Assembly (NCBI GenBank): GCA_949290645.1
Contig: CASESG010000004.1
Location: 10,821-74,820 of the forward strand
Length of the DNA stretch: 64,000 nucleotides
Direction of reading: 5' to 3'
Source of the DNA: an uncultured Bacillota bacterium
GTDB taxonomy: Bacteria > Bacillota_I > Bacilli_A > RFN20 > CAG-288
Shown here: positions 1 through 64,000 of the stretch, piece after piece
Position numbering within the stretch: position 1 is the first letter of the stretch
How the letters are laid out: every line of letters begins with the position of its first letter
Translations under genes and position numbers: made by a program
The notes under the pieces: generated by a model
Told to the model about the DNA's origin: nothing
Databases searched by the model: none
What the model saw: the letters and a program-made list of their open reading frames with translations, nothing else

Positions 1-78
1 GGCAAGGACGACAAGGACCGTCATGATGAAGGCGAGGCTGAGCATGACATACTTGAAGATCCGACGAATTCTGTTCAT
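1..78 (-). CDS. 5' end of a membrane-protein gene that runs off the window
   Basis: ATG at 78 is preceded by an AAAGGAGGT Shine-Dalgarno. It translates to MNRIRRIFKYVMLSLAFIMTVLVVLA (basic N-terminus plus hydrophobic helix). Only 26 codons are visible. Confidence 0.35.
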   Translation of the reverse strand, partial: MNRIRRIFKYVMLSLAFIMTVLVVLA

Positions 79-204
79 TGTGATACCTCCTTTCGAAAAG
101 ATTTCCTCGATTCTAGATCGATCGAAATGCGATCGGAAGAGACAAAGTTTTACCCTTGCCTCAAAATTCCCTCTTCTCTGTTCCGCTCGTTTATAATCAT
201 AGGT

Positions 205-858
205 ATGGATAATGAACAGATTCTCGAGGAAGCGCTCGACTTTGCCGGAGAGATTCTCCGAAACGACTTCTCCGGACACGGCTATGACCATATCGAAAGA
301 GTCTATCGAAACGCCTTGACGATCTTGAGGGAAGAGAAGGCCGACTCCTTCCTCGTCCTTCTTTCCTGTGCCCTGCACGATGTCGACGACATCAAGCTCT
401 TCCCGGACGACCACGACTTCAAAAACGCCCGCTCTTTCCTGACGGAGCATCAAGTCGGGGAAGAGACCATAAAAAAGGTCCTCACCATCATCGAGGAAGT
501 CTCCTTCAAGGGAAAGGACACGAAGACGCCTGCTTCGATCGAAGGCAAGATCGTCCAGGACGCCGACCGACTGGATGCCATCGGTGCCATCGGAATCGCC
601 AGGGCCTTCGCCTTTGGCGGAAGTCATCACCGCCCGCTCTACGACGAGAAGCTTAAGATCAAGAAGGAGATGAGCGAAAAGGAATACCGGGCCCACAAGG
701 GATCGACCATCGCCCACTTCTACGAGAAGCTCCTGCTTTTGAAGGACATGATGAGCACAGAAGCCGGAAAGAGGATGGCAAAGGAGAGACACGAGTTCCT
801 TCTCCTCTTCCTGGATGAATTCGCAAAGGAGACCGGACATGGACGAGAGCAAGATTGA
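205..858 (+). CDS. HD-domain phosphohydrolase
   Basis: HD-superfamily motifs are present: GHGYDHIERV ... ALHDVDD ... QDADRLDAIGA. The start was moved to ATG 205 (MDNEQILEEALDF) because the 26 upstream residues are not HD-like. Stop is TGA. Confidence 0.8.
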   Translation: MDNEQILEEALDFAGEILRNDFSGHGYDHIERVYRNALTILREEKADSFLVLLSCALHDVDDIKLFPDDHDFKNARSFLTEHQVGEETIKKVLTIIEEVSFKGKDTKTPASIEGKIVQDADRLDAIGAIGIARAFAFGGSHHRPLYDEKLKIKKEMSEKEYRAHKGSTIAHFYEKLLLLKDMMSTEAGKRMAKERHEFLLLFLDEFAKETGHGREQD

Positions 859-1330
859 TGCATTCCTGAAGCGGAAGGGCGAAAAGGTGATCGTCTCCGC
901 CTGCCTTCTGGGAGAGAACTGCCGCTACGACGGGAAGAGCAAGGAAGTCCCCGAAATCCGAAAACTCGCCAAGTACTATTCTCTCCTCCCCATCTGCCCC
1001 GAAGTCCTGGGCGGTCTCAGGACCCCGAGAGATCCCAGCGAGATCGTCGAGGGAAAAGTCCTTTCCCAGAGAGGAAAGGACGTGAGCGAGAACTATCGAA
1101 ACGGCGCCTATTGGGCCAGTGCCCTGGCCCGGATCCAGAAAGTCCACTTGGCCATCCTCAAGGACCGTTCCCCAAGCTGCGGATCGACCCTGATCCATGA
1201 TGGTTCCTTCACGGGCAAGGTGATTCCCGGAAAGGGCATCACCGCCAAGCGCCTGGAGAAAGAGGGAGTCCTTGTCCTGAACGAGGAGGAAGGGAAGAGA
1301 CTCCTCTCCCTTCTGGAGGAAGGAAGATGA
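839..1330 (+). CDS. DUF523 (YbbK/TudS-like) family protein
   Basis: Contains VIVSACLLGENCRYDG, ICPEVLGGLRTPR and SPSCGS motifs. ATGA overlap with the next gene at 1327-1330. Confidence 0.7.
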   Translation: MDESKIDAFLKRKGEKVIVSACLLGENCRYDGKSKEVPEIRKLAKYYSLLPICPEVLGGLRTPRDPSEIVEGKVLSQRGKDVSENYRNGAYWASALARIQKVHLAILKDRSPSCGSTLIHDGSFTGKVIPGKGITAKRLEKEGVLVLNEEEGKRLLSLLEEGR

Positions 1331-2319
1331 CCAAGACCTTTTCCATCGCCGGGATCGAGATTCCCAATCGCTACGTCCTGGCACCCCTGGCCGGATACAC
1401 CGACTTCTCCCTCCGCAAGCTCTGCTCCGACTACGGGGCGGGTCTTGTCTACAGCGAGATGGAATCCTGCGAATCCCTGATCTACGACAGCCAAGCCACC
1501 CTGAAAGACCTCGCCGCGACCCACAAGGACAAGGAGTGCGACGACCGGGCCAAGCTCGCCCTCCAAATCTTCGGAGGAAAGGAAGAAAGCATCCTCAAGG
1601 CCATCCCCCTTGTCGAGGAGAAGGCCATCTACGACTTCCTCGATTTCAACGTCGGCTGTCCTGTCCCCAAAGTCATGAGGCAGAAAGCTGGTTCCTACTG
1701 GTTGAATCGCTTGGATGAGCTTTATTCTCTTCTCGAAAAGATGGTTTCAATATCAAAGAAACCTGTCATCGTTAAGATCCGCATCGGATTCAACACGATC
1801 ATGGATGTCAAGACCGTCTGCAGGAAGATCGAATCCTGCGGTGTCAGGGCCATCGCCGTCCACGGCAGGACACGCAAGGAAGGCTTTCTGGGCCCTGTCC
1901 ACTACGACGTGATCAAGGCCATCAAGGAAAGCGTCACAATCCCCGTGATTGCAAACGGCGGAATCGATGAGCACAACTTCCAGGAAGTCTTAGACGAGAC
2001 CACAGCCGATGCCGTCATGCTCGGACAAAGGGCCATCGGCTATCCCAAGGTCTTCCAGGACATGATCGATATCGAAGAGGGAAGGACACCAAGACAAACG
2101 ACGCTAGCAAGTCAGATCGCGGACTTGAGAAAACACCTGTCCCTGATCTTCTCCATCAAGGAGAGCAAGCCAGCCAGCGACATCATGCGCGGAATCTCCA
2201 TCCGCTACTTCAAGGGCTTCGACCACACCAAGGACATCCGTCTGGCCCTGGTCCACTGCCACAGCCTGGAGGACTATCTTTCGGTCCTGGACAAAGCAGA
2301 AGAGCTCCGCAAGGAATAA
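1327..2319 (+). CDS. dus: tRNA-dihydrouridine synthase
   Basis: Dus-family signatures: LAPLAGYTD, DFNVGCPVPKV, AVHGRTR, ANGGI. 330 aa, TAA stop. Confidence 0.9.
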   Translation: MTKTFSIAGIEIPNRYVLAPLAGYTDFSLRKLCSDYGAGLVYSEMESCESLIYDSQATLKDLAATHKDKECDDRAKLALQIFGGKEESILKAIPLVEEKAIYDFLDFNVGCPVPKVMRQKAGSYWLNRLDELYSLLEKMVSISKKPVIVKIRIGFNTIMDVKTVCRKIESCGVRAIAVHGRTRKEGFLGPVHYDVIKAIKESVTIPVIANGGIDEHNFQEVLDETTADAVMLGQRAIGYPKVFQDMIDIEEGRTPRQTTLASQIADLRKHLSLIFSIKESKPASDIMRGISIRYFKGFDHTKDIRLALVHCHSLEDYLSVLDKAEELRKE

Positions 2320-2407
2320 GGCCGTGCAGAATGCGCACCATTTTGCTCATTTTGTCCGGTTTTTAATTGAAGCGCTTACTTCTTTGAGCTATCATTAGAG
2401 ATGGATC

Positions 2408-3181
2408 ATGAGCCTGAAAGAAAGGGATGAGGAGATTCTCAAACTCCTCGACGAGAGCCCATCGCAATACGTCTCGGTCGAATCCCTGGCCGAATATTTC
2501 AAGACGTCGGAATCGACCATCCGCCGGGATCTCCAGAGAATGTCCCTGGAGCACAAGCTCATGCGCGTCCACGGCGGGGCGGCGAGCCTCCACTTCTCTG
2601 GGAACTTCAAGTTCGAGCGTCTCGACCGGGAATATCTCGAGCGGGAGAGAACCGAGCCAGAGATCAAGAAGCTCATCGCCCGGGAAGCTTCCCACTATGT
2701 CAAGGAAGGGTCCTGCATCTATCTGGATGCCTCCACGACCGTCGCCAGCATGATCTTCTTCCTTCCCACCTATCGCAACACCTACTACGTGACGAACTCT
2801 CCCCTTCTTGCCCAGAAGCTGGCGGAGAGAGGATTGACTTGCTATGTCACCGGTGGCGAGCTGAAGATGACAACCAACGCTTTCATCGGACCCTATGCCA
2901 TCGACTTCATCAACCAGTTCAACTTCGACATCGGCTTCTTCGGAACAAACGGCATCCATCCGCAGGCGAAGTTCACCACTCCCGACCCCCAGGAATGCGC
3001 CATCAAGTCCGCTGCCATCAGCAAGTGCTACAGCGTCTACATCCTCGCCGATCACACCAAGTTCGACAACATCTCCACGGCCACCTTCTCGGATTTCACA
3101 AGGCCTATCCTCATCACCGACGTCGCGAACGAGAAATATCGTTCCCTCGTCAAGATGATCGAAGTCGAAGCGAACGAATAA
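2408..3181 (+). CDS. fruR: DeoR-family transcriptional repressor (FruR-like)
   Basis: N-terminal HTH (VSVESLAEYFKTSESTIRRDLQRM) plus a DeoR C-terminal sugar-phosphate sensor domain. Lies immediately upstream of a 1-phosphofructokinase gene. Confidence 0.75.
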   Translation: MSLKERDEEILKLLDESPSQYVSVESLAEYFKTSESTIRRDLQRMSLEHKLMRVHGGAASLHFSGNFKFERLDREYLERERTEPEIKKLIAREASHYVKEGSCIYLDASTTVASMIFFLPTYRNTYYVTNSPLLAQKLAERGLTCYVTGGELKMTTNAFIGPYAIDFINQFNFDIGFFGTNGIHPQAKFTTPDPQECAIKSAAISKCYSVYILADHTKFDNISTATFSDFTRPILITDVANEKYRSLVKMIEVEANE

Positions 3182-3200
3182 AGAAAGGAGCTTTATCACA

Positions 3201-4130
3201 ATGATTTATTCGCTGACAATCGCACCCTGCATCGACTACAACCTCAATTTGGAAGACAAGGAACTTCGTGTCGGTGGCGTCAACCGCCCCAAGGCCGAAG
3301 GTTTTTCCTTGGGAGGAAAGGGCATCACCGTCTCTCGCATGCTCAACAACCTCAAGGTCAAGAACATCCCCATCGTCGCCGTCGGTGGCAACATCGGAAA
3401 GGACATCCAGAACATCGTCGACAAGGAGTATGACCACCCCATCTATCTGAAGACGGAGAGCAACTCCCGCATGAACGTCATGATCACCGGCCCTCACCAG
3501 GACACCCGCTTCGATCCTTCCGCCCCGAAGGTCAAGGACAAGGAGATCGAGCGTCTCTTCGCCTACTTCAAGAAGCACCTCAAGGAGAAGGACATCGTCA
3601 TCCTCTCCGGCTCCCTGGGCCAGGAGGACAAGCACCTCTATGCCAAGATCATGGAAGAGTGCTGCAATCCCGTCAACGCCTATGTCTTCCTCGACACCGT
3701 CGACGAAGCCCTGACCTATGCCCTGACCTACAAGCCCTTCATGATCAAGCCCAACGACGAGGAACTCGGAGACCTGCTCGGAAAGAAGCTCACCACCGAT
3801 GAGGAGATCATCGCCGGCGGAGAAGAGTTCAAGAAGAAGGGACCTCGCTCCGTCATGGTCACCCTCGGAAGAAGAGGAGCCTACTACTTCAGCGAGGACG
3901 GACACGTCTATCACTGCTCCAACGCCACCGGTACCCAGATCTCCGCTGTCGGTGCCGGAGATTCCTCCATCGCCGGCTTCATCAAGGGCCTGAGCGAAGG
4001 AAAGTCCATCGAAGAGACCCTCCAGTACTCGATGGCTGCCGGCGGTGCCACCGCCTTCTCTCCTCACCTCGGCTCCTACAAGCTCTGGAAATCCCTGCTT
4101 CCCCAGATCAAGGTCACGAAGATCAAGTAA
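3201..4130 (+). CDS. fruK: 1-phosphofructokinase (PfkB family)
   Basis: AAGGAG RBS. The N-terminus MIYSLTIAPCIDYN, plus KPNDEELGDLLG, GAGDSSIAGF and a C-terminal QIKVTKI, resemble Bacillus FruK end to end. Confidence 0.8.
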   Translation: MIYSLTIAPCIDYNLNLEDKELRVGGVNRPKAEGFSLGGKGITVSRMLNNLKVKNIPIVAVGGNIGKDIQNIVDKEYDHPIYLKTESNSRMNVMITGPHQDTRFDPSAPKVKDKEIERLFAYFKKHLKEKDIVILSGSLGQEDKHLYAKIMEECCNPVNAYVFLDTVDEALTYALTYKPFMIKPNDEELGDLLGKKLTTDEEIIAGGEEFKKKGPRSVMVTLGRRGAYYFSEDGHVYHCSNATGTQISAVGAGDSSIAGFIKGLSEGKSIEETLQYSMAAGGATAFSPHLGSYKLWKSLLPQIKVTKIK

Positions 4131-4152
4131 GAGAAACCATCCAGGCCAAAAC

Positions 4153-4186
4153 AGGAATTCCCTGCCCAGCGGGGAATTCCTTTTTC
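4153..4186 (+). terminator. Rho-independent terminator after fruK
   Basis: AGGAATTCCC (4153-4162) pairs with GGGAATTCCT (4172-4181), followed by a TTTTT run. Confidence 0.8.
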
Positions 4187-4411
4187 GTTCCGGGAGATTC
4201 AAAATTTGGAGATTGGCTGTTCGAAAACGTCTTCGGAAGGTCGATCAAGTGAAGCCGAGAATCTCGAATCGGCATCAAGTCCGAATCCAATCCGCTCGCT
4301 CCGAAGAGATAGATTTCAACTTCCGGAGTACCTTTGAAAAGTGGAACGGAAATGTCTTCCAGAATTTTCACTTAATCCTTCTCCATTCTTTTCTTCTTTG
4401 AAACCTTGCAC

Positions 4412-5671
4412 TCACCAATCAGGAGAGACTTCTCGTTGCGCGGCGACGATGTCCAATTCGATGCCTCGCCCCAAGACGCTGTCCTCGACGTAATCGTTTT
4501 CGAATCGGGGATAGAATCCGTTGAGCTGTCCTCGTTTTGCCTCTTGTTTCAAATGGGTCAAGCATTCCTTTTCGAAATAGTGCTCCACGAATTCCATGAT
4601 GGCGTTTTCCTGCTCTTTGCGAATCGCTTTCCCATAGCCGGACTTGATCGGCTCGACGTTGGGACGGATGAGGCGATAGAAGAAAGCCTGCATCGGATCG
4701 AAGATCTCGCAAAGGACGTTCCTTTTCGATTGGAAGGTCATCCGTCGAATCAAAACACTGTCTGCCGTCAATTCCTTGAAATATTATGCGAATTTGCTGG
4801 AATCCGTCTTCAAATAGGTACTCCGCCTTTCCAAAGTGTCATATCCAAGAGAGATCGCTCGGATGAGGGAGGCATAAAGCCCACCATCCGCCTTCTCCGA
4901 AGTGATGATTATGCTGGGGTCATCGACAATGATGGCATCCTGGCCGTAAAAAAGCCGATTCAGATTCTCGTCGAATGTCTTGGAGGTATCAATCAAAGAA
5001 AGGTAATACGGAAACGTGTTCTTCAATGCGAGATTCTTGGCCTTTTCCCAATCATCGGGAATATCCTTCAAGGCAAGAAGGGCACCAGCAAGCTCGAATT
5101 CGCGCGACGACAAGGAGAAAGCCGGCCTGTGATACAGAAGGGAACGATTATCTGCAATTATTATATGAATGAAACGTTGCTTCCAGTAAGAATCAAAGTA
5201 CATTTTTTTGAAAACAACATGTCGATTGCTTTTGAATGGAATATAAAAATCCGACTTCTTCCTTTTCCCGTCTCTGGTCAAGACGAGATTGGGATATTCA
5301 TCGTTTGCTAGCAAACCATGTTCGTCTCCGAAACAGTCGTCAATTGCCTCGAAGAAGGAAAAACAGGAGGGATATTGGATTCCCTTTCTTCCCATCGCCT
5401 TGTCCAGGGATTCGGAAAAGGCATATCGGATGTCGATTCCTTCGCTGTCGGTCGCAAATAGAAGCAAGGCCTTCTTCCCCTTCGCCAGCATTTCCATCAG
5501 CGTTGTCTTTCCGATGCGTCTCTGCCCATAGACATAACCAAATTAAATTTGCGAGCTTTGGTAAAACCGGTTCAGCTGTTCGTGCTCTTCCGTTCTTCCA
5601 ATTCCCTCTCTCGTCTCTTTTCCTTCTTTCCGGAATACGCATTCCGTAACTACGTTTTCCGTTTTGCTCAT
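4412..5671 (-). pseudogene. DUF234/archaeal-type ATPase gene interrupted by two in-frame TAA codons
   Basis: A single reading frame reads MSKTENV...GRTEEHEQLNRFYQSSQI*FGYVYGQRRIGKTTL (Walker A)...DSSKFA*YFKELTADS...FFYRLIRPNVEPIKSG...GIELDIVA. The TAA codons lie just upstream of 5530 and at 4781-4783. The track shows the pieces as 4412..4771 and 4784..5497. Confidence 0.6.
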
Positions 5672-5730
5672 CGGCCCATCAAAAAGAATGTCGTTCATCC
5701 CGAGATTATTCCGGACAGGCTTCCTTCGTT

Positions 5731-6663
5731 TTACTTCTCGATCTTTTTCTGGAAATTGTTGAAGAGCAGATAGATGGCGCTCTTGTTGATTTCCCGCAGT
5801 TTGTCGATGGTCTCTCCTCGGTCATAGACGATGATATCGGCCTGGAGCGGGCTTTCGACAAAGGTGATTCCCTTGAGCAAGAGACGTTCGGCATTCTTCA
5901 GGAGATATTCCAGGTGCCGATAGAGGCTGGATGTGCGGAAAAAGACTTTCTTGTTCCAGAAGAAGGGATTGTAGTAGGAAAGGGAAGGCACGGCCTTGAT
6001 AAGGAAGAGAGACTTCGCCTTCTCCGCCAAGGCTCTCTTCTTGGCCTTTTCCTTCCTTCTCTCTCGAAGCTTCTGGGCGAGAGCACGGCTCTCTCCAGAG
6101 ACGCCAGGATATTTCTTTTTCAATCTCTCCAAGGTAAGGTTGTTTTCCTTGACGATCTTGACGAAGACCTCCATCGTCATCATCGCGTCATCGTCAGAGC
6201 GATGATAGGTGAACTTGGCCAAGCCGAATTCCTCGATGAGCGTGTCCAGTCCCCGATAGTCTTTCGTCTGATAGATCTCCTTGTCCAGCTTCTGTAGATC
6301 GACATAAGAAAAGGAAGGAAGAGAAAATCCATAGCGGTGGCAGGTGTAATCCAGAAAGGCGATGTCCTGATGGATGCAGAAGCCGACGACAACGACATCC
6401 TCGTCTTCCAGAAGATGACGGATCTCCTCATAGTAATAAGGAAAGCGATGCGAATTACGGAAGCGGGCGAGAGGATAGGCCAGTTCGATTCCCTCTCCGT
6501 TCTTCGCATTGCCCAAAAGGAAAGGGGCGTCAGGGTTGACGATGATGTCCTTCTTTTTCAGAATGCGAAACTCCTCATCGGTTCGGACATAACCGAAGGA
6601 ACAGATCTTTCCTTCCCCTCTCTGGCAGTTGGCGCATTCCGTATCAAAGAAGACGTAGTTCAT
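5731..6663 (-). CDS. DEDD (DnaQ-like) 3'-5' exonuclease domain protein with a C-terminal extension
   Basis: Start is at ATG 6663 (MNYVFFDTECAN = ExoI motif). A later HRSDDDAMMT matches an ExoIII-like motif. A Lys-rich linker is followed by a roughly 90-aa C-terminal domain. The track ORF is over-extended to 7044. Confidence 0.7.
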   Translation of the reverse strand: MNYVFFDTECANCQRGEGKICSFGYVRTDEEFRILKKKDIIVNPDAPFLLGNAKNGEGIELAYPLARFRNSHRFPYYYEEIRHLLEDEDVVVVGFCIHQDIAFLDYTCHRYGFSLPSFSYVDLQKLDKEIYQTKDYRGLDTLIEEFGLAKFTYHRSDDDAMMTMEVFVKIVKENNLTLERLKKKYPGVSGESRALAQKLRERRKEKAKKRALAEKAKSLFLIKAVPSLSYYNPFFWNKKVFFRTSSLYRHLEYLLKNAERLLLKGITFVESPLQADIIVYDRGETIDKLREINKSAIYLLFNNFQKKIEK

Positions 6664-6771
6664 ACCTCTATTGTAATTTTCACGATAAGAAGAGACAACA
6701 GGAAAGATTCCATCCTTACTGAGAAAAACGGAATATTCCTTATCGGAAAAGAAAAAGTGTATAATGGCCAC

Positions 6772-7452
6772 ATGCACGAAAACCCGTTTCCCGAAGGCCT
6801 CAAGGCCTGCATCTTCGACCTTGACGGAACACTCGTCGACTCGATGAAGGTCTGGCAAAACGTCGACCAGCAATTTTTCCTCTCCAAGGGAATCCTCCTC
6901 CCCGACGACTACCAGAAAGCCATCTCCCACATGTCCTTCCGCCAGATCGCTCAATACACCATCGAGAGATTCCATCTCACGGAGACACCCGAAGACGTGA
7001 TCGAGATCTGGATGGGAATCGCCAAAGCCGAATACGCCTTCCACATCAAGGCCAAGAAGAACGCCCGCCTTCTGCTCTCCTATCTCAAGAGCAAAGGAAT
7101 CAAGACCGCCCTTGCGACCTCAAACCAGGAGAGCCTCTACCTTCCCTGCCTTGAAAACAACAAGCTCCTGGAATTCTTCGACTGCCTTGAAGACACCAAT
7201 CGTCTCAAGACCAGCAAGAGCGAACCGACGATCTATCTCGAGCTAAGCAAACGCTTTGGCTCCAAACCCAGCCAATGCCTGGTCTTTGAAGACATCCTGG
7301 TCGCCATCCAAGCAGCCCATAAGGCCTCCTTCCCCGTGATTGGGGTGAAGGACGATTCCTCGAGGAAAGACTGGGGGAAGATCAAGGAAGAGACACTCCG
7401 ATTCGTCTCCGACTTCGAGGAAGTTCTGGTCTTCCTTAAAAAATACATCTAA
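6772..7452 (+). CDS. HAD-superfamily hydrolase (beta-phosphoglucomutase-like, subfamily IA)
   Basis: Contains ACIFDLDGTLVDS (DxDGT motif I), ALATSN (motif II) and a C-terminal FEDILVAIQAAHKA. Start was re-picked at ATG 6772. Confidence 0.8.
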   Translation: MHENPFPEGLKACIFDLDGTLVDSMKVWQNVDQQFFLSKGILLPDDYQKAISHMSFRQIAQYTIERFHLTETPEDVIEIWMGIAKAEYAFHIKAKKNARLLLSYLKSKGIKTALATSNQESLYLPCLENNKLLEFFDCLEDTNRLKTSKSEPTIYLELSKRFGSKPSQCLVFEDILVAIQAAHKASFPVIGVKDDSSRKDWGKIKEETLRFVSDFEEVLVFLKKYI

Positions 7453-7705
7453 CCTGGCTTTTGATAAAGAAGTTGTTTCATTGACAAATAATTTACATGC
7501 TTTGCTATTTCATATTGCCTTCTAATGGAAAATTAGTTTTGATTTTTGATATCTCCTATCTTTTCTCTTCCCCTTGCTCTCCCTCCTTTTCCTTCCGATT
7601 CCTATCGCACGTTCTCGAGCGTTTCCCATTTCTTCAAACATCCTTCTGGAAAGCGTTTCCGTATTTACTCGACGATGAAAAATCGATACAATATCTTCGC
7701 GTTTT

Positions 7706-7798
7706 TTACTTGGGGAGTAATCGTTTCCTCTCTTCGACAATCACATCCGAAACATTCGGATCGGAGAAGGAACCGCTCTGCGGGGATGAGACCAGTAA
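7706..7798 (+). promoter_or_regulatory. Probable yybP-ykoY (Mn2+) riboswitch aptamer in the 5' leader of the P-type ATPase
   Basis: The 5' TTACT(T)GG-GGAGTAA and 3' GATGAGACC-AGTAA match the conserved GGGGAGUA / GAGACC loop sequences. They are flanked by a complementary closing stem (TTACTGG/CCAGTAA). There is an internal perfect hairpin ATCCGAA-aca-TTCGGAT (7745-7761). The element sits 19 nt upstream of the ATG inside a roughly 360-nt ORF-free leader. Confidence 0.5.
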
Positions 7799-7816
7799 AA
7801 GGAAAGGACAACGTCT

Positions 7817-10741
7817 ATGGATTCTGAAAAGAATTCCCAAACTCCAATGGAGCCCGACTACAAGGCGTATTGCCATACGCCAGAGGAGGTCGTGGACCAT
7901 TTCAAGAGCGATGCGGAGAACGGTCTGACCGCAGAAGAAGTGGAGAAGAGAAGAGCAATCTATGGCCCCAACAAGCTCGAGGAAGGAAAGAAAGTTCCCT
8001 TCATCATCAAGCTTCTCAAACAGTTCATCGAGCCGATGGTCATCGTCTTGCTCATCGCAGCCTTGATCTCGCTTGGCATCTTCATCTTCCACACGGTGCA
8101 AAAGACCGAGTCGGAAGAGTGGATCGACTGCATCGTCATCCTGGCCATCGTCATCATCAACGCCTTGATCGGAGCCATCCAGGAGCAGAAAGCCGAGCAA
8201 TCCCTGGAAGCCCTGAAGAAGCTCTCCTCTCCGACCTGCACCGTCAAGAGAGAAGGAAAGCTCAGTACCATCAAGGCCGAGGAACTCGTCCCGGGTGACA
8301 TCGTCATCCTGGAAGAGGGCGTCATCATCCCGGCCGATGTCCGCCTGTTGACCTCAGTCGACATGAAGTCCGACGAATCCTCCCTCACTGGAGAATCCGT
8401 CCCGGCCGAGAAGGATGCCAAGGCTGTCCTTGGTGAAGACACCGTCATCGGCGACCAGAGCACGATCGGGCACATGTCCTGCCCGATCTCCTACGGCCGC
8501 GGAACCGGAATCGTCATCGCCACCGGCATGAAGACCGAAATGGGCAAGATCGCCGGCATGCTCACCAATGCCGAGGATGAGGAGACCCCACTTCAGAAGA
8601 AGCTGGCGGTCCTCTCCAAGCAACTCGGATTGATCTGTCTCATCATCGTCGTCGCCACCTTCCTCGTCGGTGTCATCGCCGCCATGATCAAGGCCGGAAC
8701 GACTCCCAACGGATGGCAGGAAGGATTCTGGGACAGCGTCTTGGAGCTCTTCGAGAGCGCCATCGCCCTAGCCGTCGCCGCGATTCCGGAAGGGCTCCCG
8801 GCCATCGTCACCATCGCCCTGGCTCTCGGAGTCGGCAAGATGGTCAAGGTCAACACCATCGTCCGCAAGCTTCCTTCGGTCGAGACTCTGGGCTCGGTCA
8901 CGGTCGTCTGCTCCGACAAGACCGGAACCCTGACCCAGAACCGCATGACCGTCAAGAAGGTCTATCAGGACGGCGTCACCTATGATGCGGACAAGGTCGT
9001 CTCTCCCGAATTCCTCGCCACGGGCATGATGCTCTGCTCCAATGCCTCCATCAACGGAGACCGCTATGGCGATCCGACGGAATTGGCTCTTCTCGACTAC
9101 GCCCACACCCTCGGAATCGAGAAGGAAGAGACGGAGAAGGACAAGGAACCCCGTGTCGACGAGCTTCCCTTCGACTCCGTCCGCAAGATGATGTCGACCG
9201 AGAATCTCCGCAGCAATCGCAAGATCATCTATACCAAGGGTGCCCTGGATTCCATCCTCAAGCACACGGAATACATCGACATCAACGGTGAGGTCCGTCC
9301 CATCACAAAGGAAGACATCGACCACATCAACGAGGCTTCCAAGGCGATGGCCTCGGAAGCCTACCGAGTCTTGGCCTTCGCCTATCATTACAACGACTCC
9401 GAAGAGAGGCTTACGGAAGAGCATCTCATCTATAAAGGAATGGTCGGCATGATCGATCCGGAAAGGCCGGAAGCCGCCCCTGCCGTCAGCACCTTCAAGA
9501 AAGCCGGCATCCGCACCGTCATGATCACCGGAGACCACAAGGACACCGCCTTCGCCATCGCCAAGAACCTCGGCATCGCCGATGACATCAGCCAGTGCAT
9601 GAGCGGAGACGAAATCAACGCCCTCGACGAGAAGGGCCTCCAGGAAAAGGTCCAGACCACCAACGTCTTCGCCCGCGTCTCCCCCGAGAACAAGGTTCAG
9701 ATTGTCAAGGCCCTCAAGGCCAACGGAAACATCGTCTCCATGACGGGCGATGGTGTCAACGACGCTCCCTCCCTCAAGGCGGCCGACATCGGCATCGCCA
9801 TGGGCATCACCGGAACCGACGTCGCCAAGAGCGCTGCCGACATGGTCCTGACCGACGACAACTTCGCCTCGATCGAAAAGGCCGTCGAGGAAGGAAGAGG
9901 AATCTTCTCCAACGTCAAGAAGGCCATCTTCTACCTCCTCTCCTCCAACTTCGCGGAGGTCATGGTCATGTTCTTCTTCACCATCCTGACCGCCTTCTCC
10001 AACTATGGCGTCATCCTGCCCCTAGCCACCCTCCACGTCCTCTGGATCAACCTCATCACCGACTCCCTGCCAGCGATCGCCCTTGGCATGGACGACAAGG
10101 AAAAGGGAATCATGGATCAGAAGCCGAGAAATCCGAAGGACGGCGTCTTCGCCCACGGCGGACTCAAGTTCACCTTCTTCTACGGAACGATCATCTTCCT
10201 CATCACGGCCATCGCCTTCTTCCTCCCGGTCCTCCAGCACATGGGCGATACGGAATACTGGTCCTGGTCTTGGGAAGGCTTCTTCAACTGCATGGCCTCC
10301 CAGGACGGAAACGGAAACTTCATCGGCATCCGCTATGAGAACGGCGCCTACTGCCATCAGCTCTTCGAGACCGAAGAGGCCCTCAACAACGCTCAGTTTG
10401 CTGCCGACGGCGGCTGGCTCAACGTCCACGAGCAGGCCCAGACCTTCGCCTTCACCGTCCTTGCCATGGCCCAGATCTTCCACATGATCGGCATGACCGA
10501 CATCAAGCACTCCTTCCTCAACGTCTTCAAGGGAAAGAACTGGATGCTTCTCGTCTCCTTCATCTTCGGCTTCGCCCTGCAGGTCCTTGTCACCGAAGTC
10601 GACGGAATGAACCTCGTCTTCGGAACGACCCACCTCCAATGGTTCGAATGGTTCGAACTTCTCGCCTTCGCCATCATCCCGCTCATCGTCCACGAGATCT
10701 GCGCTCCGATCTTCCGCAAGAGAAACGTCCAGATCATCTAA
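7817..10741 (+). CDS. P2-type cation-transporting ATPase (Ca2+/Mn2+ pump family)
   Basis: 974 aa with TGES, CSDKTGTLT, PEGLP, KGALD, TGDHKDTA and TGDGVNDAPSLK motifs and 10 predicted TM segments. Confidence 0.9.
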   Translation: MDSEKNSQTPMEPDYKAYCHTPEEVVDHFKSDAENGLTAEEVEKRRAIYGPNKLEEGKKVPFIIKLLKQFIEPMVIVLLIAALISLGIFIFHTVQKTESEEWIDCIVILAIVIINALIGAIQEQKAEQSLEALKKLSSPTCTVKREGKLSTIKAEELVPGDIVILEEGVIIPADVRLLTSVDMKSDESSLTGESVPAEKDAKAVLGEDTVIGDQSTIGHMSCPISYGRGTGIVIATGMKTEMGKIAGMLTNAEDEETPLQKKLAVLSKQLGLICLIIVVATFLVGVIAAMIKAGTTPNGWQEGFWDSVLELFESAIALAVAAIPEGLPAIVTIALALGVGKMVKVNTIVRKLPSVETLGSVTVVCSDKTGTLTQNRMTVKKVYQDGVTYDADKVVSPEFLATGMMLCSNASINGDRYGDPTELALLDYAHTLGIEKEETEKDKEPRVDELPFDSVRKMMSTENLRSNRKIIYTKGALDSILKHTEYIDINGEVRPITKEDIDHINEASKAMASEAYRVLAFAYHYNDSEERLTEEHLIYKGMVGMIDPERPEAAPAVSTFKKAGIRTVMITGDHKDTAFAIAKNLGIADDISQCMSGDEINALDEKGLQEKVQTTNVFARVSPENKVQIVKALKANGNIVSMTGDGVNDAPSLKAADIGIAMGITGTDVAKSAADMVLTDDNFASIEKAVEEGRGIFSNVKKAIFYLLSSNFAEVMVMFFFTILTAFSNYGVILPLATLHVLWINLITDSLPAIALGMDDKEKGIMDQKPRNPKDGVFAHGGLKFTFFYGTIIFLITAIAFFLPVLQHMGDTEYWSWSWEGFFNCMASQDGNGNFIGIRYENGAYCHQLFETEEALNNAQFAADGGWLNVHEQAQTFAFTVLAMAQIFHMIGMTDIKHSFLNVFKGKNWMLLVSFIFGFALQVLVTEVDGMNLVFGTTHLQWFEWFELLAFAIIPLIVHEICAPIFRKRNVQII

Positions 10742-10748
10742 GGAATCC

Positions 10749-10787
10749 AAAAACAGCTGTCCAGGCATTGCTGGGCAGCTGTTTTTC
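10749..10787. terminator. Bidirectional terminator between convergent genes
   Basis: AAAAACAGCTGTCCAG / CTGGGCAGCTGTTTTT hairpin, flanked by an A-run on one side and a T-run on the other. Lies between the stops at 10741 (+) and 10804 (-). Confidence 0.75.
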
Positions 10788-10803
10788 TTTGTCTTGATTT
10801 TCC

Positions 10804-13800
10804 TCAGAACAAGGAGCGGTCTCTTCTCAAGATCCTCTGCCAGATGCGATAGCAGTATTCCGTCAGGACGTAATAGCAGAAAAGCATCTGGAAATCAGTG
10901 AAACGAAGGATCCTCTCCTCCTCGAAGCGATAGCGGAAGAGGTAGATGTTGTCTCCCTCAAGATGATCCAATTCCCCTTCCTGGAAGAGGATACGGAAGA
11001 GATATCCGGAATCGATGCGATAGGCCTCCTCCAGCATCGCCTGGAAGTTGGAGAACTCCATGTCATCCGGGAAGATCTCGTGGTATTCCTTCTCAAACGT
11101 CTCCAACAGGGTCTGATAGGTCACGGGATTGGGGAAGAACATCTCCTTGGCCAGGCCCGAAGGCTTGGGAAGGGCAGAGAGAAGCAGGTGTTTCATCTCG
11201 TGGTAGAGCGCATCTTGTCCCTTTCTCAGGGCGAGGTAGACCGTTCTCTTCCAATTGACGATGTCCTCGTGGTTCTCCAGAAGGATTCCCTCTTCCAGAA
11301 GCTCCCTCAGGAAAGGACCGGAATCATAGGGGTCGGAAAGGGTCTTCTTCGTGCGCAGGTAGGAGTCGAAGCAATCGGAGAGAGACCTCTTTTCCAGTTC
11401 CCGGAAGGGGAAAGAAGGCTTCAAGTTCCCCCGCTCCAGGAAGCTCTCCACCAGAGGCAAGGGAAGAAGGCTGTGATGGCAGAAGGAAATGAGTTCGTTG
11501 ACGGTCATCTTGTGGGAGAAGAGCTTGTCGTATTGGGCAATCTTCCAGAAGTTCTCGAAGCTCTTCCGGTCCCGATTGTCCAGGAAGAAGGTTCCCTTCT
11601 CTCCGGTCTTGGAATAGCAGTCGAAGAAAAGGCCGTGGGCGACATAGTATCCGATCTTGGGATCGTAACGGAAGCCGGTCGTGTCCGGAACCTCCTTGTC
11701 AAGAAGGGAAGCGAATCTGGTTCGATAGATGATCGTATTGGTGATGGCCGACACCTGGGAATTGACTTCATGCACCCTCTTTCGACTTCCGCCCTTGAGG
11801 CCGTTGACCTTCCAGACGTTGCCAATCAGATCCATGGCGACATTGACGAAGAGGTCCGGTTCGAGGAAGAAACGGAGATCCTCGCTGGTCTCCTTCGGAA
11901 TGCCTAGAAGACTGGACATCGCAAGGCCGTTCCCATAGATCAGGATACCGTCTTTGAGAGCCTTCCGACGGGCCATCATGGGCAAGAGAATCGGAGAGGA
12001 GAGGATGGCATCCTTGAATTTCGGATTCTCGAAGAAGGATTCCTCCTTGAAGGAAATTCCGTTTTTCAAAGCCAGCTCCAAGGTCGGCCGAGGAAGGCCG
12101 GTATAGGTCAGTCGGCGTTCTTCCGGAAGGAAGCCCGGAGTCTGGAGGACATAGCGGCCAAAGAAAAGAAGCTGTTCCGCATAGCTGCGGCCGTTGAGGA
12201 TCTTCTGGGCCTTCTTCAGCAGCTCCTCGTCTTCCTTGAGGAAGAAGACCTGTCCGTCCTTCACGGAATAGATCGTCCAATCGGTGAGGAAGAAGTGCTG
12301 TCCGTCTCGAAGGACGATCTCTTCTCTCGGAGCATTGTCATAGAAGAGAACAGGCCTTCTTCTCTTTAAGCGACGACGGACGTTCGGAAGCACCTGGGAG
12401 AGGACATGAAGGATCAGAAGCAGGGCCCGGAAAGACAAGAATTGCTGAGGGATGGGTTCGGCGTTGCCCATCTTGAGGGAATAGACATCCACGGAGTTCT
12501 CTCCCGCAAGGATTCGATGGATGGCCTGTTCGTCATGAGAAGAGAATTCGAAAGAGGCGACATCAAGCCGATCTGCCCAGGACTGGATTTCCTTTTCGAT
12601 CTTGGGAAGGATCGGTTTGGCCTTCTCCAGAAAATTCTCTGGTAAAAGGGAGCGGACATGGTCGCTAGCAAAGAGAAGATACTCGCAGTTCAAGGCCGTG
12701 TTGTCCAAGAAGAGCGGGAAGAGACCCTCCCTCACAAGCAGGTGGTGCTGGAAAGGAAGGCTGTCCTTGTTGCGGTAGAGAAGCACCCTTCCGTCGATGA
12801 GGTCGAAGAAGGGAATCTCCTGATCCAGGATGTCGAAGTCGTCGAAGCTGAGCTGATTGAGGAAAGAATCGCTGTCTCCTTCTTGGAAGGAGAAGAAACG
12901 GACCGAATCCAAACAGGCATAAGGGACGCCCATCAGGCGCAAGAACAGCTCCGGATAGATGTACTCGTTTTGATTCCGGCAATACTCCTGCACCTTCTCG
13001 AAGGCGAAACGCAGGGCTTCCTTGTCCTTCCAAGAGAAGCTGTACTTTCCTTTTCTCTCCACGAAGGAGACGACACCATCTTTCTCTTCTTCATAGAGCG
13101 TGGACTTCGCTGTCATGACGAAATTCATGCCGATGGCGACACTGTGGTTGGCATAGGGAAGGGCATCGATTTCCTCATCGAGAACGCTCGGCTTGAAGGC
13201 TTCAGAGAAGGCGAATTTCTCATAGAAGAAACGATTGAGAATACGGCGGATCAGGCAGTTGAAATACTCGAAGAGCATGCCCTGGGCCACCAGTTCCATG
13301 TCATCTTGAGCGGGGGTGGCATAGGCAAAGTAGAACTGCTCTTCCAAATTCTTCGAATCGACGAACTGCCGGAATTTCTCCAGCTCATGGAGGGACTGGA
13401 AGATCGCCTTGTCTCCGAAGGAGAAAAGAAGACGGCTCGCTGTCGCCTTGACAAAGTCCTTCGGAACCTTTCTCTCGTCGCAGAAGGCCGGCAGGAAATC
13501 CTGTCTTTCCATCCCTTCCGTGACGATCAGGTCCAGGTGCGGCATATAGATTCCGTTCTCCAGGAGGTAATCGATGCAGCGCAAGCAGAAATCGTCGTCC
13601 TCCACGATCATCTTCCCGATGTCGTTTCCCTCGAGCCTTAGGTCTTCCTTCTTGATGTCCTTGTCGAAATGGACATGGGGAAGGATGAGATCCAAGAGCT
13701 CCTCTCCGGAAACGCCTTTGTATGGCTGGAAGATGTCCAAGGGAAGGCCGAGATACTGCTTCAGGACCAGAGGGCTATAGGAGTAAGCCAAGCGAATCTG

Positions 13801-14019
13801 ACCGTCGATGTCGATGATGGGATAGGTCTTTTTCTTCAGAACCTGGGTGCGATAGAGATAGAGCCTCTCGAGAAAGGACTCCTTGTCTTCTTCCGCGAGA
13901 TGGAATTCCTTTCCGTCATCGCTGAAGCAATCGTAGAAGGCGCCGAGGTAATAGGTGCGGTACTTGGTGATGGTGTCCTTGGACTTCCGTCCGAGGAATA
14001 GGCTTCGCTGGAAAAGCAT
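10804..14019 (-). CDS. Giant cytoplasmic protein, 1071 aa, no recognisable domain (paralog of the upstream gene)
   Basis: Uninterrupted ORF with host-like codon bias. The ATG at 14019 is 1 nt after the TAG of the preceding gene. No signal peptide, TM segment or P-loop was seen. Patchy similarity to the 14021..17404 product (for example LENGIYMPHLD vs LLSCGIYYPYEDE, and LFLRLMGVPYACL vs LYARLGLPYQGYL). Confidence 0.8.
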   Translation of the reverse strand: MLFQRSLFLGRKSKDTITKYRTYYLGAFYDCFSDDGKEFHLAEEDKESFLERLYLYRTQVLKKKTYPIIDIDGQIRLAYSYSPLVLKQYLGLPLDIFQPYKGVSGEELLDLILPHVHFDKDIKKEDLRLEGNDIGKMIVEDDDFCLRCIDYLLENGIYMPHLDLIVTEGMERQDFLPAFCDERKVPKDFVKATASRLLFSFGDKAIFQSLHELEKFRQFVDSKNLEEQFYFAYATPAQDDMELVAQGMLFEYFNCLIRRILNRFFYEKFAFSEAFKPSVLDEEIDALPYANHSVAIGMNFVMTAKSTLYEEEKDGVVSFVERKGKYSFSWKDKEALRFAFEKVQEYCRNQNEYIYPELFLRLMGVPYACLDSVRFFSFQEGDSDSFLNQLSFDDFDILDQEIPFFDLIDGRVLLYRNKDSLPFQHHLLVREGLFPLFLDNTALNCEYLLFASDHVRSLLPENFLEKAKPILPKIEKEIQSWADRLDVASFEFSSHDEQAIHRILAGENSVDVYSLKMGNAEPIPQQFLSFRALLLILHVLSQVLPNVRRRLKRRRPVLFYDNAPREEIVLRDGQHFFLTDWTIYSVKDGQVFFLKEDEELLKKAQKILNGRSYAEQLLFFGRYVLQTPGFLPEERRLTYTGLPRPTLELALKNGISFKEESFFENPKFKDAILSSPILLPMMARRKALKDGILIYGNGLAMSSLLGIPKETSEDLRFFLEPDLFVNVAMDLIGNVWKVNGLKGGSRKRVHEVNSQVSAITNTIIYRTRFASLLDKEVPDTTGFRYDPKIGYYVAHGLFFDCYSKTGEKGTFFLDNRDRKSFENFWKIAQYDKLFSHKMTVNELISFCHHSLLPLPLVESFLERGNLKPSFPFRELEKRSLSDCFDSYLRTKKTLSDPYDSGPFLRELLEEGILLENHEDIVNWKRTVYLALRKGQDALYHEMKHLLLSALPKPSGLAKEMFFPNPVTYQTLLETFEKEYHEIFPDDMEFSNFQAMLEEAYRIDSGYLFRILFQEGELDHLEGDNIYLFRYRFEEERILRFTDFQMLFCYYVLTEYCYRIWQRILRRDRSLF

Positions 14020-14020
14020 T

Positions 14021-17000
14021 CTATCGTCCTCCCGCCGAAGCGTAATCCATGTATTGTCGGATGACCTTCTCGCCGAGGAAGGTCAGAAATCCCAGGATGC
14101 GGTTCATCACCTCTTCCTTGTTGTCGCAAAGGACAAGGTCGGGGAATTCCTTGAGCAAGGAGAGGTAGAAGTTGTCCTTCGCTCCCAGTTCGTCGTAGAG
14201 GTGATACATCAGGGACTTGTTCTCCTTCCTCTTCTCCTTGACCAACCGGATGGCTTCCTTGCCCGCATCGTCCTTCACGACGTTCAGGAAGTCCTTCGTG
14301 TACTGCTCGAAGAGTTGGTCATCCTCTCCCAGGCACTGCTCCAGGAAATAGTTGTTCTCGTAGGTGAAGGTGTAGAAGAAGGGAATGTGGGCGCTGGAAT
14401 AGGCCGACAGGTCATATCGATAGTTCGGATCGAAGGAGAGGTCGGAGAGGGAATAGTAGAGCGGAAGCAAAAATCCCTGATGGGCCATCTCGTTTCGGGC
14501 ATGGGAGAGCCAGACATCCGGGCCTTGGCAGACGTAGTGGAAAGGATGGTCGGGAGAAGGAACCGGTGTCCTCAGCCTGTAGTTCTGACCCTTGATGTCA
14601 TCCTCGAAGCGGAGCTGCTCGAGGAAGGTCGGGACATTGGTCTGATCGACAGAGACCCCTTTCTTCAGGCAGTCGAGGATGAAAGGAAGAGGGAAGCCGG
14701 AGAGAGCGAGGATGAGAGCCGTCAGCATCACGGGATCTTTCATCTTCGCTTCATAGGAGCGGGCGAAGAAATTCATCGTCTTTTCCATCGCATCCCTATC
14801 CCGGCTGGAGAAGAAGTACTCTCCTCCTTCCTCATCCTGATAGGCATCGAAGATCATTCCCGGACAGATCAGGGGATGCAAGAGGCCTTTGATCGGAATG
14901 GCGTTGAGATAAGTTCCGCTCTCCAGGCCATCGATTTCCTTCTTGGCACAATCGACGGCATAGGCGATCGCCAGGTTCAGATAGAAGCGGGAAAGGCGGA
15001 GGAAGACCTGAGGGGCCGCCATAAGCATCTCCGGAGTCTGCCTGTCCGTCCCGAGGACCATCCCATAGGTGAAGTGGTCTTGATCGTTCCTCAGGCTGAG
15101 GAGCTGATCCATTCCGCTTTCCAGGATCAGGAAGTCCCCGTCATAGAGAGCCAACACGGCCGCGATCGCCTGATAAGGCATCTGCAGGTAATCGTCGATT
15201 TTCGGATCGCTCAGTCCCCTGTCTCCCGGGAAGAGTCCTTCGAAGGCCGCCGTGAAATAGCGATTCTGGATCTCGTCCAGGGTCGGAAGGGAGAAGGGAG
15301 ACTGGGGAAGATAGACCCCGTGCCTAGCCCCGCAAGCCCGGACATAGGTGAACAGTTCGTTCACCTTCTGGAAGGAGTAGCCATCCGCCGTCTCATGGCG
15401 CAGAGGAATCGCATCGCGACAGAGATGGCAGATGGAGTCGTGGAAGGGAAGCTGGGGAAGGAGAGGCCTGTCGTATTTCAGAAGAGGCAAGAGGATCTTC
15501 GGAAGTCCGAGGCGATCGACCAGGTAATGGTTGAAGTCGACAAGGTCGATCTTGTTCTTCGGGGAGAAAGCCTGGTGCATCCTCTGATAGATTTCCCCAT
15601 AGTGACGGGCCGCCTTCTCGATGCTCTCCCTCTGACAGGAGCAGAGATAGGGTTTCGAGAAGAGATCGAGCTGAAAGGCATAACCATAGAAACCGAAGGA
15701 GACATACGGGGCGGGTAGGTTCTTCTCATAGGACTGATCGGGATTCTCCTTTCGGTCGAGGATCGCCAGGGCCTGCCATTGGTTGGACAGAGCGAGCTTG
15801 TCCCGGAATTCCTCCCGCGCGGATTCGATGAGACGGGAGAAGAGATAATGAAAGAAATCCATGCACTCGTCGGAAGGGGACTCGACCGGGAATTGCTCCA
15901 AAAGGAAATAGACGTTCTCCTCGATCGTCTCGCCCGTGAAGGACTCGAAGAAGAAACGGCAGGCCATCTCGTCGGAGACCTTGTCGAGCTCTTCCAGGAA
16001 GGCCTTCAAGGACGGGAATTCCGGAATCCCTTTCTTCAGGCAATAGGGGAAGTAATAATCCATCAAGGGACATCTCGCCTTGTCGAAGATCTTCTTCAGC
16101 TCCTCATTTCTCTTCGTGCTGGGATGGACGATGATGCAATATCCCTCTTCTTTGTCCGTGGCCGGGAAGAGGGAATAATCGATTCCCTCATCCAAGAGCA
16201 ACCTTTCGAGATAAGATTCGAGATGTTCTTTGCTTTGATCATCGACACAGCCGAGGATATCGACTCTCTTATAAGAAGAATAATCTCCAATCGGATAGAC
16301 GATTTCTTTCCTGAAATCCAGCTTCCTGATCAAGTTCTCGGAAGTGACGTCCTTCTTTGTGAGAAGCTGCAGATAGCCTTGATAGGGAAGGCCAAGACGG
16401 GCGTAGAGGACCGGAAGGGGAAAATGCGGATTCTCCAGCATCGTCACTTCGGAAAGATAGGAGATTCTCTTCTTCGCGCTCTCCGGGAAGAAATACTTCT
16501 TTCCGTCGACGCTGTACATGTCCGAGACGAATCCCGGATAGGAGAGAAGGTCTCTCTGAGGAACCTTCTTGGGAAGGAAGAAATTCTCCACGGAAGGATC
16601 CTGCTTGATTCTCATCCTCATATACTTGTCCTTGCAGATCTGGATCAGCCCAAGGACAAAGCACCGCAGCATGTTGGAATAGTCTTTTCGAAGCGCCTCG
16701 TTCGTGCCAGCGACGCTATCGAGCTTTTCGTCCTCCGAGCCGTCCAGGAAGTAGAGCAGAAGCTCGTTGAGGGAAAAGCCATCGAATCTCTTGGCATAGC
16801 GATAGCGTCTCTCGTCCGCTTCCCGAGAGAGGATGTCGATCATCAGACGGTCGGCGGAGAAGCTCTCATAGGCCTTCTTCAAGTCGCCTTCCAGGCGGTC
16901 CTCGTCGATGAAGACCGGAAGCTCGGCGTAGTAGTCCAAAAAGCTCTCCTCGTCCTCATAGGGATAGTAGATTCCACAGGAGAGCAGATAGCTCCGGAAA

Positions 17001-17404
17001 TCCCGGAGATACCAGTCCTTCCCCTGGGGAGAGTATTCCAGATAGCCGACCTCCTTTTTCCGCTCGAGAAGGTCATCCCGGAAGGTGACATAGTGGATAA
17101 TGTCTTCCTTCTTCCTCAGCTCCCTCAAAGGGGCCGGAAGGCCATAGAAGTAGAGGAGGGTCTTCTTCTCGTCCGATGGGAAATAACGGATTCCATGGGG
17201 AGTTTCCAAGGGAAGAAGAGGGATCTTGGGCAAGAACTTCCTTCCCATGTCCAGGATCGCCTCCAATCCTCCCCGGTCGAAGGAGTCCATGCAGAGAATC
17301 CCTGCCTTATTTTCCCGGAAACAGACGAAGTTCCTTCCGACTTCCGCTTCCTGATAACCCGTCAAAGCATCCAACTCTTGTAATTTTGAAAAAAATTCAC
17401 TCAT
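14021..17404 (-). CDS. Giant cytoplasmic protein, about 1127 aa, no recognisable domain
   Basis: Start was re-picked at ATG 17404 (MSEFFSKLQ), which forms an ATGA overlap with the stop of the metalloprotease gene. Contains Cys/His clusters (CSCQRE...PFHDSICHLCRD). No TM segment or signal peptide. Confidence 0.8.
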   Translation of the reverse strand: MSEFFSKLQELDALTGYQEAEVGRNFVCFRENKAGILCMDSFDRGGLEAILDMGRKFLPKIPLLPLETPHGIRYFPSDEKKTLLYFYGLPAPLRELRKKEDIIHYVTFRDDLLERKKEVGYLEYSPQGKDWYLRDFRSYLLSCGIYYPYEDEESFLDYYAELPVFIDEDRLEGDLKKAYESFSADRLMIDILSREADERRYRYAKRFDGFSLNELLLYFLDGSEDEKLDSVAGTNEALRKDYSNMLRCFVLGLIQICKDKYMRMRIKQDPSVENFFLPKKVPQRDLLSYPGFVSDMYSVDGKKYFFPESAKKRISYLSEVTMLENPHFPLPVLYARLGLPYQGYLQLLTKKDVTSENLIRKLDFRKEIVYPIGDYSSYKRVDILGCVDDQSKEHLESYLERLLLDEGIDYSLFPATDKEEGYCIIVHPSTKRNEELKKIFDKARCPLMDYYFPYCLKKGIPEFPSLKAFLEELDKVSDEMACRFFFESFTGETIEENVYFLLEQFPVESPSDECMDFFHYLFSRLIESAREEFRDKLALSNQWQALAILDRKENPDQSYEKNLPAPYVSFGFYGYAFQLDLFSKPYLCSCQRESIEKAARHYGEIYQRMHQAFSPKNKIDLVDFNHYLVDRLGLPKILLPLLKYDRPLLPQLPFHDSICHLCRDAIPLRHETADGYSFQKVNELFTYVRACGARHGVYLPQSPFSLPTLDEIQNRYFTAAFEGLFPGDRGLSDPKIDDYLQMPYQAIAAVLALYDGDFLILESGMDQLLSLRNDQDHFTYGMVLGTDRQTPEMLMAAPQVFLRLSRFYLNLAIAYAVDCAKKEIDGLESGTYLNAIPIKGLLHPLICPGMIFDAYQDEEGGEYFFSSRDRDAMEKTMNFFARSYEAKMKDPVMLTALILALSGFPLPFILDCLKKGVSVDQTNVPTFLEQLRFEDDIKGQNYRLRTPVPSPDHPFHYVCQGPDVWLSHARNEMAHQGFLLPLYYSLSDLSFDPNYRYDLSAYSSAHIPFFYTFTYENNYFLEQCLGEDDQLFEQYTKDFLNVVKDDAGKEAIRLVKEKRKENKSLMYHLYDELGAKDNFYLSLLKEFPDLVLCDNKEEVMNRILGFLTFLGEKVIRQYMDYASAGGR

Positions 17405-18957
17405 GCGATTTCCTCGAAATAAAGTCGGCATGTATCGTCATTCATCATGCTTTCGACCTCGAATCCATAGAGAGGACGGCTTCCCTCGTCGAAGAGGAAT
17501 TCCTCATACGTCCCTCCCGAGAGAAGGAAGGAATCCCCGTTCTGGTAGAGAGCGGAATTGCTCGCCATCTGATTGGCGACAAACCTCGTCTTCCTCCCGC
17601 TTTCGGGAAGAAGGGAGAGCAGTCTTCCTCGATAATACGAGCTATTCGTATCATCGATCCGAGTGTCGAAGCAATAGGAGCGGGTGTTGGAGTAGATGTA
17701 GTAGAAGAGATAGTTCTGAGAGCTGGCGACAGGGATACGGTCATAGGAACAGCCATCCCAGAGAAGACCCTGAACGCCCGTGAGAGAAGGAACCAGCTTT
17801 CCGATGCGGGCATTGACGTGATAGACCAGGATTCCCGATTCCGTGAACATGCTCAGCTGGTTCTGGTAAGGGATGCGGGCATCCTGGGCGTTGATCCCAG
17901 TCGGCGTGTAGTACTCGACGATCAGATACTCGTCGAACGGCGTCCCGTTGAAGTCGACCTGTCCGTCCTTCCCGATTGGAAGGATCAAGCACTCTCCCGT
18001 CTCCTCGAAGGAAGAGAGGGTCAAGACATCGTCGTTCTGGTCGAGAAGTTCCTTCGTCACGACGATCGGATCGACCCAGGAGAGCAGATATTTGGAGAAG
18101 GCGTCGTGGTCCCCGATGTTGTAGTCCATCATCATCGCCCCGCCGGTAGGAGAATCGACGTTCGACCCTCCGGCATCATAGGAATAGTAGTCGTCCAGTC
18201 CCATCAAGTGCCCCGTCTCATGGATGAAGGTGTGCCCGTCCCCGTTGTACACGCTGCCATAGGAAAGATAGTTTCCTTCCTCCAGAAAGTCGATCGAAGC
18301 CCAGGAGTAGGAGCAGGCCTTGAGACCGGAGTACGTCGACCGGGAACTCGACCAGCTCGTGAAGGCCCAAAGAAGGTCTGAGCTTGAATCGAAGGGCGAG
18401 GAGTAGACCATCCACACCGCGTCGAGATAGCCGTCATCGTTGCTGTCGAAGGAGGAGAGGTCCATCTCCTTCGAGAGCTTCTCCAGGCTCTGGTCGAGGA
18501 CATTCTCCGTGAATGTGGTCGCATCCATGCGCTCCGCATCCTCGGTCGTGACACGAAGGGAGATCGGCGAGGTGACTTCCCCGGAGATGTGAAGATTCCC
18601 GTAGCTTGATTTCTCGTAGTAGGAAGAGACCGACTCCCAGCCCGTCTGGGCCGAAGTGCCGAAAAAGGTGTTGTCCAGACGCAGCAGATCGTCCGAATCG
18701 AAGGGGCTGTCGGCGAATTGAATGGGGATGACAAGGATGCGGGCATCCCCGAAGTGAGGCATATAAATCTGTCCGTTCCAGGCACCGACATTCTCGACCG
18801 TGAGATTCTCGCTTCGATCGTTCGGACCATACTTCGGTTCCAAGTATCCGATGCCTCCCGTTGGGGAGAGGGTCGAGGAGACAAAAGGCAGGTGGAAGTC
18901 ACAGGAGACAAGAAGGGGGAAAGAGAGGATCAAAAGCAGAGGTTTCTTCTTTCCCAT
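17401..18957 (-). CDS. M6 (immune-inhibitor-A-like) metalloprotease-domain lipoprotein
   Basis: Start MGKKKPLLLILSFPLLVSC gives a lipobox (LVSC). A zinc motif HTFIHETGHLMGLDDYY (HExxH...D.Y) is present. The track ORF is over-extended to 19086. Confidence 0.75.
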   Translation of the reverse strand: MGKKKPLLLILSFPLLVSCDFHLPFVSSTLSPTGGIGYLEPKYGPNDRSENLTVENVGAWNGQIYMPHFGDARILVIPIQFADSPFDSDDLLRLDNTFFGTSAQTGWESVSSYYEKSSYGNLHISGEVTSPISLRVTTEDAERMDATTFTENVLDQSLEKLSKEMDLSSFDSNDDGYLDAVWMVYSSPFDSSSDLLWAFTSWSSSRSTYSGLKACSYSWASIDFLEEGNYLSYGSVYNGDGHTFIHETGHLMGLDDYYSYDAGGSNVDSPTGGAMMMDYNIGDHDAFSKYLLSWVDPIVVTKELLDQNDDVLTLSSFEETGECLILPIGKDGQVDFNGTPFDEYLIVEYYTPTGINAQDARIPYQNQLSMFTESGILVYHVNARIGKLVPSLTGVQGLLWDGCSYDRIPVASSQNYLFYYIYSNTRSYCFDTRIDDTNSSYYRGRLLSLLPESGRKTRFVANQMASNSALYQNGDSFLLSGGTYEEFLFDEGSRPLYGFEVESMMNDDTCRLYFEEIA

Positions 18958-18958
18958 G

Positions 18959-19657
18959 TCAATCACCGTAGTCCGAGCCACGGCTCTTGTCCTCGACCAG
19001 GACCTTGCAGAGGTCGGCGATATCCATTGCGGAGAGATAGATGGCCCCCTCGGTCTCGACCAGAGGGTTGTCGTAATGTCCGACAAAGACGACCTTGCGA
19101 TTCTTCTTCACGATTTCGTCCATCTTGTCGAGAAGTTTCTGGTAGCTTTCCGGACGAAGCATCTTATAGCCTTGAAGATAAGTGTAGAACTGCGGTTCGA
19201 TATAGAAAACAGAGCCGTCCGGATTGCGGTAGCAAGTCGCAAAGCGATTTCTCAAATCAATCAGGACATCTCGGTCCTTCCATTCCTCATAGTGTTTCAT
19301 CTTTTTCTCCTTCTCTTCCTCCAACAGGAGGATCGCACACTCGAAGCTTCTCTTCAGCCACAGGATGTCTTCTCTCAAGGACTGCGTCTTGATCTCAAGG
19401 CAAGAACAATCGCAGAGAGAGGGCAACGGCTTCAAAACAGAGAGGACATCGCCTTTCCCTTCTTGCAGAAGGTGGCGACAGCTCTCGATCTCCTTGATTC
19501 TCTCCTCATAGTCGAATTGAGGAGAGAACGGCTTTTTTCCGTGTTCCTTTCGGGAAAGTAGCTTCTGGAGCATCCCGAGGCAGGGAAGAAGGGAAAGAAG
19601 AAGCATCTCACTTTCCCCCTTTGCCTGGCATGCCCTCTTCCAATATTCGTCTCTCAT
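18959..19657 (-). CDS. Hypothetical protein (232 aa) with a CDCSC cluster
   Basis: Host-like codon usage, ATGA overlap with the upstream gene (19654-19657), and a stop 1 nt before the next ATG. No family recognised. Confidence 0.6.
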   Translation of the reverse strand: MRDEYWKRACQAKGESEMLLLSLLPCLGMLQKLLSRKEHGKKPFSPQFDYEERIKEIESCRHLLQEGKGDVLSVLKPLPSLCDCSCLEIKTQSLREDILWLKRSFECAILLLEEEKEKKMKHYEEWKDRDVLIDLRNRFATCYRNPDGSVFYIEPQFYTYLQGYKMLRPESYQKLLDKMDEIVKKNRKVVFVGHYDNPLVETEGAIYLSAMDIADLCKVLVEDKSRGSDYGD

Positions 19658-19992
19658 CCTTCCTCCACAAGCTCGTGAAGATGGAGAAGAAACTTCTCGT
19701 CTTCCCTAAGCTTCTCCTTCACGGCCTTTTCCTTGGCCTTCTCTTTCAGCTCCCCGACAAAGGAGAGGACTTCCCCATAGCCTTGTTCCAGCTCCGGAAG
19801 AAGTCTTTCCTTCTCTTCCTTCGAGGCGAGGAAATAGTCTCCGTCCAAGTCCATCATCCGGAAGAGGAGGGAAGAATACCTCTCCCTTCTTTCCTCTTCC
19901 AGCAAGTTGACATAGGCCAGAAGGGAGCAGAAGCAGGCACTTCCGCAGTAGCAGTTGGACGTCGGGCATTCCATCTTCTCCAGGATCGTCAT
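19654..19992 (-). CDS. Hypothetical small protein (112 aa), N-terminal Cys-rich (CPTSNCYCGSACFC), C-terminal Glu/Lys-rich helix
   Basis: ATGA overlaps on both sides (19989-19992 with cobB, 19654-19657 with the next gene). No family recognised. Confidence 0.55.
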   Translation of the reverse strand: MTILEKMECPTSNCYCGSACFCSLLAYVNLLEEERRERYSSLLFRMMDLDGDYFLASKEEKERLLPELEQGYGEVLSFVGELKEKAKEKAVKEKLREDEKFLLHLHELVEEG

Positions 19993-20723
19993 CGGATGCC
20001 TCCGAAGAGCTCCCCGACGTTCTGATGAAGGACGAGGTCGGCTCTTTCGTCTTCCTTCTCCGGGTTCCGGTCGATCAGGATCAGCTCTCTTCCCTGGAAA
20101 TAGTTGAGGAAGGAAGCGGCCGGATAGACGACAAGAGAGGTTCCCGCCACGATCAGGAGGTCAGCCTCGGAGATGGCGATCATCGCCTTGGTCATGACAT
20201 GGACATCCAGGCTCTCCTCATAGAGGACGACATCCGGCTTGATCACGCCTCCGCAATGCGGACAACGTGGGACAAGGGTCGGGCAATTTTTCACGAAGGT
20301 TCCGTCATAGAAGCGGGAGCAGTCCTCGCAATAGTTCCTCAAGATCGACCCGTGAAGCTCGATGACGTTCTTGCTTCCGGCCTTCTGATGGAGACCGTCG
20401 ATGTTCTGCGTGACGATCGCAGAGAGCTTTCCTCTCTTCTCGAGCTCGGCCAAGGCAAGGTGGCAGGGATTGGGCTTGGCATCCAGGACAAGCATCCTCT
20501 CCCGATAGAAACGGAAGAACTCCTCCTTGTTTTGCTCGTAAAAGTGATGGGAGATGATCTCCTCCGGGTCGTAGGCATACTTCTGGTGATAGAGTCCGTC
20601 CTTGCTCCGGAAGTCCGGGATTCCCGATTCCGTAGAGACCCCCGCCCCGCCAAAAAAGACGACGTTCCGACTGCTGTCGATGGCCTCCTGGAGAATCTTC
20701 CGGTCGTGTTCCAGAGAGTTCAT
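19989..20723 (-). CDS. cobB: NAD-dependent protein deacylase (Sir2/CobB family)
   Basis: Start was re-picked at ATG 20723 (MNSLEHDRK). Motifs: GAGVSTESGIPDFRS, QNIDGLH, and Zn-ribbon CEDC...CPHCGG. 244 aa. Confidence 0.9.
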   Translation of the reverse strand: MNSLEHDRKILQEAIDSSRNVVFFGGAGVSTESGIPDFRSKDGLYHQKYAYDPEEIISHHFYEQNKEEFFRFYRERMLVLDAKPNPCHLALAELEKRGKLSAIVTQNIDGLHQKAGSKNVIELHGSILRNYCEDCSRFYDGTFVKNCPTLVPRCPHCGGVIKPDVVLYEESLDVHVMTKAMIAISEADLLIVAGTSLVVYPAASFLNYFQGRELILIDRNPEKEDERADLVLHQNVGELFGGIR

Positions 20724-20790
20724 TCCGCTTGTCCCAGTCACAACAATATTATAGACAAAAAAGGCCTTTTTTCTATCTCGGCAAGACGAG

Positions 20791-20816
20791 AAAAGGGGCT
20801 GTCCGAAGACAGCCCC
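20791..20816 (-). terminator. Rho-independent terminator of nifJ
   Basis: On the minus strand, GGGGCTGTC-ttcg-GACAGCCCC is followed by TTTT, 23 nt after the nifJ stop. Confidence 0.8.
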
Positions 20817-20838
20817 CAAAAGAGCGAAGATTGTCGGA

Positions 20839-24450
<3,612 letters not shown>

Positions 24451-24601
24451 ACATCCTCCAATGATTCTGCTGGTTCAAGCAATTTATTATAGAACAACAC
24501 CAAAGGAAGTGGATAGCCAAAGAGGGGAAATTTGGAAGCGATTTTGTTAGCTTAAATTAACAAAACCAAACTTTTTTTCTGCTGGAAGGCTTGCAAACAA
24601 A

Positions 24602-24636
24602 ATATGATCGTTTTATCATATGAACGCTGATTCATA
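24602..24636 (+). promoter_or_regulatory. Overlapping dyad symmetries (candidate metalloregulator operator) upstream of the P1B ATPase
   Basis: ATATGAT-n6-ATCATAT (24602-24621) overlaps TATGAA-n6-TTCATA (24619-24636). The element ends 4 nt before the GGAGG RBS of the ATPase gene. Confidence 0.4.
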
Positions 24637-24650
24637 TATGGAGGTAACCT

Positions 24651-26645
24651 ATGTCCTGCAAAGCCTGCGCCATGCCAGAAGATGACGAGAGCACGGAGAG
24701 GAAGGAAAAGATCCTTCATTTCGTCTTTCTCGGAGTCGGTCTGGCCCTGTTGGTCATCGCGCTAGTCCTCAACAAGGTCGATTCCTCGGCCTTTTCCGAG
24801 CTCGAGTGGGATTCCTTCTCCAATCCTTCGTTCTTCTCTTCCCTTTCCTTCTATTCCTTTCTTTTCTATACCGTCGACTATGCTTTCCTTTCTTATATTC
24901 TTATCAAGAACATGGTCGAGGAAATCAAGGAGAAGAACTATATCAACGAATTCACCCTGATGTTCCTCGCTACCGTCGGCGCCTATGCCATCGGGGAGTT
25001 TCTGGAAGCGGTCCTTGTCATCCTCTTCAACATCGTCGGGGAGACGCTTGAGGACTACGCAACCGAGAAGTCCAAGAAATCCATCCAGGGATTGGTCAAC
25101 GACATTCCCCTTTTCGCCCATGTCGTGAAAGAGGACGGATCGATCGTCGACGAGAATCCGGAGCATGTCCCGGTCGGGACATTGCTCGAGATCCGCCCAG
25201 GAGAGAAGGTGAGCATCGACGGAGTCCTCGTCCAGGGCCATTCCTCGCTGGACATGTCCTCCATCAACGGAGAGTCCCTTCCCAAGGACGTGAAGGAAGG
25301 GGACATGGTCTACTCCGGATCCATCAATCTCTCCTCTGTCCTCATCCTCAAGACCCGGAAACGATATTGGGATTCCACCCTCTCCCGCATCCTCTCCCTT
25401 GTGGAGAACGAGCAGGAGAAAAAAGCCAAGAGCGAGAAGTTCATCACCCGCTTCAGCAAGATCTACACGCCGATCGTCGTCCTGATCGCCCTTTTCGTCT
25501 TCCTGCTCGGATACGGCCTTTCGGGCTTTGTCTGGGAAGGGACAAAAGGCGGAGAAGTCTGGCTCTATCGTTCCCTTTCCATCCTTCTCATCTCCTGTCC
25601 CTGCGCCCTTGTCATCTCCGTCCCCATCTCCTTCTTCGCCGGGATCGGCGTCGCCAGCAAACTCGGGATCCTGATCAAGGGCTCTCTGCCGTTAGAGAAC
25701 CTGTCCAAAGCTCAAGTCTTCTTCTTCGACAAGACAGGAACCCTGACCAAAGGGGATTTCGTCCTTCAAAACAAGGTCGAGGAAAGAAACCTCCAGATCG
25801 CCGCATCCCTGGAAAGCAAGTCGACCCATCCCTTGGCCAAGGCCATCACCTCCGCCTACCAAGGAGACTTGCTTCCGGTCGTGGACTTCCGGAACGTCCC
25901 AGGCGGAGGAATCGTGGGAACGATCGACAATCGTCCTTATCTCCTGGGAAGCAAGGCCTTCCTTCTTCATAACGGAGTCCAGGACTTCCCAGAAACGGAC
26001 ACTCCCTACAAGGTCCTCTACCTCGCCGAGGAAGGCAAGGAAAAGATTCAGGACTTTATCGTCGCCGACGAGATCAAGGAAGGAGCCAAGGAAGCGATAA
26101 AGGGTCTGCGAGAACAAAAAGTCGAGAAGACGATCATGCTCTCCGGCGATGATCGCCGAATCGCCCATGCCGTCCAGGAAGAAATCGGACTGGACGGCTA
26201 CAAGGCCGAGCTCCTTCCCGACGAAAAGCTGAAGGAATTGAAGTCCTACATGCCGCAGAAGAAAGTCGCGTTCGTCGGAGACGGCATCAACGACTCCCCT
26301 TCCCTCCTGGCCAGCGACGTCGGAATCAGCATGGGAGGCCTGGGAAGCGATGCCGCCATCGAAGCGAGCGATGTCGTTATCATGGACGACAGCCTCACGA
26401 AGCTTGCCGAAGGGCGGAGATTGTCTCGAAGGACCATGATCAACGTCATCGTCGGTGTCCTCTTTGCCATCCTCGTCAAGGTCCTGGTCATGATCCTCGT
26501 TGCCCTGGGCTACGGAGGAAACTTCGCCATGATCTTGGGCACCCTCTCCGACACGGGCATCATGGCCCTTTGCGTCCTCCACTCAATGTCCCTCCTGCTC
26601 TACAAGACGAAATACATTCCACATCCCAAGAGAAACAAAGTCTAA
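24651..26645 (+). CDS. Heavy-metal translocating P1B-type ATPase (Cd/Zn/Co-type)
   Basis: Contains the SCPCAL (CPC) TM motif, DKTGTLT and GDGINDSP. The N-terminus is a short Cys motif (MSCKACAMPEDDE) rather than a full HMA domain. Confidence 0.9.
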   Translation: MSCKACAMPEDDESTERKEKILHFVFLGVGLALLVIALVLNKVDSSAFSELEWDSFSNPSFFSSLSFYSFLFYTVDYAFLSYILIKNMVEEIKEKNYINEFTLMFLATVGAYAIGEFLEAVLVILFNIVGETLEDYATEKSKKSIQGLVNDIPLFAHVVKEDGSIVDENPEHVPVGTLLEIRPGEKVSIDGVLVQGHSSLDMSSINGESLPKDVKEGDMVYSGSINLSSVLILKTRKRYWDSTLSRILSLVENEQEKKAKSEKFITRFSKIYTPIVVLIALFVFLLGYGLSGFVWEGTKGGEVWLYRSLSILLISCPCALVISVPISFFAGIGVASKLGILIKGSLPLENLSKAQVFFFDKTGTLTKGDFVLQNKVEERNLQIAASLESKSTHPLAKAITSAYQGDLLPVVDFRNVPGGGIVGTIDNRPYLLGSKAFLLHNGVQDFPETDTPYKVLYLAEEGKEKIQDFIVADEIKEGAKEAIKGLREQKVEKTIMLSGDDRRIAHAVQEEIGLDGYKAELLPDEKLKELKSYMPQKKVAFVGDGINDSPSLLASDVGISMGGLGSDAAIEASDVVIMDDSLTKLAEGRRLSRRTMINVIVGVLFAILVKVLVMILVALGYGGNFAMILGTLSDTGIMALCVLHSMSLLLYKTKYIPHPKRNKV

Positions 26646-26729
26646 AAAAAGCAAGACTTTTTCCTCTCTTGAAAGTTCCGACTTGTCGATTCGCCTTGAA
26701 ATTGATCGTCTGCCGTCTAGAATAAAATT

Positions 26730-26834
26730 GATGTCTGATTCTAGGCTCTGCCTCGTGATGGCTTAACTGGGGTCAATCATCATTCCGTCCTTTCTATTTG
26801 GGTGTCTGGAGAAAACCTCCAGGCACCTCTTTTC
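26730..26834 (+). ncRNA. Candidate small RNA (orphan copy of the antitoxin-like element)
   Basis: A sigma-A-like promoter, TTGAAA (26696-26701) -16 nt- TAGAAT (26718-26723), precedes it. No ORF is present. A strong terminator follows: GGTGTCTGGAG/CTCCAGGCACC (26801-26827) plus TCTTTT. The core GGCTCTGCCTCGTGATGGCTTAACTGGGG is about 85% identical to 27104-27132. Confidence 0.35.
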
Positions 26835-27088
26835 GTTTTGGACGGGAAGAAGGCATCCTGATCCAAATCAGGCAAAGCATTGCCGAAAATCAAAGCTGCC
26901 ATTCTGGAAAAATGTGATTTTGCAGCCAAACTATCCGGGAAAATGTGATGGATGGATAATTCGCTTCATAAAAGGACCAATGCATATAATTCACGAATAA
27001 CACAAGACATTTCTTCGACTTCCGCATCCATTCTTCTCCTCGTATGACCGGCCTTGGTTTTTGCACCAGCATGGACTATAATACCCAA

Positions 27089-27163
27089 GAAGGGACCGGC
27101 CGAGGCTCTGCCTCACGATGACTTAACTGGGTGAGTTAGAATCATCATTCTGGTCCTTTTTTT
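27089..27163 (+). ncRNA. Candidate antisense (antitoxin-like) sRNA overlapping the 3' end of the small toxin-like ORF
   Basis: Promoter TTGGTT (27054-27059) -17 nt- TATAAT (27077-27082). A closing stem AAGGGACC/GGTCCTTT and an inner GATGA/TCATC hairpin are followed by a run of 7 T (27157-27163). It is antisense to codons 24-36 of the ORF at 27123..27233. Confidence 0.3.
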
Positions 27164-27233
27164 CTGTCTTCTTGTCGATGTATTTGAGGATGAGGTAGAA
27201 AAGCAGAAGTCCGAGAACATCAAACGCTCCCAT
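27123..27233 (-). CDS. 36-aa hydrophobic peptide, type-I-toxin-like (Fst/Ldr-style architecture)
   Basis: Strong RBS AAAGGAGGTGAGTC before the ATG. The product MGAFDVLGLLLFYLILKYIDKKTEKKDQNDDSNSPS has one TM helix plus a charged tail. Not in the ORF track because it is under 60 aa. Confidence 0.45.
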   Translation of the reverse strand: MGAFDVLGLLLFYLILKYIDKKTEKKDQNDDSNSPS

Positions 27234-27259
27234 GACTCACCTCCTTTCTCCGGCAGCTT

Positions 27260-27355
27260 CCCTGTCGGCGGAAGATGGAAAAATAGAGGACCAAAGAAAC
27301 GAGGCAGAACCGAAACCGAATCCCTTCCGAACCCAAAGAAGGGTTCACTATTATT
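27260..27355. repeat. Roughly 100-nt repeat, copy A (leader upstream of the toxin-like ORF)
   Basis: CCCTGTCGGCGGAAGATGG...AAAGAAACGAGGCAGAACCGAAACCGA...GGGTTCAC aligns at about 80% identity with 29744-29852. Confidence 0.6.
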
Positions 27356-27448
27356 GTTTTTGAAAGCGACGTTTGTTCAGAAAAAAAGAGAAGGACTTTC
27401 AGATCGGCCTTCGCTTAGGCATCGATAAGGAGGCTTCCGTCTTTACTC

Positions 27449-28432
27449 TCAATCGCTTCCTTCTGTCATCGGATTGCTCTTCCGATACCGATTCCACAGA
27501 TACTCGAAGGTCTTCTGGACATCGTTGACGAAGGTCTTCTCCTCGATTTCGTCGACCGGAGAATAGCAGGAGATGTTGATGGACTCGGAGGTCTCCTTGA
27601 TGGGGGCGTTCATGTTGGTCCAGAGATAGATGGTTTCCTCGTATTCCTTCCTGGACTTGGCATCGGTATAGCTGGTTGCCATGATGATTGGCATCTGATA
27701 TTCGTCTTCGTAGAAACGGAGTTCGATCTTTCCGCCGTTGTCCGCAAATCGAGCGAGCTCGTGGCAGAGCTTCTGGATGTATTTCACTTGGAAAGAATGG
27801 TCTCCGTGGCTGTCGCTGATGACGGTCTTGTCCTCTTCGATGCGTAGGTGCCTTCGAAGCACCTCCAGGTCGACCGGGGCGAAAGGCTCTCTCTGGACTT
27901 TCTTGGAAAGGAGCATGGCATAGGAGCGTTCCAGGAAAGACCCGGCTTCCTCCCTTCCCTCGAAGAGGTCCGTGTAATATTTCAGAAGCGTCTCCTGCTT
28001 GGAAGGGTCCTCGTAATCCTCGGCCTTCCAGTCCTTGAAATGGCCACGGTCGGGATTGGCCAGTAGGACACGAATCTGGCATCCGTTGGAGAGCAGTCTC
28101 TTGAGATATCCGGCCTTCATCTCATAGTCGCGGAAGAATCCCCAGCCCGTGATGAAACAGAGGTCGAGATGGCTGGGCATGAGCTTTCCGTCGAGGCCGA
28201 AGCAGACATCCCTGCCGGCCTTGGACAACGTCCCTCCCTTGTGGGCATGGACCTTGTGGATTCCGTATTTCTGAAGGCTCTTTCCGATCAGTCTCTGATC
28301 CTTGAAGGCCTGATCGAGAAGGAACTTCGTCAGGATGGCGATGACAATCGCCTGAAAGACAGCGATGACGATTCCGACAATCTGTTCCGCATAGTTGATG
28401 GAGGTGAAGTCGAAGGCATCCGTGAAAATCAT
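27449..28432 (-). CDS. N-terminally membrane-anchored hypothetical protein (327 aa)
   Basis: One TM segment (IVGIVIAVFQAIVIAILTKFLL) followed by a roughly 270-aa soluble domain of unrecognised family. The start is 1 nt after the stop of the cupin gene. Confidence 0.7.
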   Translation of the reverse strand: MIFTDAFDFTSINYAEQIVGIVIAVFQAIVIAILTKFLLDQAFKDQRLIGKSLQKYGIHKVHAHKGGTLSKAGRDVCFGLDGKLMPSHLDLCFITGWGFFRDYEMKAGYLKRLLSNGCQIRVLLANPDRGHFKDWKAEDYEDPSKQETLLKYYTDLFEGREEAGSFLERSYAMLLSKKVQREPFAPVDLEVLRRHLRIEEDKTVISDSHGDHSFQVKYIQKLCHELARFADNGGKIELRFYEDEYQMPIIMATSYTDAKSRKEYEETIYLWTNMNAPIKETSESINISCYSPVDEIEEKTFVNDVQKTFEYLWNRYRKSNPMTEGSD

Positions 28433-28433
28433 C

Positions 28434-28844
28434 TCAATACTCCTTTCCCCAATTCTCTTGTTCCTTGCTCAGCTTCACAAGGATCTTGTCGTTCCCGGCC
28501 GGATACTTGAAGAAGAGAATCTTTGTCCCCTTCAAGGCTTTCTGGTAATACTTCGTCCCTCTGCGGATGATGAAGAAATCCCCTTTCTTCATCTCGACCT
28601 CTTCCATCGTCGAAAGGTCGAGGTACTTCGTCTTCCCTTCCAGGATATATTGATACTCCGAGCAAGTCGTGTGGTAATGGGGCTTTTCCACCCGATAGGA
28701 ATCGTAGAGGGTGATTCCGATCTCTACCTCATCGTCCTTCAGGTTCTCCAGCTTCTGCGGCAGCTTCAAGTCCCCGCAGAGATATTGGCGATGCTCGCTC
28801 TCCAACGTCTTGTCGATCAAGGAAGAATCCAGTTTCTCGATCAT
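28434..28844 (-). CDS. Cupin-domain protein (136 aa)
   Basis: A cupin-like core: PHYHTTCSEYQYILEGKT...MKKGDFFIIRRGTKYY. Confidence 0.65.
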   Translation of the reverse strand: MIEKLDSSLIDKTLESEHRQYLCGDLKLPQKLENLKDDEVEIGITLYDSYRVEKPHYHTTCSEYQYILEGKTKYLDLSTMEEVEMKKGDFFIIRRGTKYYQKALKGTKILFFKYPAGNDKILVKLSKEQENWGKEY

Positions 28845-29160
28845 GTTCTCTCCTTCCGAAAACTCTTCCTATTGTAACAGAAGGAATACCGTTCCCAGGG
28901 AGACCGTTTTTTGAAAACCGACATTCTCGTCCCAGGAGAAAAGAAGAAGAAAGCCAGGACTCCTCAGGATGACGAAACGAAGGGATTCGAATCATTCCTG
29001 TTTTCCTTTCTGTTCTTTTGCCGATGAAACGAATGATTGGAAAAGGAAGACAAGCCTTGTTGGGATTTCGATTTATTGACAAATCTATCTTAAAAAAATA
29101 TCGGATATTATGGGCAAACAGAAAAATAAACAAAGAATTTTCAACAAGTCGCCTATGCAT

Positions 29161-29715
29161 CTAGGATTCGGGAGCTTCCTCCTTGACTTGCTTCCTTTTG
29201 GCGCCGGCATGTCGTTTGGGCCCAAAAGGTGTTCCAGAAGACCTTTATCGGCATTGCTGAGCGTCGTCGTCTGCCAATCCTTTCCGGTGCCTTTCGTTCT
29301 AAAGACATCGGTCAGGTCAGCATACGGGCGATATCATTCACGAATACGGAACCCATAGCCGTCCGGCCGTCATGCTCTCCCGTCGTCTTGAGATCCATGA
29401 AGTTCCTGAACCCTTCGAACATGGGCTCCGTTTCCCGTCTGAGCCTATGCCGGCATAGAGGCCCAATTCCTTGGCAGCCTTGGATGACCTCTTGCAAGGA
29501 TGGATGTATCCGACTTTCCTTCCAAATCCGTTTTCCGTCTTCGTCCCTTCGGACGGGAATGCCTTGTCGCCGATCATTGTTCCTTCATCAAGGCCGAACC
29601 CTTTCATGAAGTCTTCACGGTTCTTGAAGTCGGGAAGATTTCCTTTTCATACCTTCTCGCATATAGGCTCCCATTTCTCGGCATCGATGGCAAACGGTAT
29701 GCCGATATCCGCCAT
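29161..29715 (-). pseudogene. Degenerate gene remnant (in-frame TGA plus at least two frameshifts), family unknown
   Basis: Reads MADIGIPFAIDAEKWEPICEKV*KGNLPDFKNREDFMKGFGLDEGTMIGDK... The sense then continues in two other frames (FEGFRNFMDLKTTGEHDGRTAMGSVFVNDIARMLT, then DVFRTKGTGKDWQTTTLSNADKG). Confidence 0.3.
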
Positions 29716-29743
29716 CCCTTTTGTCCGCCCTTCAAAAGAGAAA

Positions 29744-29852
29744 CCCTGCCGGCGGAAGAGGAAAAGAATGAAAAGCAAAGAAACGAGGCAGAACCGAAGC
29801 CGAGAACCTTCCAAACCCTATTCCACAAAGAACCGGGTTCGTTCTCTATTGC
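29744..29852. repeat. Roughly 100-nt repeat, copy B (leader upstream of the degenerate gene)
   Basis: See 27260-27355. Shared core: AAAGAAACGAGGCAGAACCGAA. Confidence 0.6.
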
Positions 29853-30108
29853 CAAGAACGAAGGCTTTTCTTCAGAAATCGATTCTTCCAAAGCGCAGTT
29901 CAGATGAGTCTAGCTTTCGAACTCCTCCGATGGAAGTTTTCCTCCCGTCCTTTGTGGCTCCGCAGATTGCTCGGCCAAAAATCTCATTTCAGGAATTCAA
30001 ATGACGGGCACCGATGGAATTCGGAAAGGGAAGGAAAATCTGTCCCACATCAAACGCCAATCGAACGAATGCAAAAGAAGGGCCGCTTGTTCGCCGACTA
30101 TTTCCCAA

Positions 30109-32835
30109 TCAGGCGATGACTGTCGTCGCTCCCTTTCTCCAGACGCCCAAGGTCGAATCGAACTGCAAAGAAGCAATCGGAGCATAGAGGCTACGATTCC
30201 CGGAAGACCAATCCTGGGCAGGAGTTTGTGAAATCGTCCTTGTGAAGTAATCCCACGTCACCGTTTGCGTCTGAGTGCCAAACGATGAACCCGAAATGCT
30301 TCCGGTATTGTCATCTCCCGTATAGGTCCACCCGGAATCGCTCGTCCCCTCGTCGATATGCTTTGTCAAGGAAATGGTGCCGATTCTCGAATAGGAGGAA
30401 ATGCCGGAAAAACGAGTGATGTCCGCCGGGTAATACCCCGTCGTCCCCGAAGTGTAGGAGACAGAGGAAAACAGGCTCATGGAGGAAATCGTCACAGATT
30501 GATTCGTCAAATAGTTCGTTGTCGTGTTTTCCGTCACAGAATATTCTGTCGGCATTGGACTGAAATCTCCCCAAGGGCCATGAACAATACCAAATGAAGT
30601 ACGATTCCTTGAAGCCGTGCCTTTCTCTCCGTCTCCCACCCATGTCTCCATGCTTGAGCGCACCGAAATGGTATAGGTCGTCGAATCGTTCGAGACCGGA
30701 TAGAAGTTACGTGTTGAAGAACTGTATTGGTTGTCATAGACATAGGCCGCATATGCATCGAACGTCGCCGTCGGATCAGGCACTTCGACCTGCTGGCCCC
30801 GATAGTAGGCATAATACTGGGTCGCTGTCCGGGCAAGGTGATCCTCCGACACATAGGATTCGATGGGAGTCATCGTCCCACTCATCGGACTTCCCGAGTC
30901 TGTCACATAGATATATTGGTTTTGGCCGACGGAATACACGCCTGTCCGATAGTCGTATTCCGTCTCTCCATTCGTCAAGGTGGAATCGATGTCTTCCGAG
31001 CGAAAGACGTGATAGGGGGAATCGGAAGATGAATCGTCGTTGACCATCAGGGGAACAATGAGGTACTCGTGAATCGATGATTCGAGCATGTCCTTGATGC
31101 TTCCCCCTAAAAGCGTACCGATAGCGGATCCAAGATCGATGTCTCCTCCCATATAAGAAAAGGGAATGGCGCGGGAAACGAAGGTGTCGAAAGAGGATGC
31201 GTTTCCGTTCAAATAGTCTTTTGTCGATTCGGAAAGATTCATCATTCCGGCAAGGGGATGCCCCTCCCCATCAGCCTGAATGGAACCGCCGATGGTGACG
31301 CGCGGATTCTTCTGCACGTTTCTTTCCGTTTCCTCAAGCTCATATTTCTGGTAGCGGGATCGGGTAAAATTGTAATTCGCCTTGCTATAGCCATAAAACG
31401 CCGTTGATGAATCGACTGGAAGTTCGGAAAGAACGATCAGCCCTCCTTTTGAAGTCCCTTTCTCTATGTCCACTTCGACATCTCCGAATGTAGGAATGAC
31501 GACGTTGCTGTCGAAATCGCGGCTCGTCAATCGCACCAGACTCCCTTCTTCCGTCATGACCGTGGCCCCTGGACTCAAAAGCAAAGTCAACGGAAGGGTC
31601 AAGTCGCAGTCCTTTCGAACCCTGAAATGATAGTAAGAAGGAATGTAGAAAGAAAACTGCGACATTTCAATATTGGCAGTCATCTCAAGTCCGGAAAAGG
31701 TCAAGGTTGTATTCAATGTCATGCTTTCGACAGTGACGGAACCATAAAAATCGTATTCCACGCGATGATTCGCTTCATAGGAATTGACAGCATCTGTCGA
31801 ATCCGAAAGGTTGTTATAACCATCCCGGACAATCACAGAATCCGCGGACGTCAGATTGAAGAGGGATCCCGATGGCCCTAACACGTTCATCTGCGTCTTC
31901 GTCATCATGGACTGCGCATAAAGCATCGTCGCCCCAGTCAGAACCGCTCCATGACGAAACCGGATCGAACAGCTGAGGTAGGGCATCGAATAGGTCGAAA
32001 AGGGCATCGTGGAGAAGGCCGCCCTTCCGACCGTCGGTCCGCCGCCACCATAGTCTTCGACGACAAATCCCGCGTAGATGGTTCCGGAGCAGTCGACTTC
32101 TCCAATGTGCTGCCCGTCGATCTTGCTCGTGGCGGAGTCGAGAAGATATCCGTAGGCATTCATCGTCGCTCCCGACTGAATCGTCAGCGTATGTCCGTTG
32201 AGATCGAGGGCGACGAAGCTCCCTTCGATGACACAGCCCGCGTTTCCGCCACCCGAACTCGATCCGACAAGGGCTCCGATGCTGAGAATGCCGCCGCTGG
32301 TCACAGTGACATCCCCCGCCAGTCGAATCGTATAGAGCCGGGCGGGACGAGAATCGTAATTCTGATCGTAATAATAGTTGATGGGACGGGCCGAATTCGT
32401 CGTCGCCCCTCCATCGGCCGCCGTGGTGGCAAAGCCTCCGTCTTCGGTCGGGCTCTTTCCCAGGAAGTCGTCGATTCCATAGTCGATGTCGTTTTGCCGA
32501 TGGGTGAAGTGAACAGGAGAGGAAATCTCCAGGACTTCCCCGGGCCTCCCCAAGGAAATCACCCGATTGTCTTCGTCGTATTGTGAATCGTTGTAGACAC
32601 CCGAATAGTCTCCCGACGCCGCATTCGTCTTGCTGTCATAGATGTAGCTTGGATTCGTTCCCGTCTTGTTTTCCAAGAAAGTCGTCAAGTCGCTTGGCAC
32701 AAATTCGACATAGTCCTCGTTGCTTGGAGCCTGTGCTGTCCCGTTGATGATCCACGTCGAGAAACCGACGGCAATCAAGAAGAACGTCAGAAAGGAAAGC
32801 AGGAAGGCCGAACGGATCTTCCGTGTCCTCTTCAT
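30109..32835 (-). CDS. Large secreted/anchored protein (908 aa) with the operon-specific N-terminal motif (AVGFSTWIING); paralog of 34328..37000
   Basis: Start was re-picked at ATG 32835 (MKRTRKIRSAFLLSFLTFFLIAVGFSTWII), an ATGA overlap with the upstream gene. Shares blocks with the 890-aa protein: LDLNGH.LTI.S, YG.L.DS, DYGGGG, PF..YSMPYL.C..R, and a C-terminal FDS.L..W. Confidence 0.85.
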   Translation of the reverse strand: MKRTRKIRSAFLLSFLTFFLIAVGFSTWIINGTAQAPSNEDYVEFVPSDLTTFLENKTGTNPSYIYDSKTNAASGDYSGVYNDSQYDEDNRVISLGRPGEVLEISSPVHFTHRQNDIDYGIDDFLGKSPTEDGGFATTAADGGATTNSARPINYYYDQNYDSRPARLYTIRLAGDVTVTSGGILSIGALVGSSSGGGNAGCVIEGSFVALDLNGHTLTIQSGATMNAYGYLLDSATSKIDGQHIGEVDCSGTIYAGFVVEDYGGGGPTVGRAAFSTMPFSTYSMPYLSCSIRFRHGAVLTGATMLYAQSMMTKTQMNVLGPSGSLFNLTSADSVIVRDGYNNLSDSTDAVNSYEANHRVEYDFYGSVTVESMTLNTTLTFSGLEMTANIEMSQFSFYIPSYYHFRVRKDCDLTLPLTLLLSPGATVMTEEGSLVRLTSRDFDSNVVIPTFGDVEVDIEKGTSKGGLIVLSELPVDSSTAFYGYSKANYNFTRSRYQKYELEETERNVQKNPRVTIGGSIQADGEGHPLAGMMNLSESTKDYLNGNASSFDTFVSRAIPFSYMGGDIDLGSAIGTLLGGSIKDMLESSIHEYLIVPLMVNDDSSSDSPYHVFRSEDIDSTLTNGETEYDYRTGVYSVGQNQYIYVTDSGSPMSGTMTPIESYVSEDHLARTATQYYAYYRGQQVEVPDPTATFDAYAAYVYDNQYSSSTRNFYPVSNDSTTYTISVRSSMETWVGDGEKGTASRNRTSFGIVHGPWGDFSPMPTEYSVTENTTTNYLTNQSVTISSMSLFSSVSYTSGTTGYYPADITRFSGISSYSRIGTISLTKHIDEGTSDSGWTYTGDDNTGSISGSSFGTQTQTVTWDYFTRTISQTPAQDWSSGNRSLYAPIASLQFDSTLGVWRKGATTVIA

Positions 32836-33505
32836 GCTGCCACCTCCTGTGCCATCATCGTCATCGAGAAGGAAAAGGTGCCATCCGTCAGAAAGGAGAA
32901 GAGCGTCTCGTCGAAATGCTGGAAGGTATAACGGACGAAATACTCCCCCTCCGAGGCAGGGACGGTCCAATCCGTCGAGATGTCGATGGAATACCGGCCG
33001 TCTTCTGCTGTCGCCTCGAAGGCAAAGGAGGGAATCTCCGCCATGGCGACGGACGATTGGTCGACAGAGGAATAGACCCAAACGACAGGGGAGAGATACG
33101 ATTGGTTTTCATTCACCTGGAGAGAGAGTTCGTATCGCCCGTCCTCACCCAGAGCAATCATCCGCGGAGAGGACGTCTGATAGTTCAGCCTTCCCTGAAG
33201 CACGTAATCGTAACCGTCCAACGTTCGATCGATCGAAAGCGGAATGTCCAGATGTCCGACGCTTCCGTTCAGAAAACCGGCAATCGAAAAGCGGACAGGC
33301 TGGACGTCGCCGATCGTCAGGCAATCTCGGATGTCCAGGACACCATCCGCTTCGACAGGAACGGTCGCACTCTGCGGACGGCTTTCCCCGTCTTGAATGA
33401 CCCAGCTGGAAAAGCCGACGGCAAAAAGGGTCAAAACACTAAGAACCTGCACCCCCCCCCCGCAAGGAAGAGCCGATGGCGTCGAACCCAGCGATTCAGT
33501 TTCAT
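32832..33505 (-). CDS. Small secreted protein with the GFSSWVI motif; 5' end interrupted by a poly-G(10) tract (candidate phase-variable gene, OFF frame in this sequence)
   Basis: ATG 33505 lies 4 nt after the lgt stop and encodes MKLNRWVRRHRLFLAGGG. After the G10 run it falls out of frame with VQVLSVLTLFAVGFSSWVIQDG... A run of 11 or 8 G would restore the frame. The track ORF uses a GTG inside the run (33452). Confidence 0.7.
33452..33461. repeat. Homopolymeric C10 (G10 on the coding strand) inside the 5' coding region
   Basis: Read directly: a cccccccccc g at 33451-33462. Confidence 0.95.
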
Positions 33506-33509
33506 GTTG

Positions 33510-34325
33510 CTATGATACTCCATTGTCCCCTGATTGCGAAACGCAATTTTCTTCCGCCGACTGCGTGAGCGTCTCTTCAAACTCCCTCAGAATCCTCTGC
33601 CCGCAATCCTTCCTCCTTCGATTCTGAACGTGAAGGACCACGATCCAGACGGTCGCGCCGACGATCTGGCCCAAGGAAAGAAGGTGACTGACCGAAAGGG
33701 GACCGACCACATTGGTTCGATGGCGAAGGAATTCCAGACCAAAGCGAAGAATGCTATAACCCAGGAACGTAGACAGGAAGGTCTCTCCCGGAAGAAGCCT
33801 CTTCTTCAGGAAAAGGAAGAAGATCAGGGCGAAGAGAAGCAGGTCCAATCCCGCCTCCAAGGGCTGGACCGGAAACAGTCCGTCCTGCACACCGTTGGTG
33901 ATGCCCCAGCCGACCGGAATCCCGTAGCAGCACCCCGTGCACATGCATCCGATGCGATAGAAGGCCAGTTCAATCAAGATACCCGGGGCAAGGAAATCCA
34001 TCAGGCGATAGAAACTCGTCTTCATGACCAAGGAAAGCAGGAAGAGGAAAATCGGCGTGAAGTAGAAGACCCCATAGAGAGAATATCCGCCCGACCAAGA
34101 GATAGGTTCGCCAAAGGCGGAGGGATTCTCCAGGTAGAACATGATCTTTGCCCCAAAGATCTCCAGGATGATCATCATCCCGCCAAGGAGCAAGGCCGTA
34201 TACCATCGATATCCGTACCATTTGTGGACAGCAACGTATTCCGCAAGGCAGAGGACGATGCCGATGCCCCAGAAGAAGACGGAGGAAGAGATGGAAAAGG
34301 AACCAAAGGAAATCTCCGGCAGCAT
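33510..34325 (-). CDS. lgt: Prolipoprotein diacylglyceryl transferase (Lgt family)
   Basis: Polytopic membrane protein with Lgt-like blocks: YSLYGVFYF, FYRIGCMCTGCCYGIP, FPVQPLEAGLDLLLF, ILRFGLEFLR. ATG 34325 lies 2 nt after the TAG of the upstream gene. Confidence 0.7.
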   Translation of the reverse strand: MLPEISFGSFSISSSVFFWGIGIVLCLAEYVAVHKWYGYRWYTALLLGGMMIILEIFGAKIMFYLENPSAFGEPISWSGGYSLYGVFYFTPIFLFLLSLVMKTSFYRLMDFLAPGILIELAFYRIGCMCTGCCYGIPVGWGITNGVQDGLFPVQPLEAGLDLLLFALIFFLFLKKRLLPGETFLSTFLGYSILRFGLEFLRHRTNVVGPLSVSHLLSLGQIVGATVWIVVLHVQNRRRKDCGQRILREFEETLTQSAEENCVSQSGDNGVS

Positions 34326-34327
34326 CC

Positions 34328-37000
34328 CTATGCCCTCACCCAACGATTCAAGGAGGAATCAAATTTGACTGCTGTCTTCTGCGTTGTGTCGGTAAGCCTG
34401 GAGCAATCCGCCTCTCCTGTCGAGTCCGTAGATGAAGAAAACTTGCAATACATCCCTGCAAAGAAGATATATTGTTCCCCATTTTCATCTTGATATACTG
34501 GCAACGCAGAATCTTTCGTAACTTTCAGCAAAGAGCAGGAGCCATCTTCCCTTGGTGCAGAAGAATAGGATTTAGTCGATTCTATGACGTAATGAGAGCC
34601 GTTGAACAACATCTCTCCTGTTCGAGAATCAAAAGTACCAACCACGCCATCAGTATCTGTCGCATTCTGATAATAGCAAAGTCCATTAGAAACGAGAGGG
34701 AGGCTGTATCCTTTGCAAAAATATGTTTTATAAGGAAAACCAGTGACACTGCCTAGCATCGTCGAAAAATAATAGGTCGAGATAGATGTTGTGCCTAAAC
34801 TGTCCGAGACGAGTTCCGTGAACGGATTCTCTCGCTCCTCATAATCGACATAGGTCAATGCAGATAAATCGTCAGAATAATACGCAACACGATTAAAGTT
34901 GATGTTCCCGGCAAGAATATATGGAGAAGAATTGCTGCCCGCATTTCCCTGTCGAATCGCCAACGTTCCATAGATTGAGATTCTTGGAGAAGAAAAGTAT
35001 TTTGCAAAAGCTTCCGAACGCCGATACTGACGTCCTTGACTTCCTTCCCCTCCATCCATGTAATCGTTATTAACGAATTTCTCGTATTGTGAATCGTAAT
35101 AATAGAAATTATTTCCTAATGCGAGAACTTGCGCACTACGTTGGCCATTGTAAGAAAGAGAAACGACACTATTTTCATCGGCAAAGAAGCTTGATCCCGG
35201 CATGAATTTGATTCTCTGTGAGATGACGATTGTCGAAGACCGGAGCATGATGTCAAAGAATCCAGAAATCGGGAAAATGAATTCGCTGGTGTCAATTGGC
35301 ACGGAAATGGTGAATTTCAACGCATTCATATTACATTGGACATTGTTGAGCTGGATTTCCATCCTTTTTGAAAGCACCGCTTGCCGATCTGCGTCTGTCA
35401 TTTTTGGGTCTTCTTCCATAGCCTTATGAGAATATCCGTAAATGTCAACGGACGATTCGGACTGAGGATTAGAAATGGAGAAAAGAAAAGAATCTCCCCC
35501 TTCGGGGCCAATGAAATTCAGGACAATTTCCGTCTGACTTGAGCCCATGTAGTTTATATGTGCAAGAGCAAGAAACTGGCCAAAAGAGTTATTGCTGTCA
35601 GTTTCTAATCTTACGTGGCATCGAAGATAAGGCAACGAATAAACTTCAAAAGGAAAGCATTTATCACTTCCGGAAACCATTCCAGAAGTCGCTCCTCCGC
35701 CACGATAATCCTGGATCGTCGCCAACGTTTGAATCGATCCACCCTTGACAAAAATTGTTCCTGTCCCTTTTGAATCTTTGATCAAGCCATAGGAGAGCAG
35801 GCTTCCTGTTGAATTGATTGTGATATCGTGTCCATTCAAGTCGAGGCAAACATATTCATTCGTAATGAGGCCATTTGCTGCTTGTGAATTCGCTACGCCA
35901 TAGTTTGATCCAATGACCAACGTTCCATCAATAACCATATCTTCCTGCAGAACAACCTTGTACTGCAGTTCGTGAGCGTCATTCTCTGGCTCGAAATTAC
36001 TGAATGATGTCGTTGTAGCATCCTTCTTTATGCTTCCGTCATTCAGTCCAAAGTTGATGGTGACACCCTCGTGAATCGTTGTTGCATGCGTCAAGAAGAC
36101 CGCCTTGTCCCCTTCAAAGTAAGACAAGTCATTCTTGACGTTTTCGCTCCCTTGCGCCGCTTGGGCGTTAAAGGTCTTTACACCGGTCTGAGTACTTGTA
36201 ATCGTATCGGAGAGATTGTTTTTATAGTCAGACAAATCGTTGTCACTATTTAGGACAAGATAATATGAAGAATCGCTTTCGATGGTCGTATCTTCAGAGA
36301 GGAAACTATCGCTCGGCAAAGGATTATCTTCCGCATCATAAACCGTTTCCTTGAACCCGACAAAAGTGTATCCGGAGGAAACGTCGCTGAGATGGTCCAT
36401 GATCATGCTTCTCGCATCGGAAAGGGGATTCCCCAAGTTGAGATTTGTGGAGAACTTGATGTCCGTTTCATATGAATAATGATACTTATTTTCTTCTATC
36501 TGTTGTTTCGAAATCTTATATGTTCCGGAATACGTATCACCACAGACCCCCTCTGTAAATGAAATGCTCTCGGTAACATTGACAATAATATAGTAGCCAG
36601 ACCAAGTATCTATCCCGAAATACTGATAAGGACCTTTAGTTAAATCTCCAACTGTTTTTCCAGTCAAAGTCTGCATCAAACTTTGAAAGTTCTCATATGA
36701 AGACGAGCTGTCCGTGGAATATTCTGTTCCGAGCTCGTAGTTGGTTCCATTGACCACACCCAGCGCTTCCTCTGAATGGGTGATGACTTCCATTCCATCG
36801 CAAATCTGATAGCGGAAATCGACCTTGACCTTCTCCTTGTCCTCCGTCTCTCCGCTCGTTGCCGTGGAATCGGAGGTGTCGACGACCGGATCGTCGACGA
36901 CGAAGGTCGCGTATCCGACCGCGACGAAGACGCCGAGCAGAAGGGAGAAGACGGTCAGGGTCTTCCAAAGAGGAATCTTTTTCGTTTTCTTGTTTTTCAT
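34328..37000 (-). CDS. Large secreted/anchored protein (890 aa) with N-terminal motif (AVGYATFVVD); paralog of 30109..32835; AT-rich core
   Basis: GAGGAGG RBS. N-terminus MKNKKTKKIPLWKTLTVFSLLLGVFVAVGYATFVV. For shared blocks see the paralog. Codon usage from about 34440 to 36720 is A/T-ending, unlike its neighbours. Confidence 0.85.
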   Translation of the reverse strand: MKNKKTKKIPLWKTLTVFSLLLGVFVAVGYATFVVDDPVVDTSDSTATSGETEDKEKVKVDFRYQICDGMEVITHSEEALGVVNGTNYELGTEYSTDSSSSYENFQSLMQTLTGKTVGDLTKGPYQYFGIDTWSGYYIIVNVTESISFTEGVCGDTYSGTYKISKQQIEENKYHYSYETDIKFSTNLNLGNPLSDARSMIMDHLSDVSSGYTFVGFKETVYDAEDNPLPSDSFLSEDTTIESDSSYYLVLNSDNDLSDYKNNLSDTITSTQTGVKTFNAQAAQGSENVKNDLSYFEGDKAVFLTHATTIHEGVTINFGLNDGSIKKDATTTSFSNFEPENDAHELQYKVVLQEDMVIDGTLVIGSNYGVANSQAANGLITNEYVCLDLNGHDITINSTGSLLSYGLIKDSKGTGTIFVKGGSIQTLATIQDYRGGGATSGMVSGSDKCFPFEVYSLPYLRCHVRLETDSNNSFGQFLALAHINYMGSSQTEIVLNFIGPEGGDSFLFSISNPQSESSVDIYGYSHKAMEEDPKMTDADRQAVLSKRMEIQLNNVQCNMNALKFTISVPIDTSEFIFPISGFFDIMLRSSTIVISQRIKFMPGSSFFADENSVVSLSYNGQRSAQVLALGNNFYYYDSQYEKFVNNDYMDGGEGSQGRQYRRSEAFAKYFSSPRISIYGTLAIRQGNAGSNSSPYILAGNINFNRVAYYSDDLSALTYVDYEERENPFTELVSDSLGTTSISTYYFSTMLGSVTGFPYKTYFCKGYSLPLVSNGLCYYQNATDTDGVVGTFDSRTGEMLFNGSHYVIESTKSYSSAPREDGSCSLLKVTKDSALPVYQDENGEQYIFFAGMYCKFSSSTDSTGEADCSRLTDTTQKTAVKFDSSLNRWVRA

Positions 37001-37011
37001 GGACTACCTCC

Positions 37012-37686
37012 TCATTCACGGCTTGTCGCCAATCCGAAGGTGATCTTGATTGTTGGAAAGGCCATATCGTCCGATTCCAGCAGATCCTTGTTGACGTTGG
37101 ATATCGTGAAGCGAAAGACCAGGGGGACCTGGTAGACTCCGTTTCGCGGATAGCTCGAATCGAGGGATGCCAGGGAGCAGAGGGACATGGCCTTTCGGCT
37201 TTCGACAGGAAAGTAGAACTGCGTCGTGTCGGCATTGTTCTCTTGGCAGATGGTTTCGGAGCGAGTGGCAGGAAAATCGTAATGATCGTAGTTTTCGGGA
37301 TAGACCATCAGTTCTTCGACGATGTTATTGAGGGTGCTCGCATAGCCCTGGTATTGGAACACCACCCGAAGGTCGGCGTCCTCGAAGGCCGAATGGTCCT
37401 TGTCCAGGTCGAGCGTCGCCTTGAGGGAGAAAAAGACGTCGCCCACGTATTCCGACGTCACGGAAGAAGTGTTATCTTCAAACGTCACGTACTGGAACGC
37501 CTCGAAGGAGTCCGGGACGATCTCGAAGCCGACGTCTTCCAGTCCGACGGTCGTGGTCACGACGTCGTCGGCCGAGACGGGAATCTCGACCCGTTCGCTC
37601 TCGCCGATGACCCATGTGGAAAAGCCCAGGCCAGCGATGCTGGCCGTACAAAGGCCGATGACGGTTGCCATCTTCCACTTCTTCAC
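37012..37686 (-). CDS. Small secreted protein (224 aa) with the GFSTWVI motif
   Basis: A GTG start at 37686 forms a GTGA overlap with the upstream stop. N-terminus (M)KKWKMATVIGLCTASIAGLGFSTWVIGE. The track ORF is over-extended to 38109. Confidence 0.8.
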   Translation of the reverse strand: MKKWKMATVIGLCTASIAGLGFSTWVIGESERVEIPVSADDVVTTTVGLEDVGFEIVPDSFEAFQYVTFEDNTSSVTSEYVGDVFFSLKATLDLDKDHSAFEDADLRVVFQYQGYASTLNNIVEELMVYPENYDHYDFPATRSETICQENNADTTQFYFPVESRKAMSLCSLASLDSSYPRNGVYQVPLVFRFTISNVNKDLLESDDMAFPTIKITFGLATSRE

Positions 37687-38825
37687 AACTCGACCTCCCA
37701 ATGGGCATAGAGAGTCAGCTGACTTCCGTAGACGGGTGTCAGGTCGGTAAACTTGCCGCTGAAGGCGTTCTCCTCTGGAGAAGTATACCATCCCGAGAAC
37801 GTCGATCCTTCCCGGGTCGGGATTCCGACCGTCTCGAAGCTGTTCTCCCCCGTCAGGGGAATGTTGGTCCCGACTTCCAGGGAATCGAGATAGCGGAAGT
37901 TGGATCCGTCCGCAAAGGTTCCGCCGTTGGCGTTGAAGTAGATGGTGCAGTACTCCGTGGTCGTGGTTCCGCCCGTCCCCTTCATCGTGAAGATTGGATT
38001 GCCCCAGCCGCTTGTTCCCTTGCAGTAGACTTCTCCCGTCGTGGTGTTGAGATAATAGTCTCCCTCGTTTCCGATCGATGAGGAGGGAGCGACGTCTCCG
38101 TAGTACCAACGGGTCGACTGCGGACGCGGCAGGCGCAGGATGTCCGTCCTGCCGTCGCTATAGGAGATGATCAATCCATAGTAGTCATCGTCTGACTGGG
38201 CATCCGAGAGGAATATCGTCTCGATTCCAGCGCCATCTTCACTCGGTGGAATCGAGATGACGGTTGGTTCCCTTCCATCGGTATAGGTGATGGTGACCTG
38301 ATAGTTTCCTGTCGCTTCATCGATGACATAGGAAATGGTGTCAATCCCGACTCCATCCTTTCCGTCGGTCGCCTTGGGAATGGTGATCTCCGAGGTCGTC
38401 CCATCGGTGTAGGTGAACGTCAGGATCGTGTTTCCTGTCTCCTCGTCCTGACGGACGTCGACCGAGGCGATTCCCCTTCCCGCCTCGCCCTGAAGGACGG
38501 GGAAAGAGAGGATGGTCGGCTCGACGCTCTCGTCCGTATAGGTGATGGTAAGGACGACCGAATCGCCTTCCATCGCCGTCTGAACGTCCGCGATGCCGAC
38601 GCCGTCTTTTCCGCTCATTCCGGCGGGAAGGGTGACGACGAGGGGAGCGACGCTCGAATCGGTATACGTGATCGTCAGGATCGTGTTTCCCTCTGCGTCC
38701 GTCCCGCTCTGGACGTCCTGGATGAGATAGCCGTCGCTGCCGAAGATGAAGGAGCAGGAGGAAAGGGTCGGTGCCATCGTCAGCAGGCCGAGCGTGAGAA
38801 GCATCTTCGAAAAGGTTCGTTTCAT
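37683..38825 (-). CDS. Lipoprotein with five roughly 38-aa G-x-D-G-x-G-I...TITYTDG repeats and a C-terminal Listeria-Bacteroides (Flg_new) repeat domain
   Basis: AGGAGG RBS. MKRTFSKMLLTLGLLTMAPTLSSC gives a lipobox. The repeats are visible by eye. The C-terminus YCTIYFNANGGTF...GSTFSGWYTSPE...LTLYAHWE is Flg_new-like. Confidence 0.8.
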   Translation of the reverse strand: MKRTFSKMLLTLGLLTMAPTLSSCSFIFGSDGYLIQDVQSGTDAEGNTILTITYTDSSVAPLVVTLPAGMSGKDGVGIADVQTAMEGDSVVLTITYTDESVEPTILSFPVLQGEAGRGIASVDVRQDEETGNTILTFTYTDGTTSEITIPKATDGKDGVGIDTISYVIDEATGNYQVTITYTDGREPTVISIPPSEDGAGIETIFLSDAQSDDDYYGLIISYSDGRTDILRLPRPQSTRWYYGDVAPSSSIGNEGDYYLNTTTGEVYCKGTSGWGNPIFTMKGTGGTTTTEYCTIYFNANGGTFADGSNFRYLDSLEVGTNIPLTGENSFETVGIPTREGSTFSGWYTSPEENAFSGKFTDLTPVYGSQLTLYAHWEVEL

Positions 38826-38841
38826 CGTGCTTTCCTCCTTG

Positions 38842-39939
38842 TCAGGCAACATCATACCACGCATAGAGCTGGAGATCCCTCAGGACCGGAGTCGTGTCGT
38901 CGAAGCGACCGGCGTTGGGATCGTAGGTCGGAGAGGTGTACCAGCCCAGGAAGAGGTCGTCTCCTCGCTCGGGGATTCCGATCTGTTCGCCGAGGATCCG
39001 CCGGGAAAGCCTTTCGCCTTCCTGGACGAAGTAGGAGACGCTTTCCGCGCCCGAAGGCAGGCTTCCGCCCTGGGCGTCGAAGGTCACGGAGTAGTAGTCG
39101 GGCTCTTCCTCCGCGGCATAGCCGTCGATGGTCAGGAGGAAGGTCCACCCCGCCTCCTCCTTGGCATAGAAGTCTCCGGACTGGATGTCGAGGTAGAAGT
39201 CCCCCACCTCGCCTTGGGAGGGCGAAGGCTCTCCCATTCCGCGCCACCATTCCTGGGCGCGGCCGTAGGGGAGTGGAAGGTCGAACGTGCTTCCGTCGCT
39301 GAGGGTGAAGGTATAGACGCAGGAAGTGGAAGTCACTTCCGTGATCTCGACATGGTCGATCGTGACGCCGTCCCTGCCGTCGGGAAGGAAGAAGACCGTA
39401 TCCGGAGAGCCGTCCTGGTAGTGCAGGACGACCCTCGTTCCGCCTTCCTCTTCCGTGACCTCGAAGGAGGAGATGAGGTGCGTCGCATCCACTCCGTCCT
39501 CGCCCTTGGGAAGGAGGAGGGAGGGACTTTGCGTGCCGTCGGAATACTCGAAGACGAGATTCGTTCCGCCCGTCTCCTCGTCCGTGGAGACGACCAGTCC
39601 CGTAACCAGCCGTCCTTCCTCGCCTTGGGCGTTGGGGACGCGGAAGACGACGTCGTCCCTTCCCGTGAGGGAGATCGTGATCACGATCTCCTCTCCCTCG
39701 ACCTGGGCCGTCACGTCCTCGATCGTCGCCCCGTCCGCTCCAGAAGCGGCGCCGGGAAGGCTCAGGACGAAGTCGGGACGGACGCCGTCCTGGAAGGAGA
39801 GGACGACCTGCTGGTTCCCCTGCCCGTCGACTGTGGTCGACACGTCCTCGATCAGCGCCCCCTGACTCGACCCGAAGAGGAGCGAGCAGGAGGAGAGAAG
39901 GAGGGCCAGAGACGGCAGGAAAAGAATTCCCTTCTTCAT
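38842..39939 (-). CDS. Lipoprotein, paralog of 37683..38825 (G-x-DG repeats plus Flg_new domain)
   Basis: MKKGILFLPSLALLLSSC gives a lipobox. Repeats include GADGATIEDV...ITISL and GEDGVDATHL. The C-terminus is YSVTFDAQGGSL...FLGWYTSP...LQLYAWYD. ATGA overlap with the upstream gene. Confidence 0.8.
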   Translation of the reverse strand: MKKGILFLPSLALLLSSCSLLFGSSQGALIEDVSTTVDGQGNQQVVLSFQDGVRPDFVLSLPGAASGADGATIEDVTAQVEGEEIVITISLTGRDDVVFRVPNAQGEEGRLVTGLVVSTDEETGGTNLVFEYSDGTQSPSLLLPKGEDGVDATHLISSFEVTEEEGGTRVVLHYQDGSPDTVFFLPDGRDGVTIDHVEITEVTSTSCVYTFTLSDGSTFDLPLPYGRAQEWWRGMGEPSPSQGEVGDFYLDIQSGDFYAKEEAGWTFLLTIDGYAAEEEPDYYSVTFDAQGGSLPSGAESVSYFVQEGERLSRRILGEQIGIPERGDDLFLGWYTSPTYDPNAGRFDDTTPVLRDLQLYAWYDVA

Positions 39940-42359
39940 CGTCCCTGTCCTCCCTTCAGATCCGAAAGGGGCGGCATCTTGTCGAAGTATTCCGGCGTTC
40001 CCGTCACGTCTCCGTTGACATAGGTCCGGAAGGGATGCGTTCCCGTCACGGCGACGACCGCCTTGGAAAGCGCCTTGAGCAGGGTGTCGAAGAGCTCTTC
40101 TCCCATCGAGGGGGAATAGGCGCCCGAGAGGATCGCCTGGGCGACGTCGATCTCGATCTCGTCGGAGACGTCAGGGTCGTCCGTCGCAAAGTCGACGCTC
40201 GAAAGGTTCTTTCCTCCGCCATAGAAGATGACGTTGGTCGAGACGTAGTCCTCTCCCGACTCCGGATCGCGATAGTAGGCGTCCGAAGCCGTCAGGATGT
40301 CGTTCAGGATCGGCTTGACGGGGAAGAAGTCGTCGATCGTGATGTCGGCCTCGATGCCCTGGCTGGCCATCAGGGTCGAGAGGTTCTGCAGGATCAATCC
40401 CGAAAGGTCCATCGAGTCGAGCGTCTTCCAGTCGTAGAAGCGGACGTCCCCCTCCAGGGTGAGATGGACCGGAAGGGAGGTCCCGCCGACTTCCTGAGGC
40501 GGAAGGGCCATGTCGCCCAGAAGCTCGTGGACGATGGAGGGCATGCCGTTATAGAGGTATCCGCCGTTGAAGAGCGTGTCGAAGGCGATGGAATAGACGG
40601 CCGAGTTGCCGAAGAAGGTGTCGCGGACCGTGACGTCCGTCCCCAGGACGTTTCCTTCCGCATCCCGGTAGCCGTCCGTGTTGTCCAGGGCTTCCTGCAT
40701 GCCCGAAAGGAAGGAGAGGTAGGAAGTGCCGTCCTGCGCCATCAAGGTCTCCTGCATCCAGCGGTCGGCGGACGCATAGGTGGATTCGTCGTTCTCGTCA
40801 TAGAACGTATCCATGAACGACGAGAAGTCGTAGTCGTGGCTGGTTCCGCCAAGCTCGAACTGGACGCGCCGATTCCGGTCGATGCCGTTGTACTCGTTGT
40901 TTCCCAGGTAGAGGAGGAACTCGCCACCGTTCTGGAGGATCGAGTTCTCGATCAGAAGCCCGTCGGAGGAGAAGGCGCGGACGACGTTCTTCCCGTTCTG
41001 GATGACCGAGTTGCGAATCGTGTTGTCCCTTCCCTCGACGTCGACGACCGACCCCGTGTAGAAGAAGTCGTACATGTTGGACTGGTTGTTGGTGTTCTGG
41101 AGACGGACGTCGTCGACGACGATGCCGTCCCCGTCGACGAAGAAGCCGCAGTTGTCCTGCCCGAAGGCCTCGATCAGGGCGTTGGGTCCAATCTCGCCCA
41201 AGGCCACCAGGGCCAAGGGACCCTTGAAGAGGTCCTCCTCGCCTGGGGTCAGAAGGCCCGAAAGTCCGATCGACCCGTGGTTGGGGAAGGCGAGGTTGTG
41301 GAGGTTGATCGAGAATCCGTTTCCGTAGAAGTCCTTCTGGACGTGGACGCCCGCGATCAAGTCGGTGGAAACCGGCGTCTCTGCCACCTCGTTGTACTGG
41401 TCGACGAAGGTCGTCGGATAGGTCGAGGGGAAGGTGTAGACCTCGTCCTCGAAGGAGAACTCCCCGGTCTGGAAGTCGTAATGGCCGAAGAGCTTCATGG
41501 TCTCGGAACGAAGCTCGTCCCGGTAGACCGGGTCCCCTTCCGCGTCCAGGTCGTAGAGATAGGTGTCCCGGAGCGAACCCAGGGACGTCTGCAGGACGAC
41601 CACCTCGCCTTCGGAAGAACGATTGGTGCACCAGAGCAGGTCGTCGTAGTCGCGGACGTTGACGCCTTCGTCGACGACCTCGAAGGAATAGGTCGCCTGG
41701 ATGGAATCGTCCACCCTGGAGACGACGGTCAATGAGGCCTGCCCGCCTTCGAGAAGCGTCAGCTTCTCCGTCTGCGGATCGAAGCGGACGTTGTCCGAGC
41801 ATTCGAAGTCGTAGCTGGCATCCTGCCCGTCGATCATCACTTCGACGGAAAGGGGAATCGTGCTGGCGGACTTCGTTCCGCCGGCGTCGATCTCGTACTG
41901 GCCATAGCGCCGCACCGAGGAGAGGGAGGTGCCGGAGGAAGGAGCCGGATCGTTGATCAGGACGACTCCGTCTTCGTAGCAGTGGGCCTGGAAGGAACGG
42001 GTCTGCGTCCCGGTCTCGTTGCGGACCGTCAAGGTCGCCTCGCCCTCCCCCTGGGCGTAGAGATAGTAGCTTCCGTCCTGCTCGATAACGGAGCAGACGC
42101 CCTCGTCCGATGCCGAGGAGACCTCCCAGAGCAGGTTCTTGCTCTCGTCCTTGATGATCAGGTTCTCGTCGTAGACGGCCTTCGCTTCCAGGGGATAGCC
42201 CTGGTCCTGGATCTGGAAGCCTTCGTTCTGCCGATAGGGGATCTCGATGCCGTCGATGTCGGCCGCGACCTGGTTGATCAGGACCTGGACGGTGACATAG
42301 GTCAGCAGGGAGACGACGATCGGAGCCACCAAGAGGGCGGCGATGGTCTTCTTTTTCAT
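39936..42359 (-). CDS. Membrane-anchored surface protein (807 aa): Ig-like (Big_2-like) modules plus parallel beta-helix repeats
   Basis: N-terminal anchor MKKKTIAALLVAPIVVSLLTYVTVQVL. Ig-like modules ending ...GEGEATLTVRN and ...GGQASLTVVS. Beta-helix-like repeats NTIRNSVIQNGKNVVRAF / LLIENSILQNGGEFLLYL. ATGA overlaps at both ends. Confidence 0.75.
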   Translation of the reverse strand: MKKKTIAALLVAPIVVSLLTYVTVQVLINQVAADIDGIEIPYRQNEGFQIQDQGYPLEAKAVYDENLIIKDESKNLLWEVSSASDEGVCSVIEQDGSYYLYAQGEGEATLTVRNETGTQTRSFQAHCYEDGVVLINDPAPSSGTSLSSVRRYGQYEIDAGGTKSASTIPLSVEVMIDGQDASYDFECSDNVRFDPQTEKLTLLEGGQASLTVVSRVDDSIQATYSFEVVDEGVNVRDYDDLLWCTNRSSEGEVVVLQTSLGSLRDTYLYDLDAEGDPVYRDELRSETMKLFGHYDFQTGEFSFEDEVYTFPSTYPTTFVDQYNEVAETPVSTDLIAGVHVQKDFYGNGFSINLHNLAFPNHGSIGLSGLLTPGEEDLFKGPLALVALGEIGPNALIEAFGQDNCGFFVDGDGIVVDDVRLQNTNNQSNMYDFFYTGSVVDVEGRDNTIRNSVIQNGKNVVRAFSSDGLLIENSILQNGGEFLLYLGNNEYNGIDRNRRVQFELGGTSHDYDFSSFMDTFYDENDESTYASADRWMQETLMAQDGTSYLSFLSGMQEALDNTDGYRDAEGNVLGTDVTVRDTFFGNSAVYSIAFDTLFNGGYLYNGMPSIVHELLGDMALPPQEVGGTSLPVHLTLEGDVRFYDWKTLDSMDLSGLILQNLSTLMASQGIEADITIDDFFPVKPILNDILTASDAYYRDPESGEDYVSTNVIFYGGGKNLSSVDFATDDPDVSDEIEIDVAQAILSGAYSPSMGEELFDTLLKALSKAVVAVTGTHPFRTYVNGDVTGTPEYFDKMPPLSDLKGGQGR

Positions 42360-43960
42360 GCGCGAACCTCCATGGAACGATAGAGCCTCTCCACCACCTT
42401 CGGGCGGGCGAAGGGGACGGGAAGGAGGAGCAGGAGGCCCGGAAGGACAAAGTATCCGTAAAGCGCGTCCTGTGGCGTGCGAAGGAAGGACAAGACAAGT
42501 CCCAGGACGAGCTCCAGGGTCGGAACGAGATAGGACACCAGGGACGAGAGGAAGGAGAGCTTCAGCTCCCGGTCGCTGAGGTCATGAAGGTCGCCCAGAA
42601 GCGAAAGCAGGTTCATCGAGAAAACCAGAAGAAGTCCCAGGACCAGGCTGATCAGGAAGACTTGCCAGGAGACGATTCCGGTCGAGATCAGGACCACCAG
42701 GGAGACAAGAAGGGACAGGGTGGAGAGGGCAAAGGGGCAGAGAAGCTTGACCAAGAGGATCTCCATCGGATGGTAGGGGAGGGTCTTGGTGACCGTCAGT
42801 CCCTTCTCCTCCGCGGAAGGCTTGAGGGCGTTTCCGGAATTGACGATGCCGGCGAAGAAGAGGATCAGGGAGAGGAAGAGGGCATCCAAAGTGGTCGGAT
42901 AGTAGGTCAGGAAGATGTTGAGGTTGGCCGTGAGCATCACCTTCAGGGAGGAGAGGACGACGAAGGAAAGGAAGGGAAGCATGATCAGTACGGAGGTGTA
43001 GGAGAAGGTGTTGGAGCTGTCCTTGAAGAGAAGGAGGAGCTCCTTCTTCCACAAGGCCTTCCTCGGAGAGTCGATGACAAAGGAGGAGACATCGACTGTC
43101 TTCTTGCTCTCGAAGAGGAAGAGCTTCTTGGAAAGGGCGAAGTCCGCCGCGAAATATCCGGCGGACAAGGAGAGAAGGACGATACCCAAGATGACCAGGC
43201 TGTTGGAGAGCATGTTGTCCTTGCCCCAGAAGAAGTCCAGCATGTTGTAGACCGGGAACATGTAGAAGTTGCTGTCGATCAATCCCGAGACGAAAGCCGG
43301 GGAGAGCGTTCCCGTCAGAGATCCGTCGCTGAGGGCGACCAAAAAGAGGTTCAGGAAGACCTGATAGGCGTAGCAGAGACCCACGACGATGCCACAGGAG
43401 AGGAGGAACTGAATCAAATTCCGGTCTTTCAGATAAAGATGGATGACTTGGAAGAGAAGGGAAAGAACAAAGGAAAATCCCATCGATGTCAAGGCGAGGA
43501 TGAAGGTGTAGACAAGAGACATCACATGATACCAATACGGGAAGTGGACCTTGACGCCGAAGGTGATGAGCAAGGGGAGGGAAAGCAGGGAAAGCTCCAG
43601 CCACTGGGCCAGGAAGACATAGAGCATCTTGGAGAAGACCCTCTTCCCCCTGGAGATCGGAAGAGGAGAGACGACCAGTCGGTCTCTCTCGTCAAAGAGG
43701 GTCCTTCTCGCCCTTGTCGCCCCTTCCAGAATGGCCAGAAGAAAGATCAGGAAGAGGAAAAAGCAGACGACTCCGAAAGGAGCGATGTAGGAATAGCGGA
43801 TGAGCTTGTCGTACAAGGCATCGGTCAAGAAGGAAAGAAGGGCGATCAAAAGCCCTCCTCCGACAAAAGTCAGAAGAAGCTTGAGGGCAAAGAGGGCAAG
43901 AGACGACGTTCCTTCCTTCCGGTTGAGCCGGAATTCCTTAAACAAAAGCTCGAAGATCAT
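42356..43960 (-). CDS. Polytopic ABC-exporter permease-like protein (534 aa)
   Basis: Start was re-picked at ATG 43960 (MIFELLFKEFRLNRKEG), an ATGA overlap with the ATPase stop. About 12 hydrophobic segments. The track ORF is over-extended to 44461. Confidence 0.75.
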   Translation of the reverse strand: MIFELLFKEFRLNRKEGTSSLALFALKLLLTFVGGGLLIALLSFLTDALYDKLIRYSYIAPFGVVCFFLFLIFLLAILEGATRARRTLFDERDRLVVSPLPISRGKRVFSKMLYVFLAQWLELSLLSLPLLITFGVKVHFPYWYHVMSLVYTFILALTSMGFSFVLSLLFQVIHLYLKDRNLIQFLLSCGIVVGLCYAYQVFLNLFLVALSDGSLTGTLSPAFVSGLIDSNFYMFPVYNMLDFFWGKDNMLSNSLVILGIVLLSLSAGYFAADFALSKKLFLFESKKTVDVSSFVIDSPRKALWKKELLLLFKDSSNTFSYTSVLIMLPFLSFVVLSSLKVMLTANLNIFLTYYPTTLDALFLSLILFFAGIVNSGNALKPSAEEKGLTVTKTLPYHPMEILLVKLLCPFALSTLSLLVSLVVLISTGIVSWQVFLISLVLGLLLVFSMNLLSLLGDLHDLSDRELKLSFLSSLVSYLVPTLELVLGLVLSFLRTPQDALYGYFVLPGLLLLLPVPFARPKVVERLYRSMEVRA

Positions 43961-44784
43961 TCCTTCTCCTCCTCCACGTCGAACTGGCGGAAGATCTCCT
44001 TGAGCCTTCTTCTTTCCATCGGCTGCTCGCGGAAGTCGATCGAGCGCTTGATGATGCCGCTGTCGAGGATTCCGACCCGGTCGCAGATCTTGGAGACGAA
44101 GTCGATGTTGTGGGAGGTCAGGAAGATCGTCCTTCCGTTGGCCTTGAGATCCTTCATCAGGTTGAAGAGCATCTCGTTGACGACAAGGTCGAGACCGACC
44201 GTCGGCTCGTCCAGGATCCAGATCCTCGGATTGTGGATCAGGGAGGCGATGAGGCAGATCTTCTGCTTCATGCCGTGGGAATACTCGCGAATTCTCTTCT
44301 TCAGGTCCTGGTCGTTGAAGCGAAGGCGGGTGGCCAGAAGATGATAGTTGGTGACGAACTGGTTCTGCTTGACCCCATAGGCACCGGCGACGAAGGAGAG
44401 ATATTCCTTTCCGGTCATGACCTCGTAGGCCGTCGGTTCGCTGGCGACATAGCCAAAGCATCTCTTGGCTTCCTCAGGCGAAGCAAGGACATCGTTTCCG
44501 AAGATCTCGATCGTCCCTTCCTGGAACGACTTGAGACCGACCATGCAGTCGATGGTGGTCGACTTTCCGATGCCGTTTCTTCCGATCAAGCCGAAAGCCT
44601 CACCCTCCAGGACAGAGATGTCGACTCCCCGGAGCACCTCAAAGGAGCCATAGGACTTCTTCAAGCCATGGATCTGGATAGCCGTCTCCTTCTCCTTCTC
44701 GAGCGGAAGTCCTTCTTCCTTCCTGGAGATCGACTCTTCGGTAACGGGCCTTGTGCCCTTGAGCATCTTTGTCAGTGGATTCAT
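43957..44784 (-). CDS. ABC transporter ATP-binding protein
   Basis: Walker A GRNGIGKST, signature YSHGMKQK, Walker B IWILDEPTVGLD. Start was re-picked at ATG 44784 (ATGA overlap). Confidence 0.9.
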   Translation of the reverse strand: MNPLTKMLKGTRPVTEESISRKEEGLPLEKEKETAIQIHGLKKSYGSFEVLRGVDISVLEGEAFGLIGRNGIGKSTTIDCMVGLKSFQEGTIEIFGNDVLASPEEAKRCFGYVASEPTAYEVMTGKEYLSFVAGAYGVKQNQFVTNYHLLATRLRFNDQDLKKRIREYSHGMKQKICLIASLIHNPRIWILDEPTVGLDLVVNEMLFNLMKDLKANGRTIFLTSHNIDFVSKICDRVGILDSGIIKRSIDFREQPMERRRLKEIFRQFDVEEEKE

Positions 44785-46163
44785 CGAGACCTCCAAAGGC
44801 CCTTGAGCCAGACCAGGACCTTTCCGCGATTCTCGATCACGGAGAGGAAGGCGTGGCAGCTCGGGCAATAGTATCCGTCCTCCCTCTTGCTCAGATGGGC
44901 GTTGTGGCAGACAGGACAGCTGTAGTCGAAGGAATGACCCTCGTCGAACAAGAGGAACAAGGAGGCGAGGTAGTTTCGCATCCTTTCCTTGGATGCCCTC
45001 TCACCCGGAACAAGGACAAGGACATGGTCCTGTCTCTTCTCCTCGAGAAGGGACATCGTCGCCAAGGTGACATCGTCGACCTTCCGCTCCCGGACTTCCC
45101 GGAAGAGGGAAGAGACTTCTTCCTCTTTCACCAAGGGAAGGACCTTGAGCAGGCGGTCGGAGGAGGAGAGAGTGGCGTTGTTCTCCCTATCGAGAAGGAC
45201 AGATCGCAAAAGATAGCCGTCCTTGCGCTCGTAGAGGGAGAGGGTGAGATTCTTTCTCCTTGCGAAGAGACACTGGAAGCGGACTTCTCCCTCCTCGACA
45301 CGATAGCCGTAGGGAGTCAGCTCAAAGCCCTCTTCCGCGAGCTCCGAGAGAAGAGAGAGCAGGACGAAGGAGCGATATCCTTTCTCCTCTTTCTTCCCCT
45401 CCTCGTTTCTCTTTCTCAGCTCGTCGACATAGAAGCGGTAGCAATAGGAATAGAGAGGATGGTGAATCAGGACGTTCGTCGCCTGGATCTGTCCCTTGAT
45501 GGGGAACAGGACCAGGTCGTGATAGAACTTGCTGTTCTTCAGGCGCTTGAGATAGGTCAAGGCCTGATGGAGCAAGAGGTCGACATCCTCTTCCTTCTCG
45601 ATGACAGAGCGGTCGTCGAGATAGGGAACCTTGAGGTCGAAGCGGGAGAGCAGGTCCGTCGGCTCATAGCTGAGCCTCTTGTCCTTCCCGTAGTCGAGAA
45701 GAGAGCCTTCCCTTCTTCCAAAGAGATGGATCAAGTCGTGGATCTCACGGTCGACCATGTCGATCAGCATGCAGAGGAAGCGGTTCTCGTAGGTGTTGTC
45801 GACATCGATCTTCTCCGTCGAGTGGACCAGCTCCGGAACCATCGACCCGTCCTTCTTGCGAGACCAGAAGGAAGGCTCGCGGACCGTCTTCCGGAAATCC
45901 TCTTCCGATAGAGGACCCGAGACCTCGACCCTCTTGACTTCCTCTTCCCGGGAAGTGACGATGGCCGGATTCATGACGATGGAGAGGATGCGAGTCAATA
46001 AGGCGACCAGTTTCCTCGTCCAGGAGAGAAGCTTCTTGGGATCTTCCTTTCGATAGAGGTCGACCTTGCCCGTCTTTTCAAGGGAAAGGAGATGGAAGAA
46101 GTTCTTCTCCCCTTCCATCGAGACCAGCTGACGGTGGAGTTCGGACAAAAGCTGTTCTCTCAC
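44781..46163 (-). CDS. McrC/DUF2357-like partner protein with a C-terminal Zn-ribbon and no evident PD-(D/E)xK nuclease motif
   Basis: Lies directly downstream of the McrB-like gene (GTG 46163 is 1 nt after its TAA). The TYENRFL motif is recalled from DUF2357/McrC-like proteins. The C-terminus is CPVCHN...CPSCH. No D...(D/E)xK block was seen by eye. Confidence 0.45.
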   Translation of the reverse strand: MREQLLSELHRQLVSMEGEKNFFHLLSLEKTGKVDLYRKEDPKKLLSWTRKLVALLTRILSIVMNPAIVTSREEEVKRVEVSGPLSEEDFRKTVREPSFWSRKKDGSMVPELVHSTEKIDVDNTYENRFLCMLIDMVDREIHDLIHLFGRREGSLLDYGKDKRLSYEPTDLLSRFDLKVPYLDDRSVIEKEEDVDLLLHQALTYLKRLKNSKFYHDLVLFPIKGQIQATNVLIHHPLYSYCYRFYVDELRKRNEEGKKEEKGYRSFVLLSLLSELAEEGFELTPYGYRVEEGEVRFQCLFARRKNLTLSLYERKDGYLLRSVLLDRENNATLSSSDRLLKVLPLVKEEEVSSLFREVRERKVDDVTLATMSLLEEKRQDHVLVLVPGERASKERMRNYLASLFLLFDEGHSFDYSCPVCHNAHLSKREDGYYCPSCHAFLSVIENRGKVLVWLKGLWRSR

Positions 46164-46164
46164 C

Positions 46165-47979
46165 TTAGAGCCTCTTGATGAGCTTGCCGACGTTGTGACG
46201 CGTCAGCGGGAACTTCTCCTTTCCGTACGTCTCGTCGATCAGATCCAGAAGGTCGAGAAGACCCTGGCGGACATAATCCTCGAAACGGCCCTCGAGCTTG
46301 TAGAGGACCTTGCGGGCAAAGAGGAAGTCAAGCGCGTCTTCCTTTGTTCCTCCGCAGCTGACATAGACCGGGACAAGGATCTCGATCTGGTTGAGGACAC
46401 GGTTACCGAAGGTGATGTCGAAGGTGTCCGAGAGGAAGGAGATGAGCTTGGCGAAGCGGGCGAAGTCCTCCTTCGTCAGGCGATTGCTCTCGGTCGAGAG
46501 AGCCTTGGCATAGAGGGCGTTGAGTCCCTTATAGGTCAGATGGATCGGAGCGACCTCTCCCTCGACCTCGAAAGGTTCGTTGCGGTCGTCGAAGGAAATC
46601 GTGATGGCACGGTCATAGACCTTGTCGGTGATGGTGTAGGTCGAGTCGTCCTTGTTGGCCGTTCCGATGAACCAGGTGTTCTCCGGGATCTTCAGGACGC
46701 CGTTCTCGAGATGGCTGGGCCCCTCGAATTCATAGGGAACCTGAAGGATGCGGAGCTTCCACTTGTCGATCGGGTATTCCATGATGGAGAGGAAGTCGGC
46801 GAAGTAGTATTCGACACGGGAGATGTTGACCTCGTCCAGGACCATGATGTTGATGTCGTTGGGGCGATAGGTCATCTGATACAGACGCTTGAGGAAGTCC
46901 GTCTCGTTGTACTTGCGGGAGAAGTCGTTGAAGAAGCCGAGCAGGGAAGTGCGGTCTCTCCAGGAAGCCTGGACCGGCTCGAAGAAAGATTCCTCTCCGA
47001 TGTATTCGGAGAAGTAACGGGCCAAGGAAGACTTACCCGTTCCCGAGAGGCCTTCCAGGATCAACAGACGGCTGGCCGCCATGCCCGAGAGGAAGGCGCG
47101 GATCGTGTCGATGGAGAAGTAGAGACCCTCGTTCTTCGCCAAGTAGCGACGGAAGTCCTCCGAGATCTCCCTGAGGGAGAGAGTCGTCTCGCTCTGGTTG
47201 AGCGGAGTCCTTGTCTCCTCGACCTCGTCGATCGTGCAAAGGCCAGGGAAGACATATTCCTTGGAGCCAAGCTCCGCTTCCGTCTGCTCGTCCTTCTCCT
47301 CCCCGTCCAGAGAGTTCGTCAGGTTGGAAAGGGCCGAGGAGGAAGGCCCCAAGGCCGAAGCCAGGGACAATCCATCGGCCGAGGCCAGAGTCGGTTCCTG
47401 CTTGTTATCCTGCTCATCGTCGATATCTTCCGTATCCTCGCCCTTGTTGAAGCGGAAGGGCTTGTCGATGTTGCGGAAATTGACGACCATCATGCAGAAG
47501 AAGAGAATCGGCAAGGCCAGGACGACGAAGAGCAGAGTGCCGATCAAGAGAGACTCGCCGAAGAAGAGGAAGCTGTTTCCGATCGCTCCCTCGCCCCTTC
47601 CGATCTGAGCCAGGAAGGAAAGGCCCAGCCAGAGAACGGCGCCTCCGAAGAAGGTCAAGGAGTAGATCAGGATCCACTTGGGAGTGAACAGCTTCTTTTC
47701 ATAAAACATGGCCAGGCGCATCTCGTAGATCAAGGCGCCGGCACAAAGGAATGCGTACACGCAGAACAGTCCCAAGACCATCCAGCCCTCGAAGCTGACC
47801 GATACCGAAGGAAGCTTCAGCATGGAAAACAGCACCTTCCGGAGCGGGCTGTTTTCGCTGATCAGGGCATTTCCCGTGTCGGCGAAGAATCCCGAGCCAG
47901 CCACGAACAACAGATAGAAGAACAGCAACGACAGGAAGATGTAGTTCTTCCTTGTAAAATGAGTCTTTCGTTTCTTCAT
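46165..47979 (-). CDS. Membrane-anchored McrB-family AAA+ (AAA_5) NTPase
   Basis: The N-terminal 170 aa or so contain 4 TM helices, followed by an acidic linker. The NTPase core reads LEGLSGTGKSS (P-loop), VLDEVNISRVEYYFADFLS (Walker B / McrB signature), WFIGTANKDDST, DKVYDRA. GGGAGG RBS; ATGA overlap with the sipW stop. Confidence 0.75.
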   Translation of the reverse strand: MKKRKTHFTRKNYIFLSLLFFYLLFVAGSGFFADTGNALISENSPLRKVLFSMLKLPSVSVSFEGWMVLGLFCVYAFLCAGALIYEMRLAMFYEKKLFTPKWILIYSLTFFGGAVLWLGLSFLAQIGRGEGAIGNSFLFFGESLLIGTLLFVVLALPILFFCMMVVNFRNIDKPFRFNKGEDTEDIDDEQDNKQEPTLASADGLSLASALGPSSSALSNLTNSLDGEEKDEQTEAELGSKEYVFPGLCTIDEVEETRTPLNQSETTLSLREISEDFRRYLAKNEGLYFSIDTIRAFLSGMAASRLLILEGLSGTGKSSLARYFSEYIGEESFFEPVQASWRDRTSLLGFFNDFSRKYNETDFLKRLYQMTYRPNDINIMVLDEVNISRVEYYFADFLSIMEYPIDKWKLRILQVPYEFEGPSHLENGVLKIPENTWFIGTANKDDSTYTITDKVYDRAITISFDDRNEPFEVEGEVAPIHLTYKGLNALYAKALSTESNRLTKEDFARFAKLISFLSDTFDITFGNRVLNQIEILVPVYVSCGGTKEDALDFLFARKVLYKLEGRFEDYVRQGLLDLLDLIDETYGKEKFPLTRHNVGKLIKRL

Positions 47980-48941
47980 TTCTTCTCTTCCTCCCTTTCT
48001 CCGTCATCCGTCCCTTCTCTCTTCCCGTCTTCTTCTTTCTCGCCCTTCTCTCCCGTCAGGGGGAGGAGGGCGTACGTCTTGTCCCGATAGGTCAGTTCCT
48101 CCTGGAACCGGACCGTGACCTTCTCCCGGCTCTCCTCGTCCTTCGCATCGAAGGGGAGCTCCGAAAGCAGGTATTCCTTCCGCTGTTCCAAGGCCTGTTC
48201 GTACTTCGAGGAGAAGCGATCGAACATCACGAAGCAATAGAGGATGGAGACGATCGTGATGATTCCGGCATTGGACTGCAGGAAGACGATCAAGGATCCG
48301 ACGCCCTGGATGCGGAAGCCGTTGTAGCGCCCCAGGATGTCGTCATAGGAGAGCAGGCCTTCGTAGGTCAGTCCCGTGTCCGACGCCGCATTGGCGTCTC
48401 CGCGGGTGACGTAGCCTCCTTCGCGGATCTCGACGATGCGGTGGACGATGATCTCTCCTTCCATGCTCCGATAGGCGACGACGTCGTAGAGCTGAACCTC
48501 TTCTGGGCTGCGGTACCGTTCGATGCCGATGATGTCGTAGGCATCGAACTGGTTGTCGAGTCCGTTGTCGAACAGATAGTCGTTCTCGTCGTTCTTCTCC
48601 GACATCGACCCCGTTGCAATGACAAGGGGCGCCTTGTCTCCGAAGAAGAGGACGCCCGAATTGAACCGTGCCACCAACGTCATGACGAAGAAGGCAGCCA
48701 CCAGGGCCAGGACCACGTATCCCGCAATCTTGAAGGACAGGGTCAAGGCCTTCTTCTTCCTGTCGCCGCTCTTCTCCTCGCTGATGGCAATGTCTTCCAG
48801 AAGGGCCGGGTCTTCCCGGCCCGTCAGGACGTTGTCCGTCTCCGAACGATAGTAATGCCGGAAGAGGAACGTGAAGGCCACGCAAAAGCTCAGAAGGCAG
48901 ACAATGGTGACAACCAGAGAAATGATTTCAATGGAAGACAT
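47976..48941 (-). CDS. sipW: Signal peptidase I, archaeal/SipW type (S26B), with extra N-terminal TM region and acidic C-terminal tail
   Basis: Catalytic blocks ATGSMSE (Ser), IVHRIVE (His) and TRGDANAASD match the SipW pattern SGSMEP / HRIV / KGDNN..D. A C-terminal TM is followed by a roughly 90-aa Glu/Lys-rich tail. Confidence 0.75.
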   Translation of the reverse strand: MSSIEIISLVVTIVCLLSFCVAFTFLFRHYYRSETDNVLTGREDPALLEDIAISEEKSGDRKKKALTLSFKIAGYVVLALVAAFFVMTLVARFNSGVLFFGDKAPLVIATGSMSEKNDENDYLFDNGLDNQFDAYDIIGIERYRSPEEVQLYDVVAYRSMEGEIIVHRIVEIREGGYVTRGDANAASDTGLTYEGLLSYDDILGRYNGFRIQGVGSLIVFLQSNAGIITIVSILYCFVMFDRFSSKYEQALEQRKEYLLSELPFDAKDEESREKVTVRFQEELTYRDKTYALLPLTGEKGEKEEDGKREGTDDGEREEEKK

Positions 48942-48978
48942 TCAGAAAAAGCGAAAGAACGATCCTCGCTCTCCTGAT

Positions 48979-49653
48979 TTATGCCGTGACAGCGGCAATC
49001 GAAATGGAAATCTGATTGTCGTTATAGCCAGCAACCGCGTTGAGCGCATTGACGGCGTCGTCCAACGTCTTCCCCGTCTTTCCGCCGAAGTAGTCTTCCG
49101 GATTGGCCGGATTGTGGTTATTGAAATACGAACCCCAGGCGAACTCGACCGTGACGGTCAAGGTCGTTCCCGAATAGGAAGGAGTGATCGTCGCTTCGCC
49201 GCTCGCCGTTTCGCTGGCAGCCGCAACCGTTCCGTTTGTGACCGTGGCGATAGTGACCGCAGTCCCGGTGGTGCAGGGCGTGACGATGTATTCGGAATTC
49301 CAGCTCGGCCAGGTCGGAGTCATCGTAACCGTGCCGTTTGCCGTGGCGACTGCCGTAACATCGATGGTGAAGGCAAAGGACATGTCTTCCGTAGATGTCT
49401 CACTCCTGATCGCTCCCGCGTCATCCTCGACAGGGCCGAACCTGACGGTTCCATTGCTAGGATCCAACGCCGGCGTTCCCAAAGTGATCGTTCGGCGATC
49501 GTCGACGTTGTCCGCCGTCACGCTGATGTTGTCCAAAGTCTGACTTGTTTCCGTGGAAATCACCCACGAGGCATAGCCGATGCCGGCCGTGGCAACGGCG
49601 GCGCAGGAGATGAGGGAGATGGCAAACAGCTTCTTATGCTTGATCTTCTTCAT
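48979..49653 (-). CDS. Small secreted protein (224 aa) with the GYASWVI motif; paralog of 49675..50445
   Basis: AAAGGAG RBS. N-terminus MKKIKHKKLFAISLISCAAVATAGIGYASWVIS. Shares a C-terminal block (F.WGSYF...NP..Y) with the upstream gene. Confidence 0.85.
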   Translation of the reverse strand: MKKIKHKKLFAISLISCAAVATAGIGYASWVISTETSQTLDNISVTADNVDDRRTITLGTPALDPSNGTVRFGPVEDDAGAIRSETSTEDMSFAFTIDVTAVATANGTVTMTPTWPSWNSEYIVTPCTTGTAVTIATVTNGTVAAASETASGEATITPSYSGTTLTVTVEFAWGSYFNNHNPANPEDYFGGKTGKTLDDAVNALNAVAGYNDNQISISIAAVTA

Positions 49654-49674
49654 GATTTCTTTCTCCTTTCTTGC

Positions 49675-50445
49675 TTAGGCAACGTTTTCCGTCAAGGTGG
49701 AAGTCAGGATCAGGTCCGCGCTGTCGGAATCCTCGCCCGTGATGGCTTCGTTCATCTTGTTCAGCTCATCGATGACGCCCTGCAGGTGCGCCGCGTTTGC
49801 CGCCGACAGCGTTCCCTTCTGGAACAGGCCGTTGTAATACGTCATCGGGTTCAACGCGTCGAAGTAGCTTCCCCACGTGAAGGTCAAGGTCTGACCGCTC
49901 AGCGTCGCAAGATAGGTCCCGTCCGACTGCTCCTCGAAAGCGTCCTTCGCAATCGTGACGGCCGCCGGAGCCTCCAAATAGGTGAAGCTCTCCTCATCAC
50001 GAATGTTCAGCGTATCGTCCGAGGTCGTGACTTTGCCGGTCGAAGTCTCATCGAAGGCGAAGGTGACAGTCACGCCGCTGTCCAGCAGGCTGTTCACGTA
50101 GTCGGCACCCGCCGTGACCGTGATCGTCGCCGTCACGGTAAGGTCTTCGTTGCGCGAAGATGCGTCTTCTCCGAGGGTCACGACGGAGGACGTGATGCTG
50201 GAATCCGCTCCCGAGGTGTCCTTTCCGCCCAGGAAGAGGGCCTTCTCGGTCAGATTCACGGCCAGGGTCACCGAATCGTTGCGGGCCGTATCGACGGCGA
50301 CGGTCACATCGTCCTTGTCGTTTCGGATCTGATTGCCGATGATCCAGGTTGCGAATCCGGTCGCGATAAGCGTAACGGACGCAAAGCCGATGATGCCACC
50401 AGCAATCCACTTCTTCCTTCCAACGGATTTGTTGTTTTTCGGCAT
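49675..50445 (-). CDS. Small secreted protein (256 aa) with the GFATWII motif; first gene of the operon
   Basis: Start was re-picked at ATG 50445 (AAAGGAGAACACT-ATG). N-terminus MPKNNKSVGRKKWIAGGIIGFASVTLIATGFATWIIGN. Contains TFTWGSYFDALNP. Confidence 0.85.
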   Translation of the reverse strand: MPKNNKSVGRKKWIAGGIIGFASVTLIATGFATWIIGNQIRNDKDDVTVAVDTARNDSVTLAVNLTEKALFLGGKDTSGADSSITSSVVTLGEDASSRNEDLTVTATITVTAGADYVNSLLDSGVTVTFAFDETSTGKVTTSDDTLNIRDEESFTYLEAPAAVTIAKDAFEEQSDGTYLATLSGQTLTFTWGSYFDALNPMTYYNGLFQKGTLSAANAAHLQGVIDELNKMNEAITGEDSDSADLILTSTLTENVA

Positions 50446-50583
50446 AGTGTTCTCCTTTATGTCTATAGCCAATATAAGATTAGGATACATTTGACCGCTG
50501 GAATCGTCAAATCGCTTTCAAGCTCGAAGACAGATAATGACGCGGCTTTTCGGCCAAGATTGTAAAATTTCCAGAAATCCAGA

Positions 50584-50592
50584 CCCCCCCCC
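50584..50592. repeat. Homopolymeric C9 (G9 on the operon strand), about 140 nt upstream of the first operon gene
   Basis: Read directly: aga ccccccccc gac at 50581-50595. No ORF crosses it. Confidence 0.95.
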
Positions 50593-51372
50593 GACAAATT
50601 TTAGCTTTTTGCTCTCAAATAATCAGGATCAATCGAGGCTGTTTTCAATTAACTTTTTTTCACGATAAATAAACAAACGATCAAGTTTTCGTTTTCTTTT
50701 TCGAACTTTTCGTGAATATCATTTCCATCGCTTCCTTATTTCGCATCTCGTCAATCAGTTATTCTTTTGTTTTCAATCGTCCACGGAAATCGAAAGACTC
50801 AATTCTTTTAGACATTCTTGTTGTTTTGTCAGTTCTGGCGATATATGGCAATGATGAGTGTACGAACCTTAATCTCCTCTCAAATTGGAGCATTCCGATT
50901 GGATATGAACACGGACAAAAAAGAAGAATTCCGTCATCGGAAAAGCATCAATCCGCTTGCGATAATATCGTTTTCTGAGACATGCCTTTCCTTCATATGC
51001 ACATGGCTTCACAAAGTTGATACGAAAGATCTGTCAAAGAACATACAAAAGAGGGGGGCTTTAAACCATTGAAATGACATATATATAAAATCTCAAATAT
51101 TTTGCAATAGGTTGTTAGTTGTATAATACCTTTCATTAAAATTATTTTATCTTTTCTTCTCGATTGTCAATTAAATTGTTTAAATTGTGGAGATACTCTA
51201 AGGCTCTTTCAAAGGACGCAAGGCCTTTTCCGAAAGCCACCTAGAACTAATTGCGAACAATATGCAAACTTGCGAAACGGCTATTGAATTTCTCAAAGCG
51301 AAAAAATGGACGCCTTAGAAATTATCTAGAAATTTTATCGTTTTTTCGATAGCTATCGAAAGATATCAAACG

Positions 51373-51735
51373 TCAGTTCTGGCTTCTCTTCCGGTCGTTG
51401 TAGATGTCCTCATCCTTCTCGGAGACATGCTCCAAACCCGTCCGGAAGAGATCCTTGATGTGGTTGTCCGTCAAGACATAGAGAACCTGCTTCCCCTTTC
51501 GATAGTAGGTGACGATGTCATGCTTCCGAAGGACCTGGAGCTGGTGAGAGACACGGCTCTGGGAGAGATTGAGGATCTCCGAGATGTCGTTGACACAGAG
51601 CTCATGCTTCAAAAGCAAAGAGACAATCGAGAGCCTTGTCGCATCCCCGAAGATGGAGTAGAAGGAAGAGAGTGTCTCAATGCTCTTTGCGGAAAGAAGC
51701 TGATCCTGAATCGTCTTTTTCGTTTCGTTGTCCAT
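51373..51735 (-). CDS. ArsR/SmtB-family transcriptional regulator
   Basis: Winged HTH FGDATRLSIVSLLLKHELCVNDISEILNLSQSRVSHQLQVLRKHDIV. Start was re-picked at ATG 51735 (MDNETKK). Confidence 0.8.
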   Translation of the reverse strand: MDNETKKTIQDQLLSAKSIETLSSFYSIFGDATRLSIVSLLLKHELCVNDISEILNLSQSRVSHQLQVLRKHDIVTYYRKGKQVLYVLTDNHIKDLFRTGLEHVSEKDEDIYNDRKRSQN

Positions 51736-52195
51736 AATGACATTATAGTCCGTAGCGAGAAACAAGGAAAAGGACGCTTTGCACGATCTTCATTCCAATC
51801 GAGTCTCTCAATGCTCTTCTCAAATCCTCCGTCGTTGCCATTGAACTTTTGACAAGAGAAAGAGCGACACAATCGTATTGCTGACGAACACCTCCGAATC
51901 TTTTGAACTATAGTTGAAGTGCAACATCGTGAGCTTTTGACAGCATTCAAAACCATGATAGCACTGACCCATTTGGCAGGCTTCAAGCATCCGAAATGAA
52001 GTCCCTCCATTTCTTTCTTCGACCAGCGAGAACTTTCCGCGGTTGTGTTTGTTCACTCTCCCACTTGCGAAAAGACGAATGTCAAAAAAAGTCGCGAATG
52101 CCCCCATCAAAATGGGTTATGCTCGAATGCTCTATGAGATTGTAGCATGCGATGTAAGAGGACAGCCAAACAATAAATAATAGGATGGTGACGTA

Positions 52196-53234
52196 ATGAC
52201 TAAAAAGAAAGACAACAAACTGCAGATTCAAAACAGCACAGTGGATTTCCTTGTGATTGCAAAAGACGCTCACGAGGACGGCATAGAAGTCCGTGTTCAA
52301 AGTCACGATGTATGGCTGACACAAAAGGCAATCGGCCAGCTTTTTGATGCGGACAGGAGCGTTGTTGCATAGCATCTCAAGAACATTTATGAGAGCGGCG
52401 AATTGTTCGAAGACTCAACTTGTGCAAATTTTGCACAAGTTGCAGAGAACGGAAAAACATCAATACAAATTTTATTCTCTGCCCGCTATTATCGCCGTCG
52501 GTGACCGGGTCAACTCCAGCAGGGCGACAGAATTCCGACAATGGGCAGCAAAGGTATTGGATACCTTTGCCAAACAGGGATATGTCTTGGATAAAAGCAG
52601 ACTGATGAATGGCCAAATCTTCGATGAGGATTATTTTGACCACCTGATTTCCGAGATACAGGAAATCAGGGCAAGTGAACGCCGCTTCTACCAGAAAACC
52701 ACAGATATTCAACGGCGCAGAACAAGAGGCATTATGCCGTTCGGAAATACAGCAGCCGAAATTATTGTGGCAAGGACAAATCGTACAAAGGAACATATGG
52801 GTTTGACATCTTGGCGCAACGCTCCTAACGGGAAAATCGTAAACGCCGATGTATCAATCGCAAAAAATCTACTTATCGGCGGAAGAGAGGAAGAAGCTAA
52901 ACGAGATTGTCACGATGTATCTGGACTACGCTACAAGGCAGGCCAGACGGCATATTCCCATGACAATGGCCGATTGGGCTTCCAAACTAGATGCGCTTCT
53001 GCAATTCACCGATGTCGAGATTTTACAGGACAAAGGGAAGTCACAGCAACAATCGCCAAATCATTTGCAGAAAGTGAATTTGAGAAATACCGAATCATCC
53101 AAGATCGTTTGCACCAAAGCGATTTTGACCGTCTAGTAGCCAGCGTGAATAAAGAAAAAGAATCTCAGCAACACCTCGGGGAAGAGGAAAACGCGGCAAG
53201 AGAAAAGAAGCAACTCGAAAATAGTGAAGTGTAA
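52196..53234 (+). pseudogene. RhuM-family (virulence-protein-like) gene with an in-frame TAG and at least two frameshifts
   Basis: Frame 1 reads MTKKKDNKLQIQNSTVDFLV...VWLTQKAIGQLFDADRSVVA*HLKNIYESGEL (TAG at 52370-52372). The sense continues in a second frame (AIIAVGDRVNSSRATEFRQWAAKVL...ASERRFYQK) and then a third (EERKKLNEIVTMYLDYA). Confidence 0.7.
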
Positions 53235-53429
53235 AGGCCGAATCTAGTGAAATAGATGTCTGCTAGTCTCAAGTAAAATCTAAAATTGATACGTTTTAAA
53301 TTTTCAAAGCAAAATTAAGTAATTTAAAGAATTATATTATGAAAGCATCTTCTGATAGTTTTGTTAAATCAAACGTTTCATAATCTTACCATTTTGCACG
53401 GATGAGAAATACATAATAACGATTATGGG

Positions 53430-53740
53430 ATGGAGTTTTACCACGCAGAATATATCGATGTGGCCAAAGAATGGGCTTGCGACCAGCTTATCTGTGGGTA
53501 TGCAAGCAAGTATTCCATCGGCAGGACCGGTCTCAAGATTCTCGATCTCAATTCAAAGGATGCAACATCCTCCATTGTTTCTCTGCGCTCCTACAAAATC
53601 GCAAAGGGACAATCCAAGCGGACATCGAAGAAGGCATGGACGACATCCTTCGCAATTTCCCTGCTGATGTCAAAAACATCGATGTGATCATCGACCATTG
53701 CGCAGAAGATTCCTATTTTTCTTTCACAAGAGATTTTTAA
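53430..53740 (+). pseudogene. Frameshifted gene fragments, family uncertain
   Basis: MEFYHAEYIDVAKEWA... continues in another frame as ...IEEGMDDILRNFPADVKNIDVIIDHCAEDSYFSF. AT-rich, non-host codon usage. Confidence 0.25.
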
Positions 53741-54180
53741 GCAATACGATCAGCGTCGAGCGCCTCTCACAGACGACGCGGCTCGGGAATCTCGGCAATC
53801 AAATCATCATCAAACCCAAGCTCGCATTTTCCAAGTTGAAATTCATCGGCTGTGAAAAAGCATCGCAGTACGCTACCCGCTTTGCAAGAACCGTGACGTG
53901 CTTTTAAGAAAAGTCTATCTCTCCAATCGGAGTTCTTCGTCTTTTGAAGGCCTCTTTCTCATCGGCCTGATCCGAGGAGGAATCAAATCCAATAATCCAC
54001 GCTCACAATGAAATCTATCTTTCCGATGTCATGTGAAATCTCGCCGCACTCTTCGACATCGCCAGCAGCGGGATGGAATTCCAGACCGACGAAATTGCGA
54101 CAAAGTTCGTCTCCTCCGTGGTCGCAAGCGGAATCGAATCCGGAAACCCCAAATAGCTTTCAAGAAAATCGGCCGCAGAG

Positions 54181-54603
54181 ATGCTATCCGAGATCCTTGG
54201 CCAAGACATCGTCTATAACCGGGTTCCAATGGAGCGTTCCCCCGAATATTGGGCAGGCTGGTTCCTCGCCTATTTCAAATGGTATCTAAACAAATCCTTC
54301 AAGGAGTTTCTGGATGTCGTGCCATTGCATGCACTCATCTTGAGATACTCTCCCTATCATGAGACTCCCGAAGAAAAGACCGACGAACGGATCGAAGAAC
54401 AGTTGCCAATCCAAAACAAGCCGACCTATTCCAGAGAACTTCGCAAGCTCCCAAAAAGACAGCTGTCCGTCTTGAGCGGTGTTCCCGTTCGCTCGATCAA
54501 TTGCTATGAGCAGGATTGTGCTCTTCTTCGGAAAGCACAAGCGGAAACCTTATACGCCATTGCCAAAACCTTGGATTGCACCATCGAAGACCTGCTCAAT
54601 TGA
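54181..54603 (+). CDS. XRE-type HTH domain protein (possibly the 3' part of a gene disrupted by in-frame TGA and TAG upstream)
   Basis: The C-terminus is an HTH (LSVLSGVPVRSINCYEQD...LYAIAKTLDCTIEDLL). The same frame upstream reads ...NLAALFDIASSGMEFQTDEIATKFVSSVVASGIESGNPK*LSRKSAAE-M..., with TAG at 54154-54156 and TGA at 54034-54036. Confidence 0.5.
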   Translation: MLSEILGQDIVYNRVPMERSPEYWAGWFLAYFKWYLNKSFKEFLDVVPLHALILRYSPYHETPEEKTDERIEEQLPIQNKPTYSRELRKLPKRQLSVLSGVPVRSINCYEQDCALLRKAQAETLYAIAKTLDCTIEDLLN

Positions 54604-54995
54604 AGTTTTAGACAGTTTCAAAGAAAAGAAGCAGCTTCACTTTTCATCCTCTCGTTCAATTGGAGACAATCGGATGCCACATTACAAACGTTTCTTGATT
54701 TATTATTAAAAATGTATAAATGGTTTTTCATTTTTTATTTTAGCTTTTATGTTGTCCAAAGCCTGTGTTCAACAACTTGCAGCGATTGAATATCCTTTGT
54801 TTTTTTGAGCTCTGATCAATTCACTACGTCTTACGTCCTGCCCATAGCAAAAGATATTCCAAGGCTTTTCCTAAGAGCAAAAAACATGTGTTCATATTTA
54901 GAATGAGAAACACATTTATAATTAGATGAAAACTATAGAAATTATATATATAAATATATATAATTAAAGGTGTTGCTGCTTCAAAGGAGACCGCT

Positions 54996-55217
54996 ATGAA
55001 CGAGACAAAAATAGTGATTCGCATCCGCGGAGACTTCATCACGCTCGGGCAATTCCTCAAGAAGGTCGATCTGATCCAGACCGGAGGAGAGGAGAAGCCT
55101 TATCTTGCGATGCACGACGTCTTCATCAACGGTGAGAAGGACATCCGCAGAGGTCGCAAGATCCGCCCGGGAGATATCGTCCAAACGGAAGACAAGACCT
55201 ACGAGATATGTTCGTAA
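54996..55217 (+). CDS. yaaA: S4-domain RNA-binding protein YaaA
   Basis: 73 aa with an S4-like fold sequence (ITLGQFLKKVDLIQTGGEEK...INGEKDIRRGRKIRPGD). Occupies the canonical position immediately upstream of, and overlapping, recF. Confidence 0.8.
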   Translation: MNETKIVIRIRGDFITLGQFLKKVDLIQTGGEEKPYLAMHDVFINGEKDIRRGRKIRPGDIVQTEDKTYEICS

Positions 55218-56296
55218 AGAAACTCGTCCTCCATCACTTCCGCTCCTATCCGGAACTGGACGTCTCCTTCCCGGAGAGAGGAATCTATATCACCGGGGAA
55301 AACGGGAAAGGAAAGACCAATCTCCTCGAAGCCATCGACTATCTCGCCCTGGGAAGAAGCTTCCGCAGGGTCGAGGATCAAGAGCTGATCTCAAACGGCG
55401 AGAAGGAAGCTTCCATCTATCTGGAATACCACGATGAATCCGACGGAAAGGATCACGTCCTCTCCTGTCTGATCGGGCAAGGATACAAGGCGATGGAGAA
55501 GGATGGGGAGAAGCTCAAGACCCTCTCCAAGATGCTGGGAAGTCTCCTCTCCGTCCACTACGATCCCTCCTTGGTCTTCTTCTTCAAGGAAGAGCCGATG
55601 GAAAGAAGAAAGTTCCTCGACGAAGTCCTCAGCCAGGTCGATTCGAAATATCTCTACGCTCTCTCTCGCTACAAGAAACTGCTCAAGGAGCGGAACACGG
55701 CCCTGGCCAAGGATTATGACCTGGATGTCCTCAACGTCCTCAAGGAACAGCTGATCGTACTCTCCTATCGCCTCGTCCAGGAGCGGAAGAGATTGATCCA
55801 GGTCCTCTCCTCCCGGATGGAGAGCTACTACCAGAAGCTCTTCGGCGACGAGAAGGAAATCCATCTGCTCTACAAGACCACTTGCTCCCTCGAGGATTCC
55901 CAGGAGAGCTACGTCCAGGAGATGCGAAAGCTCTTCGACAGCAACCGCTCCGCCGAGAACCTCAGGAAGACCACCCTCATCGGACCCCACAGGGACAACC
56001 TGCTCTCCTTCCTGGAAGGGAAGGATATCGCCCTTCAGGGAAGCCAGGGAGAAAACCGCCTCGCCTCCCTCGCCCTGCGCCTGGCCCTGAGAGAGTTCTT
56101 CCAGGAGAAGAAAGGAAAAGGACCGTTGCTTCTTCTCGACGACGTCACGTCCGACCTCGACGAGAAGAGAGCCGAGAACCTGCTCTCCCTGATCAAGGAC
56201 AAGGGACAGGTCTTCGTGACCGGGACGCAAATTCGCAAAGGCTACGATGCCTTCGATACGTATATCTGCCAAGACAACACCTTACGGAGGAAATGA
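55208..56296 (+). CDS. recF: DNA replication/repair protein RecF
   Basis: Walker A GENGKGKTNLLEAI, signature region, and Walker B LLLDDVTSDLD. 362 aa. Confidence 0.9.
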   Translation: MFVKKLVLHHFRSYPELDVSFPERGIYITGENGKGKTNLLEAIDYLALGRSFRRVEDQELISNGEKEASIYLEYHDESDGKDHVLSCLIGQGYKAMEKDGEKLKTLSKMLGSLLSVHYDPSLVFFFKEEPMERRKFLDEVLSQVDSKYLYALSRYKKLLKERNTALAKDYDLDVLNVLKEQLIVLSYRLVQERKRLIQVLSSRMESYYQKLFGDEKEIHLLYKTTCSLEDSQESYVQEMRKLFDSNRSAENLRKTTLIGPHRDNLLSFLEGKDIALQGSQGENRLASLALRLALREFFQEKKGKGPLLLLDDVTSDLDEKRAENLLSLIKDKGQVFVTGTQIRKGYDAFDTYICQDNTLRRK

Positions 56297-56297
56297 C

Positions 56298-58460
56298 ATG
56301 ACCGAAGAAGAGAAGAGAAAACAGCTCGACGAACTGACCGAGAAACAGAGGAAGAAGGTCGAGCAGGTCGCCCAGGCCGAAAGCAAGCAACCCCAGCCCC
56401 AGAAGAAGGTCGAGAAGGCCGTCGAGGAAAGTTTCGAGGAGGAACACGTCGAACACTCCGCCCTCGACGAGAAGCAGGAAGAGAAAGCCCTCAAGGCCAA
56501 GGAAGAGTACACCGGAAAGGACATCGAAGTCCTCCAGGGCCTCGAGGCCGTGCGGATGCGTCCGGGCATGTACATCGGAACGACTTCCAGCCGCGGCCTT
56601 CACCACCTTGTCCGAGAAGCGGTCGACAACGGCGTCGACGAGGCCATGGCCGGCTTCTGCAAGCACATCCGCGTCACCATCCTCCCCGGGACGAAGGAGA
56701 ACCCAATCAACCGCCTGCGGGTCGAGGATGACGGAAGAGGCATCCCCTGCGACAAGAACGCCCAGACCGGACTCTCGACCGTCGAGACGGTCTACACCGT
56801 CCTCCACGCCGGCGGAAAGTTCAACGACAAGACCGGATACAAGATCTCCGGCGGTCTCCATGGCGTCGGCGTCAAGGCCGTCAACGCCCTTTCCACCTAT
56901 GTCGAAGTCACCGTCTACCGCGACGGCAAGATCCATCGCATCCGCTTCGAGAACGGCGGACACACCATCGCTCCCGGACTGGAAGTGATTGGCGAGTGCC
57001 CGGAGGAAAAGACCGGAACGACGGTCGAATTCACTCCCGACCCCACCATCTTCCGCGAGACCACGACCTTCGACTACAACACCATCAAGACCTATCTCCG
57101 CCAGACCGCCTATCTGACCAAGGGAGTCGACATCGTCCTGGAAGACCTCCGCGACAAGGACAACATCCTCCGCTCCCACTACTGCTTCGCCGGAGGCATC
57201 AAGGAATACGTCGAATACATCAACCAGGAGAAGGAGAAGGTCTTCGAGGCCGTCCCCTACGTCATCGGAGAAGCCACCGTCCCCATGGGCGAGGAATCGA
57301 CGACCATAATCGTCGAATGCGCCATGCAACCGACAAAAGGCGGATTGCTCTCGATGAATTCCTTCTGCAACAACATCCGCACCAGTGGCGGAGGAACGCA
57401 CGAGGAAGGTTTCCGCCTGGCCATCGGAAGAGAGCTCAACAACTACTTCCGCACCAAGGGTTGGCTCAAGGAAAATGACAGCAACTTCAAGTCCGAGGAC
57501 TGCCTGGAGGGATTGACCGTCGTCATCTCCATCAAGCACTCCAACCCGCAGTACGAAGGACAGGTCAAGGATAAGCTCGGAAACGACGAGGTGAGAAAGG
57601 TCGTCTCCTCCATCGTCGGCGACTACCTCAAGGAATGGCTGATGGAAAACCCCAAGGAAGGAAAGGCCTGGTATGACCGAGTCGTCCTGGCCTTCAAGTC
57701 CAGAAGGGCCGCGGAAAACGCCAGAGCCAAGATCCAGGGCAAACTCTCCATCGGAGCCGGCATGCCCGACAAGCTCACCGACTGCATCTCCAAGGACCCC
57801 AAGGAGAGAGAGCTCTTCATCGTCGAGGGTAACTCCGCCGGAGGCTCCGCCGTCCAGGGAAGAGATGCCCGCACGCAAGCCGTCCTCCCCCTGAGAGGAA
57901 AGATCCTCAACGTCGAGAAGGCTCCGGCGACCCGCATCGAGAAGAACGCCGAGATCTACAACCTCGTCACGGCCATCGGCGCCGGACAGGGAGAGAGCTT
58001 CGACGTCTCCAAGATCCGCTACGACAAGGTCATCATCATGACCGATGCCGATGTCGACGGCAGCCACATCCGCATCCTTCTGATGACCTTCTTCTATCGC
58101 TTCATGCGCCCTCTGGTCGAGACCGGTCACCTCTACATCGCCCAGCCTCCTCTCTACCGCGTCGCCTACCAGGGCCATTACTACTACGCCTTCAACGACG
58201 AGGAGCTCGAGGTCATCAAGTCCAAGCTTCCCCAAAACGCCCGCTACGGACTGCAACGTTACAAAGGCTTGGGTGAAATGGATGCCGAACAACTCGATTC
58301 CACCACGATGGACAAGAACCATCGAAGGATGTATCAAGTCACGATCGACGATGCCCAGGAAGCCAACGATGCCCTGATCGATCTGATGGGCGAGAACGTC
58401 GATCCGAGAAAAGACTACATCACCGCCAACGCCAAGTTCGTCAAGAACCTGGACATCTAA
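56298..58460 (+). CDS. gyrB: DNA gyrase subunit B (with a roughly 63-aa charged N-terminal extension)
   Basis: GGAGG RBS. ATG 56298 is 2 nt after the recF TGA. Motifs: LEAVRMRPGMYIG, EGNSAGGSA, PLRGKILNVEKA, IMTDADVDGSHI. Confidence 0.95.
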   Translation: MTEEEKRKQLDELTEKQRKKVEQVAQAESKQPQPQKKVEKAVEESFEEEHVEHSALDEKQEEKALKAKEEYTGKDIEVLQGLEAVRMRPGMYIGTTSSRGLHHLVREAVDNGVDEAMAGFCKHIRVTILPGTKENPINRLRVEDDGRGIPCDKNAQTGLSTVETVYTVLHAGGKFNDKTGYKISGGLHGVGVKAVNALSTYVEVTVYRDGKIHRIRFENGGHTIAPGLEVIGECPEEKTGTTVEFTPDPTIFRETTTFDYNTIKTYLRQTAYLTKGVDIVLEDLRDKDNILRSHYCFAGGIKEYVEYINQEKEKVFEAVPYVIGEATVPMGEESTTIIVECAMQPTKGGLLSMNSFCNNIRTSGGGTHEEGFRLAIGRELNNYFRTKGWLKENDSNFKSEDCLEGLTVVISIKHSNPQYEGQVKDKLGNDEVRKVVSSIVGDYLKEWLMENPKEGKAWYDRVVLAFKSRRAAENARAKIQGKLSIGAGMPDKLTDCISKDPKERELFIVEGNSAGGSAVQGRDARTQAVLPLRGKILNVEKAPATRIEKNAEIYNLVTAIGAGQGESFDVSKIRYDKVIIMTDADVDGSHIRILLMTFFYRFMRPLVETGHLYIAQPPLYRVAYQGHYYYAFNDEELEVIKSKLPQNARYGLQRYKGLGEMDAEQLDSTTMDKNHRRMYQVTIDDAQEANDALIDLMGENVDPRKDYITANAKFVKNLDI

Positions 58461-58472
58461 GGAGGAAGAATC

Positions 58473-61073
58473 ATGGCTGACAACGAACAAGAGATCACGA
58501 AGGTCGGAAAAGGCATCGAGGGCTTGCAGGAAGGCATCGTCGCCGGAACCGAACCCGACGACTTCGCCAAGGAGATCAAGAATTCCTTCCTCGACTATGC
58601 CGTCTCGACCCTGACAAGCCGTGCCATCCCCGATGCCAGGGACGGCCTCAAGCCGGTTCAGAGAAGAATCATCTACGACATGTATTGGGACCTGGGAGTC
58701 ACTCCCGACAAGCCCTTCAAGAAATCCGCCCGTGTCGTCGGCGACGTCATGGGAAAATATCACCCGCACGGAGACTCCGCCATCTACATGGCCATGGCCC
58801 GTCTGGCCCAGGATTTCGCCATGCGTTACACCCTCGTCCAGGGACATGGTAACTTCGGCTCTCCCGATGGCGACGAACCGGCTGCGTCCCGTTACACCGA
58901 GGCCCGCCTTTCCAAGATCGCCCTGGAGATGACAAGGGACATCGAGAAGGACACCGTCCCCTTCATGGACACCTACGACTCCGAAGGCAAGGAACCGATT
59001 GTCCTTCCCTCCCGCATCCCCAACCTTCTCTGCAACGAATCTTCCGGCATCGCCGTCGGCATGGCCACCTCCATCCCTCCCCACAACCTGAGGGAGACCA
59101 TCTCCGGCATCCAGGAAGTCATCCGCAACCCCGAGATCACCACCGAGGGATTGATGGAGATCATCAAGGGACCCGACTTCCCTGGAGGCGGCGTCATCTT
59201 GGGACGTTCGGGCATCAAGCGCTACTTCGAGACCGGCAGGGGATCGGTCAAGGTCCAGGGAAAGTACGAGATCCAGGACAAGGACGGCCATCAGGAAATC
59301 GTCTTCTCCGAGCTTCCCTACATGGTCAACAAGAGGGATCTCTACAAGAAGATCGTCGACCTGGTCGATGACAAGCAGATCGACGGCATCGCCTCCTGCG
59401 CCGACTACTCCTCCAAGAAGATGGGAACGCACTTCGTCATCGTCCTGAAGAAGAACGCCAATGCCGAGCTTGTCCTCAACCACCTCTTCCGCATGACAAA
59501 CCTGAGGACCTCCTTTGCCGTCAACATGCTCGCCTTGGACAACGGAACGCCCAAGGTCCTCTCCATGCGCCAGGCCATCGACATCTACATCAAGTTCCAG
59601 GAAGAGGTCATCACCAAGAGGACAAACTACAACCTCAAGAAGGCCAAAGACCGCATCCACATCCTGGAAGGCTTCCTCTTCATCGCCGATGCCATCGACG
59701 AGACCATCCGCATCATCCGCTCCTCGGAGACGGACGAGGAAGTCATCGCCAGGCTCAACGAGCGCTTCGGGCTGGACGAGATTCAGTCGAGAAGCATCCT
59801 CGACATGCAGCTCAAGCGCCTCAAGAAGCTCGACCAGAAGAAGTATGCCGACGAGAAGCTTGCGCTGGAGAAGGATTGCGAGCTCTACAACAGCATCCTG
59901 ACCGACAAGACCGTGCTCGAGAAGACCCTCATCGACGAGCTCGAGGAGATCAAGAAGGCCTATGGAGACGACCGCAGGACCGAGATCACCGATTTCGACG
60001 CCAGCGAGAGCGACGAGGACCTCATCCCCGACAAGGAAGTCCTGATCATCCTGACCAAGGGCGGATACATCAAGCGCATCGATCCCAGCGAGTTCAAGGT
60101 CCAGAACCGCGGCGGAGTCGGAGTCCAAGGAATGAAGACCAAGGACGATGACGATGTCGACATCCTGCGCCACACCCGGACCAAGACCGACGTCCTCTTC
60201 TTCACCGACTTCGGCAAGGTCTATCGCTGCCGCGGCTATCAGATCCAGGAAGGAAGCCGGACCTCCAAGGGCATCCCCATCATCAACTTCTTGCGCCTGG
60301 ACAAGGACGAGAAAGTCACCTCGATTGTCTCGATGGACGACTATTCCGAGAATTCCTATCTCTTCTTCGCCACGAAAGATGGCGTCGTCAAGCGCTCCAG
60401 CGCGACCGAGTTCAAGAACATCATGTCTAACGGCAAGATCGCCATCTCCCTCCGCGAAGGAGACCGCTTGATCGATGTCAAGCACACCGACGGGACGGCC
60501 CTTGTCTCCTTGGGCTCCTCCGAAGGAAAAGTCTGCACCTTCCCAGAGTCGGAAGTCCGCTCGATGGGAAGGACGGCCACCGGCGTCAAGGGCATGGATC
60601 TCCCTGAGGGAGAGCATGTCGTGGGTGTCGTCACGACCCTTGAGGGAGACAAGATCTTCTCCCTCTCGGCCAACGGCTACGGAAAGATCACGCCCATCAG
60701 CGAATACCGCGTCACCGCCCGTGGCTCCAAGGGCGTCAAGACGATGAAGGTCGCCGACAAGAACGGCTCCCTGATCGCCATCAAGACCGTCAAGGGAGAT
60801 GAGGACATCCTGATCATCACAGATCACGGAACGACGATCCGCACCACCCTCACCCAGGTCAGCAACATGTCAAGGAACACGATCGGCGTCAAAATCATCA
60901 CCCTGAGGGACAAGGAGAGCATCTCCTCTTGCTCCATCGAGCCAAGCGCAAGCGACTACGAGGCCAAGGACGATCCGTCCCTGGACAAGGAACCGGAGGA
61001 GAACAAGGACGAAGCCCTGGAAGAACTGCTCCGGCGTGCGGAAAAAGAACAAGACGACTCCGACGGCGAATGA
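58473..61073 (+). CDS. gyrA: DNA gyrase subunit A
   Basis: [28 protein letters not shown] (QRDR), active-site [10 protein letters not shown], six beta-pinwheel blades, and an acidic tail. Confidence 0.95.
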
Positions 61074-61109
61074 TGTTGCTATAATGTTTTCTGCCATATC
61101 AAGGAAGGA

Positions 61110-62435
61110 GTGACAAACATGCTCGATGTGAAATACGTGATCGACCATCTCGAGGAAGTCATCAAGAGACTTGAGACCAGAACCGGAGACTATTCCTACC
61201 TGAGGGAACTCCCGATGCTGGAGCAGAGAAGAAAGGATGCCATCCTCGGAGCCGACAAGCTCAAGGCCGAGAGAAACAGCCAGTCCAAGGAGATCGGAAA
61301 GCTCAAGGCCCAGAAGAAGGACAAGGAAGCGGAAGAGCTCCTCTCCAAGCTCAACTTCGACAAGGAGGAGATCGCCCGCCTGGACAAGGAGAAGGACAAG
61401 GCCGAGGAAGAGATCCACGAGATGATGCTCAAGACCCCGAACCTCCCCGATGCCTCGCTCCCGATCGGAATCGACGACACCTTCAACCGCGTCGAGAAGT
61501 ACGTCGGAGAGAAGACCACCTTCGCCTTCAAGCCCATGGCTCACTGGGACTTGGGAGTGAAGCTCGGATACTTCGACTTCGACCGCGCAGCCAAGGTCTC
61601 CGGCACCCGCTTCACCTTCTACCTTGGCGCCTTCGCAAGGCTGGAGAGATCTCTGGCCGCCTTCATGCTCGACACCCATACCAAGAACGGATATACGGAA
61701 GTCCTGCCCCCCTACATGGTCAACACCGCATCCCTGACCGGTTCCGGCCAGCTTCCGAAGTTCGCCGACCAGGCCTACAACACCACTCCCGGCGATTTCT
61801 GGATGATCCCGACCGCCGAAGTCCCGGTCACCAACTACTACCGCGACGAGATCCTCTCCGCCGATGACCTGCCCAAGTGGTTCTGCGCCTATTCCTCTTG
61901 CTTCCGTGCCGAAGCCGGTGCAGCCGGAAGAGACACCAGGGGCATCATCCGTCAGCACCAGTTCCAGAAGGTCGAGCTGGTCAAGTACTGCCTCCCCGAG
62001 AAATCCTTCGAGGAGCTGGAGAGCCTGACCGAAGAAGCCGAAAAGATCCTCGAGCTGCTCAAGCTCCCCTATCGCCGCGTCTGCCTCTCCACCGGAGATG
62101 TCGGCTTCTCCTCCGCCAAGACCTACGACCTCGAGGTCTGGATGCCTTCCTACAACGACTATGAGGAGAAGGACGGAGTCTTCGTCCCCACGACCAACAA
62201 CTACAAGGAGATCTCCTCCTGCTCCAACGACACCGATTATCAGGCGAGAAGAATGAACATCCGCTTCAAGAGGACCAAGGACAGCAAGACCGAATACGTC
62301 CACATGCTCAACGGATCCGGCTTGGCCGTCGGAAGAACCGTCGCCGCCGTCATCGAGAACTACCAGAACGCCGATGGCACCATCACCGTCCCGGAAGTCC
62401 TTCGCCCCTACATGGGAACGGACATCATCAAGTAA
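61110..62435 (+). CDS. serS: Serine--tRNA ligase
   Basis: N-terminal coiled coil, class II motif 2 [21 protein letters not shown], and motif 3 GSGLAVGRT. Confidence 0.95.
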
Positions 62436-62443
62436 GCAATCAA

Positions 62444-62476
62444 AAAACTGCCTAGGACACACCAGGCAGTTTTTCT
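62444..62476 (+). terminator. Rho-independent terminator after serS
   Basis: AAAAACTGCCT-aggacacacc-AGGCAGTTTTT hairpin with a T-run. Confidence 0.75.
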
Positions 62477-62642
62477 TTTGTCAATAAGTTGTTTCGATAA
62501 AAATTCCAATCCATCATATGATGGCATTATTGTGTTTTTGTGGCATTACAAAAAAAGCAAATCCGATGACATGAAAAAAATCGGACCATATTGCAATTGC
62601 TATTTCATTAACTTTCAAAAAAGAAATGAATCGGTCTTCTTT

Positions 62643-62774
62643 CGTTCATTTGTCTTTCAATGGATGAAGCATGCACACGTAACATTCGAAACAGAGCACT
62701 TTTTCTAGAGTCTCGCTCCGAAATCCTTCTTTTCTTGCTAGCGCGACAATCTCATGTTTCTGAAAATTGAACAT
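62643..62774 (-). pseudogene. Truncated AbiEii-like (nucleotidyltransferase toxin) remnant, 43 codons
   Basis: AAGGAG RBS. ATG 62774 is 4 nt after the AbiEi-like stop. MFNFQKHEIVALARKEGFRSETLEKV... resembles the AbiEii N-terminus, then terminates early. Nothing longer fits before the serS terminator. Confidence 0.35.
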
Positions 62775-62778
62775 TCGA

Positions 62779-63426
62779 TTACTCCTTGCGGATTAAACAA
62801 CCCAAATCTTTCGGAATGAACATTTTCCATTCCGAACTATAGGTAAGGGCTTCTTTGTTTTTTCCAAAATACCCTTTTACGGAATCAGACACCTCATGAC
62901 ATTTTTCAAAGAAAGAGTGTGGTATGTTAAATTTTTCTTTGAATAAGGACATGATCACGCCAATTTTTTTGTAAAGAATCTTCGACCCGAGTTCTTCCAT
63001 ATAACTGAGGAGGACCTTTGACGAAACGTATGGAAGCATATCGATTGAAGCCAACGTCTCTTCCAATTCACAATACTTTTCCGAATCTTTGATGCAATCA
63101 ACAATGGTACGTTCAATCGATGCGACGCGCACACCAAGGATTGAATCAACATAGTTGTCCGTTGCTACTTTGATTAAAGAAAAGTGATTTCCCTCAAAAT
63201 CAAAATCATTGAACTTGGAAAGTGACGAAACATTGACATAACGATAGACCTGATTGTAATACCCATAAAATTCCAAAGCCGAATGGTGAGAGACGAAAGA
63301 AGTGTCGGTGATGTTCGAGGCAATCAAAAACTTGTCCACGGCGCATTCCTCAGTCTCTGGACTGACAAACCCATACAAGTCACGATTGATACGCTTGATA
63401 TAGCCCTTTTCAAGGTAATTTTGCAA
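62779..63426 (-). CDS. AbiEi-like (type IV TA antitoxin/transcriptional regulator) protein, N-terminus uncertain
   Basis: ...LQNYLEKGYIKRINRDLYGF (wHTH end), then a C-terminal AbiEi_4-like region. The frame is open upstream to 63489 (FNYHDFISIVGNNDYNLAKTT) with no ATG. AT-rich, non-host codon usage. Confidence 0.5.
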   Translation of the reverse strand: MQNYLEKGYIKRINRDLYGFVSPETEECAVDKFLIASNITDTSFVSHHSALEFYGYYNQVYRYVNVSSLSKFNDFDFEGNHFSLIKVATDNYVDSILGVRVASIERTIVDCIKDSEKYCELEETLASIDMLPYVSSKVLLSYMEELGSKILYKKIGVIMSLFKEKFNIPHSFFEKCHEVSDSVKGYFGKNKEALTYSSEWKMFIPKDLGCLIRKE

Positions 63427-63803
63427 AGTGGTTTTTGCTAAATTATAGTCGTTATTACCAACAATACTTATGAAATCATGATAGTTAAATTATTTTTTTC
63501 TTTGCCGTTTCTTTCAAATATTTCATCTTTATCACCAATATGTTTATATCGGATGTATGATAGTAAAAACAATATTTAAGGTTAAATAATCTCTCTGTAT
63601 TACAAAAAAACTATAACGCAGAGAATTTATTTAACCTTTTGCCCGTGAGATATTCTTCCTTTTCGAAAGAAAAAATATCCTTCTTTCATCAAACTGCGTT
63701 GCTATTTTTCAACAGGGATATGTGTTTTCTTTTTTGAGTTTTATACAAATCTCAAGTTGAACTTGATAAAATACTAACTTATAATAAATTTGAGGTTTGA
63801 GCA

Positions 63804-64000
63804 ATGATCGAAAGAACAATCAAGAAACAAATCGTGACTGCCATCCAAAACAAACCCGTAACTCTCATCACTGGCGCTCGACAGGTCGGTAAATCGACAC
63901 TTTGCTATCAGCTCAAGAAAGAGTTGGGTTTCAATTATGTTTCCTTGGATGACATTCGCCTGAGAGAACAGGCAACAAGCGATCCAGAACTATTTTTACA
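63804..64000 (+). CDS. AAA+ ATPase (AAA_14/DUF4143-type), 5' part, runs off window
   Basis: MIERTIKKQIVTAIQNKPVTLITGARQVGKSTL (Walker A) ...ATSDPELFL is the typical N-terminus of the DUF4143 ATPase family. Confidence 0.7.
   Translation, partial: MIERTIKKQIVTAIQNKPVTLITGARQVGKSTLCYQLKKELGFNYVSLDDIRLREQATSDPELFL

What the first reader, a model, noticed from the sequence alone, without database searches (positions are those of the whole stretch)
10804..20723. Unexplained six-gene operon: cobB, two Cys-cluster proteins, an M6-like protease lipoprotein, and two giant proteins
Seen directly: the chain is tightly coupled. There are ATGA overlaps at 19989, 19654 and 17401, and 1-nt spacers at 18958 and 14020. 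It lies downstream of the nifJ terminator and a TATAAT at 20748-20753. It ends at the bidirectional terminator at 10749-10787.

A canonical short Sir2 deacylase is co-translated with four proteins of unknown family and one exported metalloprotease. This mixture of cytoplasmic and extracytoplasmic products has no counterpart I recognise. A link to protein-modification regulation or to a defence function is speculative.
Basis: partly seen in the sequence, partly recalled or inferred. Interest (0 to 1): 0.6.

Follow-up and report, generated by a model that had tools for sequence, protein, structure and literature searches.

The report
Clade-specific operon with giant repeat proteins
A tightly packed operon is conserved in about 40 species of uncultured, wall-less gut bacteria; it joins an ordinary sirtuin, three small proteins, a surface zinc protease and two giant proteins built from four copies of a module otherwise found in phage homing-endonuclease-like proteins, and its five unknown proteins fit no described family or system.

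Summary
A minus-strand chain at 20723..10804 has ATGA overlaps or 1-nt spacers, one promoter-like site and strong hairpins at both ends.

The six ORFs correspond to seven ancestral genes: cobB, C112, N119, S113, a zincin lipoprotein (PROT), giant B (GB) and giant A (GA). N119 and S113 are fused in this genome.

The block keeps its order in 38 further species of uncultured RFN20-type Bacilli, which are predicted to lack peptidoglycan. Flanking genes differ between species. The cobB-to-next-gene 4-nt overlap is kept in 34 of 39 species.

New findings:
- GA and GB are paralogues (hhalign E 6e-42). Each is four tandem ~275-residue units.
- GB unit 3 carries a conserved CxC...CHxC site.
- The same unit occurs singly in phage, plasmid and island proteins, fused to a Hef-like homing-endonuclease domain that GA and GB lack.
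- S113 is the best-conserved part (75% identity against 27% for the giants). Its confident model matches no known fold.

Pfam, NCBIfam, PADLOC, PHROGs, PDB and Foldseek assign nothing to the five unknown proteins. The "Cys-cluster" label is not supported.

Function remains inferred. I favour a cytoplasmic multi-subunit scaffold built from domesticated modules and co-expressed with CobB. A defence role is unlikely.

The parts
20794..20817 (-). Hairpin plus T-run terminator of the upstream nifJ (PFOR) gene. It marks the upstream boundary of the unit.
   Evidence: 10-bp stem, 7 GC pairs; sequence read.
20748..20775 (-). Promoter-like site TAGAAA-16 nt-TATAAT, 24 nt upstream of the cobB ATG.
   Evidence: 10 of 12 matches; the only minus-strand match in 10600-21000. 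This is a consensus match only.
19989..20723 (-). cobB: a 244-aa CobB-type NAD-dependent protein deacylase (catalytic His124, Zn ribbon CEDC...CPHC).
   Evidence: Its stop overlaps the next start (ATGA) here and in 34 of 39 species.
19654..19992 (-). C112: a 112-aa acidic, unclassified protein. The family motif is YYCGSACFLSL; it is ~155-165 aa in most relatives.
   Evidence: No Pfam, NCBIfam, PADLOC or PDB match.
19301..19657 (-). N119: the N-terminal 119 residues of the 232-aa ORF. It is a separate gene in most relatives. Conserved motif: LP..x..KLxxRKxxGKxPFS.
18959..19300 (-). S113: the C-terminal 113 residues of the 232-aa ORF. It is the most conserved component, with FYIEPxFY and an invariant disordered tail EDKSRGSDYGD.
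   Evidence: AF2 model pLDDT 89.7. No fold match in PDB or BFVD.
17401..18957 (-). PROT: a 518-aa lipoprotein zincin. The lipobox is LVSC (Cys19, nt 18903..18901). The active-site motif is HETGHLMGLDDYY (His246 at nt 18222), followed by an MMD Met-turn-like motif.
14021..17404 (-). Giant B (GB), 1127 aa: four tandem ~275-aa units. R1 is aa 17-290 (nt 17356..16535), R2 is 290-565 (16537..15710), R3 is 565-843 (15712..14876) and R4 is 843-1120 (14878..14045).
15419..15643 (-). Putative Zn site of GB unit 3: Cys588-x-Cys590 (nt 15643..15635) and Cys659-His660-x-Cys662 (nt 15430..15419).
   Evidence: C588, C659, H660 and C662 are conserved in at least 90% of 42 orthologues. This is the region shared with phage gp29-type proteins.
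10804..14019 (-). Giant A (GA), 1071 aa: a paralogue of giant B with the same four-unit plan (units start near aa 10, 290, 560 and 780). It has no conserved Cys set.
10749..10786 (.). Bidirectional terminator hairpin (16-bp stem) shared with the convergent P-type ATPase gene (7817..10741, plus strand).

Best explanation
SHOWN. This is a genuine, translationally coupled operon. It is a vertically inherited, single-copy core feature of one clade of uncultured RFN20-type Bacilli (relatives of Candidatus Enterosoma; these lineages are predicted to lack peptidoglycan).

SHOWN. The six ORFs here are seven ancestral genes: cobB, C112, N119, S113 (N119 and S113 are fused in this genome), an M6-like zinc-protease lipoprotein, giant B and giant A.

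SHOWN. The two giants are paralogues. Each consists of four tandem copies of a ~275-residue unit. Unit 3 of giant B, and unit 4 in most other species, carries a CxC...CHxC site. Elsewhere the same unit occurs once or twice per protein in phages, plasmids and genomic islands. There it usually precedes a Hef-like homing-endonuclease domain, which the giants lack.

INFERRED.
- The giants are domesticated arrays of a mobile-element recognition module. They form a large cytoplasmic GA-GB assembly that acts as a multivalent binding scaffold, with nucleic acid or another repetitive ligand as the most likely partner. They are not enzymes.
- C112, N119 and S113 are its small subunits or adaptors. They are found fused to one another in different pairs in different species.
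- CobB is made in fixed proportion with them, because one of these proteins, or the assembly, is controlled by lysine acylation.
- The surface protease is co-expressed with S113 and the giants for a reason that is not yet clear.
- The unit probably consists of two sub-operons (cobB-C112-N119 and S113-PROT-GB-GA) that are joined in this genome by the gene fusion.
For: Operon:
- Junctions, a single promoter-like site and terminal hairpins.
- The same order in 38 further species with at least 8 upstream and 10 downstream neighbour families.
- Junction spacing conserved: cobB to next gene is -4 in 34 of 39 species, S113 to PROT is mostly -1..+5, PROT to GB mostly -4..+2, and GB to GA -1..+6.

Core and vertical:
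- One copy per locus. In 36 of the 38 further loci where both giants were found, every family appears, allowing for fusions; one lacks cobB (L032) and one lacks C112 and N119 (L033).
- Identities fall together across species.

Lineage: Ca. Enterosoma, uncultured Bacilli or 'Mollicutes' MAGs. [quoted passage not shown]

Paralogy and repeats:
- Cross-profile E 1e-16 to 1e-37.
- hhalign GB against GA: probability 100%, E 6e-42, 933 columns.
- GB self-matches at offsets of ~270 aa (E 2e-21) and ~548 aa (E 1e-12).

Unit as a stand-alone family:
- (E 1.9e-25 to unit 3, 7e-15 to unit 4).
- The GB family HMM hits Clostridium phage phiCT19406A gp29 (42.7 bits). gp29 lies just upstream of the terminase small subunit.
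- Full-length relatives occur on plasmids, beside integrases, a satellite-like capsid module, Abi_2, or an Nhi/PDC-S41-like helicase.
- Their C-terminal domain matches 307 phage records. Where named, these are homing or HNH endonucleases, including Hef-like F-LimIII.
- No such domain is present in the window or in any related locus.

Scaffold rather than enzyme:
- No Pfam hit in 30 orthologues.
- Conserved positions are mainly aromatic, Gly, Pro and the Zn ligands.
- Giants are ~27% identical across the clade while the neighbouring nifJ is 82%.

Cytoplasmic: no signal peptide, and the only hydrophobic stretch is the helix before the recurring LGLP motif.

Small proteins as one complex: C112+N119 are fused in two gene forms (237-240 aa and 268-269 aa), and N119+S113 are fused here and in L012 and L016.
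Against: - No experiment, expression data or usable structure exists for the giants. The AF2 model had pLDDT 51.5 from a 4-sequence alignment.
- Ligand binding by the unit is inferred only from its position in homing-endonuclease-like proteins. The giants are acidic (net -43 and -28), which does not favour DNA binding.
- S113 occurs without the rest of the block in about 27 more distant species. There it sits behind gdpP-rplI-dnaB-MBL(-rlmH), so it has a function independent of the giants.
- An exported protease in the middle of a cytoplasmic complex is not explained.
- One species lacks the adjacent cobB (L032) and one lacks C112 and N119 (L033).
- Small genomes often pack unrelated genes into one operon.
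Confidence: 0.5

Rival explanations
1. Co-transcription without shared function. cobB is a housekeeping deacylase that merely shares a promoter with lineage-specific genes, and the block is two or three unrelated modules packed together in a reduced genome.
For: - cobB passes a housekeeping equivalog model.
- S113 exists in a different housekeeping context in ~27 other species.
- The N119-S113 spacer varies up to 167 nt, and L047 has an 8.6-kb insertion there.
- L032 lacks cobB and L033 lacks C112 and N119.
Against: - The cobB-to-next-gene 4-nt overlap is the most strictly kept junction (34 of 39 species).
- The block survives at least 8 different upstream and 10 downstream contexts, at a divergence where the giants are only 27% identical. 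Gene order without selection rarely lasts that long (general knowledge).
Confidence: 0.2
2. Surface or host-interaction system. The fast-evolving giants are exported by an unrecognised route in these wall-less cells and are processed or displayed together with the lipoprotein protease.
For: - The giants evolve very fast (27% against 82% for nifJ).
- The protease is a conserved lipoprotein.
- The hosts are wall-less gut bacteria.
- In L047, surface-protein genes are inserted within the block.
Against: - No signal peptide, transmembrane segment or lipobox in either giant.
- A conserved Cys/His zinc site and 2% Cys point to the cytoplasm (inference).
- No transporter in the block.
Confidence: 0.12
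3. An anti-phage or anti-mobile-element defence system. The giant proteins act as sensors derived from mobile-element modules, with a sirtuin and/or protease as effector.
For: - Stand-alone relatives of the unit sit in phages, plasmids and islands, next to Abi_2, SNIPE/T5orf172 or an Nhi/PDC-S41-like helicase.
- SIR2 domains are common defence effectors (general knowledge).
- The giants evolve fast.
Against: - PADLOC gives no significant match for any of the six proteins (best E 0.01).
- The sirtuin is CobB-type, has a Zn ribbon and is 65% conserved.
- The protease is extracellular.
- No NTPase or nuclease domain.
- The block is present once in every species examined and tracks the species, rather than being patchy.
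Confidence: 0.1
4. A RiPP or bacteriocin cluster. A Cys-rich precursor peptide (C112) would be matured by the giants and cleaved by the protease.
For: - A weak PHROG match of C112 to a 'bacteriocin production or immunity' family (E 0.007).
- An N-terminal Cys-rich motif in this genome.
Against: - The Cys residues are not conserved across the family; L037 has none.
- C112 is 155-165 aa in most species and is fused to N119 in some.
- There is no maturase-type domain, transporter or immunity gene.
Confidence: 0.02

Closest known systems
CobB-type (class U/III) bacterial sirtuins, such as E. coli CobB and B. subtilis SrtN (named from my own knowledge)
   Same: The first gene has the SIR2 domain, catalytic His, Zn ribbon and size of these enzymes. 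It passes the NCBIfam deacylase equivalog NF001752.
   Different: To my knowledge these enzymes are not described as translationally coupled to a set of unknown proteins, a lipoprotein protease and giant repeat proteins.
Sirtuin operons that encode the sirtuin's own substrate or partners, such as SirTM with GcvH-L, LplA2 and a macrodomain protein in Staphylococcus and Streptococcus (recalled from memory; not tested here)
   Same: A sirtuin is co-transcribed with small proteins that could be its targets. This is the logic behind the inferred role of CobB here.
   Different: That sirtuin belongs to another class (an ADP-ribosyltransferase), and its partners have recognisable domains. None of those domains is present here.
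Free-standing phage homing-endonuclease-like proteins of the phiCT19406A gp29 type, whose C-terminal domain is related to Hef-like endonucleases (F-LimIII; PMC3296691)
   Same: They share the ~275-residue unit with the CxC...CHxC site and the LGLP motif.
   Different: Those proteins have one or two units plus a nuclease domain and sit in mobile elements. GA and GB have four units each and no nuclease domain, and they are chromosomal core genes of one clade.
M6 (immune inhibitor A) and M7 (snapalysin) zincins
   Same: They share the HEXXHxxGxxD motif with a following Met-containing turn. The protease gives a TIGR03296 M6-domain match at 6e-24 and matches the snapalysin motif.
   Different: The score is below the curated cut-off (85.5 against 110.8 bits). 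There is no significant Pfam M6 hit for the window protein. The protein has a lipoprotein anchor and an unassigned ~150-aa C-terminal part.
SIR2-based defence systems (Thoeris ThsA, DSR1/DSR2, SIR2-HerA, SIR2-pAgo)
   Same: A SIR2-domain protein lies next to very large proteins.
   Different: There is no significant PADLOC match. The sirtuin is CobB-type. The block is core and vertically inherited, not accessory.
Large cytoskeletal proteins of wall-less Mollicutes, such as the Mycoplasma pneumoniae HMW proteins (analogy from my own knowledge only)
   Same: They are large, acidic, fast-evolving, lineage-restricted cytoplasmic proteins in bacteria without a wall.
   Different: No sequence or structural relationship was found or tested. 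The Mycoplasma proteins are rich in coiled coils and proline repeats, not in Zn-binding ~275-aa units.

Membership tests
Sir2/CobB NAD-dependent protein deacylase | SIR2 catalytic domain at a curated score | tested here: met
   Pfam PF02146 gives 7e-54 and 182.9 bits against a cut-off of 24. NCBIfam equivalog NF001752 gives 312.4 bits against a cut-off of 221.
Sir2/CobB NAD-dependent protein deacylase | Catalytic His and a four-Cys zinc ribbon | tested here: met
   His124 (ELHGS), Cys132/135 and Cys154/157 are each conserved in at least 90% of 37 orthologues.
Sir2/CobB NAD-dependent protein deacylase | NAD-dependent lysine deacylation activity | not testable with these tools
   This needs an enzyme assay.
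SIR2-based anti-phage defence systems (Thoeris, DSR, SIR2-HerA, SIR2-pAgo) | Match to the defence-type SIR2 or partner models | tested here: not met
   In PADLOC the best E-values are 0.01-0.06 for cobB. The giants, protease and C112 give none, and the 232-aa ORF only a chance-level 0.018.
SIR2-based anti-phage defence systems (Thoeris, DSR, SIR2-HerA, SIR2-pAgo) | Patchy, accessory distribution in defence islands | tested here: not met
   The block is present once in 39 of 39 clade species with enough contig. Identities track the species, and the neighbours are housekeeping genes such as nifJ and P-type ATPases.
Peptidase M6 (immune inhibitor A) | HEXXH zinc site with a downstream Asp ligand | tested here: met
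   The motif is HETGHLMGLDD at residues 246-256. H246, E247, H250 and D256 are invariant in 20 homologues.
Peptidase M6 (immune inhibitor A) | Family model at a curated score | tested here: not met
   TIGR03296 scores 85.5 bits against a cut-off of 110.8. Pfam PF05547 is absent for the window protein, and an orthologue scores 16.9 bits against 22. 'M6-like' is the most that can be said.
Bacterial lipoprotein | N-terminal signal sequence with a lipobox Cys | tested here: met
   The N-terminus reads MGKKKPLLLILSFPLLVSC. L16, S18 and C19 are conserved in at least 90% of 53 homologues.
RiPP / bacteriocin gene cluster | Conserved precursor core plus a recognisable maturase and transporter | tested here: not met
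   The Cys motif is not conserved. There is no maturase or transporter domain.
gp29-type / Hef-like homing-endonuclease-like proteins | N-terminal ~275-aa unit with CxC...CHxC | tested here: met
   hhalign gives E 1.9e-25 for GB unit 3 and 7e-15 for unit 4. The GB family HMM scores 42.7 bits against phage gp29.
gp29-type / Hef-like homing-endonuclease-like proteins | C-terminal homing-endonuclease domain | tested here: not met
   A profile of that domain finds nothing at E<=10 in any ORF of the window or of the 80+ related loci. GA and GB are therefore relatives of the unit, not members of the endonuclease family.
FTCD_C cyclodeaminase-like helical domain (considered for C112 and N119 by eye) | Profile match to the family | tested here: not met
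   No Pfam FTCD_C hit in 22 members at E<=1, and no PDB hit.

The most novel reading that the evidence does not exclude
The block encodes a previously undescribed cellular machine of wall-less RFN20 gut bacteria. Two giant paralogues, assembled from eight domesticated copies of a homing-endonuclease recognition module, would form with three small subunits a lysine-acylation-controlled complex. That complex would act on nucleic acid or on the cell envelope. This would be a case of a mobile-element DNA-targeting domain being recruited and multiplied into a core host structure.
Probability: 0.25. Interest if true: 0.8.

Novelty: categorically new. Interest (0 to 1): 0.58.

Why it matters
RFN20-type Bacilli are common in human, poultry and ruminant guts. 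They are uncultured, have genomes of about 1-1.4 Mb and are predicted to lack a cell wall. About 10 kb of such a small genome is spent on a block that every examined species of the clade keeps, so the block is likely to matter for how these cells work. Five of its seven protein families are unassigned.

The analysis gives concrete handles for further work:
- a new ~275-residue zinc-binding unit shared with phage homing-endonuclease-like proteins;
- a clear example of that unit being multiplied eight-fold into host core proteins;
- a very conserved 113-residue protein with no known fold match;
- a conserved physical coupling of a CobB sirtuin to candidate partners, which could point to sirtuin substrates in this lineage.

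'Categorically new' here means that the block cannot be assigned to any described system. It does not mean that a new mechanism has been demonstrated.

Tried and rejected
1. Family libraries. Pfam, NCBIfam, PADLOC and PHROGs on all six window proteins gave nothing for the five unknowns beyond chance-level hits. Pfam on 30 giant orthologues gave 0 families.

2. PDB sequence searches. Profiles of GB, GA, the C112 family and the protease gave nothing useful. The best hits were tubulin chaperone A at E 0.004 (compositional) and a snapalysin motif at E 0.16.

3. Structure. S113 modelled well (pLDDT 89.7), but Foldseek found no match at E<=0.001 in PDB (best 0.35) or BFVD (best 0.27). The giant B model was poor (pLDDT 51.5, only 4 usable sequences), and its Foldseek hits are meaningless.

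4. A mixed GA+GB profile search meant to harvest sequences for modelling returned only 3 proteins, because of the candidate cap.

5. The idea that C112 and N119 are FTCD_C-like (seen by eye) found no support.

6. The idea that S113 is a free copy of the start of the giant unit gave hhalign E 0.044 at 1% probability, so it is not supported.

7. The C-terminal domain of the single-unit relatives was not recognised by Pfam or PDB sequence search. It was identified only through phage record annotations.

8. Window giant B unit 3 gave no direct tblastn hit in phages. The link holds at profile level only.

9. The transmembrane reading of the GB 892-910 hydrophobic stretch was rejected. It is the helix preceding the LGLP motif, which recurs in every unit.

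10. Net charge of the units is not informative on DNA binding.

11. Rfam found no RNA element in the window.

Full report
**1. Observation**

Six ORFs lie head to tail on the minus strand:

| ORF | Coordinates | Length |
|---|---|---|
| cobB | 20723..19989 | 244 aa |
| C112 | 19992..19654 | 112 aa |
| fused ORF | 19657..18959 | 232 aa |
| protease (PROT) | 18957..17401 | 518 aa |
| giant B (GB) | 17404..14021 | 1127 aa |
| giant A (GA) | 14019..10804 | 1071 aa |

- I read the junctions directly. There are ATGA overlaps at 19992-19989, 19657-19654 and 17404-17401, and single-base spacers at 18958 and 14020. A GGAGG-like ribosome-binding site precedes four of the five downstream genes; the protease has only GGTGA.
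- A consensus scan of 10600-21000 finds one minus-strand promoter-like site, TAGAAA-16-TATAAT at 20775..20748.
- The same scan finds only two strong hairpin-plus-T sites, at 20817..20794 (after nifJ) and 10749..10786. The remaining terminator-like hits are at chance level.
The longest-ORF starts at 19086 and 17431 are not the likely starts.

**2. Components**

- *cobB* is a canonical CobB-type sirtuin. It scores Pfam SIR2 7e-54 and passes the NCBIfam deacylase equivalog NF001752 (312 bits against 221). It has the catalytic His and a CxxC...CxxC zinc ribbon.
- *The protease* starts MGKKKPLLLILSFPLLVSC, and its lipobox Cys is conserved in at least 90% of 53 homologues.
  - It carries HETGHLMGLDDYY followed by MMD.
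  - It matches the M6 domain model TIGR03296 at 6e-24, but below the curated cut-off.
  - Its motif resembles snapalysin.
  - 'M6-like zincin lipoprotein' is the most that can be said.
- *The other four ORFs* have no significant match in Pfam, NCBIfam, PADLOC, PHROGs or PDB sequences.

**3. The 232-aa ORF is a gene fusion, and the 'Cys clusters' do not hold up**

- In the nearest other species (L001, L002) the 232-aa region is two genes of 119-121 aa and 113 aa. I call them N119 and S113.
- The CDCSC motif of the window protein is absent from those relatives.
- The C112 motif CPTSxCYCGSACFC is invariant only among close relatives.
- Family-wide the C112 motif is YYCGSACFLSL. Only Gly17, Asp50, Phe54 and Phe101 reach 90% conservation, and one species has no Cys there.

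**4. Distribution and synteny**

- Giant B has only three near relatives by word-seeded search.
- An exhaustive profile search finds 38 full-length representatives, all 1106-1138 aa.
- S113 is much better conserved: 65 clusters at 45-87% identity.
- A scan of one genome per GTDB species finds S113 in 71 species. All are uncultured Bacilli, labelled Candidatus Enterosoma, 'Mollicutes', CAG:288 and similar.
- Ca. Enterosoma belongs to order RFN20. [quoted passage not shown]
- I called ORFs in all loci and searched them with profiles of the seven families.
  - In the 38 further species where both giants are found, the order cobB-C112-N119-S113-PROT-GB-GA is kept.
  - Neighbours fall into at least 8 upstream and 10 downstream families.
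  - The only deviations are fusions, one locus without cobB (L032), one without C112 and N119 (L033), and one with an 8.6-kb insertion between N119 and S113 (L047).
- Junction spacing is conserved:

| Junction | Spacing |
|---|---|
| cobB to next gene | 4-nt overlap in 34 of 39 species |
| S113 to PROT | mostly -1..+5 |
| PROT to GB | mostly -4..+2 |
| GB to GA | -1..+6 |
| N119 to S113 | variable, up to 167 nt |

- The variable N119-S113 spacer suggests two sub-operons. They are welded together here by the fusion.

**5. Rates of change**

Median identity to the window proteins across the clade:

| Protein | Median identity |
|---|---|
| neighbouring nifJ | 82% |
| S113 | 75% |
| cobB | 65% |
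| PROT | 47% |
| C112 | 37% |
| N119 | 33% |
| GA | 28% |
| GB | 27% |

The giants keep their length and architecture while their sequence drifts very fast.

**6. Architecture of the giants**

- GA and GB are paralogues. Cross-profile E-values are 1e-16 to 1e-37. hhalign gives probability 100% and E 6e-42 over 933 columns.
- GB aligns to itself at offsets of about 270 residues (E 2e-21) and 548 residues (E 1e-12). It is therefore four tandem ~275-residue units. GA shows the same plan more weakly.
- Each unit starts with a beta-rich segment ([YF]..G..[YF].[AF][YF]) and a long helix, followed by an LGLP motif.
- In unit 3 of GB, Cys588, Cys659, His660 and Cys662 are conserved in at least 90% of orthologues.
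- Most species have a second set of such residues in unit 4. The window protein has lost it (Ser866).
- The remaining conserved positions are mostly aromatic, Gly and Pro.
- There is no signal peptide or convincing transmembrane segment. The hydrophobic stretch at 892-910 is the helix before the LGLP of unit 4.

**7. The unit outside this clade**

- The GB profile also hit short hypothetical proteins from Erysipelotrichales, other Bacilli, Anaerovibrio and a Methanoplasma archaeon.
- hhalign of these proteins against the GB family gives E 1.9e-25 for unit 3, 7e-15 over 237 columns for unit 4, and 4.5e-5 for unit 1. Against GA units it gives 1e-7 to 6e-5.
- Their contexts are mobile or defence-like:
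  - next to an integrase and a SNIPE/T5orf172 nuclease;
  - in an integrase-AAA_25-capsid element;
  - near Abi_2;
  - for a two-unit protein, directly upstream of a helicase matching PADLOC PDC-S41 (4e-16) and Nhi (2e-12).
- A full-length relative (35% identity) is gp29 of Clostridium tetani phages phiCT19406A and phiCTC2A. It lies just upstream of the terminase small subunit. The GB family HMM hits gp29 directly at 42.7 bits.
- Full-length relatives also occur on Haladaptatus and B. thuringiensis plasmids.
- The ~110-residue C-terminal domain of these proteins matches 307 phage records.
  - Where named, these are HNH or homing endonucleases, group I intron proteins or F-LimIII.
  - F-LimIII is classed as Hef-like (PMC3296691).
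- A profile of that C-terminal domain finds nothing in the window or in any related locus.
- The giants are therefore arrays of the non-nuclease part of a homing-endonuclease-like protein family.

**8. The small proteins**

- S113 gives a confident AlphaFold model (pLDDT 89.7, pTM 0.81). It has three strands, two helices, two strands, a helix and a disordered tail.
- That tail, EDKSRGSDYGD, is nearly invariant even at 45% overall identity.
- Foldseek finds no match at E<=0.001 in PDB or BFVD.
- In about 27 more distant species S113 is not next to any other block gene. It follows gdpP-rplI-dnaB-MBL(-rlmH) instead.
- In a CAG:288 genome it sits between a C112-like gene and three protease paralogues.
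- In L005 a 236-aa gene that weakly matches C112 (E 3e-4) precedes it.
- C112+N119 are fused in two gene forms (237-240 aa and 268-269 aa), and N119+S113 are fused in the window, L012 and L016. Such fusions are the usual sign of physical partnership; that reading is an inference.

**9. Mechanism**

*Shown:* one conserved, translationally coupled block; the paralogy and repeat structure of the giants; the kinship of the unit with mobile-element proteins; the absence of a nuclease domain; a CobB-type sirtuin; a lipoprotein zincin.

*Inferred:*
- GA and GB form a large cytoplasmic multivalent scaffold derived from a target-recognition module.
- The three small proteins are its subunits.
- CobB is co-translated because acylation controls the assembly.

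The role of the extracellular protease is unexplained.

I put 0.5 on this model. The rivals are:

| Rival | Confidence | Main reason for the low value |
|---|---|---|
| Mere co-transcription | 0.2 | the cobB junction and block order are kept despite high divergence |
| Surface or host-interaction system | 0.12 | no export signal on the giants |
| Defence system | 0.1 | no PADLOC match, housekeeping-type sirtuin, core vertical distribution, no NTPase or nuclease |
| RiPP cluster | 0.02 | Cys not conserved, no maturase or transporter |

**10. Comparison and novelty**

- The individual known parts are ordinary members of known kinds.
- The block as a whole, and five of its seven families, could not be placed in any described family or system by any library or fold search available here.
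- I rate it 'categorically new' in the sense of unassignable, not in the sense of a proven new mechanism.
- Interest is moderate to high (0.58).
  - In its favour: the eight-fold domestication of a homing-endonuclease module into core proteins of wall-less gut bacteria, the fold-orphan S113, and the conserved sirtuin coupling are surprising and testable.
  - Against it: function is unknown and the organisms are uncultured.

Noticed in passing
window 37012-50490, minus strand: This is a second long chain of closely spaced or overlapping minus-strand ORFs, mostly without any Pfam or NCBIfam hit: 39936-42359 (807 aa), 42356-44461 (701 aa), 44781-46163 and 46165-47979 (604 aa; weak McrB-like AAA hit, E 2e-4). 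It also includes a SipW/archaeal-type signal peptidase I at 47976-48941 (TIGR02228, 54 bits against a cut-off of 51.85). GC content is ~0.6 and long antisense ORFs are present, so gene calls there need care.
   Followed up: partly
window 30109-33081 and 34328-37000, minus strand: Two more large ORFs (990 and 890 aa) have no Pfam or NCBIfam match. They are not paralogues of giant A or B.
   Followed up: partly
L050-L080 (for example L062 4735-10333): In about 27 more distant RFN20-type species, the S113 gene sits at the end of a gdpP(DHH)-rplI-dnaB-MBL-fold(walJ-like)(-rlmH) cluster. None of the other block genes is nearby. This gives a second, mutually exclusive conserved context for this very conserved small protein.
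   Followed up: partly
L051 9375-14770 (Clostridium sp. CAG:288): The order here is patatin-like gene, a 186-aa gene that looks C112-like by eye (no profile hit at E<0.05), S113, then three tandem paralogues of the zincin lipoprotein. There are no giants and no cobB. This suggests that the S113-protease link is older than the giants.
   Followed up: partly
L047 1526-9681: An 8.6-kb insertion lies between N119 and S113. It carries, on the opposite strand, a 1304-aa gene that by eye looks like a subtilisin-type lipoprotein, a 782-aa Cys-repeat membrane protein and a 414-aa gene with a Walker-A-like motif; none of the three was run against a family library. This is the only place where the block is split.
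   Followed up: no
L083 4222-7815: A two-unit relative of the giant-protein module (580 aa) is followed after 3 nt by a 615-aa SLFN-g3/ResIII helicase that matches PADLOC PDC-S41 (4e-16) and Nhi (2e-12). This is a possible two-gene defence cassette, inserted next to ars-type resistance genes (HTH_5 regulator, SBF-type permease, LMWPc phosphatase).
   Followed up: partly
L086 5001-6089 (Clostridium phage phiCT19406A gp29): This 'hypothetical protein' is a one-unit protein with a Hef-like endonuclease domain, located directly upstream of the terminase small subunit. That is the position where I recall packaging-associated HNH or homing endonucleases usually lying (own knowledge, not tested). Its N-terminal domain family appears to be undescribed.
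   Followed up: partly
L006 7423-8248; L008 6061-7275, and about ten other loci: Two or three small zinc-ribbon/TM2 (DUF4190-type) membrane protein genes often lie just upstream of cobB on the same strand in relatives. In the window, nifJ is the direct upstream neighbour instead.
   Followed up: no
window 50001-54000 and 62001-64000: GC content drops to 0.40-0.44 in these stretches, against 0.50-0.61 elsewhere. In 56-62 kb, strong purine skew (AT skew 0.2-0.3) coincides with gyrB (56247-58460) and gyrA (58473-61073) on the plus strand.
   Followed up: no

Follow-up and report, generated by a model that had tools for sequence, protein, structure and literature searches.

[quoted passage not shown]

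What does a compact locus of about 270 nt, with a 36-codon reading frame on one strand and a convergent promoter on the other, specify in the genome of an uncultured Bacillota bacterium? The original prediction took it to be a type I toxin-antitoxin-like locus, and our analysis of the window (the whole 64,000-nt stretch of DNA) and of related genomes supports this reading. Type I toxin mRNAs are typically 150–400 nt long and encode hydrophobic peptides of 20–60 aa (PMC8594479). The predicted mRNA is ~270 nt and, across copies, encodes a small hydrophobic peptide of 32–36 aa with a single predicted helix. The locus is, with good probability, a type I module that pairs a 36-residue membrane-type peptide with an antisense sRNA. 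Its main features are as follows.

27077–27348, minus strand: intact locus, which is both the homology unit in alignments (nhmmer E = 5e-94) and the predicted toxin mRNA, ~270 nt, from the -10 box and 5′ hairpin to the antisense -10 box
27350–27379, minus strand: predicted toxin-mRNA promoter, TGAACA-18-AATAAT (consensus scanner, 9/12)
27240–27244, minus strand: Shine-Dalgarno (SD) sequence GGAGG, 6-nt gap to the ATG, invariant in 11/11 copies, predicted to be base-paired
27123–27233, minus strand: toxin-like ORF, 36 aa, hydrophobic N-terminal helix and mixed-charge, acidic tail
27054–27082, plus strand: predicted antisense-RNA promoter, TTGGTT (27054–27059), 17-nt spacer, TATAAT (27077–27082)
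27089–27163, plus strand: antitoxin-like antisense RNA, ~75 nt, with T7 at 27157–27163, covering the last 13 ORF codons and the 3′ UTR

The ORF lies where it had been placed, with a strong ribosome-binding site (RBS), one predicted helix and a charged tail. It encodes the peptide MGAFDVLGLLLFYLILKYIDKKTEKKDQNDDSNSPS and is directly preceded by AAGGAGGTG. AlphaFold models the peptide as a single helix from residue 3 to residue 31 (pLDDT 89–94 at residues 1–20), and the best 15-residue Kyte-Doolittle mean is 2.2. The hydrophobic stretch is short, ~15–16 residues with D5 and K17 inside it, so membrane spanning is not certain. The toxin-side promoter is weak in all copies (6–9/12), those outside the window scoring 6–7/12 with the same CAATA -10-like element, and by sequence scores across copies it is weaker than the promoter facing it. 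No canonical terminator for the toxin mRNA was found. The features expected for the antisense RNA, TTGGTT-17-TATAAT and a T7 run bounding ~75 nt opposite the 3′ end of the ORF, are all present; this promoter is absent from the consensus-scanner list because its -35 box matches the consensus at just 3/6 positions. Its TATAAT is identical in every copy, each time with a TTGnnn or TTTAAA box 16–17 nt upstream even though the flanks are unrelated.

Folding of the predicted transcripts points to an mRNA closed upon itself. Spanning 27345 to 27075, the minus-strand transcript has a predicted folding energy of -108.7 kcal/mol (z = -5.1, 0/200 shuffles), and in its minimum-energy structure ~30 bp form between the leader and the end of the ORF plus the 3′ UTR, with the RBS paired. 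An 11-bp fold-back had been proposed earlier between GGTTCTGCCTC (27301–27311, minus strand) and GGCTCTGCCTC (27104–27114, plus strand); both segments are there, and the pairing extends to ~30 bp. The elements of this fold are the following.

27329–27346, minus strand: 5′-terminal hairpin GAACCC...GGGTTC (helix 1, 98.5% paired across 11 sequences)
27287–27328, minus strand: 5′ arm of the long-distance pairing, GGAAGGGAUUCGGUUUCGGUUCUGCCUCGUUUCUUUGGUCC, which holds the anti-SD-like segment CCUCGUUUCUUU
27089–27116, minus strand: 3′ arm of the long-distance pairing, GAGGCAGAGCCUCGGCCGGUCCCUUC, in the 3′ UTR, invariant in 11/11 copies
Segments of the 5′/3′ helix: GGUUCUGCCUC / GAGGCAGAGCC

The long-distance pairing recurs in 8/8 individual minimum-energy folds, in which the SD has a probability of being unpaired that is mostly below 0.2. 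RNAalifold, run on eight mRNAs, returned the 5′ hairpin, the long-distance helices, a leader hairpin by the SD, a hairpin at the ORF start and hairpins at the 3′ end. Using RNAduplex, the leader pairs with the 3′ region at -48.4 kcal/mol compared with -31.1 ± 4.5 kcal/mol for shuffled sequences, a value that 0/300 shuffles reach; we used this comparison alone, as energies with long partners are uninformative when interior loops are unrestricted. The antisense RNA, too, has a 5′ half directed at the 3′ arm. The leader segment GAAGGGAUUCGGUUUCGGUUCUGCCUC and this sRNA 5′ half GAAGGGACCGGCCGAGGCUCUGCCUC are same-sense homologues; the leader can pair with the arm in cis and the sRNA in trans, so that they would be competitors for the mRNA 3′ end.

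The locus belongs to a family for which related metagenomic genomes supplied at least 11 distinct full-length copies, all intact, besides several partial ones; a scan of GTDB species genomes for a leader 20-mer contributed some of them. The exact peptide of the window is present on six metagenome contigs of the same species, and a GTDB species genome, 'uncultured Firmicutes bacterium CO.A33.metabat-bins.79', carries three intact copies distributed over two contigs. An exhaustive phmmer search of 1.84 billion representatives yielded one cluster (32 aa, 68% identical) and nothing outside the family, while a profile search of 90% clusters gave eight peptide variants. The flanking ATPase and PFOR genes are 85–88% identical between lineages, and the known family therefore spans roughly one genus-level clade. 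A protein-pattern scan of JGI metagenomes found no relative, and the sole JGI match to the leader 20-mer proved to be a chance hit in an unrelated coding region. A second 36-aa gene at one locus (L003), considered as a paralogue, is not one. Viral contigs, plasmids and phages gave no match. Rfam, which holds 13 type I antitoxin families (PMC8594479), had nothing relevant at gathering thresholds over the whole window and no hit at E <= 10 on 26600–27450. Searches of the peptide and its neighbours against Pfam, NCBIfam and PADLOC returned noise only, such as BhlA holin at E = 0.12. Judged by its sequence, the family appears to be previously undescribed, with an organisation of a known kind.

Alignment of the copies delimits the unit sharply. 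Homology begins at the CAATA -10-like element just upstream of the 5′ hairpin and ends exactly past the antisense TATAAT. Invariant or nearly so are the leader core, SD, start codon, hydrophobic-core codons, GACAGAAAAAAAGGACC (the antisense terminator), GAGGCAGAGCCTCGGCCGGTCCCTTC and TATAAT, and the best conserved part of all is the leader core TCGGTTCTGCCTCGTTTCTTT, with 32/36 alignment columns invariant compared with 51/86 in the ORF. Every copy keeps the ORF with GGAGG, the antisense TATAAT, the ~75-nt junction RNA with T7 and the ~30-bp leader/3′ pairing. The ORF is open in all copies at 32–36 aa, a 1-nt indel in the tail shifting 32 to 36 aa; its hydrophobic core DVL.LL.FYL.L and the EKKD motif are conserved, and variable positions retain their character. 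Nonsynonymous differences outnumber synonymous ones and cluster at residues 3–4 and 17–22, and the three codon positions vary about equally. The support for coding is for these reasons the retention of the ORF and SD, without a dN/dS signal.

The consensus structure of the mRNA fits the copies closely, with 98.7% of cells paired across 11 sequences compared with 42–55% in slid controls. The 5′ hairpin is lengthened by insertion in other copies, with extended stems in L005, L008 and L009. Seven pairs show compensatory change, a count reached by 3/500 shuffles, and the covariation score is 0.116 against 0.090 (0/500 shuffles), though these shuffle statistics overstate independence because the relatives are close and the copies are mosaic by recombination; for the same reason, covariation events are few. 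One copy, L016c2, joins an L007-type 5′ half to a W-type 3′ half. The compensatory changes sit in local hairpins. Long-distance helices 2 and 3 are 99.5–100% paired: of 30 long-distance pairs, 26 never vary, three change on one side and still pair (GC/GU, UG/CG, CG/UG) and one is broken in L016c2, with no double compensatory change among the 11 sequences. The long-distance helix is thus backed by conservation, by 8/8 folds and by energy, and not by covariation, and the conservation of these pairs could equally be explained by the antisense RNA or its target site.

The antisense RNA itself also shows signs of constraint. The segment 27089–27166 folds at -29.1 kcal/mol (z = -3.3) into a three-way junction made of a closing stem that, with U7, would serve as terminator, a hairpin GAGGC-UCU-GCCUC and a variable second hairpin. 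This junction was recovered in every copy; 95.7% of cells in the consensus structure are paired and compensatory change is seen at three pairs, among them a GC-to-AU switch in the closing stem of L016 copy 1. Two invariant G·U pairs in the closing stem correspond to C·A mismatches on the mRNA strand, and these strand-specific pairs argue that the plus-strand RNA is the molecule under selection. At the level of sequence, then, a candidate antisense-RNA gene with its own predicted promoter, terminator and complementarity to the toxin mRNA is present. A type I system further implies a peptide that is toxic on overexpression and an RNA that keeps it from being made.

Could the peptide instead be an ordinary small membrane protein under the control of a cis-antisense RNA, for example one that assists the neighbouring P-type ATPase, akin to KdpF or MgtS-type small proteins? 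The locus adjoins the same heavy-metal-type P-type ATPase in many genomes, and the short hydrophobic segment of the peptide would suit such a role. The peptide gene is, however, convergent with the ATPase gene, which leaves no co-transcription, and while some copies lie beside the ATPase, others occur in unrelated contexts, between an acetyltransferase and an FMN reductase gene or flanking an AAA_14/DUF4143 gene. Genomes with as many as three copies, decayed copies in tandem and orphan antisense genes do not fit this explanation either, and an mRNA locked between its 5′ and 3′ ends, with its SD sequestered and the stronger promoter on the antisense side, is typical of products that are kept off. 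We regard it as unlikely. A reading of the unit as non-coding, a repeat or mobile element (MITE-like, or a site of recombination) with an incidental ORF, is very unlikely. At the DNA level the leader and 3′ arms do form an imperfect inverted repeat of ~30 nt, copies and fragments flank strain-variable cassettes, and the mosaics show recombination between copies; yet the inverted repeat is internal rather than terminal, no target-site duplications were seen, no transposase is present and collections of phages, plasmids and viruses hold no match. Moreover, ORF, start codon and SD are intact in 11/11 full copies with the 1-nt indel tolerated only in the tail, and the perfect -10 box, the T7 terminator and the strand-specific G·U pairs point to transcription units.

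Several lines of evidence thus favour the type I toxin-antitoxin interpretation: all elements are kept in 11 copies, compensatory changes occur, and copies are multiple, tandem and in part decayed, a common picture among type I loci, which also tend to be poorly annotated. Three intact copies are found in one MAG and tandem copies in L011 and L016. Tandem or multi-copy occurrence has been used to find type I loci, according to the passage of PMC8594479 that cites Fozo 2010, and since this is the pattern used in locus discovery, the tandem, partly decayed copies and the orphan described below count in favour of this interpretation.

Which known system does the candidate module resemble? The original prediction combined a 3′ overlap of the RatA/SR4 type with a hok-like fold-back. 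The 3′ overlap and the fold-back principle both stand, but hok is not the closest relative in design, as sok binds the 5′ leader. In hok/sok of plasmid R1 and AapA1/IsoA1 of H. pylori, pairing between the two ends holds the full-length toxin mRNA inert and 3′ trimming is required to activate it, while the antisense RNA binds at the 5′ leader or the region of translation initiation. Only the principle of fold-back inhibition is shared: here the antisense RNA would target the 3′ arm, and there is no mok-like overlapping reading frame. The peptides have no significant Pfam match to a Hok/Gef-type or an Fst-type toxin, and the library should include both models. The par system of Enterococcus pAD1 (Fst/RNAII) is convergent with a shared terminator region, a 5′ stabilising hairpin and a ~33-aa peptide with an acidic C-terminal tail. 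The present locus has in common with it the convergent transcription and shared terminator region, a 5′ hairpin, an acidic tail and repeats common to the 5′ parts of both RNAs. In par these repeats make the RNAs complementary at the mRNA 5′ end, so that they interact outside the overlap (PMC8594479), whereas the shared segment here is same-sense in both RNAs and the sRNA therefore cannot pair with the leader.

Gram-positive convergent type I modules include txpA/RatA, yonT/SR6, bsrE/SR5 and C. difficile CD2517.1-RCd8 (PMC8594479, PMC6563280). These and the present locus share an antisense RNA that covers the 3′ end and part of the ORF, and a long perfect duplex that points to decay of the RNase III type. 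Their toxins differ in being 50–59 aa long, with lysine-rich tails in C. difficile, and share no homology with the family; for a TxpA-type 59-aa toxin or RatA RNA there was no Rfam or Pfam match, and only the 3′-overlap organisation is common to both. The extended 5′-3′ lock predicted here is not stated for this group in PMC8594479 or PMC6563280. By analogy, the closest counterpart in organisation is bsrG/SR4 of the B. subtilis SPbeta prophage, rather than hok. The ~294-nt bsrG mRNA encodes a 38-aa hydrophobic peptide; its nt 1–35 pair with nt 232–262 (helix P1), and its SD is held in a helix. When SR4 binds the 3′ region, nt 1–33 become single-stranded, the SD helix lengthens and RNase III degrades the duplex; the antitoxin promoter is the stronger of the two (PMC3834814). 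The corresponding features here are the ~270-nt mRNA, 36-aa peptide, ~30-bp 5′/3′ pairing, paired SD and 3′-complementary convergent antisense RNA, and likewise an antisense promoter that is the stronger, judged by sequence and its perfect -10 box. There are differences: neither peptide nor RNA shows sequence similarity (Rfam, Pfam, phmmer); at ~75 nt, compared with ~180 nt for SR4, the antisense RNA falls entirely within the span of the mRNA and has a terminator stem enclosing the whole RNA; and the peptide tail is acidic or mixed-charge rather than basic as in BsrG, with the locus outside any recognisable prophage. Sequence homology to the BsrE-G-H group was thus not found, while the 5′/3′ helix, the paired SD and the 3′-arm antisense RNA were. 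On this analogy the locus is grouped with the Gram-positive 3′-overlap systems by organisation and appears as a new family by sequence.

Because the bsrG/SR4 arrangement, as seen by structure probing, matches, we propose the same logic here. A weak promoter would produce the ~270-nt mRNA for a 36-residue hydrophobic helical peptide, presumed to be a membrane toxin. The mRNA would close on itself, ~30 nt of leader pairing with the ORF end and 3′ UTR and the RBS held inside a helix, which would leave the full-length transcript stable and poorly translated. From the opposite strand, the promoter with the perfect -10 would supply the ~75-nt RNA, fully complementary to the mRNA 3′ arm, whose binding would expel the leader and leave a long perfect duplex that RNase III could cut. 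Once released, the leader may in some copies re-pair with the RBS through CCUCGUUUCUUU. In folds with the sRNA site blocked, the SD shifts to the released leader CCUCGUUUCUUU in W and L005 and not in the other six copies, so a handover of the SD on sRNA binding is a possibility raised by modelling; whether or not the antisense RNA is bound, the predictions place the SD in a paired state. An upstream orphan copy of the sRNA gene would be an extra gene for an antitoxin-type RNA, left by turnover of tandem copies, that could act in trans. Read this way, the locus would add a clearly delimited sequence family to the type I systems, in an uncultured Firmicutes lineage without annotated ones, with both RNAs predictable almost to the nucleotide. 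It offers no new principle; the bsrG/SR4 design, in which leader and antitoxin compete for a 3′ site, would be repeated in unrelated sequence and hence look like a recurrent solution rather than a one-off.

Within the window, the family profile (nhmmer) has four minus-strand matches: the intact locus and three fragments. The fragments correspond to the following elements.

26696–26838, plus strand: orphan antitoxin-like sRNA gene with promoter, body (~26730–26798) and 12-bp terminator (26800–26828) with T tail
28958–29052, minus strand: decayed 3′ fragment, profile positions 149–247 (nhmmer E = 4e-4)
29714–29840, minus strand: leader-only 5′ remnant with promoter region, 5′ hairpin and leader (nhmmer E = 2e-21)

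The orphan matches the profile at 26804–26743 on the minus strand (E = 1.7e-8), and 26743–26771 is identical to 27103–27131 at 26/29 positions, where 0/100 shuffles gave any match. A homologous plus-strand element had been predicted at 26744–26795, with a promoter and a terminator and no toxin ORF opposite. These features hold, with no toxin ORF found on the opposite strand, but the extent was underestimated: the orphan can be aligned with the intact sRNA gene from the -35 box to the decayed T-run, ~26696–26798. Its promoter, TTGAAA-16-TAGAAT at 26696–26723 (10/12), and the 12-bp terminator were both picked up by the consensus scanner. Its own closing stem and T-run have decayed, so the RNA would end at the hairpin 26800–26828. 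The same orphan is found in another lineage, L016, where TTGAAA and TAGAAT are identical and the terminator is kept while 6/16 spacer positions have changed, which suggests that the sRNA gene is maintained by selection. The sRNA-like element first described is in these terms more than a fragment: a complete, conserved sRNA gene whose promoter and terminator are kept in L016. As it follows the ATPase stop codon (26645) and no plus-strand terminator precedes that at 26800–26828, it may be carried within the ATPase 3′ UTR. That the antisense element is a mere bidirectional terminator and the orphan only the ATPase 3′ UTR with its terminator, with no independent sRNA, is very unlikely: the orphan would be inside that UTR regardless and the closing stem is located at the toxin-mRNA 3′ end, but in every copy, even where no gene lies upstream on the antisense strand, TATAAT stands 6–7 nt upstream of the closing stem, the orphan promoter boxes are conserved in L016 over a diverged spacer, and the G·U pairs of the closing stem favour the plus strand.

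The two other fragments are additional elements that the original prediction had missed. The remnant at 29714–29840 stops after ...GGCAGGGTTTCTCT, ahead of the RBS, and is 96–99% identical to the leaders of the intact copies L008 and L009; it includes a 75-nt leader copy (29744–29818, 81% identical). The fragment at 28958–29052 has no promoter-like box on its antisense strand. Together with ~660 nt of broken ORFs between them, these pieces make up a disrupted copy, and the minus-strand order is a 990-aa gene, the disrupted copy, a cupin gene, a 327-aa gene, the intact module, the orphan and the convergent P-type ATPase.

Other genomes show this site in different states. L017 and L019 have the simple order of large gene, module and ATPase, with an upstream flank that is that of the leader-only remnant in the window. 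In L011–L013 there are an additional orphan 3′ copy and an additional cassette, whose product is a 208-aa Pyr4-like membrane protein; L016 has the AAA_14/DUF4143 gene between two copies; and L014 carries one hybrid module where the MAG has two. From these sequence comparisons, the modules mark cassette turnover at the site and probably mediate it. A rather unlikely extension of this is that the copies act as movable blocks of homology, driving the gain, loss and exchange of cassettes at a chromosomal hot spot bounded by the 990-aa gene and the P-type ATPase, with the orphan selected as trans 'immunity' against incoming or resident toxin copies; on that reading, delivery of the orphan in the ATPase 3′ UTR might couple toxin control to ATPase expression. 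Decayed tandem copies and a conserved orphan beside strain-variable cassettes would in any case form a natural series for following module turnover. We also considered whether the leader copy at 29744–29818 and the orphan element at 26744–26795 are halves of one locus split by 2.9 kb. This was rejected, as the closer 3′ fragment at 28958–29052 exists, and the undisrupted arrangement in L017 and L019 also counters it.

Comparison with the related metagenomic loci L011, L014, L016, L017 and L019 shows that the stretch separating the P-type ATPase from the gene for the 990-aa protein (window 26646-30108) is strain-variable. The cassettes found in it differ, and their borders are whole or partial copies of the candidate toxin-antitoxin module; some of the genomes compared have a single module there. 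The cassettes in this interval, with two further fragments of the module and three protein genes in the window, are as follows.

Cassette: cupin and 327-aa protein
Cassette: 208-aa Pyr4-like membrane protein
Cassette: AAA_14/DUF4143 gene
27449-28432 (-), gene for the 327-aa protein, with a hydrophobic N-terminal stretch as judged by eye
28434-28844 (-), gene for the 136-aa cupin
28958-29052 (-), decayed 3' piece of the module
29714-29840 (-), leader-only remnant of the module, retaining the promoter-like region and 5' hairpin
30109-33081 (-), gene for the 990-aa protein

The cupin and 327-aa genes overlap or abut and co-travel as one cassette; neither the 327-aa nor the 990-aa protein has a match in Pfam, NCBIfam or PADLOC. 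Between the leader-only remnant and the decayed 3' piece lie ~660 nt of broken ORFs without a Pfam match, and the promoter-like region of the remnant could drive the genes downstream.

Evidence for exchange between module copies comes from the second copy on L016 (1741-2013), which joins a leader and N-terminal codons of the L007 type to C-terminal codons and a 3' UTR like those in the window, and which has one uncompensated change in its leader core (GGTTCAGCCTC). Because this copy is a mosaic, it points to recombination between module copies. At L001:3071-3156, on an otherwise identical contig, the closing stem has lost 1 nt (GGGACC to GGACC); this variant could be real or an assembly error.

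The orphan small-RNA sequence lies (within 26645-26838, plus strand) 3' of the ATPase stop codon (26645) and before the first plus-strand terminator (26800-26828), an arrangement that would place an antitoxin-like sequence in the 3' UTR of ATPase read-through transcripts.

Very long 'shadow' ORFs run antisense to real genes across the whole window, including one of 1206 aa at 20872-24492 (+) that faces the gene for the 1203-aa pyruvate:ferredoxin oxidoreductase at 20839-24450 (-), and others opposite 46165-47979 and 56193-60827. Shadow ORFs of such length are unusual at 53% GC and presumably arise from codon bias.

Follow-up and report, generated by a model that had tools for sequence, protein, structure and literature searches.

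A widely conserved gene cluster of uncultured gut Bacilli pairs a SipW-type signal peptidase and its putative substrates with an McrB-like AAA+ protein

In Bacillus, the signal peptidase SipW is dedicated to the TasA and TapA fibre subunits, within a three-gene operon, while McrBC modules are classically restriction systems. Published work describes a large clade of McrB-like GTPases that carry a fused transmembrane module, an McrB-activating role for DUF2357 and, in a passing mention, a linkage of McrBC to signal peptidases termed CoCoPALM (PMC11090510). This mention is the sole literature precedent that we found for the locus reported here, and a literature search returned no follow-up paper on CoCoPALM.

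The window analysed here is a stretch of 64 kb, in which ORF listing and translation placed 15 consecutive genes on the minus strand between positions 30109 and 50445. A script read ATGA stop/start overlaps at 47976, 44781, 43957, 42356, 39936 and 32832 and a GTGA overlap at 37683, in agreement with the tight packing described in an earlier note on this DNA, and the remaining intergenic gaps measure 1-37 nt, with the exception of 57 nt ahead of the annotated GTG start of P5. The six 4-nt stop/start overlaps point to translational coupling of the operon genes. The features of the locus, all on the minus strand, are as follows.

50584..50592, minus strand: G9 tract (C9 on the plus strand), some 139 nt ahead of the P1 start; candidate site for phase variation
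49675..50445, minus strand: P1, 256 aa, from translation and RBS; GFATWIIG after a K/R-rich n-region and a hydrophobic h-region; candidate major subunit
48979..49653, minus strand: P2, 224 aa, paralogue of P1; motif GYASWVIS
48942..48977, minus strand: RNA hairpin in the P2-SipW intergenic gap; folding at -19.1 kcal/mol, z = -3.35 against shuffles
47976..48941, minus strand: SipW-type (ER/archaeal-type, S26B) signal peptidase I, 321 aa; TIGR02228 and orthologue profile
46165..47979, minus strand: membrane-anchored McrB-family AAA+ protein, 604 aa; hhalign, AAA_5, motifs and hydropathy
44781..46163, minus strand: McrC-like partner protein, 460 aa; DUF2357 in orthologues, zinc ribbon
43957..44784, minus strand: ABC transporter ATPase of the ABC-2/DrrA-like type, 275 aa; PF00005 (ABC_tran), 1.5e-24
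42356..43960, minus strand: polytopic permease, 534 aa, about 12 TM segments by hydropathy
39936..42359, minus strand: extracytoplasmic protein, 807 aa, with one N-terminal TM anchor by hydropathy
38842..39939, minus strand: lipoprotein Lip1, 365 aa; lipobox LSSC, G-x-DG-x-x-I repeats and a C-terminal Flg_new repeat
37683..38825, minus strand: lipoprotein Lip2, 380 aa; lipobox LSSC and a C-terminal Flg_new repeat (4e-8, above cutoff)
37012..37686, minus strand: P3, small P protein; motif GFSTWVIG; start at GTG 37686 or ATG 37671
34328..37000, minus strand: P4, large P protein, 890 aa; motif GYATFVV and C-terminal motif KFDSSLNRWVRA
33510..34325, minus strand: prolipoprotein diacylglyceryl transferase (Lgt), 271 aa; PF01790, 3.7e-23
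32832..33505, minus strand: P5, small P protein; motif GFSSWVIQ; annotated as 206 aa from GTG 33452
33452..33461, minus strand: G10 tract in the signal-peptide coding region of P5, encoding a Gly run of the h-region
30109..32835, minus strand: P6, large P protein, 908 aa; motif GFSTWIING and C-terminal motif QFDSTLGVWRKG

A gene-neighbourhood comparison recovered the core order of P genes, SipW, McrB-like protein, McrC-like partner, ABC ATPase, permease, 807-aa anchored protein and lipoprotein in about 76 of 80 species loci and, identically, in all 33 long metagenome loci, making more than 100 loci from many species overall. This supports reading the cluster as a coherent conserved unit built around the SipW-type peptidase, as the earlier note had proposed, rather than as a chance run of genes. 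The permease always adjoins the ABC ATPase in genome and metagenome loci, the 807-aa protein is found in 69/80 genome loci and a lipoprotein of the Lip1/Lip2 family in 63/80, both being present in 33/33 long metagenome loci. The locus is specific to uncultured, Mollicutes-related gut Bacilli, whose metagenome-assembled genomes bear the labels Bacilli, Mollicutes, Acholeplasmatales, Anaeroplasmataceae, Ca. Onthovivens, Ca. Enteromonas or Ca. Scatosoma; predictions give no sortases for some of the related lineages and no peptidoglycan for some. Relatives of the AAA+ protein occur in at least 569 species genomes. The tail of the cluster, comprising the pairs of small and large P genes and Lgt, differs between lineages. 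An in-cluster Lgt is found only in L022, L029, L033, L044, L092, L097 and L099, and Lgt is an accessory, lineage-variable member whose enzymatic identity is clear from its Pfam match; the idea that Lgt, P3-P4 and P5-P6 belong to the conserved machine is not supported. The number of P genes per locus ranges from 1 to 5. Between the window and locus L002, P1 and P2 are 35% and 40% identical, versus 68-74% for SipW, the AAA+ protein and the ABC ATPase. The P proteins thus diverge far faster than the machinery, which suggests that they are surface-exposed and diversifying.

The peptidase exceeds the cutoff of NCBIfam TIGR02228 (54.4 bits; cutoff 51.85), a profile built from 30 orthologues matches human SEC11A/C at 1e-10, and Ser112, His167 and Asp182 are invariant across 30 species, establishing its SipW/SEC11-type identity and indicating that it is catalytically intact. 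Hydropathy gives it three TM segments, and its cytoplasmic tail of about 85 aa is acidic and lysine-rich. The hairpin located between P2 and this gene, also reported by a terminator pattern scan, follows two subunit genes and could possibly act as an attenuator or mRNA-stabilising element.

The six P proteins belong to a family of exported proteins with a signal peptide of their own, in which a K/R n-region precedes an h-region of about 17 residues and the end is marked by an invariant G-F-[AS]-[STA]-W-[IV]-[IV] motif, and a motif search of the 64-kb window returned six occurrences, all inside the operon. A motif logo of 103 P-family sequences gives G at 100%, F at 96% and W at 90%, with small residues at -1 and -3, and a search with the family profile yields 1698 clusters at 50% identity. 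P1 and P2 align over their full length in BLASTP (3e-8), bearing out the paralogy proposed for them, and the large proteins P4 and P6 are likewise paralogous (2e-19, through the central region of P6). P3 opens a small-plus-large module with P4; gene callers prefer a 219-aa form of P3, and its start may be ATG 37671, not the overlapping GTG 37686. P4, which is probably beta-rich and adhesin-like, has no family match in Pfam and NCBIfam searches, its C-terminal motif KFDSSLNRWVRA is common to other large P proteins, and a PDB sequence search with P6 returned no match. The analogy with TasA was not borne out for the substrates, the small proteins resembling TasA/camelysin neither in sequence nor in predicted fold. 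None of 143 P-family members matches Peptidase_M73, nor does any other Pfam family match them consistently, and the AF2 model of P1 (pLDDT 71 overall, 85-95 in the core) has no Foldseek neighbour in the PDB at E <= 0.001 and none in BFVD, with no resemblance to TasA, to pilins of the chaperone-usher or sortase type, or to any other PDB entry.

The McrB-family assignment of the AAA+ protein stood up well. It aligns with E. coli McrB over 165 columns in hhalign (probability 93.9%, E 1.7e-7), AAA_5 is matched by 12 of 12 homologues, and its invariant motifs include Walker A GLSGTGKSS, Walker B MVLDEVNISR and NKDD where McrB has NTAD; it is probably a GTPase. Where E. coli McrB has a DNA-binding domain, four hydropathy peaks mark an N-terminal 4-TM domain, followed by an acidic linker; the four TM segments would place the NTPase domain in the cytoplasm. 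The partner combines a helical N-terminal half related to DUF2357 (the McrC N-terminal domain), a central alpha/beta domain in the AF2 secondary structure, and a C-terminal CxxC...CxxC zinc ribbon. Its McrC-like character rests on DUF2357 matches in 20 of 32 orthologues (best E 3.9e-10), but for the copy in the window the match is no better than E 0.022. The partner showed no detectable nuclease motif and no similarity to E. coli McrC beyond DUF2357, and Foldseek gave no match.

Both transporter assignments were upheld, the ATPase by its Pfam match, with a hit to TIGR01188 (5e-51) under the equivalog cutoff, and the permease by its hydropathy; the permease has no Pfam or NCBIfam match, and a profile of 28 orthologues has none in the PDB. 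The 807-aa protein had been described as an anchored beta-helix/Ig-like protein: its anchor stands, and the Ig-like and parallel beta-helix repeats that it possibly carries rest on a sub-threshold PbH1-like match (E 0.09), the one similarity found for this protein. Lip1 (Flg_new match 1.5e-5) and Lip2 are indeed two repeat lipoproteins and are paralogous (3e-60). For 9 of the 15 products, neither Pfam, NCBIfam and PADLOC nor sequence searches of the PDB and Foldseek gave an assignment.

The only two G/C runs of at least 7 in the 64-kb window, the G9 and G10 tracts, both lie in the locus; homopolymeric G tracts were absent from the earlier reading of this DNA. Tracts equivalent to G9 occur 5' of the first P gene in L001, L002, L017, L022, L025, L041, L059, L069 and L080, and at this site in another species five metagenome contigs have G11 and one has G8. 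The full P5 precursor, MKLNRWVRRHRLFLAGGG..., begins at ATG 33505 (or 33523), which the window sequence puts out of frame, the annotated P5 lacking a proper start because of the G10 tract: only G8 and G11 give an open frame, of 229-230 aa, while G9 and G10 lead to a stop at 27-30 aa. This tract is G9 in other assemblies of the same species, and two contigs end within it. Artefacts of sequencing or assembly can account for differences in homopolymer length from one assembly to another. Coding G tracts are also present in P3-orthologous small genes of L007, L010, L017 and L019, and the small P genes of L007 and L017 are in frame, those of L010, L019 and the window out of frame. Among G/C runs of at least 8, 13/14 and 8/10 fall within 3.9% of the sequence, in zones delimited after inspection of the data, and in GC-rich loci the raw run count is not above the composition expectation. 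Because these runs cluster 5' of the first P gene or in small P genes, and occur as in-frame, out-of-frame and length variants, they point to an operon that is phase-variable through its G tracts.

Taken together, we lean slightly towards reading the locus as a dedicated apparatus, subject to phase variation, for processing and assembling proteins of the cell surface, by a mechanism that we infer. P precursors would be exported by Sec and cleaved by the operon's own peptidase, most likely at G-F-[AS]|[STA]-W following the -3/-1 rule, exposing a hydrophobic [STA]-W-[IV]-[IV] N-terminus. This N-terminus might join subunit to subunit or subunit to base, much as donor strands do in TasA/BsaA-type fibres, an idea to which Foldseek comparison of the P1 model with the PDB lends no structural backing. 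P1 and P2 would be the bulk subunits, and the P3-P4 and P5-P6 pairs adaptor-plus-adhesin modules. A membrane-embedded McrB-like hexamer, activated by its partner as in McrBC, could serve as a cytoplasmic NTP-driven motor that extracts, hands over or retracts membrane-embedded precursors. The ABC transporter may be a second energiser or a handler of signal peptides or lipids, the 807-aa protein and Lgt-lipidated lipoprotein may form an extracytoplasmic base, and slipped-strand changes in the G tracts would switch the whole array or single adhesin modules on and off.

The P proteins could instead be antigens and adhesins, displayed singly or released once the dedicated peptidase cuts them from their signal anchors, with no polymer formed; the ABC transporter and the McrB-like ATPase would then control the quality of export, clear signal peptides or extract proteins from the membrane, and would not assemble filaments. 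Wall-less Mollicutes typically have multigene families of phase-variable surface antigens, poly-G switches suit antigenic variation, and both the variable number and rapid divergence of P genes and the dissimilarity of the P1 model to any known pilin or fibre subunit fit such a coat. We nevertheless consider it rather unlikely, since a strictly conserved [STA]-W-[IV]-[IV] mature N-terminus in hundreds of otherwise divergent paralogues is more than a peptidase site calls for and suggests that they share an interaction surface, the membrane machinery, heavy and invariant and with two NTPases, exceeds the needs of simple secretion, and the small-plus-large gene pairs suggest complexes. Far less probable still is that an McrBC-like defence pair and an ABC exporter sit by chance among surface-protein genes and function independently. 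The restriction role of classical McrBC speaks for this, as do the best database match of the AAA+ domain, the candidate phage-defence model PDC-M26A of PADLOC (2.6e-35), and the AAA+/partner pairs lacking SipW in L052 and L074. The L074 pair, however, lies directly 3' of a gene for a membrane-anchored, collagen-repeat surface protein, and the invariant gene order, the overlaps that join the genes for SipW and the AAA+ protein and those for the partner, ABC ATPase and permease, the replacement of the McrB DNA-binding domain by TM helices, the partner's lack of a detectable nuclease, and the near-universal, single-copy position of the locus beside the replication origin region, not in a defence island, all argue against independence.

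Whether the system is undescribed, as the earlier note held, is a question of classification. Profile-HMM, PDB and Foldseek checks agree with its statement that the locus corresponds to none of the characterised pilus, sortase, T7SS, S-layer or TasA systems, but the CoCoPALM mention qualifies the novelty, and that the locus is a new CoCoPALM member is a possibility that we hold tentatively and that is compatible with the apparatus proposed above. In its favour, a TM-fused McrB-like NTPase and a DUF2357 partner here adjoin a signal peptidase, and NKDD suits the published 'NxD usually followed by E or a second D' (PMC11090510). Compared by description, the published fusion has an FtsB-like single TM segment and a coiled coil, with coiled coils on both proteins, whereas the N-domain here has four TM segments and an acidic linker; none of 12 homologues matches an FtsB/DivIC model, and in alignment with E. 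coli McrB the motif reads NxxD. Under either classification, the cluster is a widely conserved, uncharacterised one from uncultured gut bacteria, which pairs a signal peptidase and its putative substrates with a membrane-anchored putative motor of the DNA-restriction type.

Listing and translation of the open reading frames placed 15 consecutive genes on the minus strand at positions 30109–50445, in the order P1, P2, a SipW-type signal peptidase, a McrB-like AAA+ protein, its McrC-like partner, an ABC ATPase, a permease, an 807-aa protein, the lipoproteins Lip1 and Lip2, the small P3 and large P4, Lgt, and the small P5 and large P6. A scripted check located 4-nt ATGA overlaps at 47976, 44781, 43957, 42356, 39936 and 32832 and a 4-nt GTGA overlap at 37683, confirming the operon described in the earlier note; the SipW and AAA+ genes overlap by 4 nt, and non-overlapping neighbours are 1–37 nt apart. 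The window is chromosomal, adjoins recF-gyrB-gyrA-serS and contains no detectable tRNA or Rfam element, and no convincing intrinsic terminator was found 3′ of P6.

Several further features accompany the operon in the window. A hairpin (48942–48977, minus strand; −19.1 kcal/mol, z = −3.35) in the 37-nt gap between the P2 and SipW genes could raise the ratio of P1/P2 transcript to machinery transcript. The low-GC (~44%) stretch between the operon and recF (50446–55200) may be an inserted island; it contains a RhuM-family gene at 52344–53234 and, directly upstream of the operon's promoter region, an ArsR/HTH_5-type regulator gene (51373–51765, minus strand). At 10804–19086 (minus strand), two ORFs (1071 and 1136 aa) encode cytoplasmic products with weak mutual similarity and no Pfam match; they are preceded, on the same strand, by a gene for a 561-aa predicted lipoprotein with a HETGH zinc-metalloprotease motif.

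The 321-aa peptidase matches TIGR02228, the archaeal/ER-type signal peptidase model, at 54.4 bits against a cutoff of 51.85, and a profile of 30 orthologues matches human SEC11A/C at 1e-10. Three segments of the protein are hydrophobic and its ~85-aa cytoplasmic tail is charged; across 30 species S112, H167, D182 and N184 do not vary, giving a Ser-His type site with the GDxN Asp present. Judged from these residues and profiles, it is a SipW/SEC11-type (ER/archaeal-type, S26B) signal peptidase I that is catalytically intact, and the earlier SipW-type assignment holds. Its score against the Bacillus SipW equivalog NF046067 (46 bits, cutoff 190) is too low for an orthologue of B. subtilis SipW itself.

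The putative substrates of this peptidase share a distinctive N-terminus. P1–P6 all begin with a K/R-rich n-region and an h-region of ~17 residues, followed by the motif G-[FY]-[AS]-[ST]-[WF]-[VI]-[IV], of which a six-frame translation of the window contains six copies, every one within the operon. The positions are similarly constrained in 103 homologous N-termini taken from other species (G 100%, F 96%, [AS] 100%, [TAS] 100%, W 90%, then [IV][IV]), and the motif sits after the hydrophobic segment, not before it. Cleavage by type I signal peptidases follows a −3/−1 rule, by which the best predicted cut in the P proteins is G-F-[AS]↓[STA]-W, a site that would leave a conserved hydrophobic N-terminus. 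NCBIfam reported no TIGR04088-type SipW-cognate signal among the operon products.

Beyond this signal, P1 is paralogous to P2 over its full length, P4 and P6 have a central region in common (2e-19), and P3 and P5 have the signal alone in common. Searching with a P1/P2 profile recovered 1,698 clusters at 50% identity, 798 of them at E ≤ 1e-10, and every one is 220–300 aa long. The small proteins had been expected to adopt the TasA/camelysin jelly-roll fold, an expectation that our searches do not support and that we reject: Pfam gave no consistent match for 143 P-family members and none to Peptidase_M73/TasA (0/143), the P profile matched no PDB sequence, and the P1 AF2 model, confident for residues 100–256 (block-mean pLDDT 74–95), had no Foldseek neighbour in PDB or BFVD at E ≤ 0.001, with best TM-scores against PDB of 0.1–0.2. 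P6 likewise matched no PDB sequence, and an LPXTG motif with a TM tail is absent from P-protein C-termini. Many large P proteins have a common C-terminal motif, [FY]-D-[ST]-[ST]-L-x-x-W-[RK] (for example KFDSSLNRWVRA, QFDSTLGVWRKG and FYFDTTMCLWRWRK), encoded at ~34331–34366 in P4 and ~30112–30150 in P6 and found also at L012, L018, L035, L044 and L051, loci from other species; it may be a docking or capping element.

The 604-aa AAA+ protein opens with four TM segments (residues 1–170), followed by an acidic low-complexity linker in which no coiled coil is evident. Its Walker A, Walker B and N(x)xD motifs are invariant, and Pfam AAA_5 was matched weakly by 12 of 12 homologues, all under the gathering score. 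The AAA+ profile found nothing among PDB sequences at E ≤ 0.01, and the link to McrB required profile–profile comparison: hhalign aligned the core with E. coli McrB at a probability of 93.9% (E 1.7e-7), placing the invariant NKDD, readable as NxD+D or as NxxD, opposite NTAD. The protein is thus, as previously proposed, a McrB-family AAA+ protein with four TM segments. None of the 12 homologues matched DivIC/FtsB in Pfam at E ≤ 1. The PADLOC candidate-defence model PDC-M26A matches the AAA+ core at 2.6e-35, a similarity that shows the core to have close relatives in other contexts; we found no mention of 'PDC-M26' in the literature.

The 460-aa partner carries an invariant CxxC...CxxC zinc ribbon, and 20 of 32 orthologues match DUF2357 (PF09823; best E 3.9e-10), the window copy lying below threshold at E 0.022. 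DUF2357 is the N-terminal, McrB-activating domain of McrC (Bell et al., PMC11090510). The earlier description of this protein as McrC-like stands by virtue of DUF2357 alone, and we reject its identification as a canonical McrC. hhalign against E. coli McrC revealed no similarity (probability 0.2%), the partner profile retrieved only the zinc ribbon from PDB, and the AF2 model (pLDDT 71.5; N-terminal half helical, with several helices of 20–40 residues) had no PDB neighbour and no nuclease match of any weight in Foldseek. The invariant columns contain no conserved PD-(D/E)xK (D...(D/E)xK) signature; residues 281–410 are possibly an inactivated nuclease fold. Two loci from other genomes (L052, L074) contain a second copy of the 4-TM AAA+/partner pair unaccompanied by SipW, the ABC ATPase or the 807-aa protein, and at L074 (7859–13074) that pair lies directly 3′ of a gene for a 682-aa membrane-anchored protein with GPKGDKGDEGPKGDKGDKGD collagen-like repeats.

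Among the other products, the ABC ATPase matches PF00005 at 1.5e-24, while neither the permease (~12 TM segments) nor the 807-aa protein matches a family. A permease orthologue profile retrieved nothing from PDB; that of the 807-aa protein yielded only a sub-threshold PbH1-like stretch, so that of the anchored beta-helix/Ig-like protein first proposed the N-terminal anchor stands and the beta-helix is reduced to this stretch. Lip1 and Lip2 are paralogous lipoproteins with an LSSC lipobox and a C-terminal Flg_new repeat; ahead of Flg_new (37683–39939 for the two genes) they carry 4–5 repeats of ~45 aa, G-x-DG-x-GI...LT(I)TYTDG...I.IP, which match no Pfam or NCBIfam family. The Lgt homolog is divergent, matching PF01790 at 3.7e-23 (82.5 bits, cutoff 24.9) and falling under the NCBIfam equivalog cutoffs. 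No Pfam or NCBIfam match to a sortase family, an A24 prepilin peptidase or a PilB-type ATPase was obtained for any of the 15 products.

Full-length relatives of the AAA+ protein, at 43–78% identity, are present in at least 569 species-representative genomes. The best 80 all derive from gut or rumen metagenome-assembled genomes (MAGs), with the labels Bacilli, Mollicutes, Acholeplasmatales, Anaeroplasmataceae, Ca. Onthovivens, Ca. Enteromonas and Ca. Scatosoma. A typical cluster also appears in bins labelled Alistipes, Prevotella, Lachnospiraceae, Oscillospiraceae and Paludibacteraceae (among L004, L010, L015, L019, L020, L022, L044 and L050), labels that probably reflect mis-binning or mislabelling rather than true occurrence. 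A tblastn search of these best 80 loci with the 15 products recovered, wherever the contig permits, a single order of P genes, SipW, AAA+, partner, ABC ATPase, permease, 807-aa protein and lipoprotein, with the following occurrence.

Occurrence of the core genes among the best 80 AAA+ loci
SipW-type peptidase, after the P genes and adjacent to the AAA+ gene: 76 of 80
McrC-like partner: 80 of 80
ABC ATPase: 78 of 80
Permease: 73 of 80
807-aa protein: 69 of 80
Lipoprotein: 63 of 80

In metagenome contigs centred on the 807-aa protein, the complete core was present in all 33 loci of at least 20 kb. The tail is variable: in about half of loci the lipoprotein is followed by a small P gene, which a large P4/P6-like gene often accompanies, some loci have large P genes upstream or a divergent small P gene, and Lgt lies within the cluster in only seven (L022, L029, L033, L044, L092, L097 and L099). 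The gene-neighbourhood conservation anticipated earlier therefore applies to the core order and not to the P pairs and Lgt, and the invariant core with its variable tail points to a conserved machine of ~9–10 genes, of which the 15-gene form in the window is one lineage's elaboration.

Judged from pairwise identities, divergence is much faster in the P proteins than in the machinery: when the window is set against L002, a locus from another species, P1 and P2 are 35% and 40% identical, compared with 68–74% for SipW, AAA+ and the ABC ATPase. Relative to L001 (CASFYT010000002.1), the closest other species or strain, identity is a mosaic, with P1 at 94%, P2 at 88%, SipW at 98% and the 807-aa protein at 97%, and AAA+ at 78%, the partner at 65%, the ABC ATPase at 81% and the permease at 80%, a pattern suggesting that the AAA+-to-permease block may have been replaced by recombination.

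The window contains only two G/C runs of at least 7, both in the operon locus.

Poly-G tracts in the window
33452–33461, minus strand: G10 tract in the signal-peptide coding region of P5
50584–50592, minus strand: G9 tract, 139 nt upstream of P1

These tracts had escaped the earlier note, and the phase-variation reading is accordingly an addition of the present analysis. The full P5 precursor (MKLNRWVRRHRLFLAGGG...) is cut off early with G10 or G9, and G8 or G11 gives an ORF of 229–230 aa. Other assemblies of the window species have G9 at this site, and two of five contigs stop inside the tract; the promoter G9 tract has the same length in the one other strain compared. In the set of 80 genome loci, G/C runs of at least 8 number 14, and 13 of them fall in two zones that were defined post hoc: the 400 nt leading up to the first P gene, and the small P gene that follows the lipoprotein. 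Together these zones make up 3.9% of the sequence (binomial 7e-18). A plain count against per-locus GC in the genome set gave no enrichment (14 observed, 19 expected), and runs exceed the composition expectation only in loci below 45% GC (9 against 2.6 and 10 against 3.3), so that the signal resides in positional clustering and in the low-GC loci. Coding tracts are in frame at L007 and L017 and out of frame at L010 and L019; at one site in the metagenome set, five contigs have G11 and a sixth G8, with two contigs beginning at the tract, and at L093, a metagenome locus, the 19 nt separating TTGACA from TATTAT include a G10 tract. Four independent metagenome contigs break off exactly inside poly-G tracts (L085 and L086 at their ends, L163 and L164 at their starts), which fits read-level length heterogeneity or poor coverage.

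Homopolymer contingency loci are familiar as poly-G/C tracts in Campylobacter, Haemophilus and Neisseria and as poly-A in Mycoplasma vlp. The tracts described here apparently resemble them: G/C runs of 8–11 lie in promoter regions or early in the coding sequence of surface-protein genes, the reading frame is intact in some genomes and shifted in others, and run lengths differ between genomes, as read from assemblies rather than from a single population; homopolymer assembly error is the alternative explanation for the length differences. We know of no earlier description of phase-variable homopolymer tracts in these uncultured Bacilli lineages.

The closest parallels for the peptidase and its substrates are the biofilm-fibre operons tapA-sipW-tasA of Bacillus subtilis and sipW-bsaA-bsaB-bsaC of Clostridium perfringens (PMC11580942). 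As in these, one operon combines the gene for an ER/archaeal-type peptidase with those for several paralogous exported substrates, whose signal peptides carry a family-specific motif across the (here predicted) cleavage site. The TasA/Bsa substrates are surface or extracellular structural proteins (PMC11580942), to which the P proteins, as putative surface proteins, can be likened. The P proteins are nevertheless a different family with no TasA-like fold, and the membrane McrB-like NTPase, the DUF2357 partner, the ABC transporter, the anchored 800-aa protein and the lipoprotein are all absent from those operons. The likeness is confined to the logic of a peptidase with its cognate substrates.

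Type IV filaments (type IV pili, Tad, Com and archaella) follow a similar logic: one operon encodes small paralogous subunits and larger minor or tip proteins, all with a distinctive N-terminal signal, along with a peptidase dedicated to them, a hexameric NTPase in the cytoplasm and polytopic platform proteins. Searches of the operon products found no A24 prepilin peptidase, no PilB/PilT-family ATPase and no PilC/TadBC platform, however, and because the P motif follows the hydrophobic segment, cleavage would remove the membrane helix instead of retaining it as a filament core. Sortase-assembled pili differ in turn through their sortases and LPXTG-type sorting signals, no match to either being found here.

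The AAA+/partner pair invites two other comparisons. As in E. coli EcoKMcrBC, an AAA+ core with Walker A/B and N-x-x-D at the sensor-1 position is followed immediately by a separate partner gene with a DUF2357 activating domain, which could make the locus a juxtaposition of independent modules, a defence pair among them. Unlike in McrBC, however, the DNA-binding N-terminal domain is replaced by the 4-TM domain, the partner has no recognisable PD-(D/E)xK nuclease and no similarity to E. coli McrC, and the surroundings are surface-protein genes instead of restriction-modification or defence genes. PADLOC matched only the AAA+ core (PDC-M26A), its other matches being generic ABC models, and synteny counts against a defence system; we reject that reading, consider mere juxtaposition very improbable, and limit the likeness to McrBC to the NTPase/activator pair. 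The second comparison stems from a single paragraph in Bell et al. (eLife 2024; PMC11090510) on McrB-like GTPases of the NxD type. As described there, these form a large clade, carry a fused FtsB-like TM/coiled-coil domain and are paired with coiled-coil McrC homologues; the authors name the systems CoCoPALM and leave them to a future paper, and we found no such follow-up in the literature. The operon resembles them in its membrane-fused McrB-like NTPase, DUF2357-type McrC partner and association with a signal-peptidase-family protein, and for CoCoPALM too that paragraph proposes a role in surface-structure assembly, uncharacterised so far. It differs in that the CoCoPALM GTPases, as described, carry an FtsB-like fusion (a single TM and a coiled coil) and both of the CoCoPALM proteins have coiled coils, whereas the AAA+ N-domain here has four TM segments and no FtsB/DivIC signal. 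In addition, the published text mentions no ABC transporter, P-type substrates, anchored beta-helix protein, lipoprotein or poly-G switches. We regard inclusion in CoCoPALM as rather unlikely; it is in any case a question of classification, compatible with the explanation preferred below.

That explanation, to which we lean by a little more than even confidence, is that the operon encodes a phase-variable apparatus dedicated to the processing and assembly of surface proteins. It draws on the intact peptidase, the cognate family with a unique signal, the invariant membrane and extracytoplasmic partners including two NTPases, the fast-evolving substrates and the G tracts at regulatory positions. 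The P proteins would be exported by Sec and then cut at G-F-[AS]↓[STA]-W, and the exposed N-terminus could be used for assembly, by analogy with the TasA/BsaA donor strand (PMC11580942), though the P1 model has no TasA-like fold. For donor-strand exchange itself, the single indirect clue is the conserved hydrophobic motif beyond the predicted cut. P1 and P2 would supply the bulk subunits and the small-plus-large pairs (P3–P4, P5–P6) adaptor-adhesin modules; the McrB-like hexamer with its DUF2357 activator might act as a cytoplasmic motor on membrane-embedded precursors, the ABC transporter as a second energiser, and the 807-aa protein and lipoprotein as a base, with the poly-G tracts as on/off switches. 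To the specific donor-strand and motor roles we attach far less confidence than to the apparatus as a whole. The same products might instead form a non-polymeric variable surface coat or be secreted, an outcome that would keep the fast-evolving exported proteins and dispense with assembly, and that we judge unlikely.

Full-text literature searches found no description of the cluster. Of the earlier claim to an undescribed assembly or secretion system, this much survives: the system is real, widespread and functionally uncharacterised. A related association already has a name in the literature, CoCoPALM (PMC11090510). Tentatively, and with a substantial but less than even chance in our estimation, one may go further than the assembly apparatus and envisage a distinct class of surface organelle, in which a membrane McrB-type hexamer, its McrC-like activator and an ABC transporter assemble, anchor or retract SipW-processed filaments or adhesin complexes of a new fold, as a poly-G-switched core envelope feature of hundreds of uncultured gut Bacilli species. 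A McrB/McrC-type machine, otherwise known only from nucleic-acid restriction, would then have been recruited to surface assembly, in lineages that include some members predicted to lack sortases or peptidoglycan. If true, this would provide a worked example of a McrBC-type NTPase motor that operates on proteins at the membrane and not on DNA, and would open to experiment the CoCoPALM idea, raised in the literature in a single paragraph.

The P proteins constitute a large new family, in which the P1/P2 type by itself accounts for ~1,700 clusters at 50% identity, and G-F-[AS]-[STA]-W-[IV]-[IV] defines a new signal-peptide class whose members annotation pipelines currently call 'hypothetical'. 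The carriers, with the MAG labels Bacilli, Mollicutes, Acholeplasmatales and relatives, belong to uncultured lineages with reduced genomes that are common in the guts of humans and animals. For RFN20 and ML615J-28, a genomic survey (PMC10868615) inferred from the lack of sortases that the display of surface proteins is reduced. A near-universal locus of at least 10 genes for exported, fast-evolving and apparently phase-variable proteins would be the main candidate in these bacteria for attachment to host, mucus or partner cells and for immune evasion.

Follow-up and report, generated by a model that had tools for sequence, protein, structure and literature searches.

The window, by which we mean the whole 64,000-nt stretch of DNA analysed here, is chromosomal, as it carries recF, gyrB and gyrA at 55–61 kb, after an S4-domain gene; this order (S4-domain gene, recF, gyrB, gyrA) suggests a Bacillota-type chromosome. 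A minus-strand gene array spans positions 50445 down to 30109. Its first genes are P1 and P2, followed by genes for a signal peptidase I, a McrB-like AAA protein, a 460-aa zinc-ribbon protein, an ABC ATPase and two proteins of 534 and 807 aa. Beyond the 807-aa protein lie two lipoproteins with Flg_new repeats, P3, P4, an lgt paralog, P5 and P6. A search of the window for Rfam families gave no match, and a genome-collection scan with the lgt paralog as query yielded just one lgt of 50% identity, on an unrelated contig of 38% GC. The members of the array considered below, apart from P5 itself, are as follows.

49675..50445, minus strand: P1, a 256-aa family member, whose gene opens the P1-P2-signal peptidase array
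48979..49653, minus strand: P2, a 224-aa family member
47976..48941, minus strand: archaeal/SipW-type signal peptidase I (TIGR02228, 54.4 bits against a cut-off of 51.85; SipW model, 46 bits, under its cut-off of 190)
37012..37686, minus strand: P3, a 224-aa family member and small partner of P4
34328..37000, minus strand: P4, an 890-aa family member, paralog of P6, hypervariable between strains
33510..34325, minus strand: lgt paralog (prolipoprotein diacylglyceryl transferase; PF01790, 82.5 bits), ending 4 nt before the P5 ATG
30109..32835, minus strand: P6, a 908-aa family member whose start overlaps the P5 stop

The six same-strand genes P1–P6 have in common a basic n-region, a hydrophobic core and the motif G[FY][AS][ST][WF][VI][IV]. 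A previous sequence-only reading of this DNA had held that the N-terminus of P5 matches those of its five paralogs. The shared N-terminal architecture and motif bear this out, but beyond the N-terminus only P4 and P6 are clearly homologous (28% identity, E 3e-20), and the four small family proteins show pairwise identities of only 15–22%. Searches against Pfam and NCBIfam, with the N-termini included at E<=10, assigned P1–P6 to no family. The AlphaFold model of P1 has a pLDDT of 73 (about 90 in the body) and gave no fold match in the PDB (best E 0.05, TM <= 0.2), while the model of P5, with a pLDDT of 42, was unusable. We predict that P1–P6 form an uncharacterised family of mostly beta proteins that are exported or anchored. 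P5, which would be located at the cell surface, has an N-terminus composed of a basic and a hydrophobic region, and lipoproteins, lgt and a signal peptidase are encoded in the same array.

The signal peptidase I gene directly follows P1-P2, 15 kb from P5, and its product is a candidate processing enzyme for the P1–P6 family. This arrangement is reminiscent of the Bacillus tapA-sipW-tasA locus, in that an archaeal/SipW-type signal peptidase I shares one array with small secreted beta-rich proteins, which are predicted in the present case. In addition, the G-x-[ST]-[ST]-W-like motif that ends the signal peptides of these small proteins presumably resembles the GGGTWA of TasA. Unlike its counterpart in that locus, however, the peptidase here scores under the SipW equivalog cut-off (46 versus 190 bits). 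Neither the TasA/camelysin family nor the SipW-cognate signal-peptide model in Pfam and NCBIfam matched P1–P6, again with the N-termini searched at E<=10. A TasA-like identity was dropped on the grounds that there is no family match and that the P1 model shows neither a TasA-like jelly-roll nor a match to another PDB fold.

P5 is divided by a poly-G tract into a short leader and a long body, with the following elements.

33462..33505, minus strand: P5 leader segment, from the ATG to the GC of an Ala codon (MKLNRWVRRHRLFLA); 15 codons, basic n-region of a signal or anchor peptide
33452..33461, minus strand: poly-G tract (G10 in the window) at the boundary of the P5 n-region and h-region, encoding Gly-Gly(-Gly); G7, G8, G9 or G10 in related contigs
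33431..33433, minus strand: premature TGA stop, reached from ATG 33505 at G10 (and at G7) and giving a 24-aa peptide
32832..33452, minus strand: P5 body of 206 codons, at -1 with respect to the leader frame, with a hydrophobic core, the motif AVGFSSWVI and a mostly beta body

The tract is G10 on the coding (minus) strand at 33461–33452, and hence C10 on the plus strand at 33452–33461, where it occupies codons 16–18 of P5. The homopolymer is made up of two Gly codons together with the flanking G of GCG and that of GTG. Upstream, the ATG at 33505 sits 4 nt past the lgt stop (TAG, 33512–33510) and continues AAA CTG AAT CGC TGG GTT CGA CGC CAT CGG CTC TTC CTT GCG GGG GGG GGG TGC AGG TTC TTA GTG TTT TGA. 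At G10 this frame reads MKLNRWVRRHRLFLAGGG-CRFLVF-stop and ends at TGA 33433–33431. An alternative in-frame ATG for the leader is present at 33523. The body frame begins with the final G of the tract (GTG 33452) and extends over 206 codons to a stop at 32834–32832, which overlaps the start of P6 (ATGA; GCAGCATGAAG). Simulating tract lengths of 6–13 in silico, we obtained a fused P5 ORF at G8 (223 aa) and G11 (224 aa) only. The frame shift needed to reach the body is -1 at G7 and G10, +1 at G9 and none at G8. We refer to the lengths that join leader and body as ON and to the others as OFF; the window, with G10, carries the OFF state.

Most of this frame logic had been anticipated by the sequence-only reading, whose placement of the ATG 4 nt after the lgt stop, CRFLVF-stop after ten G's and fusion of the two parts by 11 or 8 G's all agree with the sequence and the simulation. 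Its assignment of the body to the "+1 frame" holds only in part: the body is out of frame and is restored by a +1 insertion in the DNA, but the shift required of a ribosome is -1 (equivalent to +2).

To judge whether a run of this length is exceptional, chance and codon choice have to be considered together. Dinucleotide shuffles failed to exclude a run of G9 or longer, with a mean of 0.8 matches and the observed 3 reached in 7 of 100 shuffles. The run-length spectrum of the 64-kb window is nevertheless discontinuous: G/C runs of 5 occur 31 times and runs of 6 twice, runs of 7–8 are missing, and then come one run of 9 and one of 10. Both outliers, the P5 G10 and a G9 at 50592–50584, occur with one gene family and in the orientation of its coding strand. 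In addition, disfavoured codons spell the P5 tract. GGG accounts for 12.6% of Gly codons, GCG for 23.6% of Ala and GTG for 12.7% of Val, so that the probability of GCG GGG GGG GTG given A-G-G-V is ~0.0005; none of the 75 other Gly-Gly dipeptides among 12,736 codons is spelled GGGGGG, and the paralog P1 spells the same A-G-G as GCT GGT GGC. Finally, each of the 20 related contigs has a tract at this position, and it is never interrupted. By its place in the run spectrum, the strand and family that it shares with the other outlier, its codons and its recurrence, the P5 tract is exceptional despite the shuffle result. A survey of the window turned up no further contingency-type repeats.

Related sequences were identified at both the protein and the DNA level. 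Used as query against 5.8 billion proteins, the repaired P5 gave one cluster at >=90% identity, with ten members. Seven of the ten are 206-aa calls that begin with the internal GTG, the start that gene callers assign to out-of-frame alleles. Two are in frame, P0004 (229 aa, with a gene call that begins at the upstream ATG) and P0008 (223 aa); they read ...RRHRLFLAGGVQVLS..., which corresponds to the G8 state, and across the tract itself ...LFLAGGVQVLS. In P0001 (217 aa) a P6-like leader is joined to a P5 body; since P5 and P6 share a repeat of ~30 nt, this protein most likely represents an assembly path through the repeat and not a tract-free allele. For the DNA comparison we used 20 contigs from ~16 metagenome samples, covering at least four accession series and several studies. 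An exact-flank scan of JGI metagenomes gave no match. The flanks of the tract are nearly invariant among the 20 contigs, and the tract itself occurs in four lengths.

G7, four samples: contigs L003, L004, L006 and L009
G8 (in frame), three samples: contigs L012–L016, the source of P0004 and P0008
G9, eight samples: contigs L005, L007, L008, L010, L011 and L017–L020
G10, one sample: contig L002 and the window

OFF lengths are found in 13 of the 16 samples, and the ON length G8 in 3 of ~16. The comparison of tract length among assemblies had been named as a test by the sequence-only reading, for which an invariant length would have been the unfavourable outcome; the length varies from G7 to G10, and the in-frame G8 is among the states found.

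Such differences could in principle arise from sequencing or assembly error, with a true length of G8 or G11, an intact gene and homopolymer noise as the source of the variation. Homopolymers are error-prone, and one contig, L026, breaks exactly at the second tract of the array, described below. However, the G10 of the window is matched in a separate 51-kb Logan contig (L002, run ERR10610513) with 0 differences in 10.6 kb. ENA-submitter and Logan assemblies of one run, which come from two pipelines, agree on the length in all three pairs available (L007/L011 at G9; L012/L013 and L014/L015 at G8). The same lengths recur in several samples of one haplotype, including a haplotype that is G7 in four different samples, and unrelated studies (ERZ28613782, SRR7683041) contain G8 and G9 again. 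Random homopolymer error is disfavoured because lengths stay consistent within a haplotype in this way, and most strains have no other frame-breaking indels in 10 kb of flanking genes. A simple assembly error, which the sequence-only reading had named as an outcome that would tell against it, is thus opposed both by the agreement between assemblers and by the purifying selection on both sides of the tract presented below. We consider error a very improbable source of the variation; tract length is a real polymorphism among assemblies.

The tract also changes faster than the sequence around it. On a neighbour-joining tree built from 1,480 flanking bases, with a total length of 0.18 substitutions per site, at least five changes in tract length are needed. 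In five strains that are 0.02–4.3% diverged from the window, the other indels in 10 kb of coding sequence are all multiples of 3, with two exceptions, both in L007. The more distant L018 (9% diverged) has many further indels of other lengths, located in hypervariable P4, a region that does not align reliably. Clonal groups are each uniform in consensus tract length (four samples with G7, two samples with G8), which implies either that switching is too slow to randomise the population consensus or that the samples share one population.

The strain closest to the window, L005, differs from it by 2 substitutions in 10,619 aligned nt, and the tract (G9 versus G10) is the sole indel between them. 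The contrast may be weak, as L005 belongs to a MEGAHIT assembly series and could be a re-assembly or co-assembly overlapping the window's data. This near-identical pair, one G apart, is the one indirect hint of switching inside a population.

We then consider how P5 is maintained. All 20 contigs have an open body. For the P5 body, pN/pS across 11 alleles is 0.18; lgt has 0.15, and shifted frames of the same DNA give 1.2–1.5. The 15-codon leader occurs as four DNA haplotypes that encode one peptide (MKLNRWVRRHRLFLA), all changes being synonymous. Nucleotide diversity of the body (pi 0.004–0.005) is the second-lowest of the cluster genes compared; P4 and one lipoprotein, by comparison, are hypervariable between strains (pi 0.06–0.13). 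OFF alleles, in three lengths, occur throughout the strain tree and are free of secondary lesions. More distant relatives are scarce, as an exhaustive HMMER scan of 1.8 billion representatives yielded seven only. Two of these, the distant homologs P0035 and P0036, which are intact small proteins from other organisms, have the fused architecture, with a basic n-region, an h-region and the motif GVGF[AS][NS]W. Because these two proteins and the five paralogs in the window all have an n-region, an h-region and a GF[AS]xW motif, the fused leader-body architecture is ancestral. Taken together, the open body, the low pN/pS, the synonymous changes in the leader and the fused homologs indicate that both halves of P5 are kept as one gene, parted by the tract alone. 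P5 is thus a maintained gene and not a decaying pseudogene.

These observations have to be weighed against the possibility that the tract is a mutational hot spot with no role in switching. The module formed by P5 and P4-P6 would in that case be dispensable in many hosts and lost strain by strain, inactivating indels would strike the G-run first, and the OFF alleles would be young pseudogenes. The predominance of OFF lengths among the samples is in line with this explanation, as is the finding that tract length follows haplotype in clonal groups. Some strains, moreover, carry irreversible lesions in P4 or P6 that fit a relaxed need for the module: in L003 a frame-breaking 133-nt deletion cuts P6 short, and L007 has both a P6 truncated by frame-breaking deletions totalling 95 nt and a P4 frameshifted by a tandem duplication of 8 nt within the P4 leader. 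In contrast, the uniformly intact, strongly constrained and little-diversified P5 body, the restriction of leader changes to synonymous ones and the wide scatter of lesion-free OFF alleles over the strain tree are not what young pseudogenes would lead one to expect, and neither is a tract of disfavoured codons that is never interrupted. We therefore regard a mere hot spot as unlikely, and a maintained gene with a variable tract as the better description of P5.

A further alternative is that P5 is expressed at any tract length, by initiation at the internal GTG 33452, with the G-run acting as a Shine-Dalgarno-like element, by ribosomal frameshifting or by transcriptional slippage. GTG 33452 does open a frame of 206 codons and was chosen by gene callers in all OFF assemblies. 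GGGGGGG formally fits the slippery heptamer X XXY YYZ, and RNA polymerase is able to slip on long homopolymers. However, a product started at the GTG would be devoid of the basic n-region found in every family member, the distant ones included, and the leader would then be non-coding, yet it shows only changes that are synonymous in its own frame. Translation from GTG 33452 is a minor rival. As for recoding, there is no stimulatory structure behind the tract (z -1.24; hairpin from ~26 nt downstream), and no single recoding event fits all strains, given that G7 and G10 need -1 and G9 needs +1. Expression irrespective of tract length seems to us highly unlikely, and control by tract length remains the preferred reading of P5.

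A programmed -1 ribosomal frameshift site was also evaluated as a candidate in its own right, by the presence of a slippery heptamer, of a stimulatory RNA structure 5–9 nt downstream and of a frame offset that is fixed across relatives. It was rejected: the heptamer is present, no significant structure follows it (z -1.24), and the offset varies between strains.

The other long run of the window lies at the head of the array and is the only other G/C run >6 in 64 kb.

50584..50592, minus strand: second poly-G tract (G9), in intergenic DNA 147 nt ahead of the P1 ATG; G11 in L025 and G4AG5 in L027

This tract, too, varies in length. It is G9 in L023 and L024, whereas in L025 it is G11; the intergenic DNA on both sides of it in L025 cannot be aligned with the window, though P1 is 92% identical, and the motif TGT(T)C-Gn-TCT[GT]GA of the tract keeps the same distance. 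In L027, from a sister lineage with a P1 of 59% identity, the tract is interrupted (G4AG5), and contig L026 starts immediately after it. Promoter scans of two strains revealed no convincing sigma-70 promoter around the tract. Near distant relatives of P1, examined at 78 loci totalling 369 kb with 23–44% GC and mostly from human-gut metagenomes, there are no G/C runs >5, so that the tracts are peculiar to, and an innovation of, this higher-GC lineage. By its length, the second tract would probably modulate transcription of P1, P2 and the signal peptidase gene.

Considering the tract, its reading frames and its variation together, we think it likely that P5 is a phase-variable contingency gene, governed by a homopolymeric tract that acts as a slipped-strand translational ON/OFF switch. 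A slipped-strand phase switch had been the central proposal of the sequence-only reading, and it gains support from the length polymorphism among strains, which includes the ON state, and from purifying selection on both halves of the gene. Three of five criteria for a contingency locus are found here, namely the placement of the tract, a polymorphism of ON and OFF states and an intact gene under purifying selection. In the proposed mechanism, slipped-strand mispairing at replication would add G's to the P5 tract or remove them, and the change would be reversible. At G8 or G11, read-through would produce full P5 (ON). At G7, G9 and G10, translation would terminate after 21–24 codons (OFF) and leave ~600 nt untranslated. 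With the P6 start overlapping the P5 stop, the OFF state would probably lower the expression of P6 as well. P6 is the likely downstream partner of P5, and its expression may depend on P5 translation.

Switches of this type are already known, and P5 would add a further one, in an uncharacterised gene family. In Neisseria, the opa (P.II) genes contain CTCTT repeats in the region coding for the leader peptide, which undergo slipped-strand mispairing at ~1e-3 per generation (PMC3960869). P5 is similar to opa in that a simple-sequence repeat lies in the signal-peptide coding part of a gene for a predicted surface protein, that repeat number sets the frame and that there are several paralogs per genome. 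The two differ in that the opa repeat is a pentamer, in a Gram-negative pathogen and an unrelated protein family, and in that the opa rate of ~1e-3 is a measured one. Closer in repeat type is the tract of pilC, which Jonsson and colleagues are said to have located, in 1991, in the signal-peptide coding region. The Neisseria genes pilC1/pilC2 and lgtA/C/D have intragenic poly-G/C tracts whose lengths range from 9 to 20 between strains, and are phase-variable (PMC5953494). They share with P5 a homopolymeric G/C run within the reading frame and a translational ON/OFF logic. In contrast to them, the tracts described here are shorter (7–10 in P5, up to 11 at the head of the array) and occur with an uncharacterised gene family, in a gut-type bacterium that is uncultured and apparently monoderm. 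Two of the P5 lengths, G7 and G8, fall short of the G>=9 that phasome prediction in Neisseria takes as its threshold (PMC5953494).

The upstream tract has parallels of a different kind. The vlp genes of Mycoplasma hyorhinis have a poly-A homopolymer in the promoter. The Neisseria gene opc is phase-variable through a poly-C tract in its promoter (PMC3960869). As in opc and vlp, the second tract (G9/G11) is intergenic, precedes the array's first gene and varies in length; it differs from both in having no convincing promoter hexamers around it, and its role in transcription is one that we infer.

Homopolymer contingency loci are well documented in a few groups of cultured pathogens, such as Neisseria, Campylobacter, Helicobacter, Haemophilus and the mycoplasmas. 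To our knowledge, they have scarcely been reported from gut commensals that are uncultured; studies of phase variation there have concentrated on invertible DNA. As the present case shows, such a switch can be exposed from public metagenome assemblies alone, through its length spectrum, its ON state and its selective maintenance. It further points to selection by host or phage on an uncharacterised system of predicted surface proteins that is linked to a SipW-type peptidase, which makes the system a candidate adhesin, fibre or phage-receptor module.

As a tentative extension, which we think possible but would not favour, the two tracts may form a two-level contingency system of a previously undescribed cell-surface apparatus. 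The upstream tract would tune transcription of P1, P2 and the SipW-type peptidase, and the P5 tract would gate a conserved accessory subunit and, by polarity, P6, with P4 and a lipoprotein diversifying by sequence. The family itself would be widespread in low-GC human-gut metagenomes, with no known fold or function, and the G-tract switches would be confined to this higher-GC lineage. For annotation there is a practical consequence: gene callers record the OFF alleles of P5 as a 206-aa protein starting at the internal GTG, which masks the real architecture of the gene.

Besides the run of ten G that splits P5, one of the six predicted surface or exported protein genes (P1–P6) of the minus-strand array, there is a second G-run, 147 nt upstream of P1, with which the array opens. 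The run and its counterparts in two of the related metagenome contigs are as follows:

Window 50584-50592, minus strand: second G-run, G9
L025 9855-9865: counterpart, G11
L027 about 7461-7470: counterpart in the sister lineage, interrupted as G4AG5

The strain comparison shows that L025 carries G11 at this site although its intergenic flanks are otherwise unalignable with those of the window. A further related contig, L026, begins immediately past the run. The segment at 50–55 kb of the window has a low GC content (about 44%) and holds ArsR-like and RhuM-like genes.

The P1 family is widespread across human-gut metagenome assemblies, with one locus coming from a bird-gut assembly, and its hosts are low-GC genomes (23–44% GC across the distant loci L028–L105). 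For this family we found no Pfam or NCBIfam assignment, nor any relative of solved structure. One low-GC relative from the human gut (L050) has an A11 run at 2977-2987, 24 nt upstream of the start of the P1-like gene; this run may be an A/T-type counterpart of the tract upstream of P1. A G8 run was also found at 8325-8332 of the related contig L003, where it adjoins an opposite-strand ORF for a 255-aa membrane protein. It lies within about 1 kb of inserted sequence with no counterpart in the window (window position about 27074-27175).

The large paralogs P4 and P6 carry lesions of their own in some of the related strains. In L007, an 8-nt tandem duplication (AACGAAAA) shifts the frame within the leader-peptide coding region of P4:

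L007 6447-6480 (counterpart in the window: about 36975-37000): 8-nt duplication in P4

Here a slippage-type event has disabled another gene of the family, besides P5, at the 5' end. P6 (window 30109-32835) is truncated in the same contig through deletions of 60, 27 and 8 nt and in L003 by a 133-nt deletion, and has a hot spot of in-frame indels about 1.25–1.37 kb into the gene. Diversity is very uneven, with hypervariable predicted surface genes adjoining conserved but probably switched ones: between-strain pi reaches 0.06–0.13 in P4 (window 34328-37000) and about 0.09 in the lipoprotein gene at 38842-39939, and is only 0.004–0.005 in the P5 body (32832-33451).

The 217-aa variant P0001 (L001 1-1998), recovered by the P5 protein search, consists of the P5 body carrying a P6-like leader, without the G-tract. 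In L001, the end of P5 and the leader of P6 are joined to the P5 body via a repeat, about 30 nt long, coding for the shared AVGFS.W motif. This arrangement is probably an assembly chimera, a genuine duplication or gene conversion being the less probable origin.

No Rfam family reached its gathering score anywhere within the 64-kb window (1-64000). Directly 3' of the signal peptidase gene, inside the predicted surface-protein array, are two further genes:

Window 44781-47979, minus strand: McrB-like AAA protein (604 aa, membrane region at the N-terminus) and zinc-ribbon protein (460 aa, ribbon at the C-terminus)

The pair may act in defence or as an assembly ATPase.
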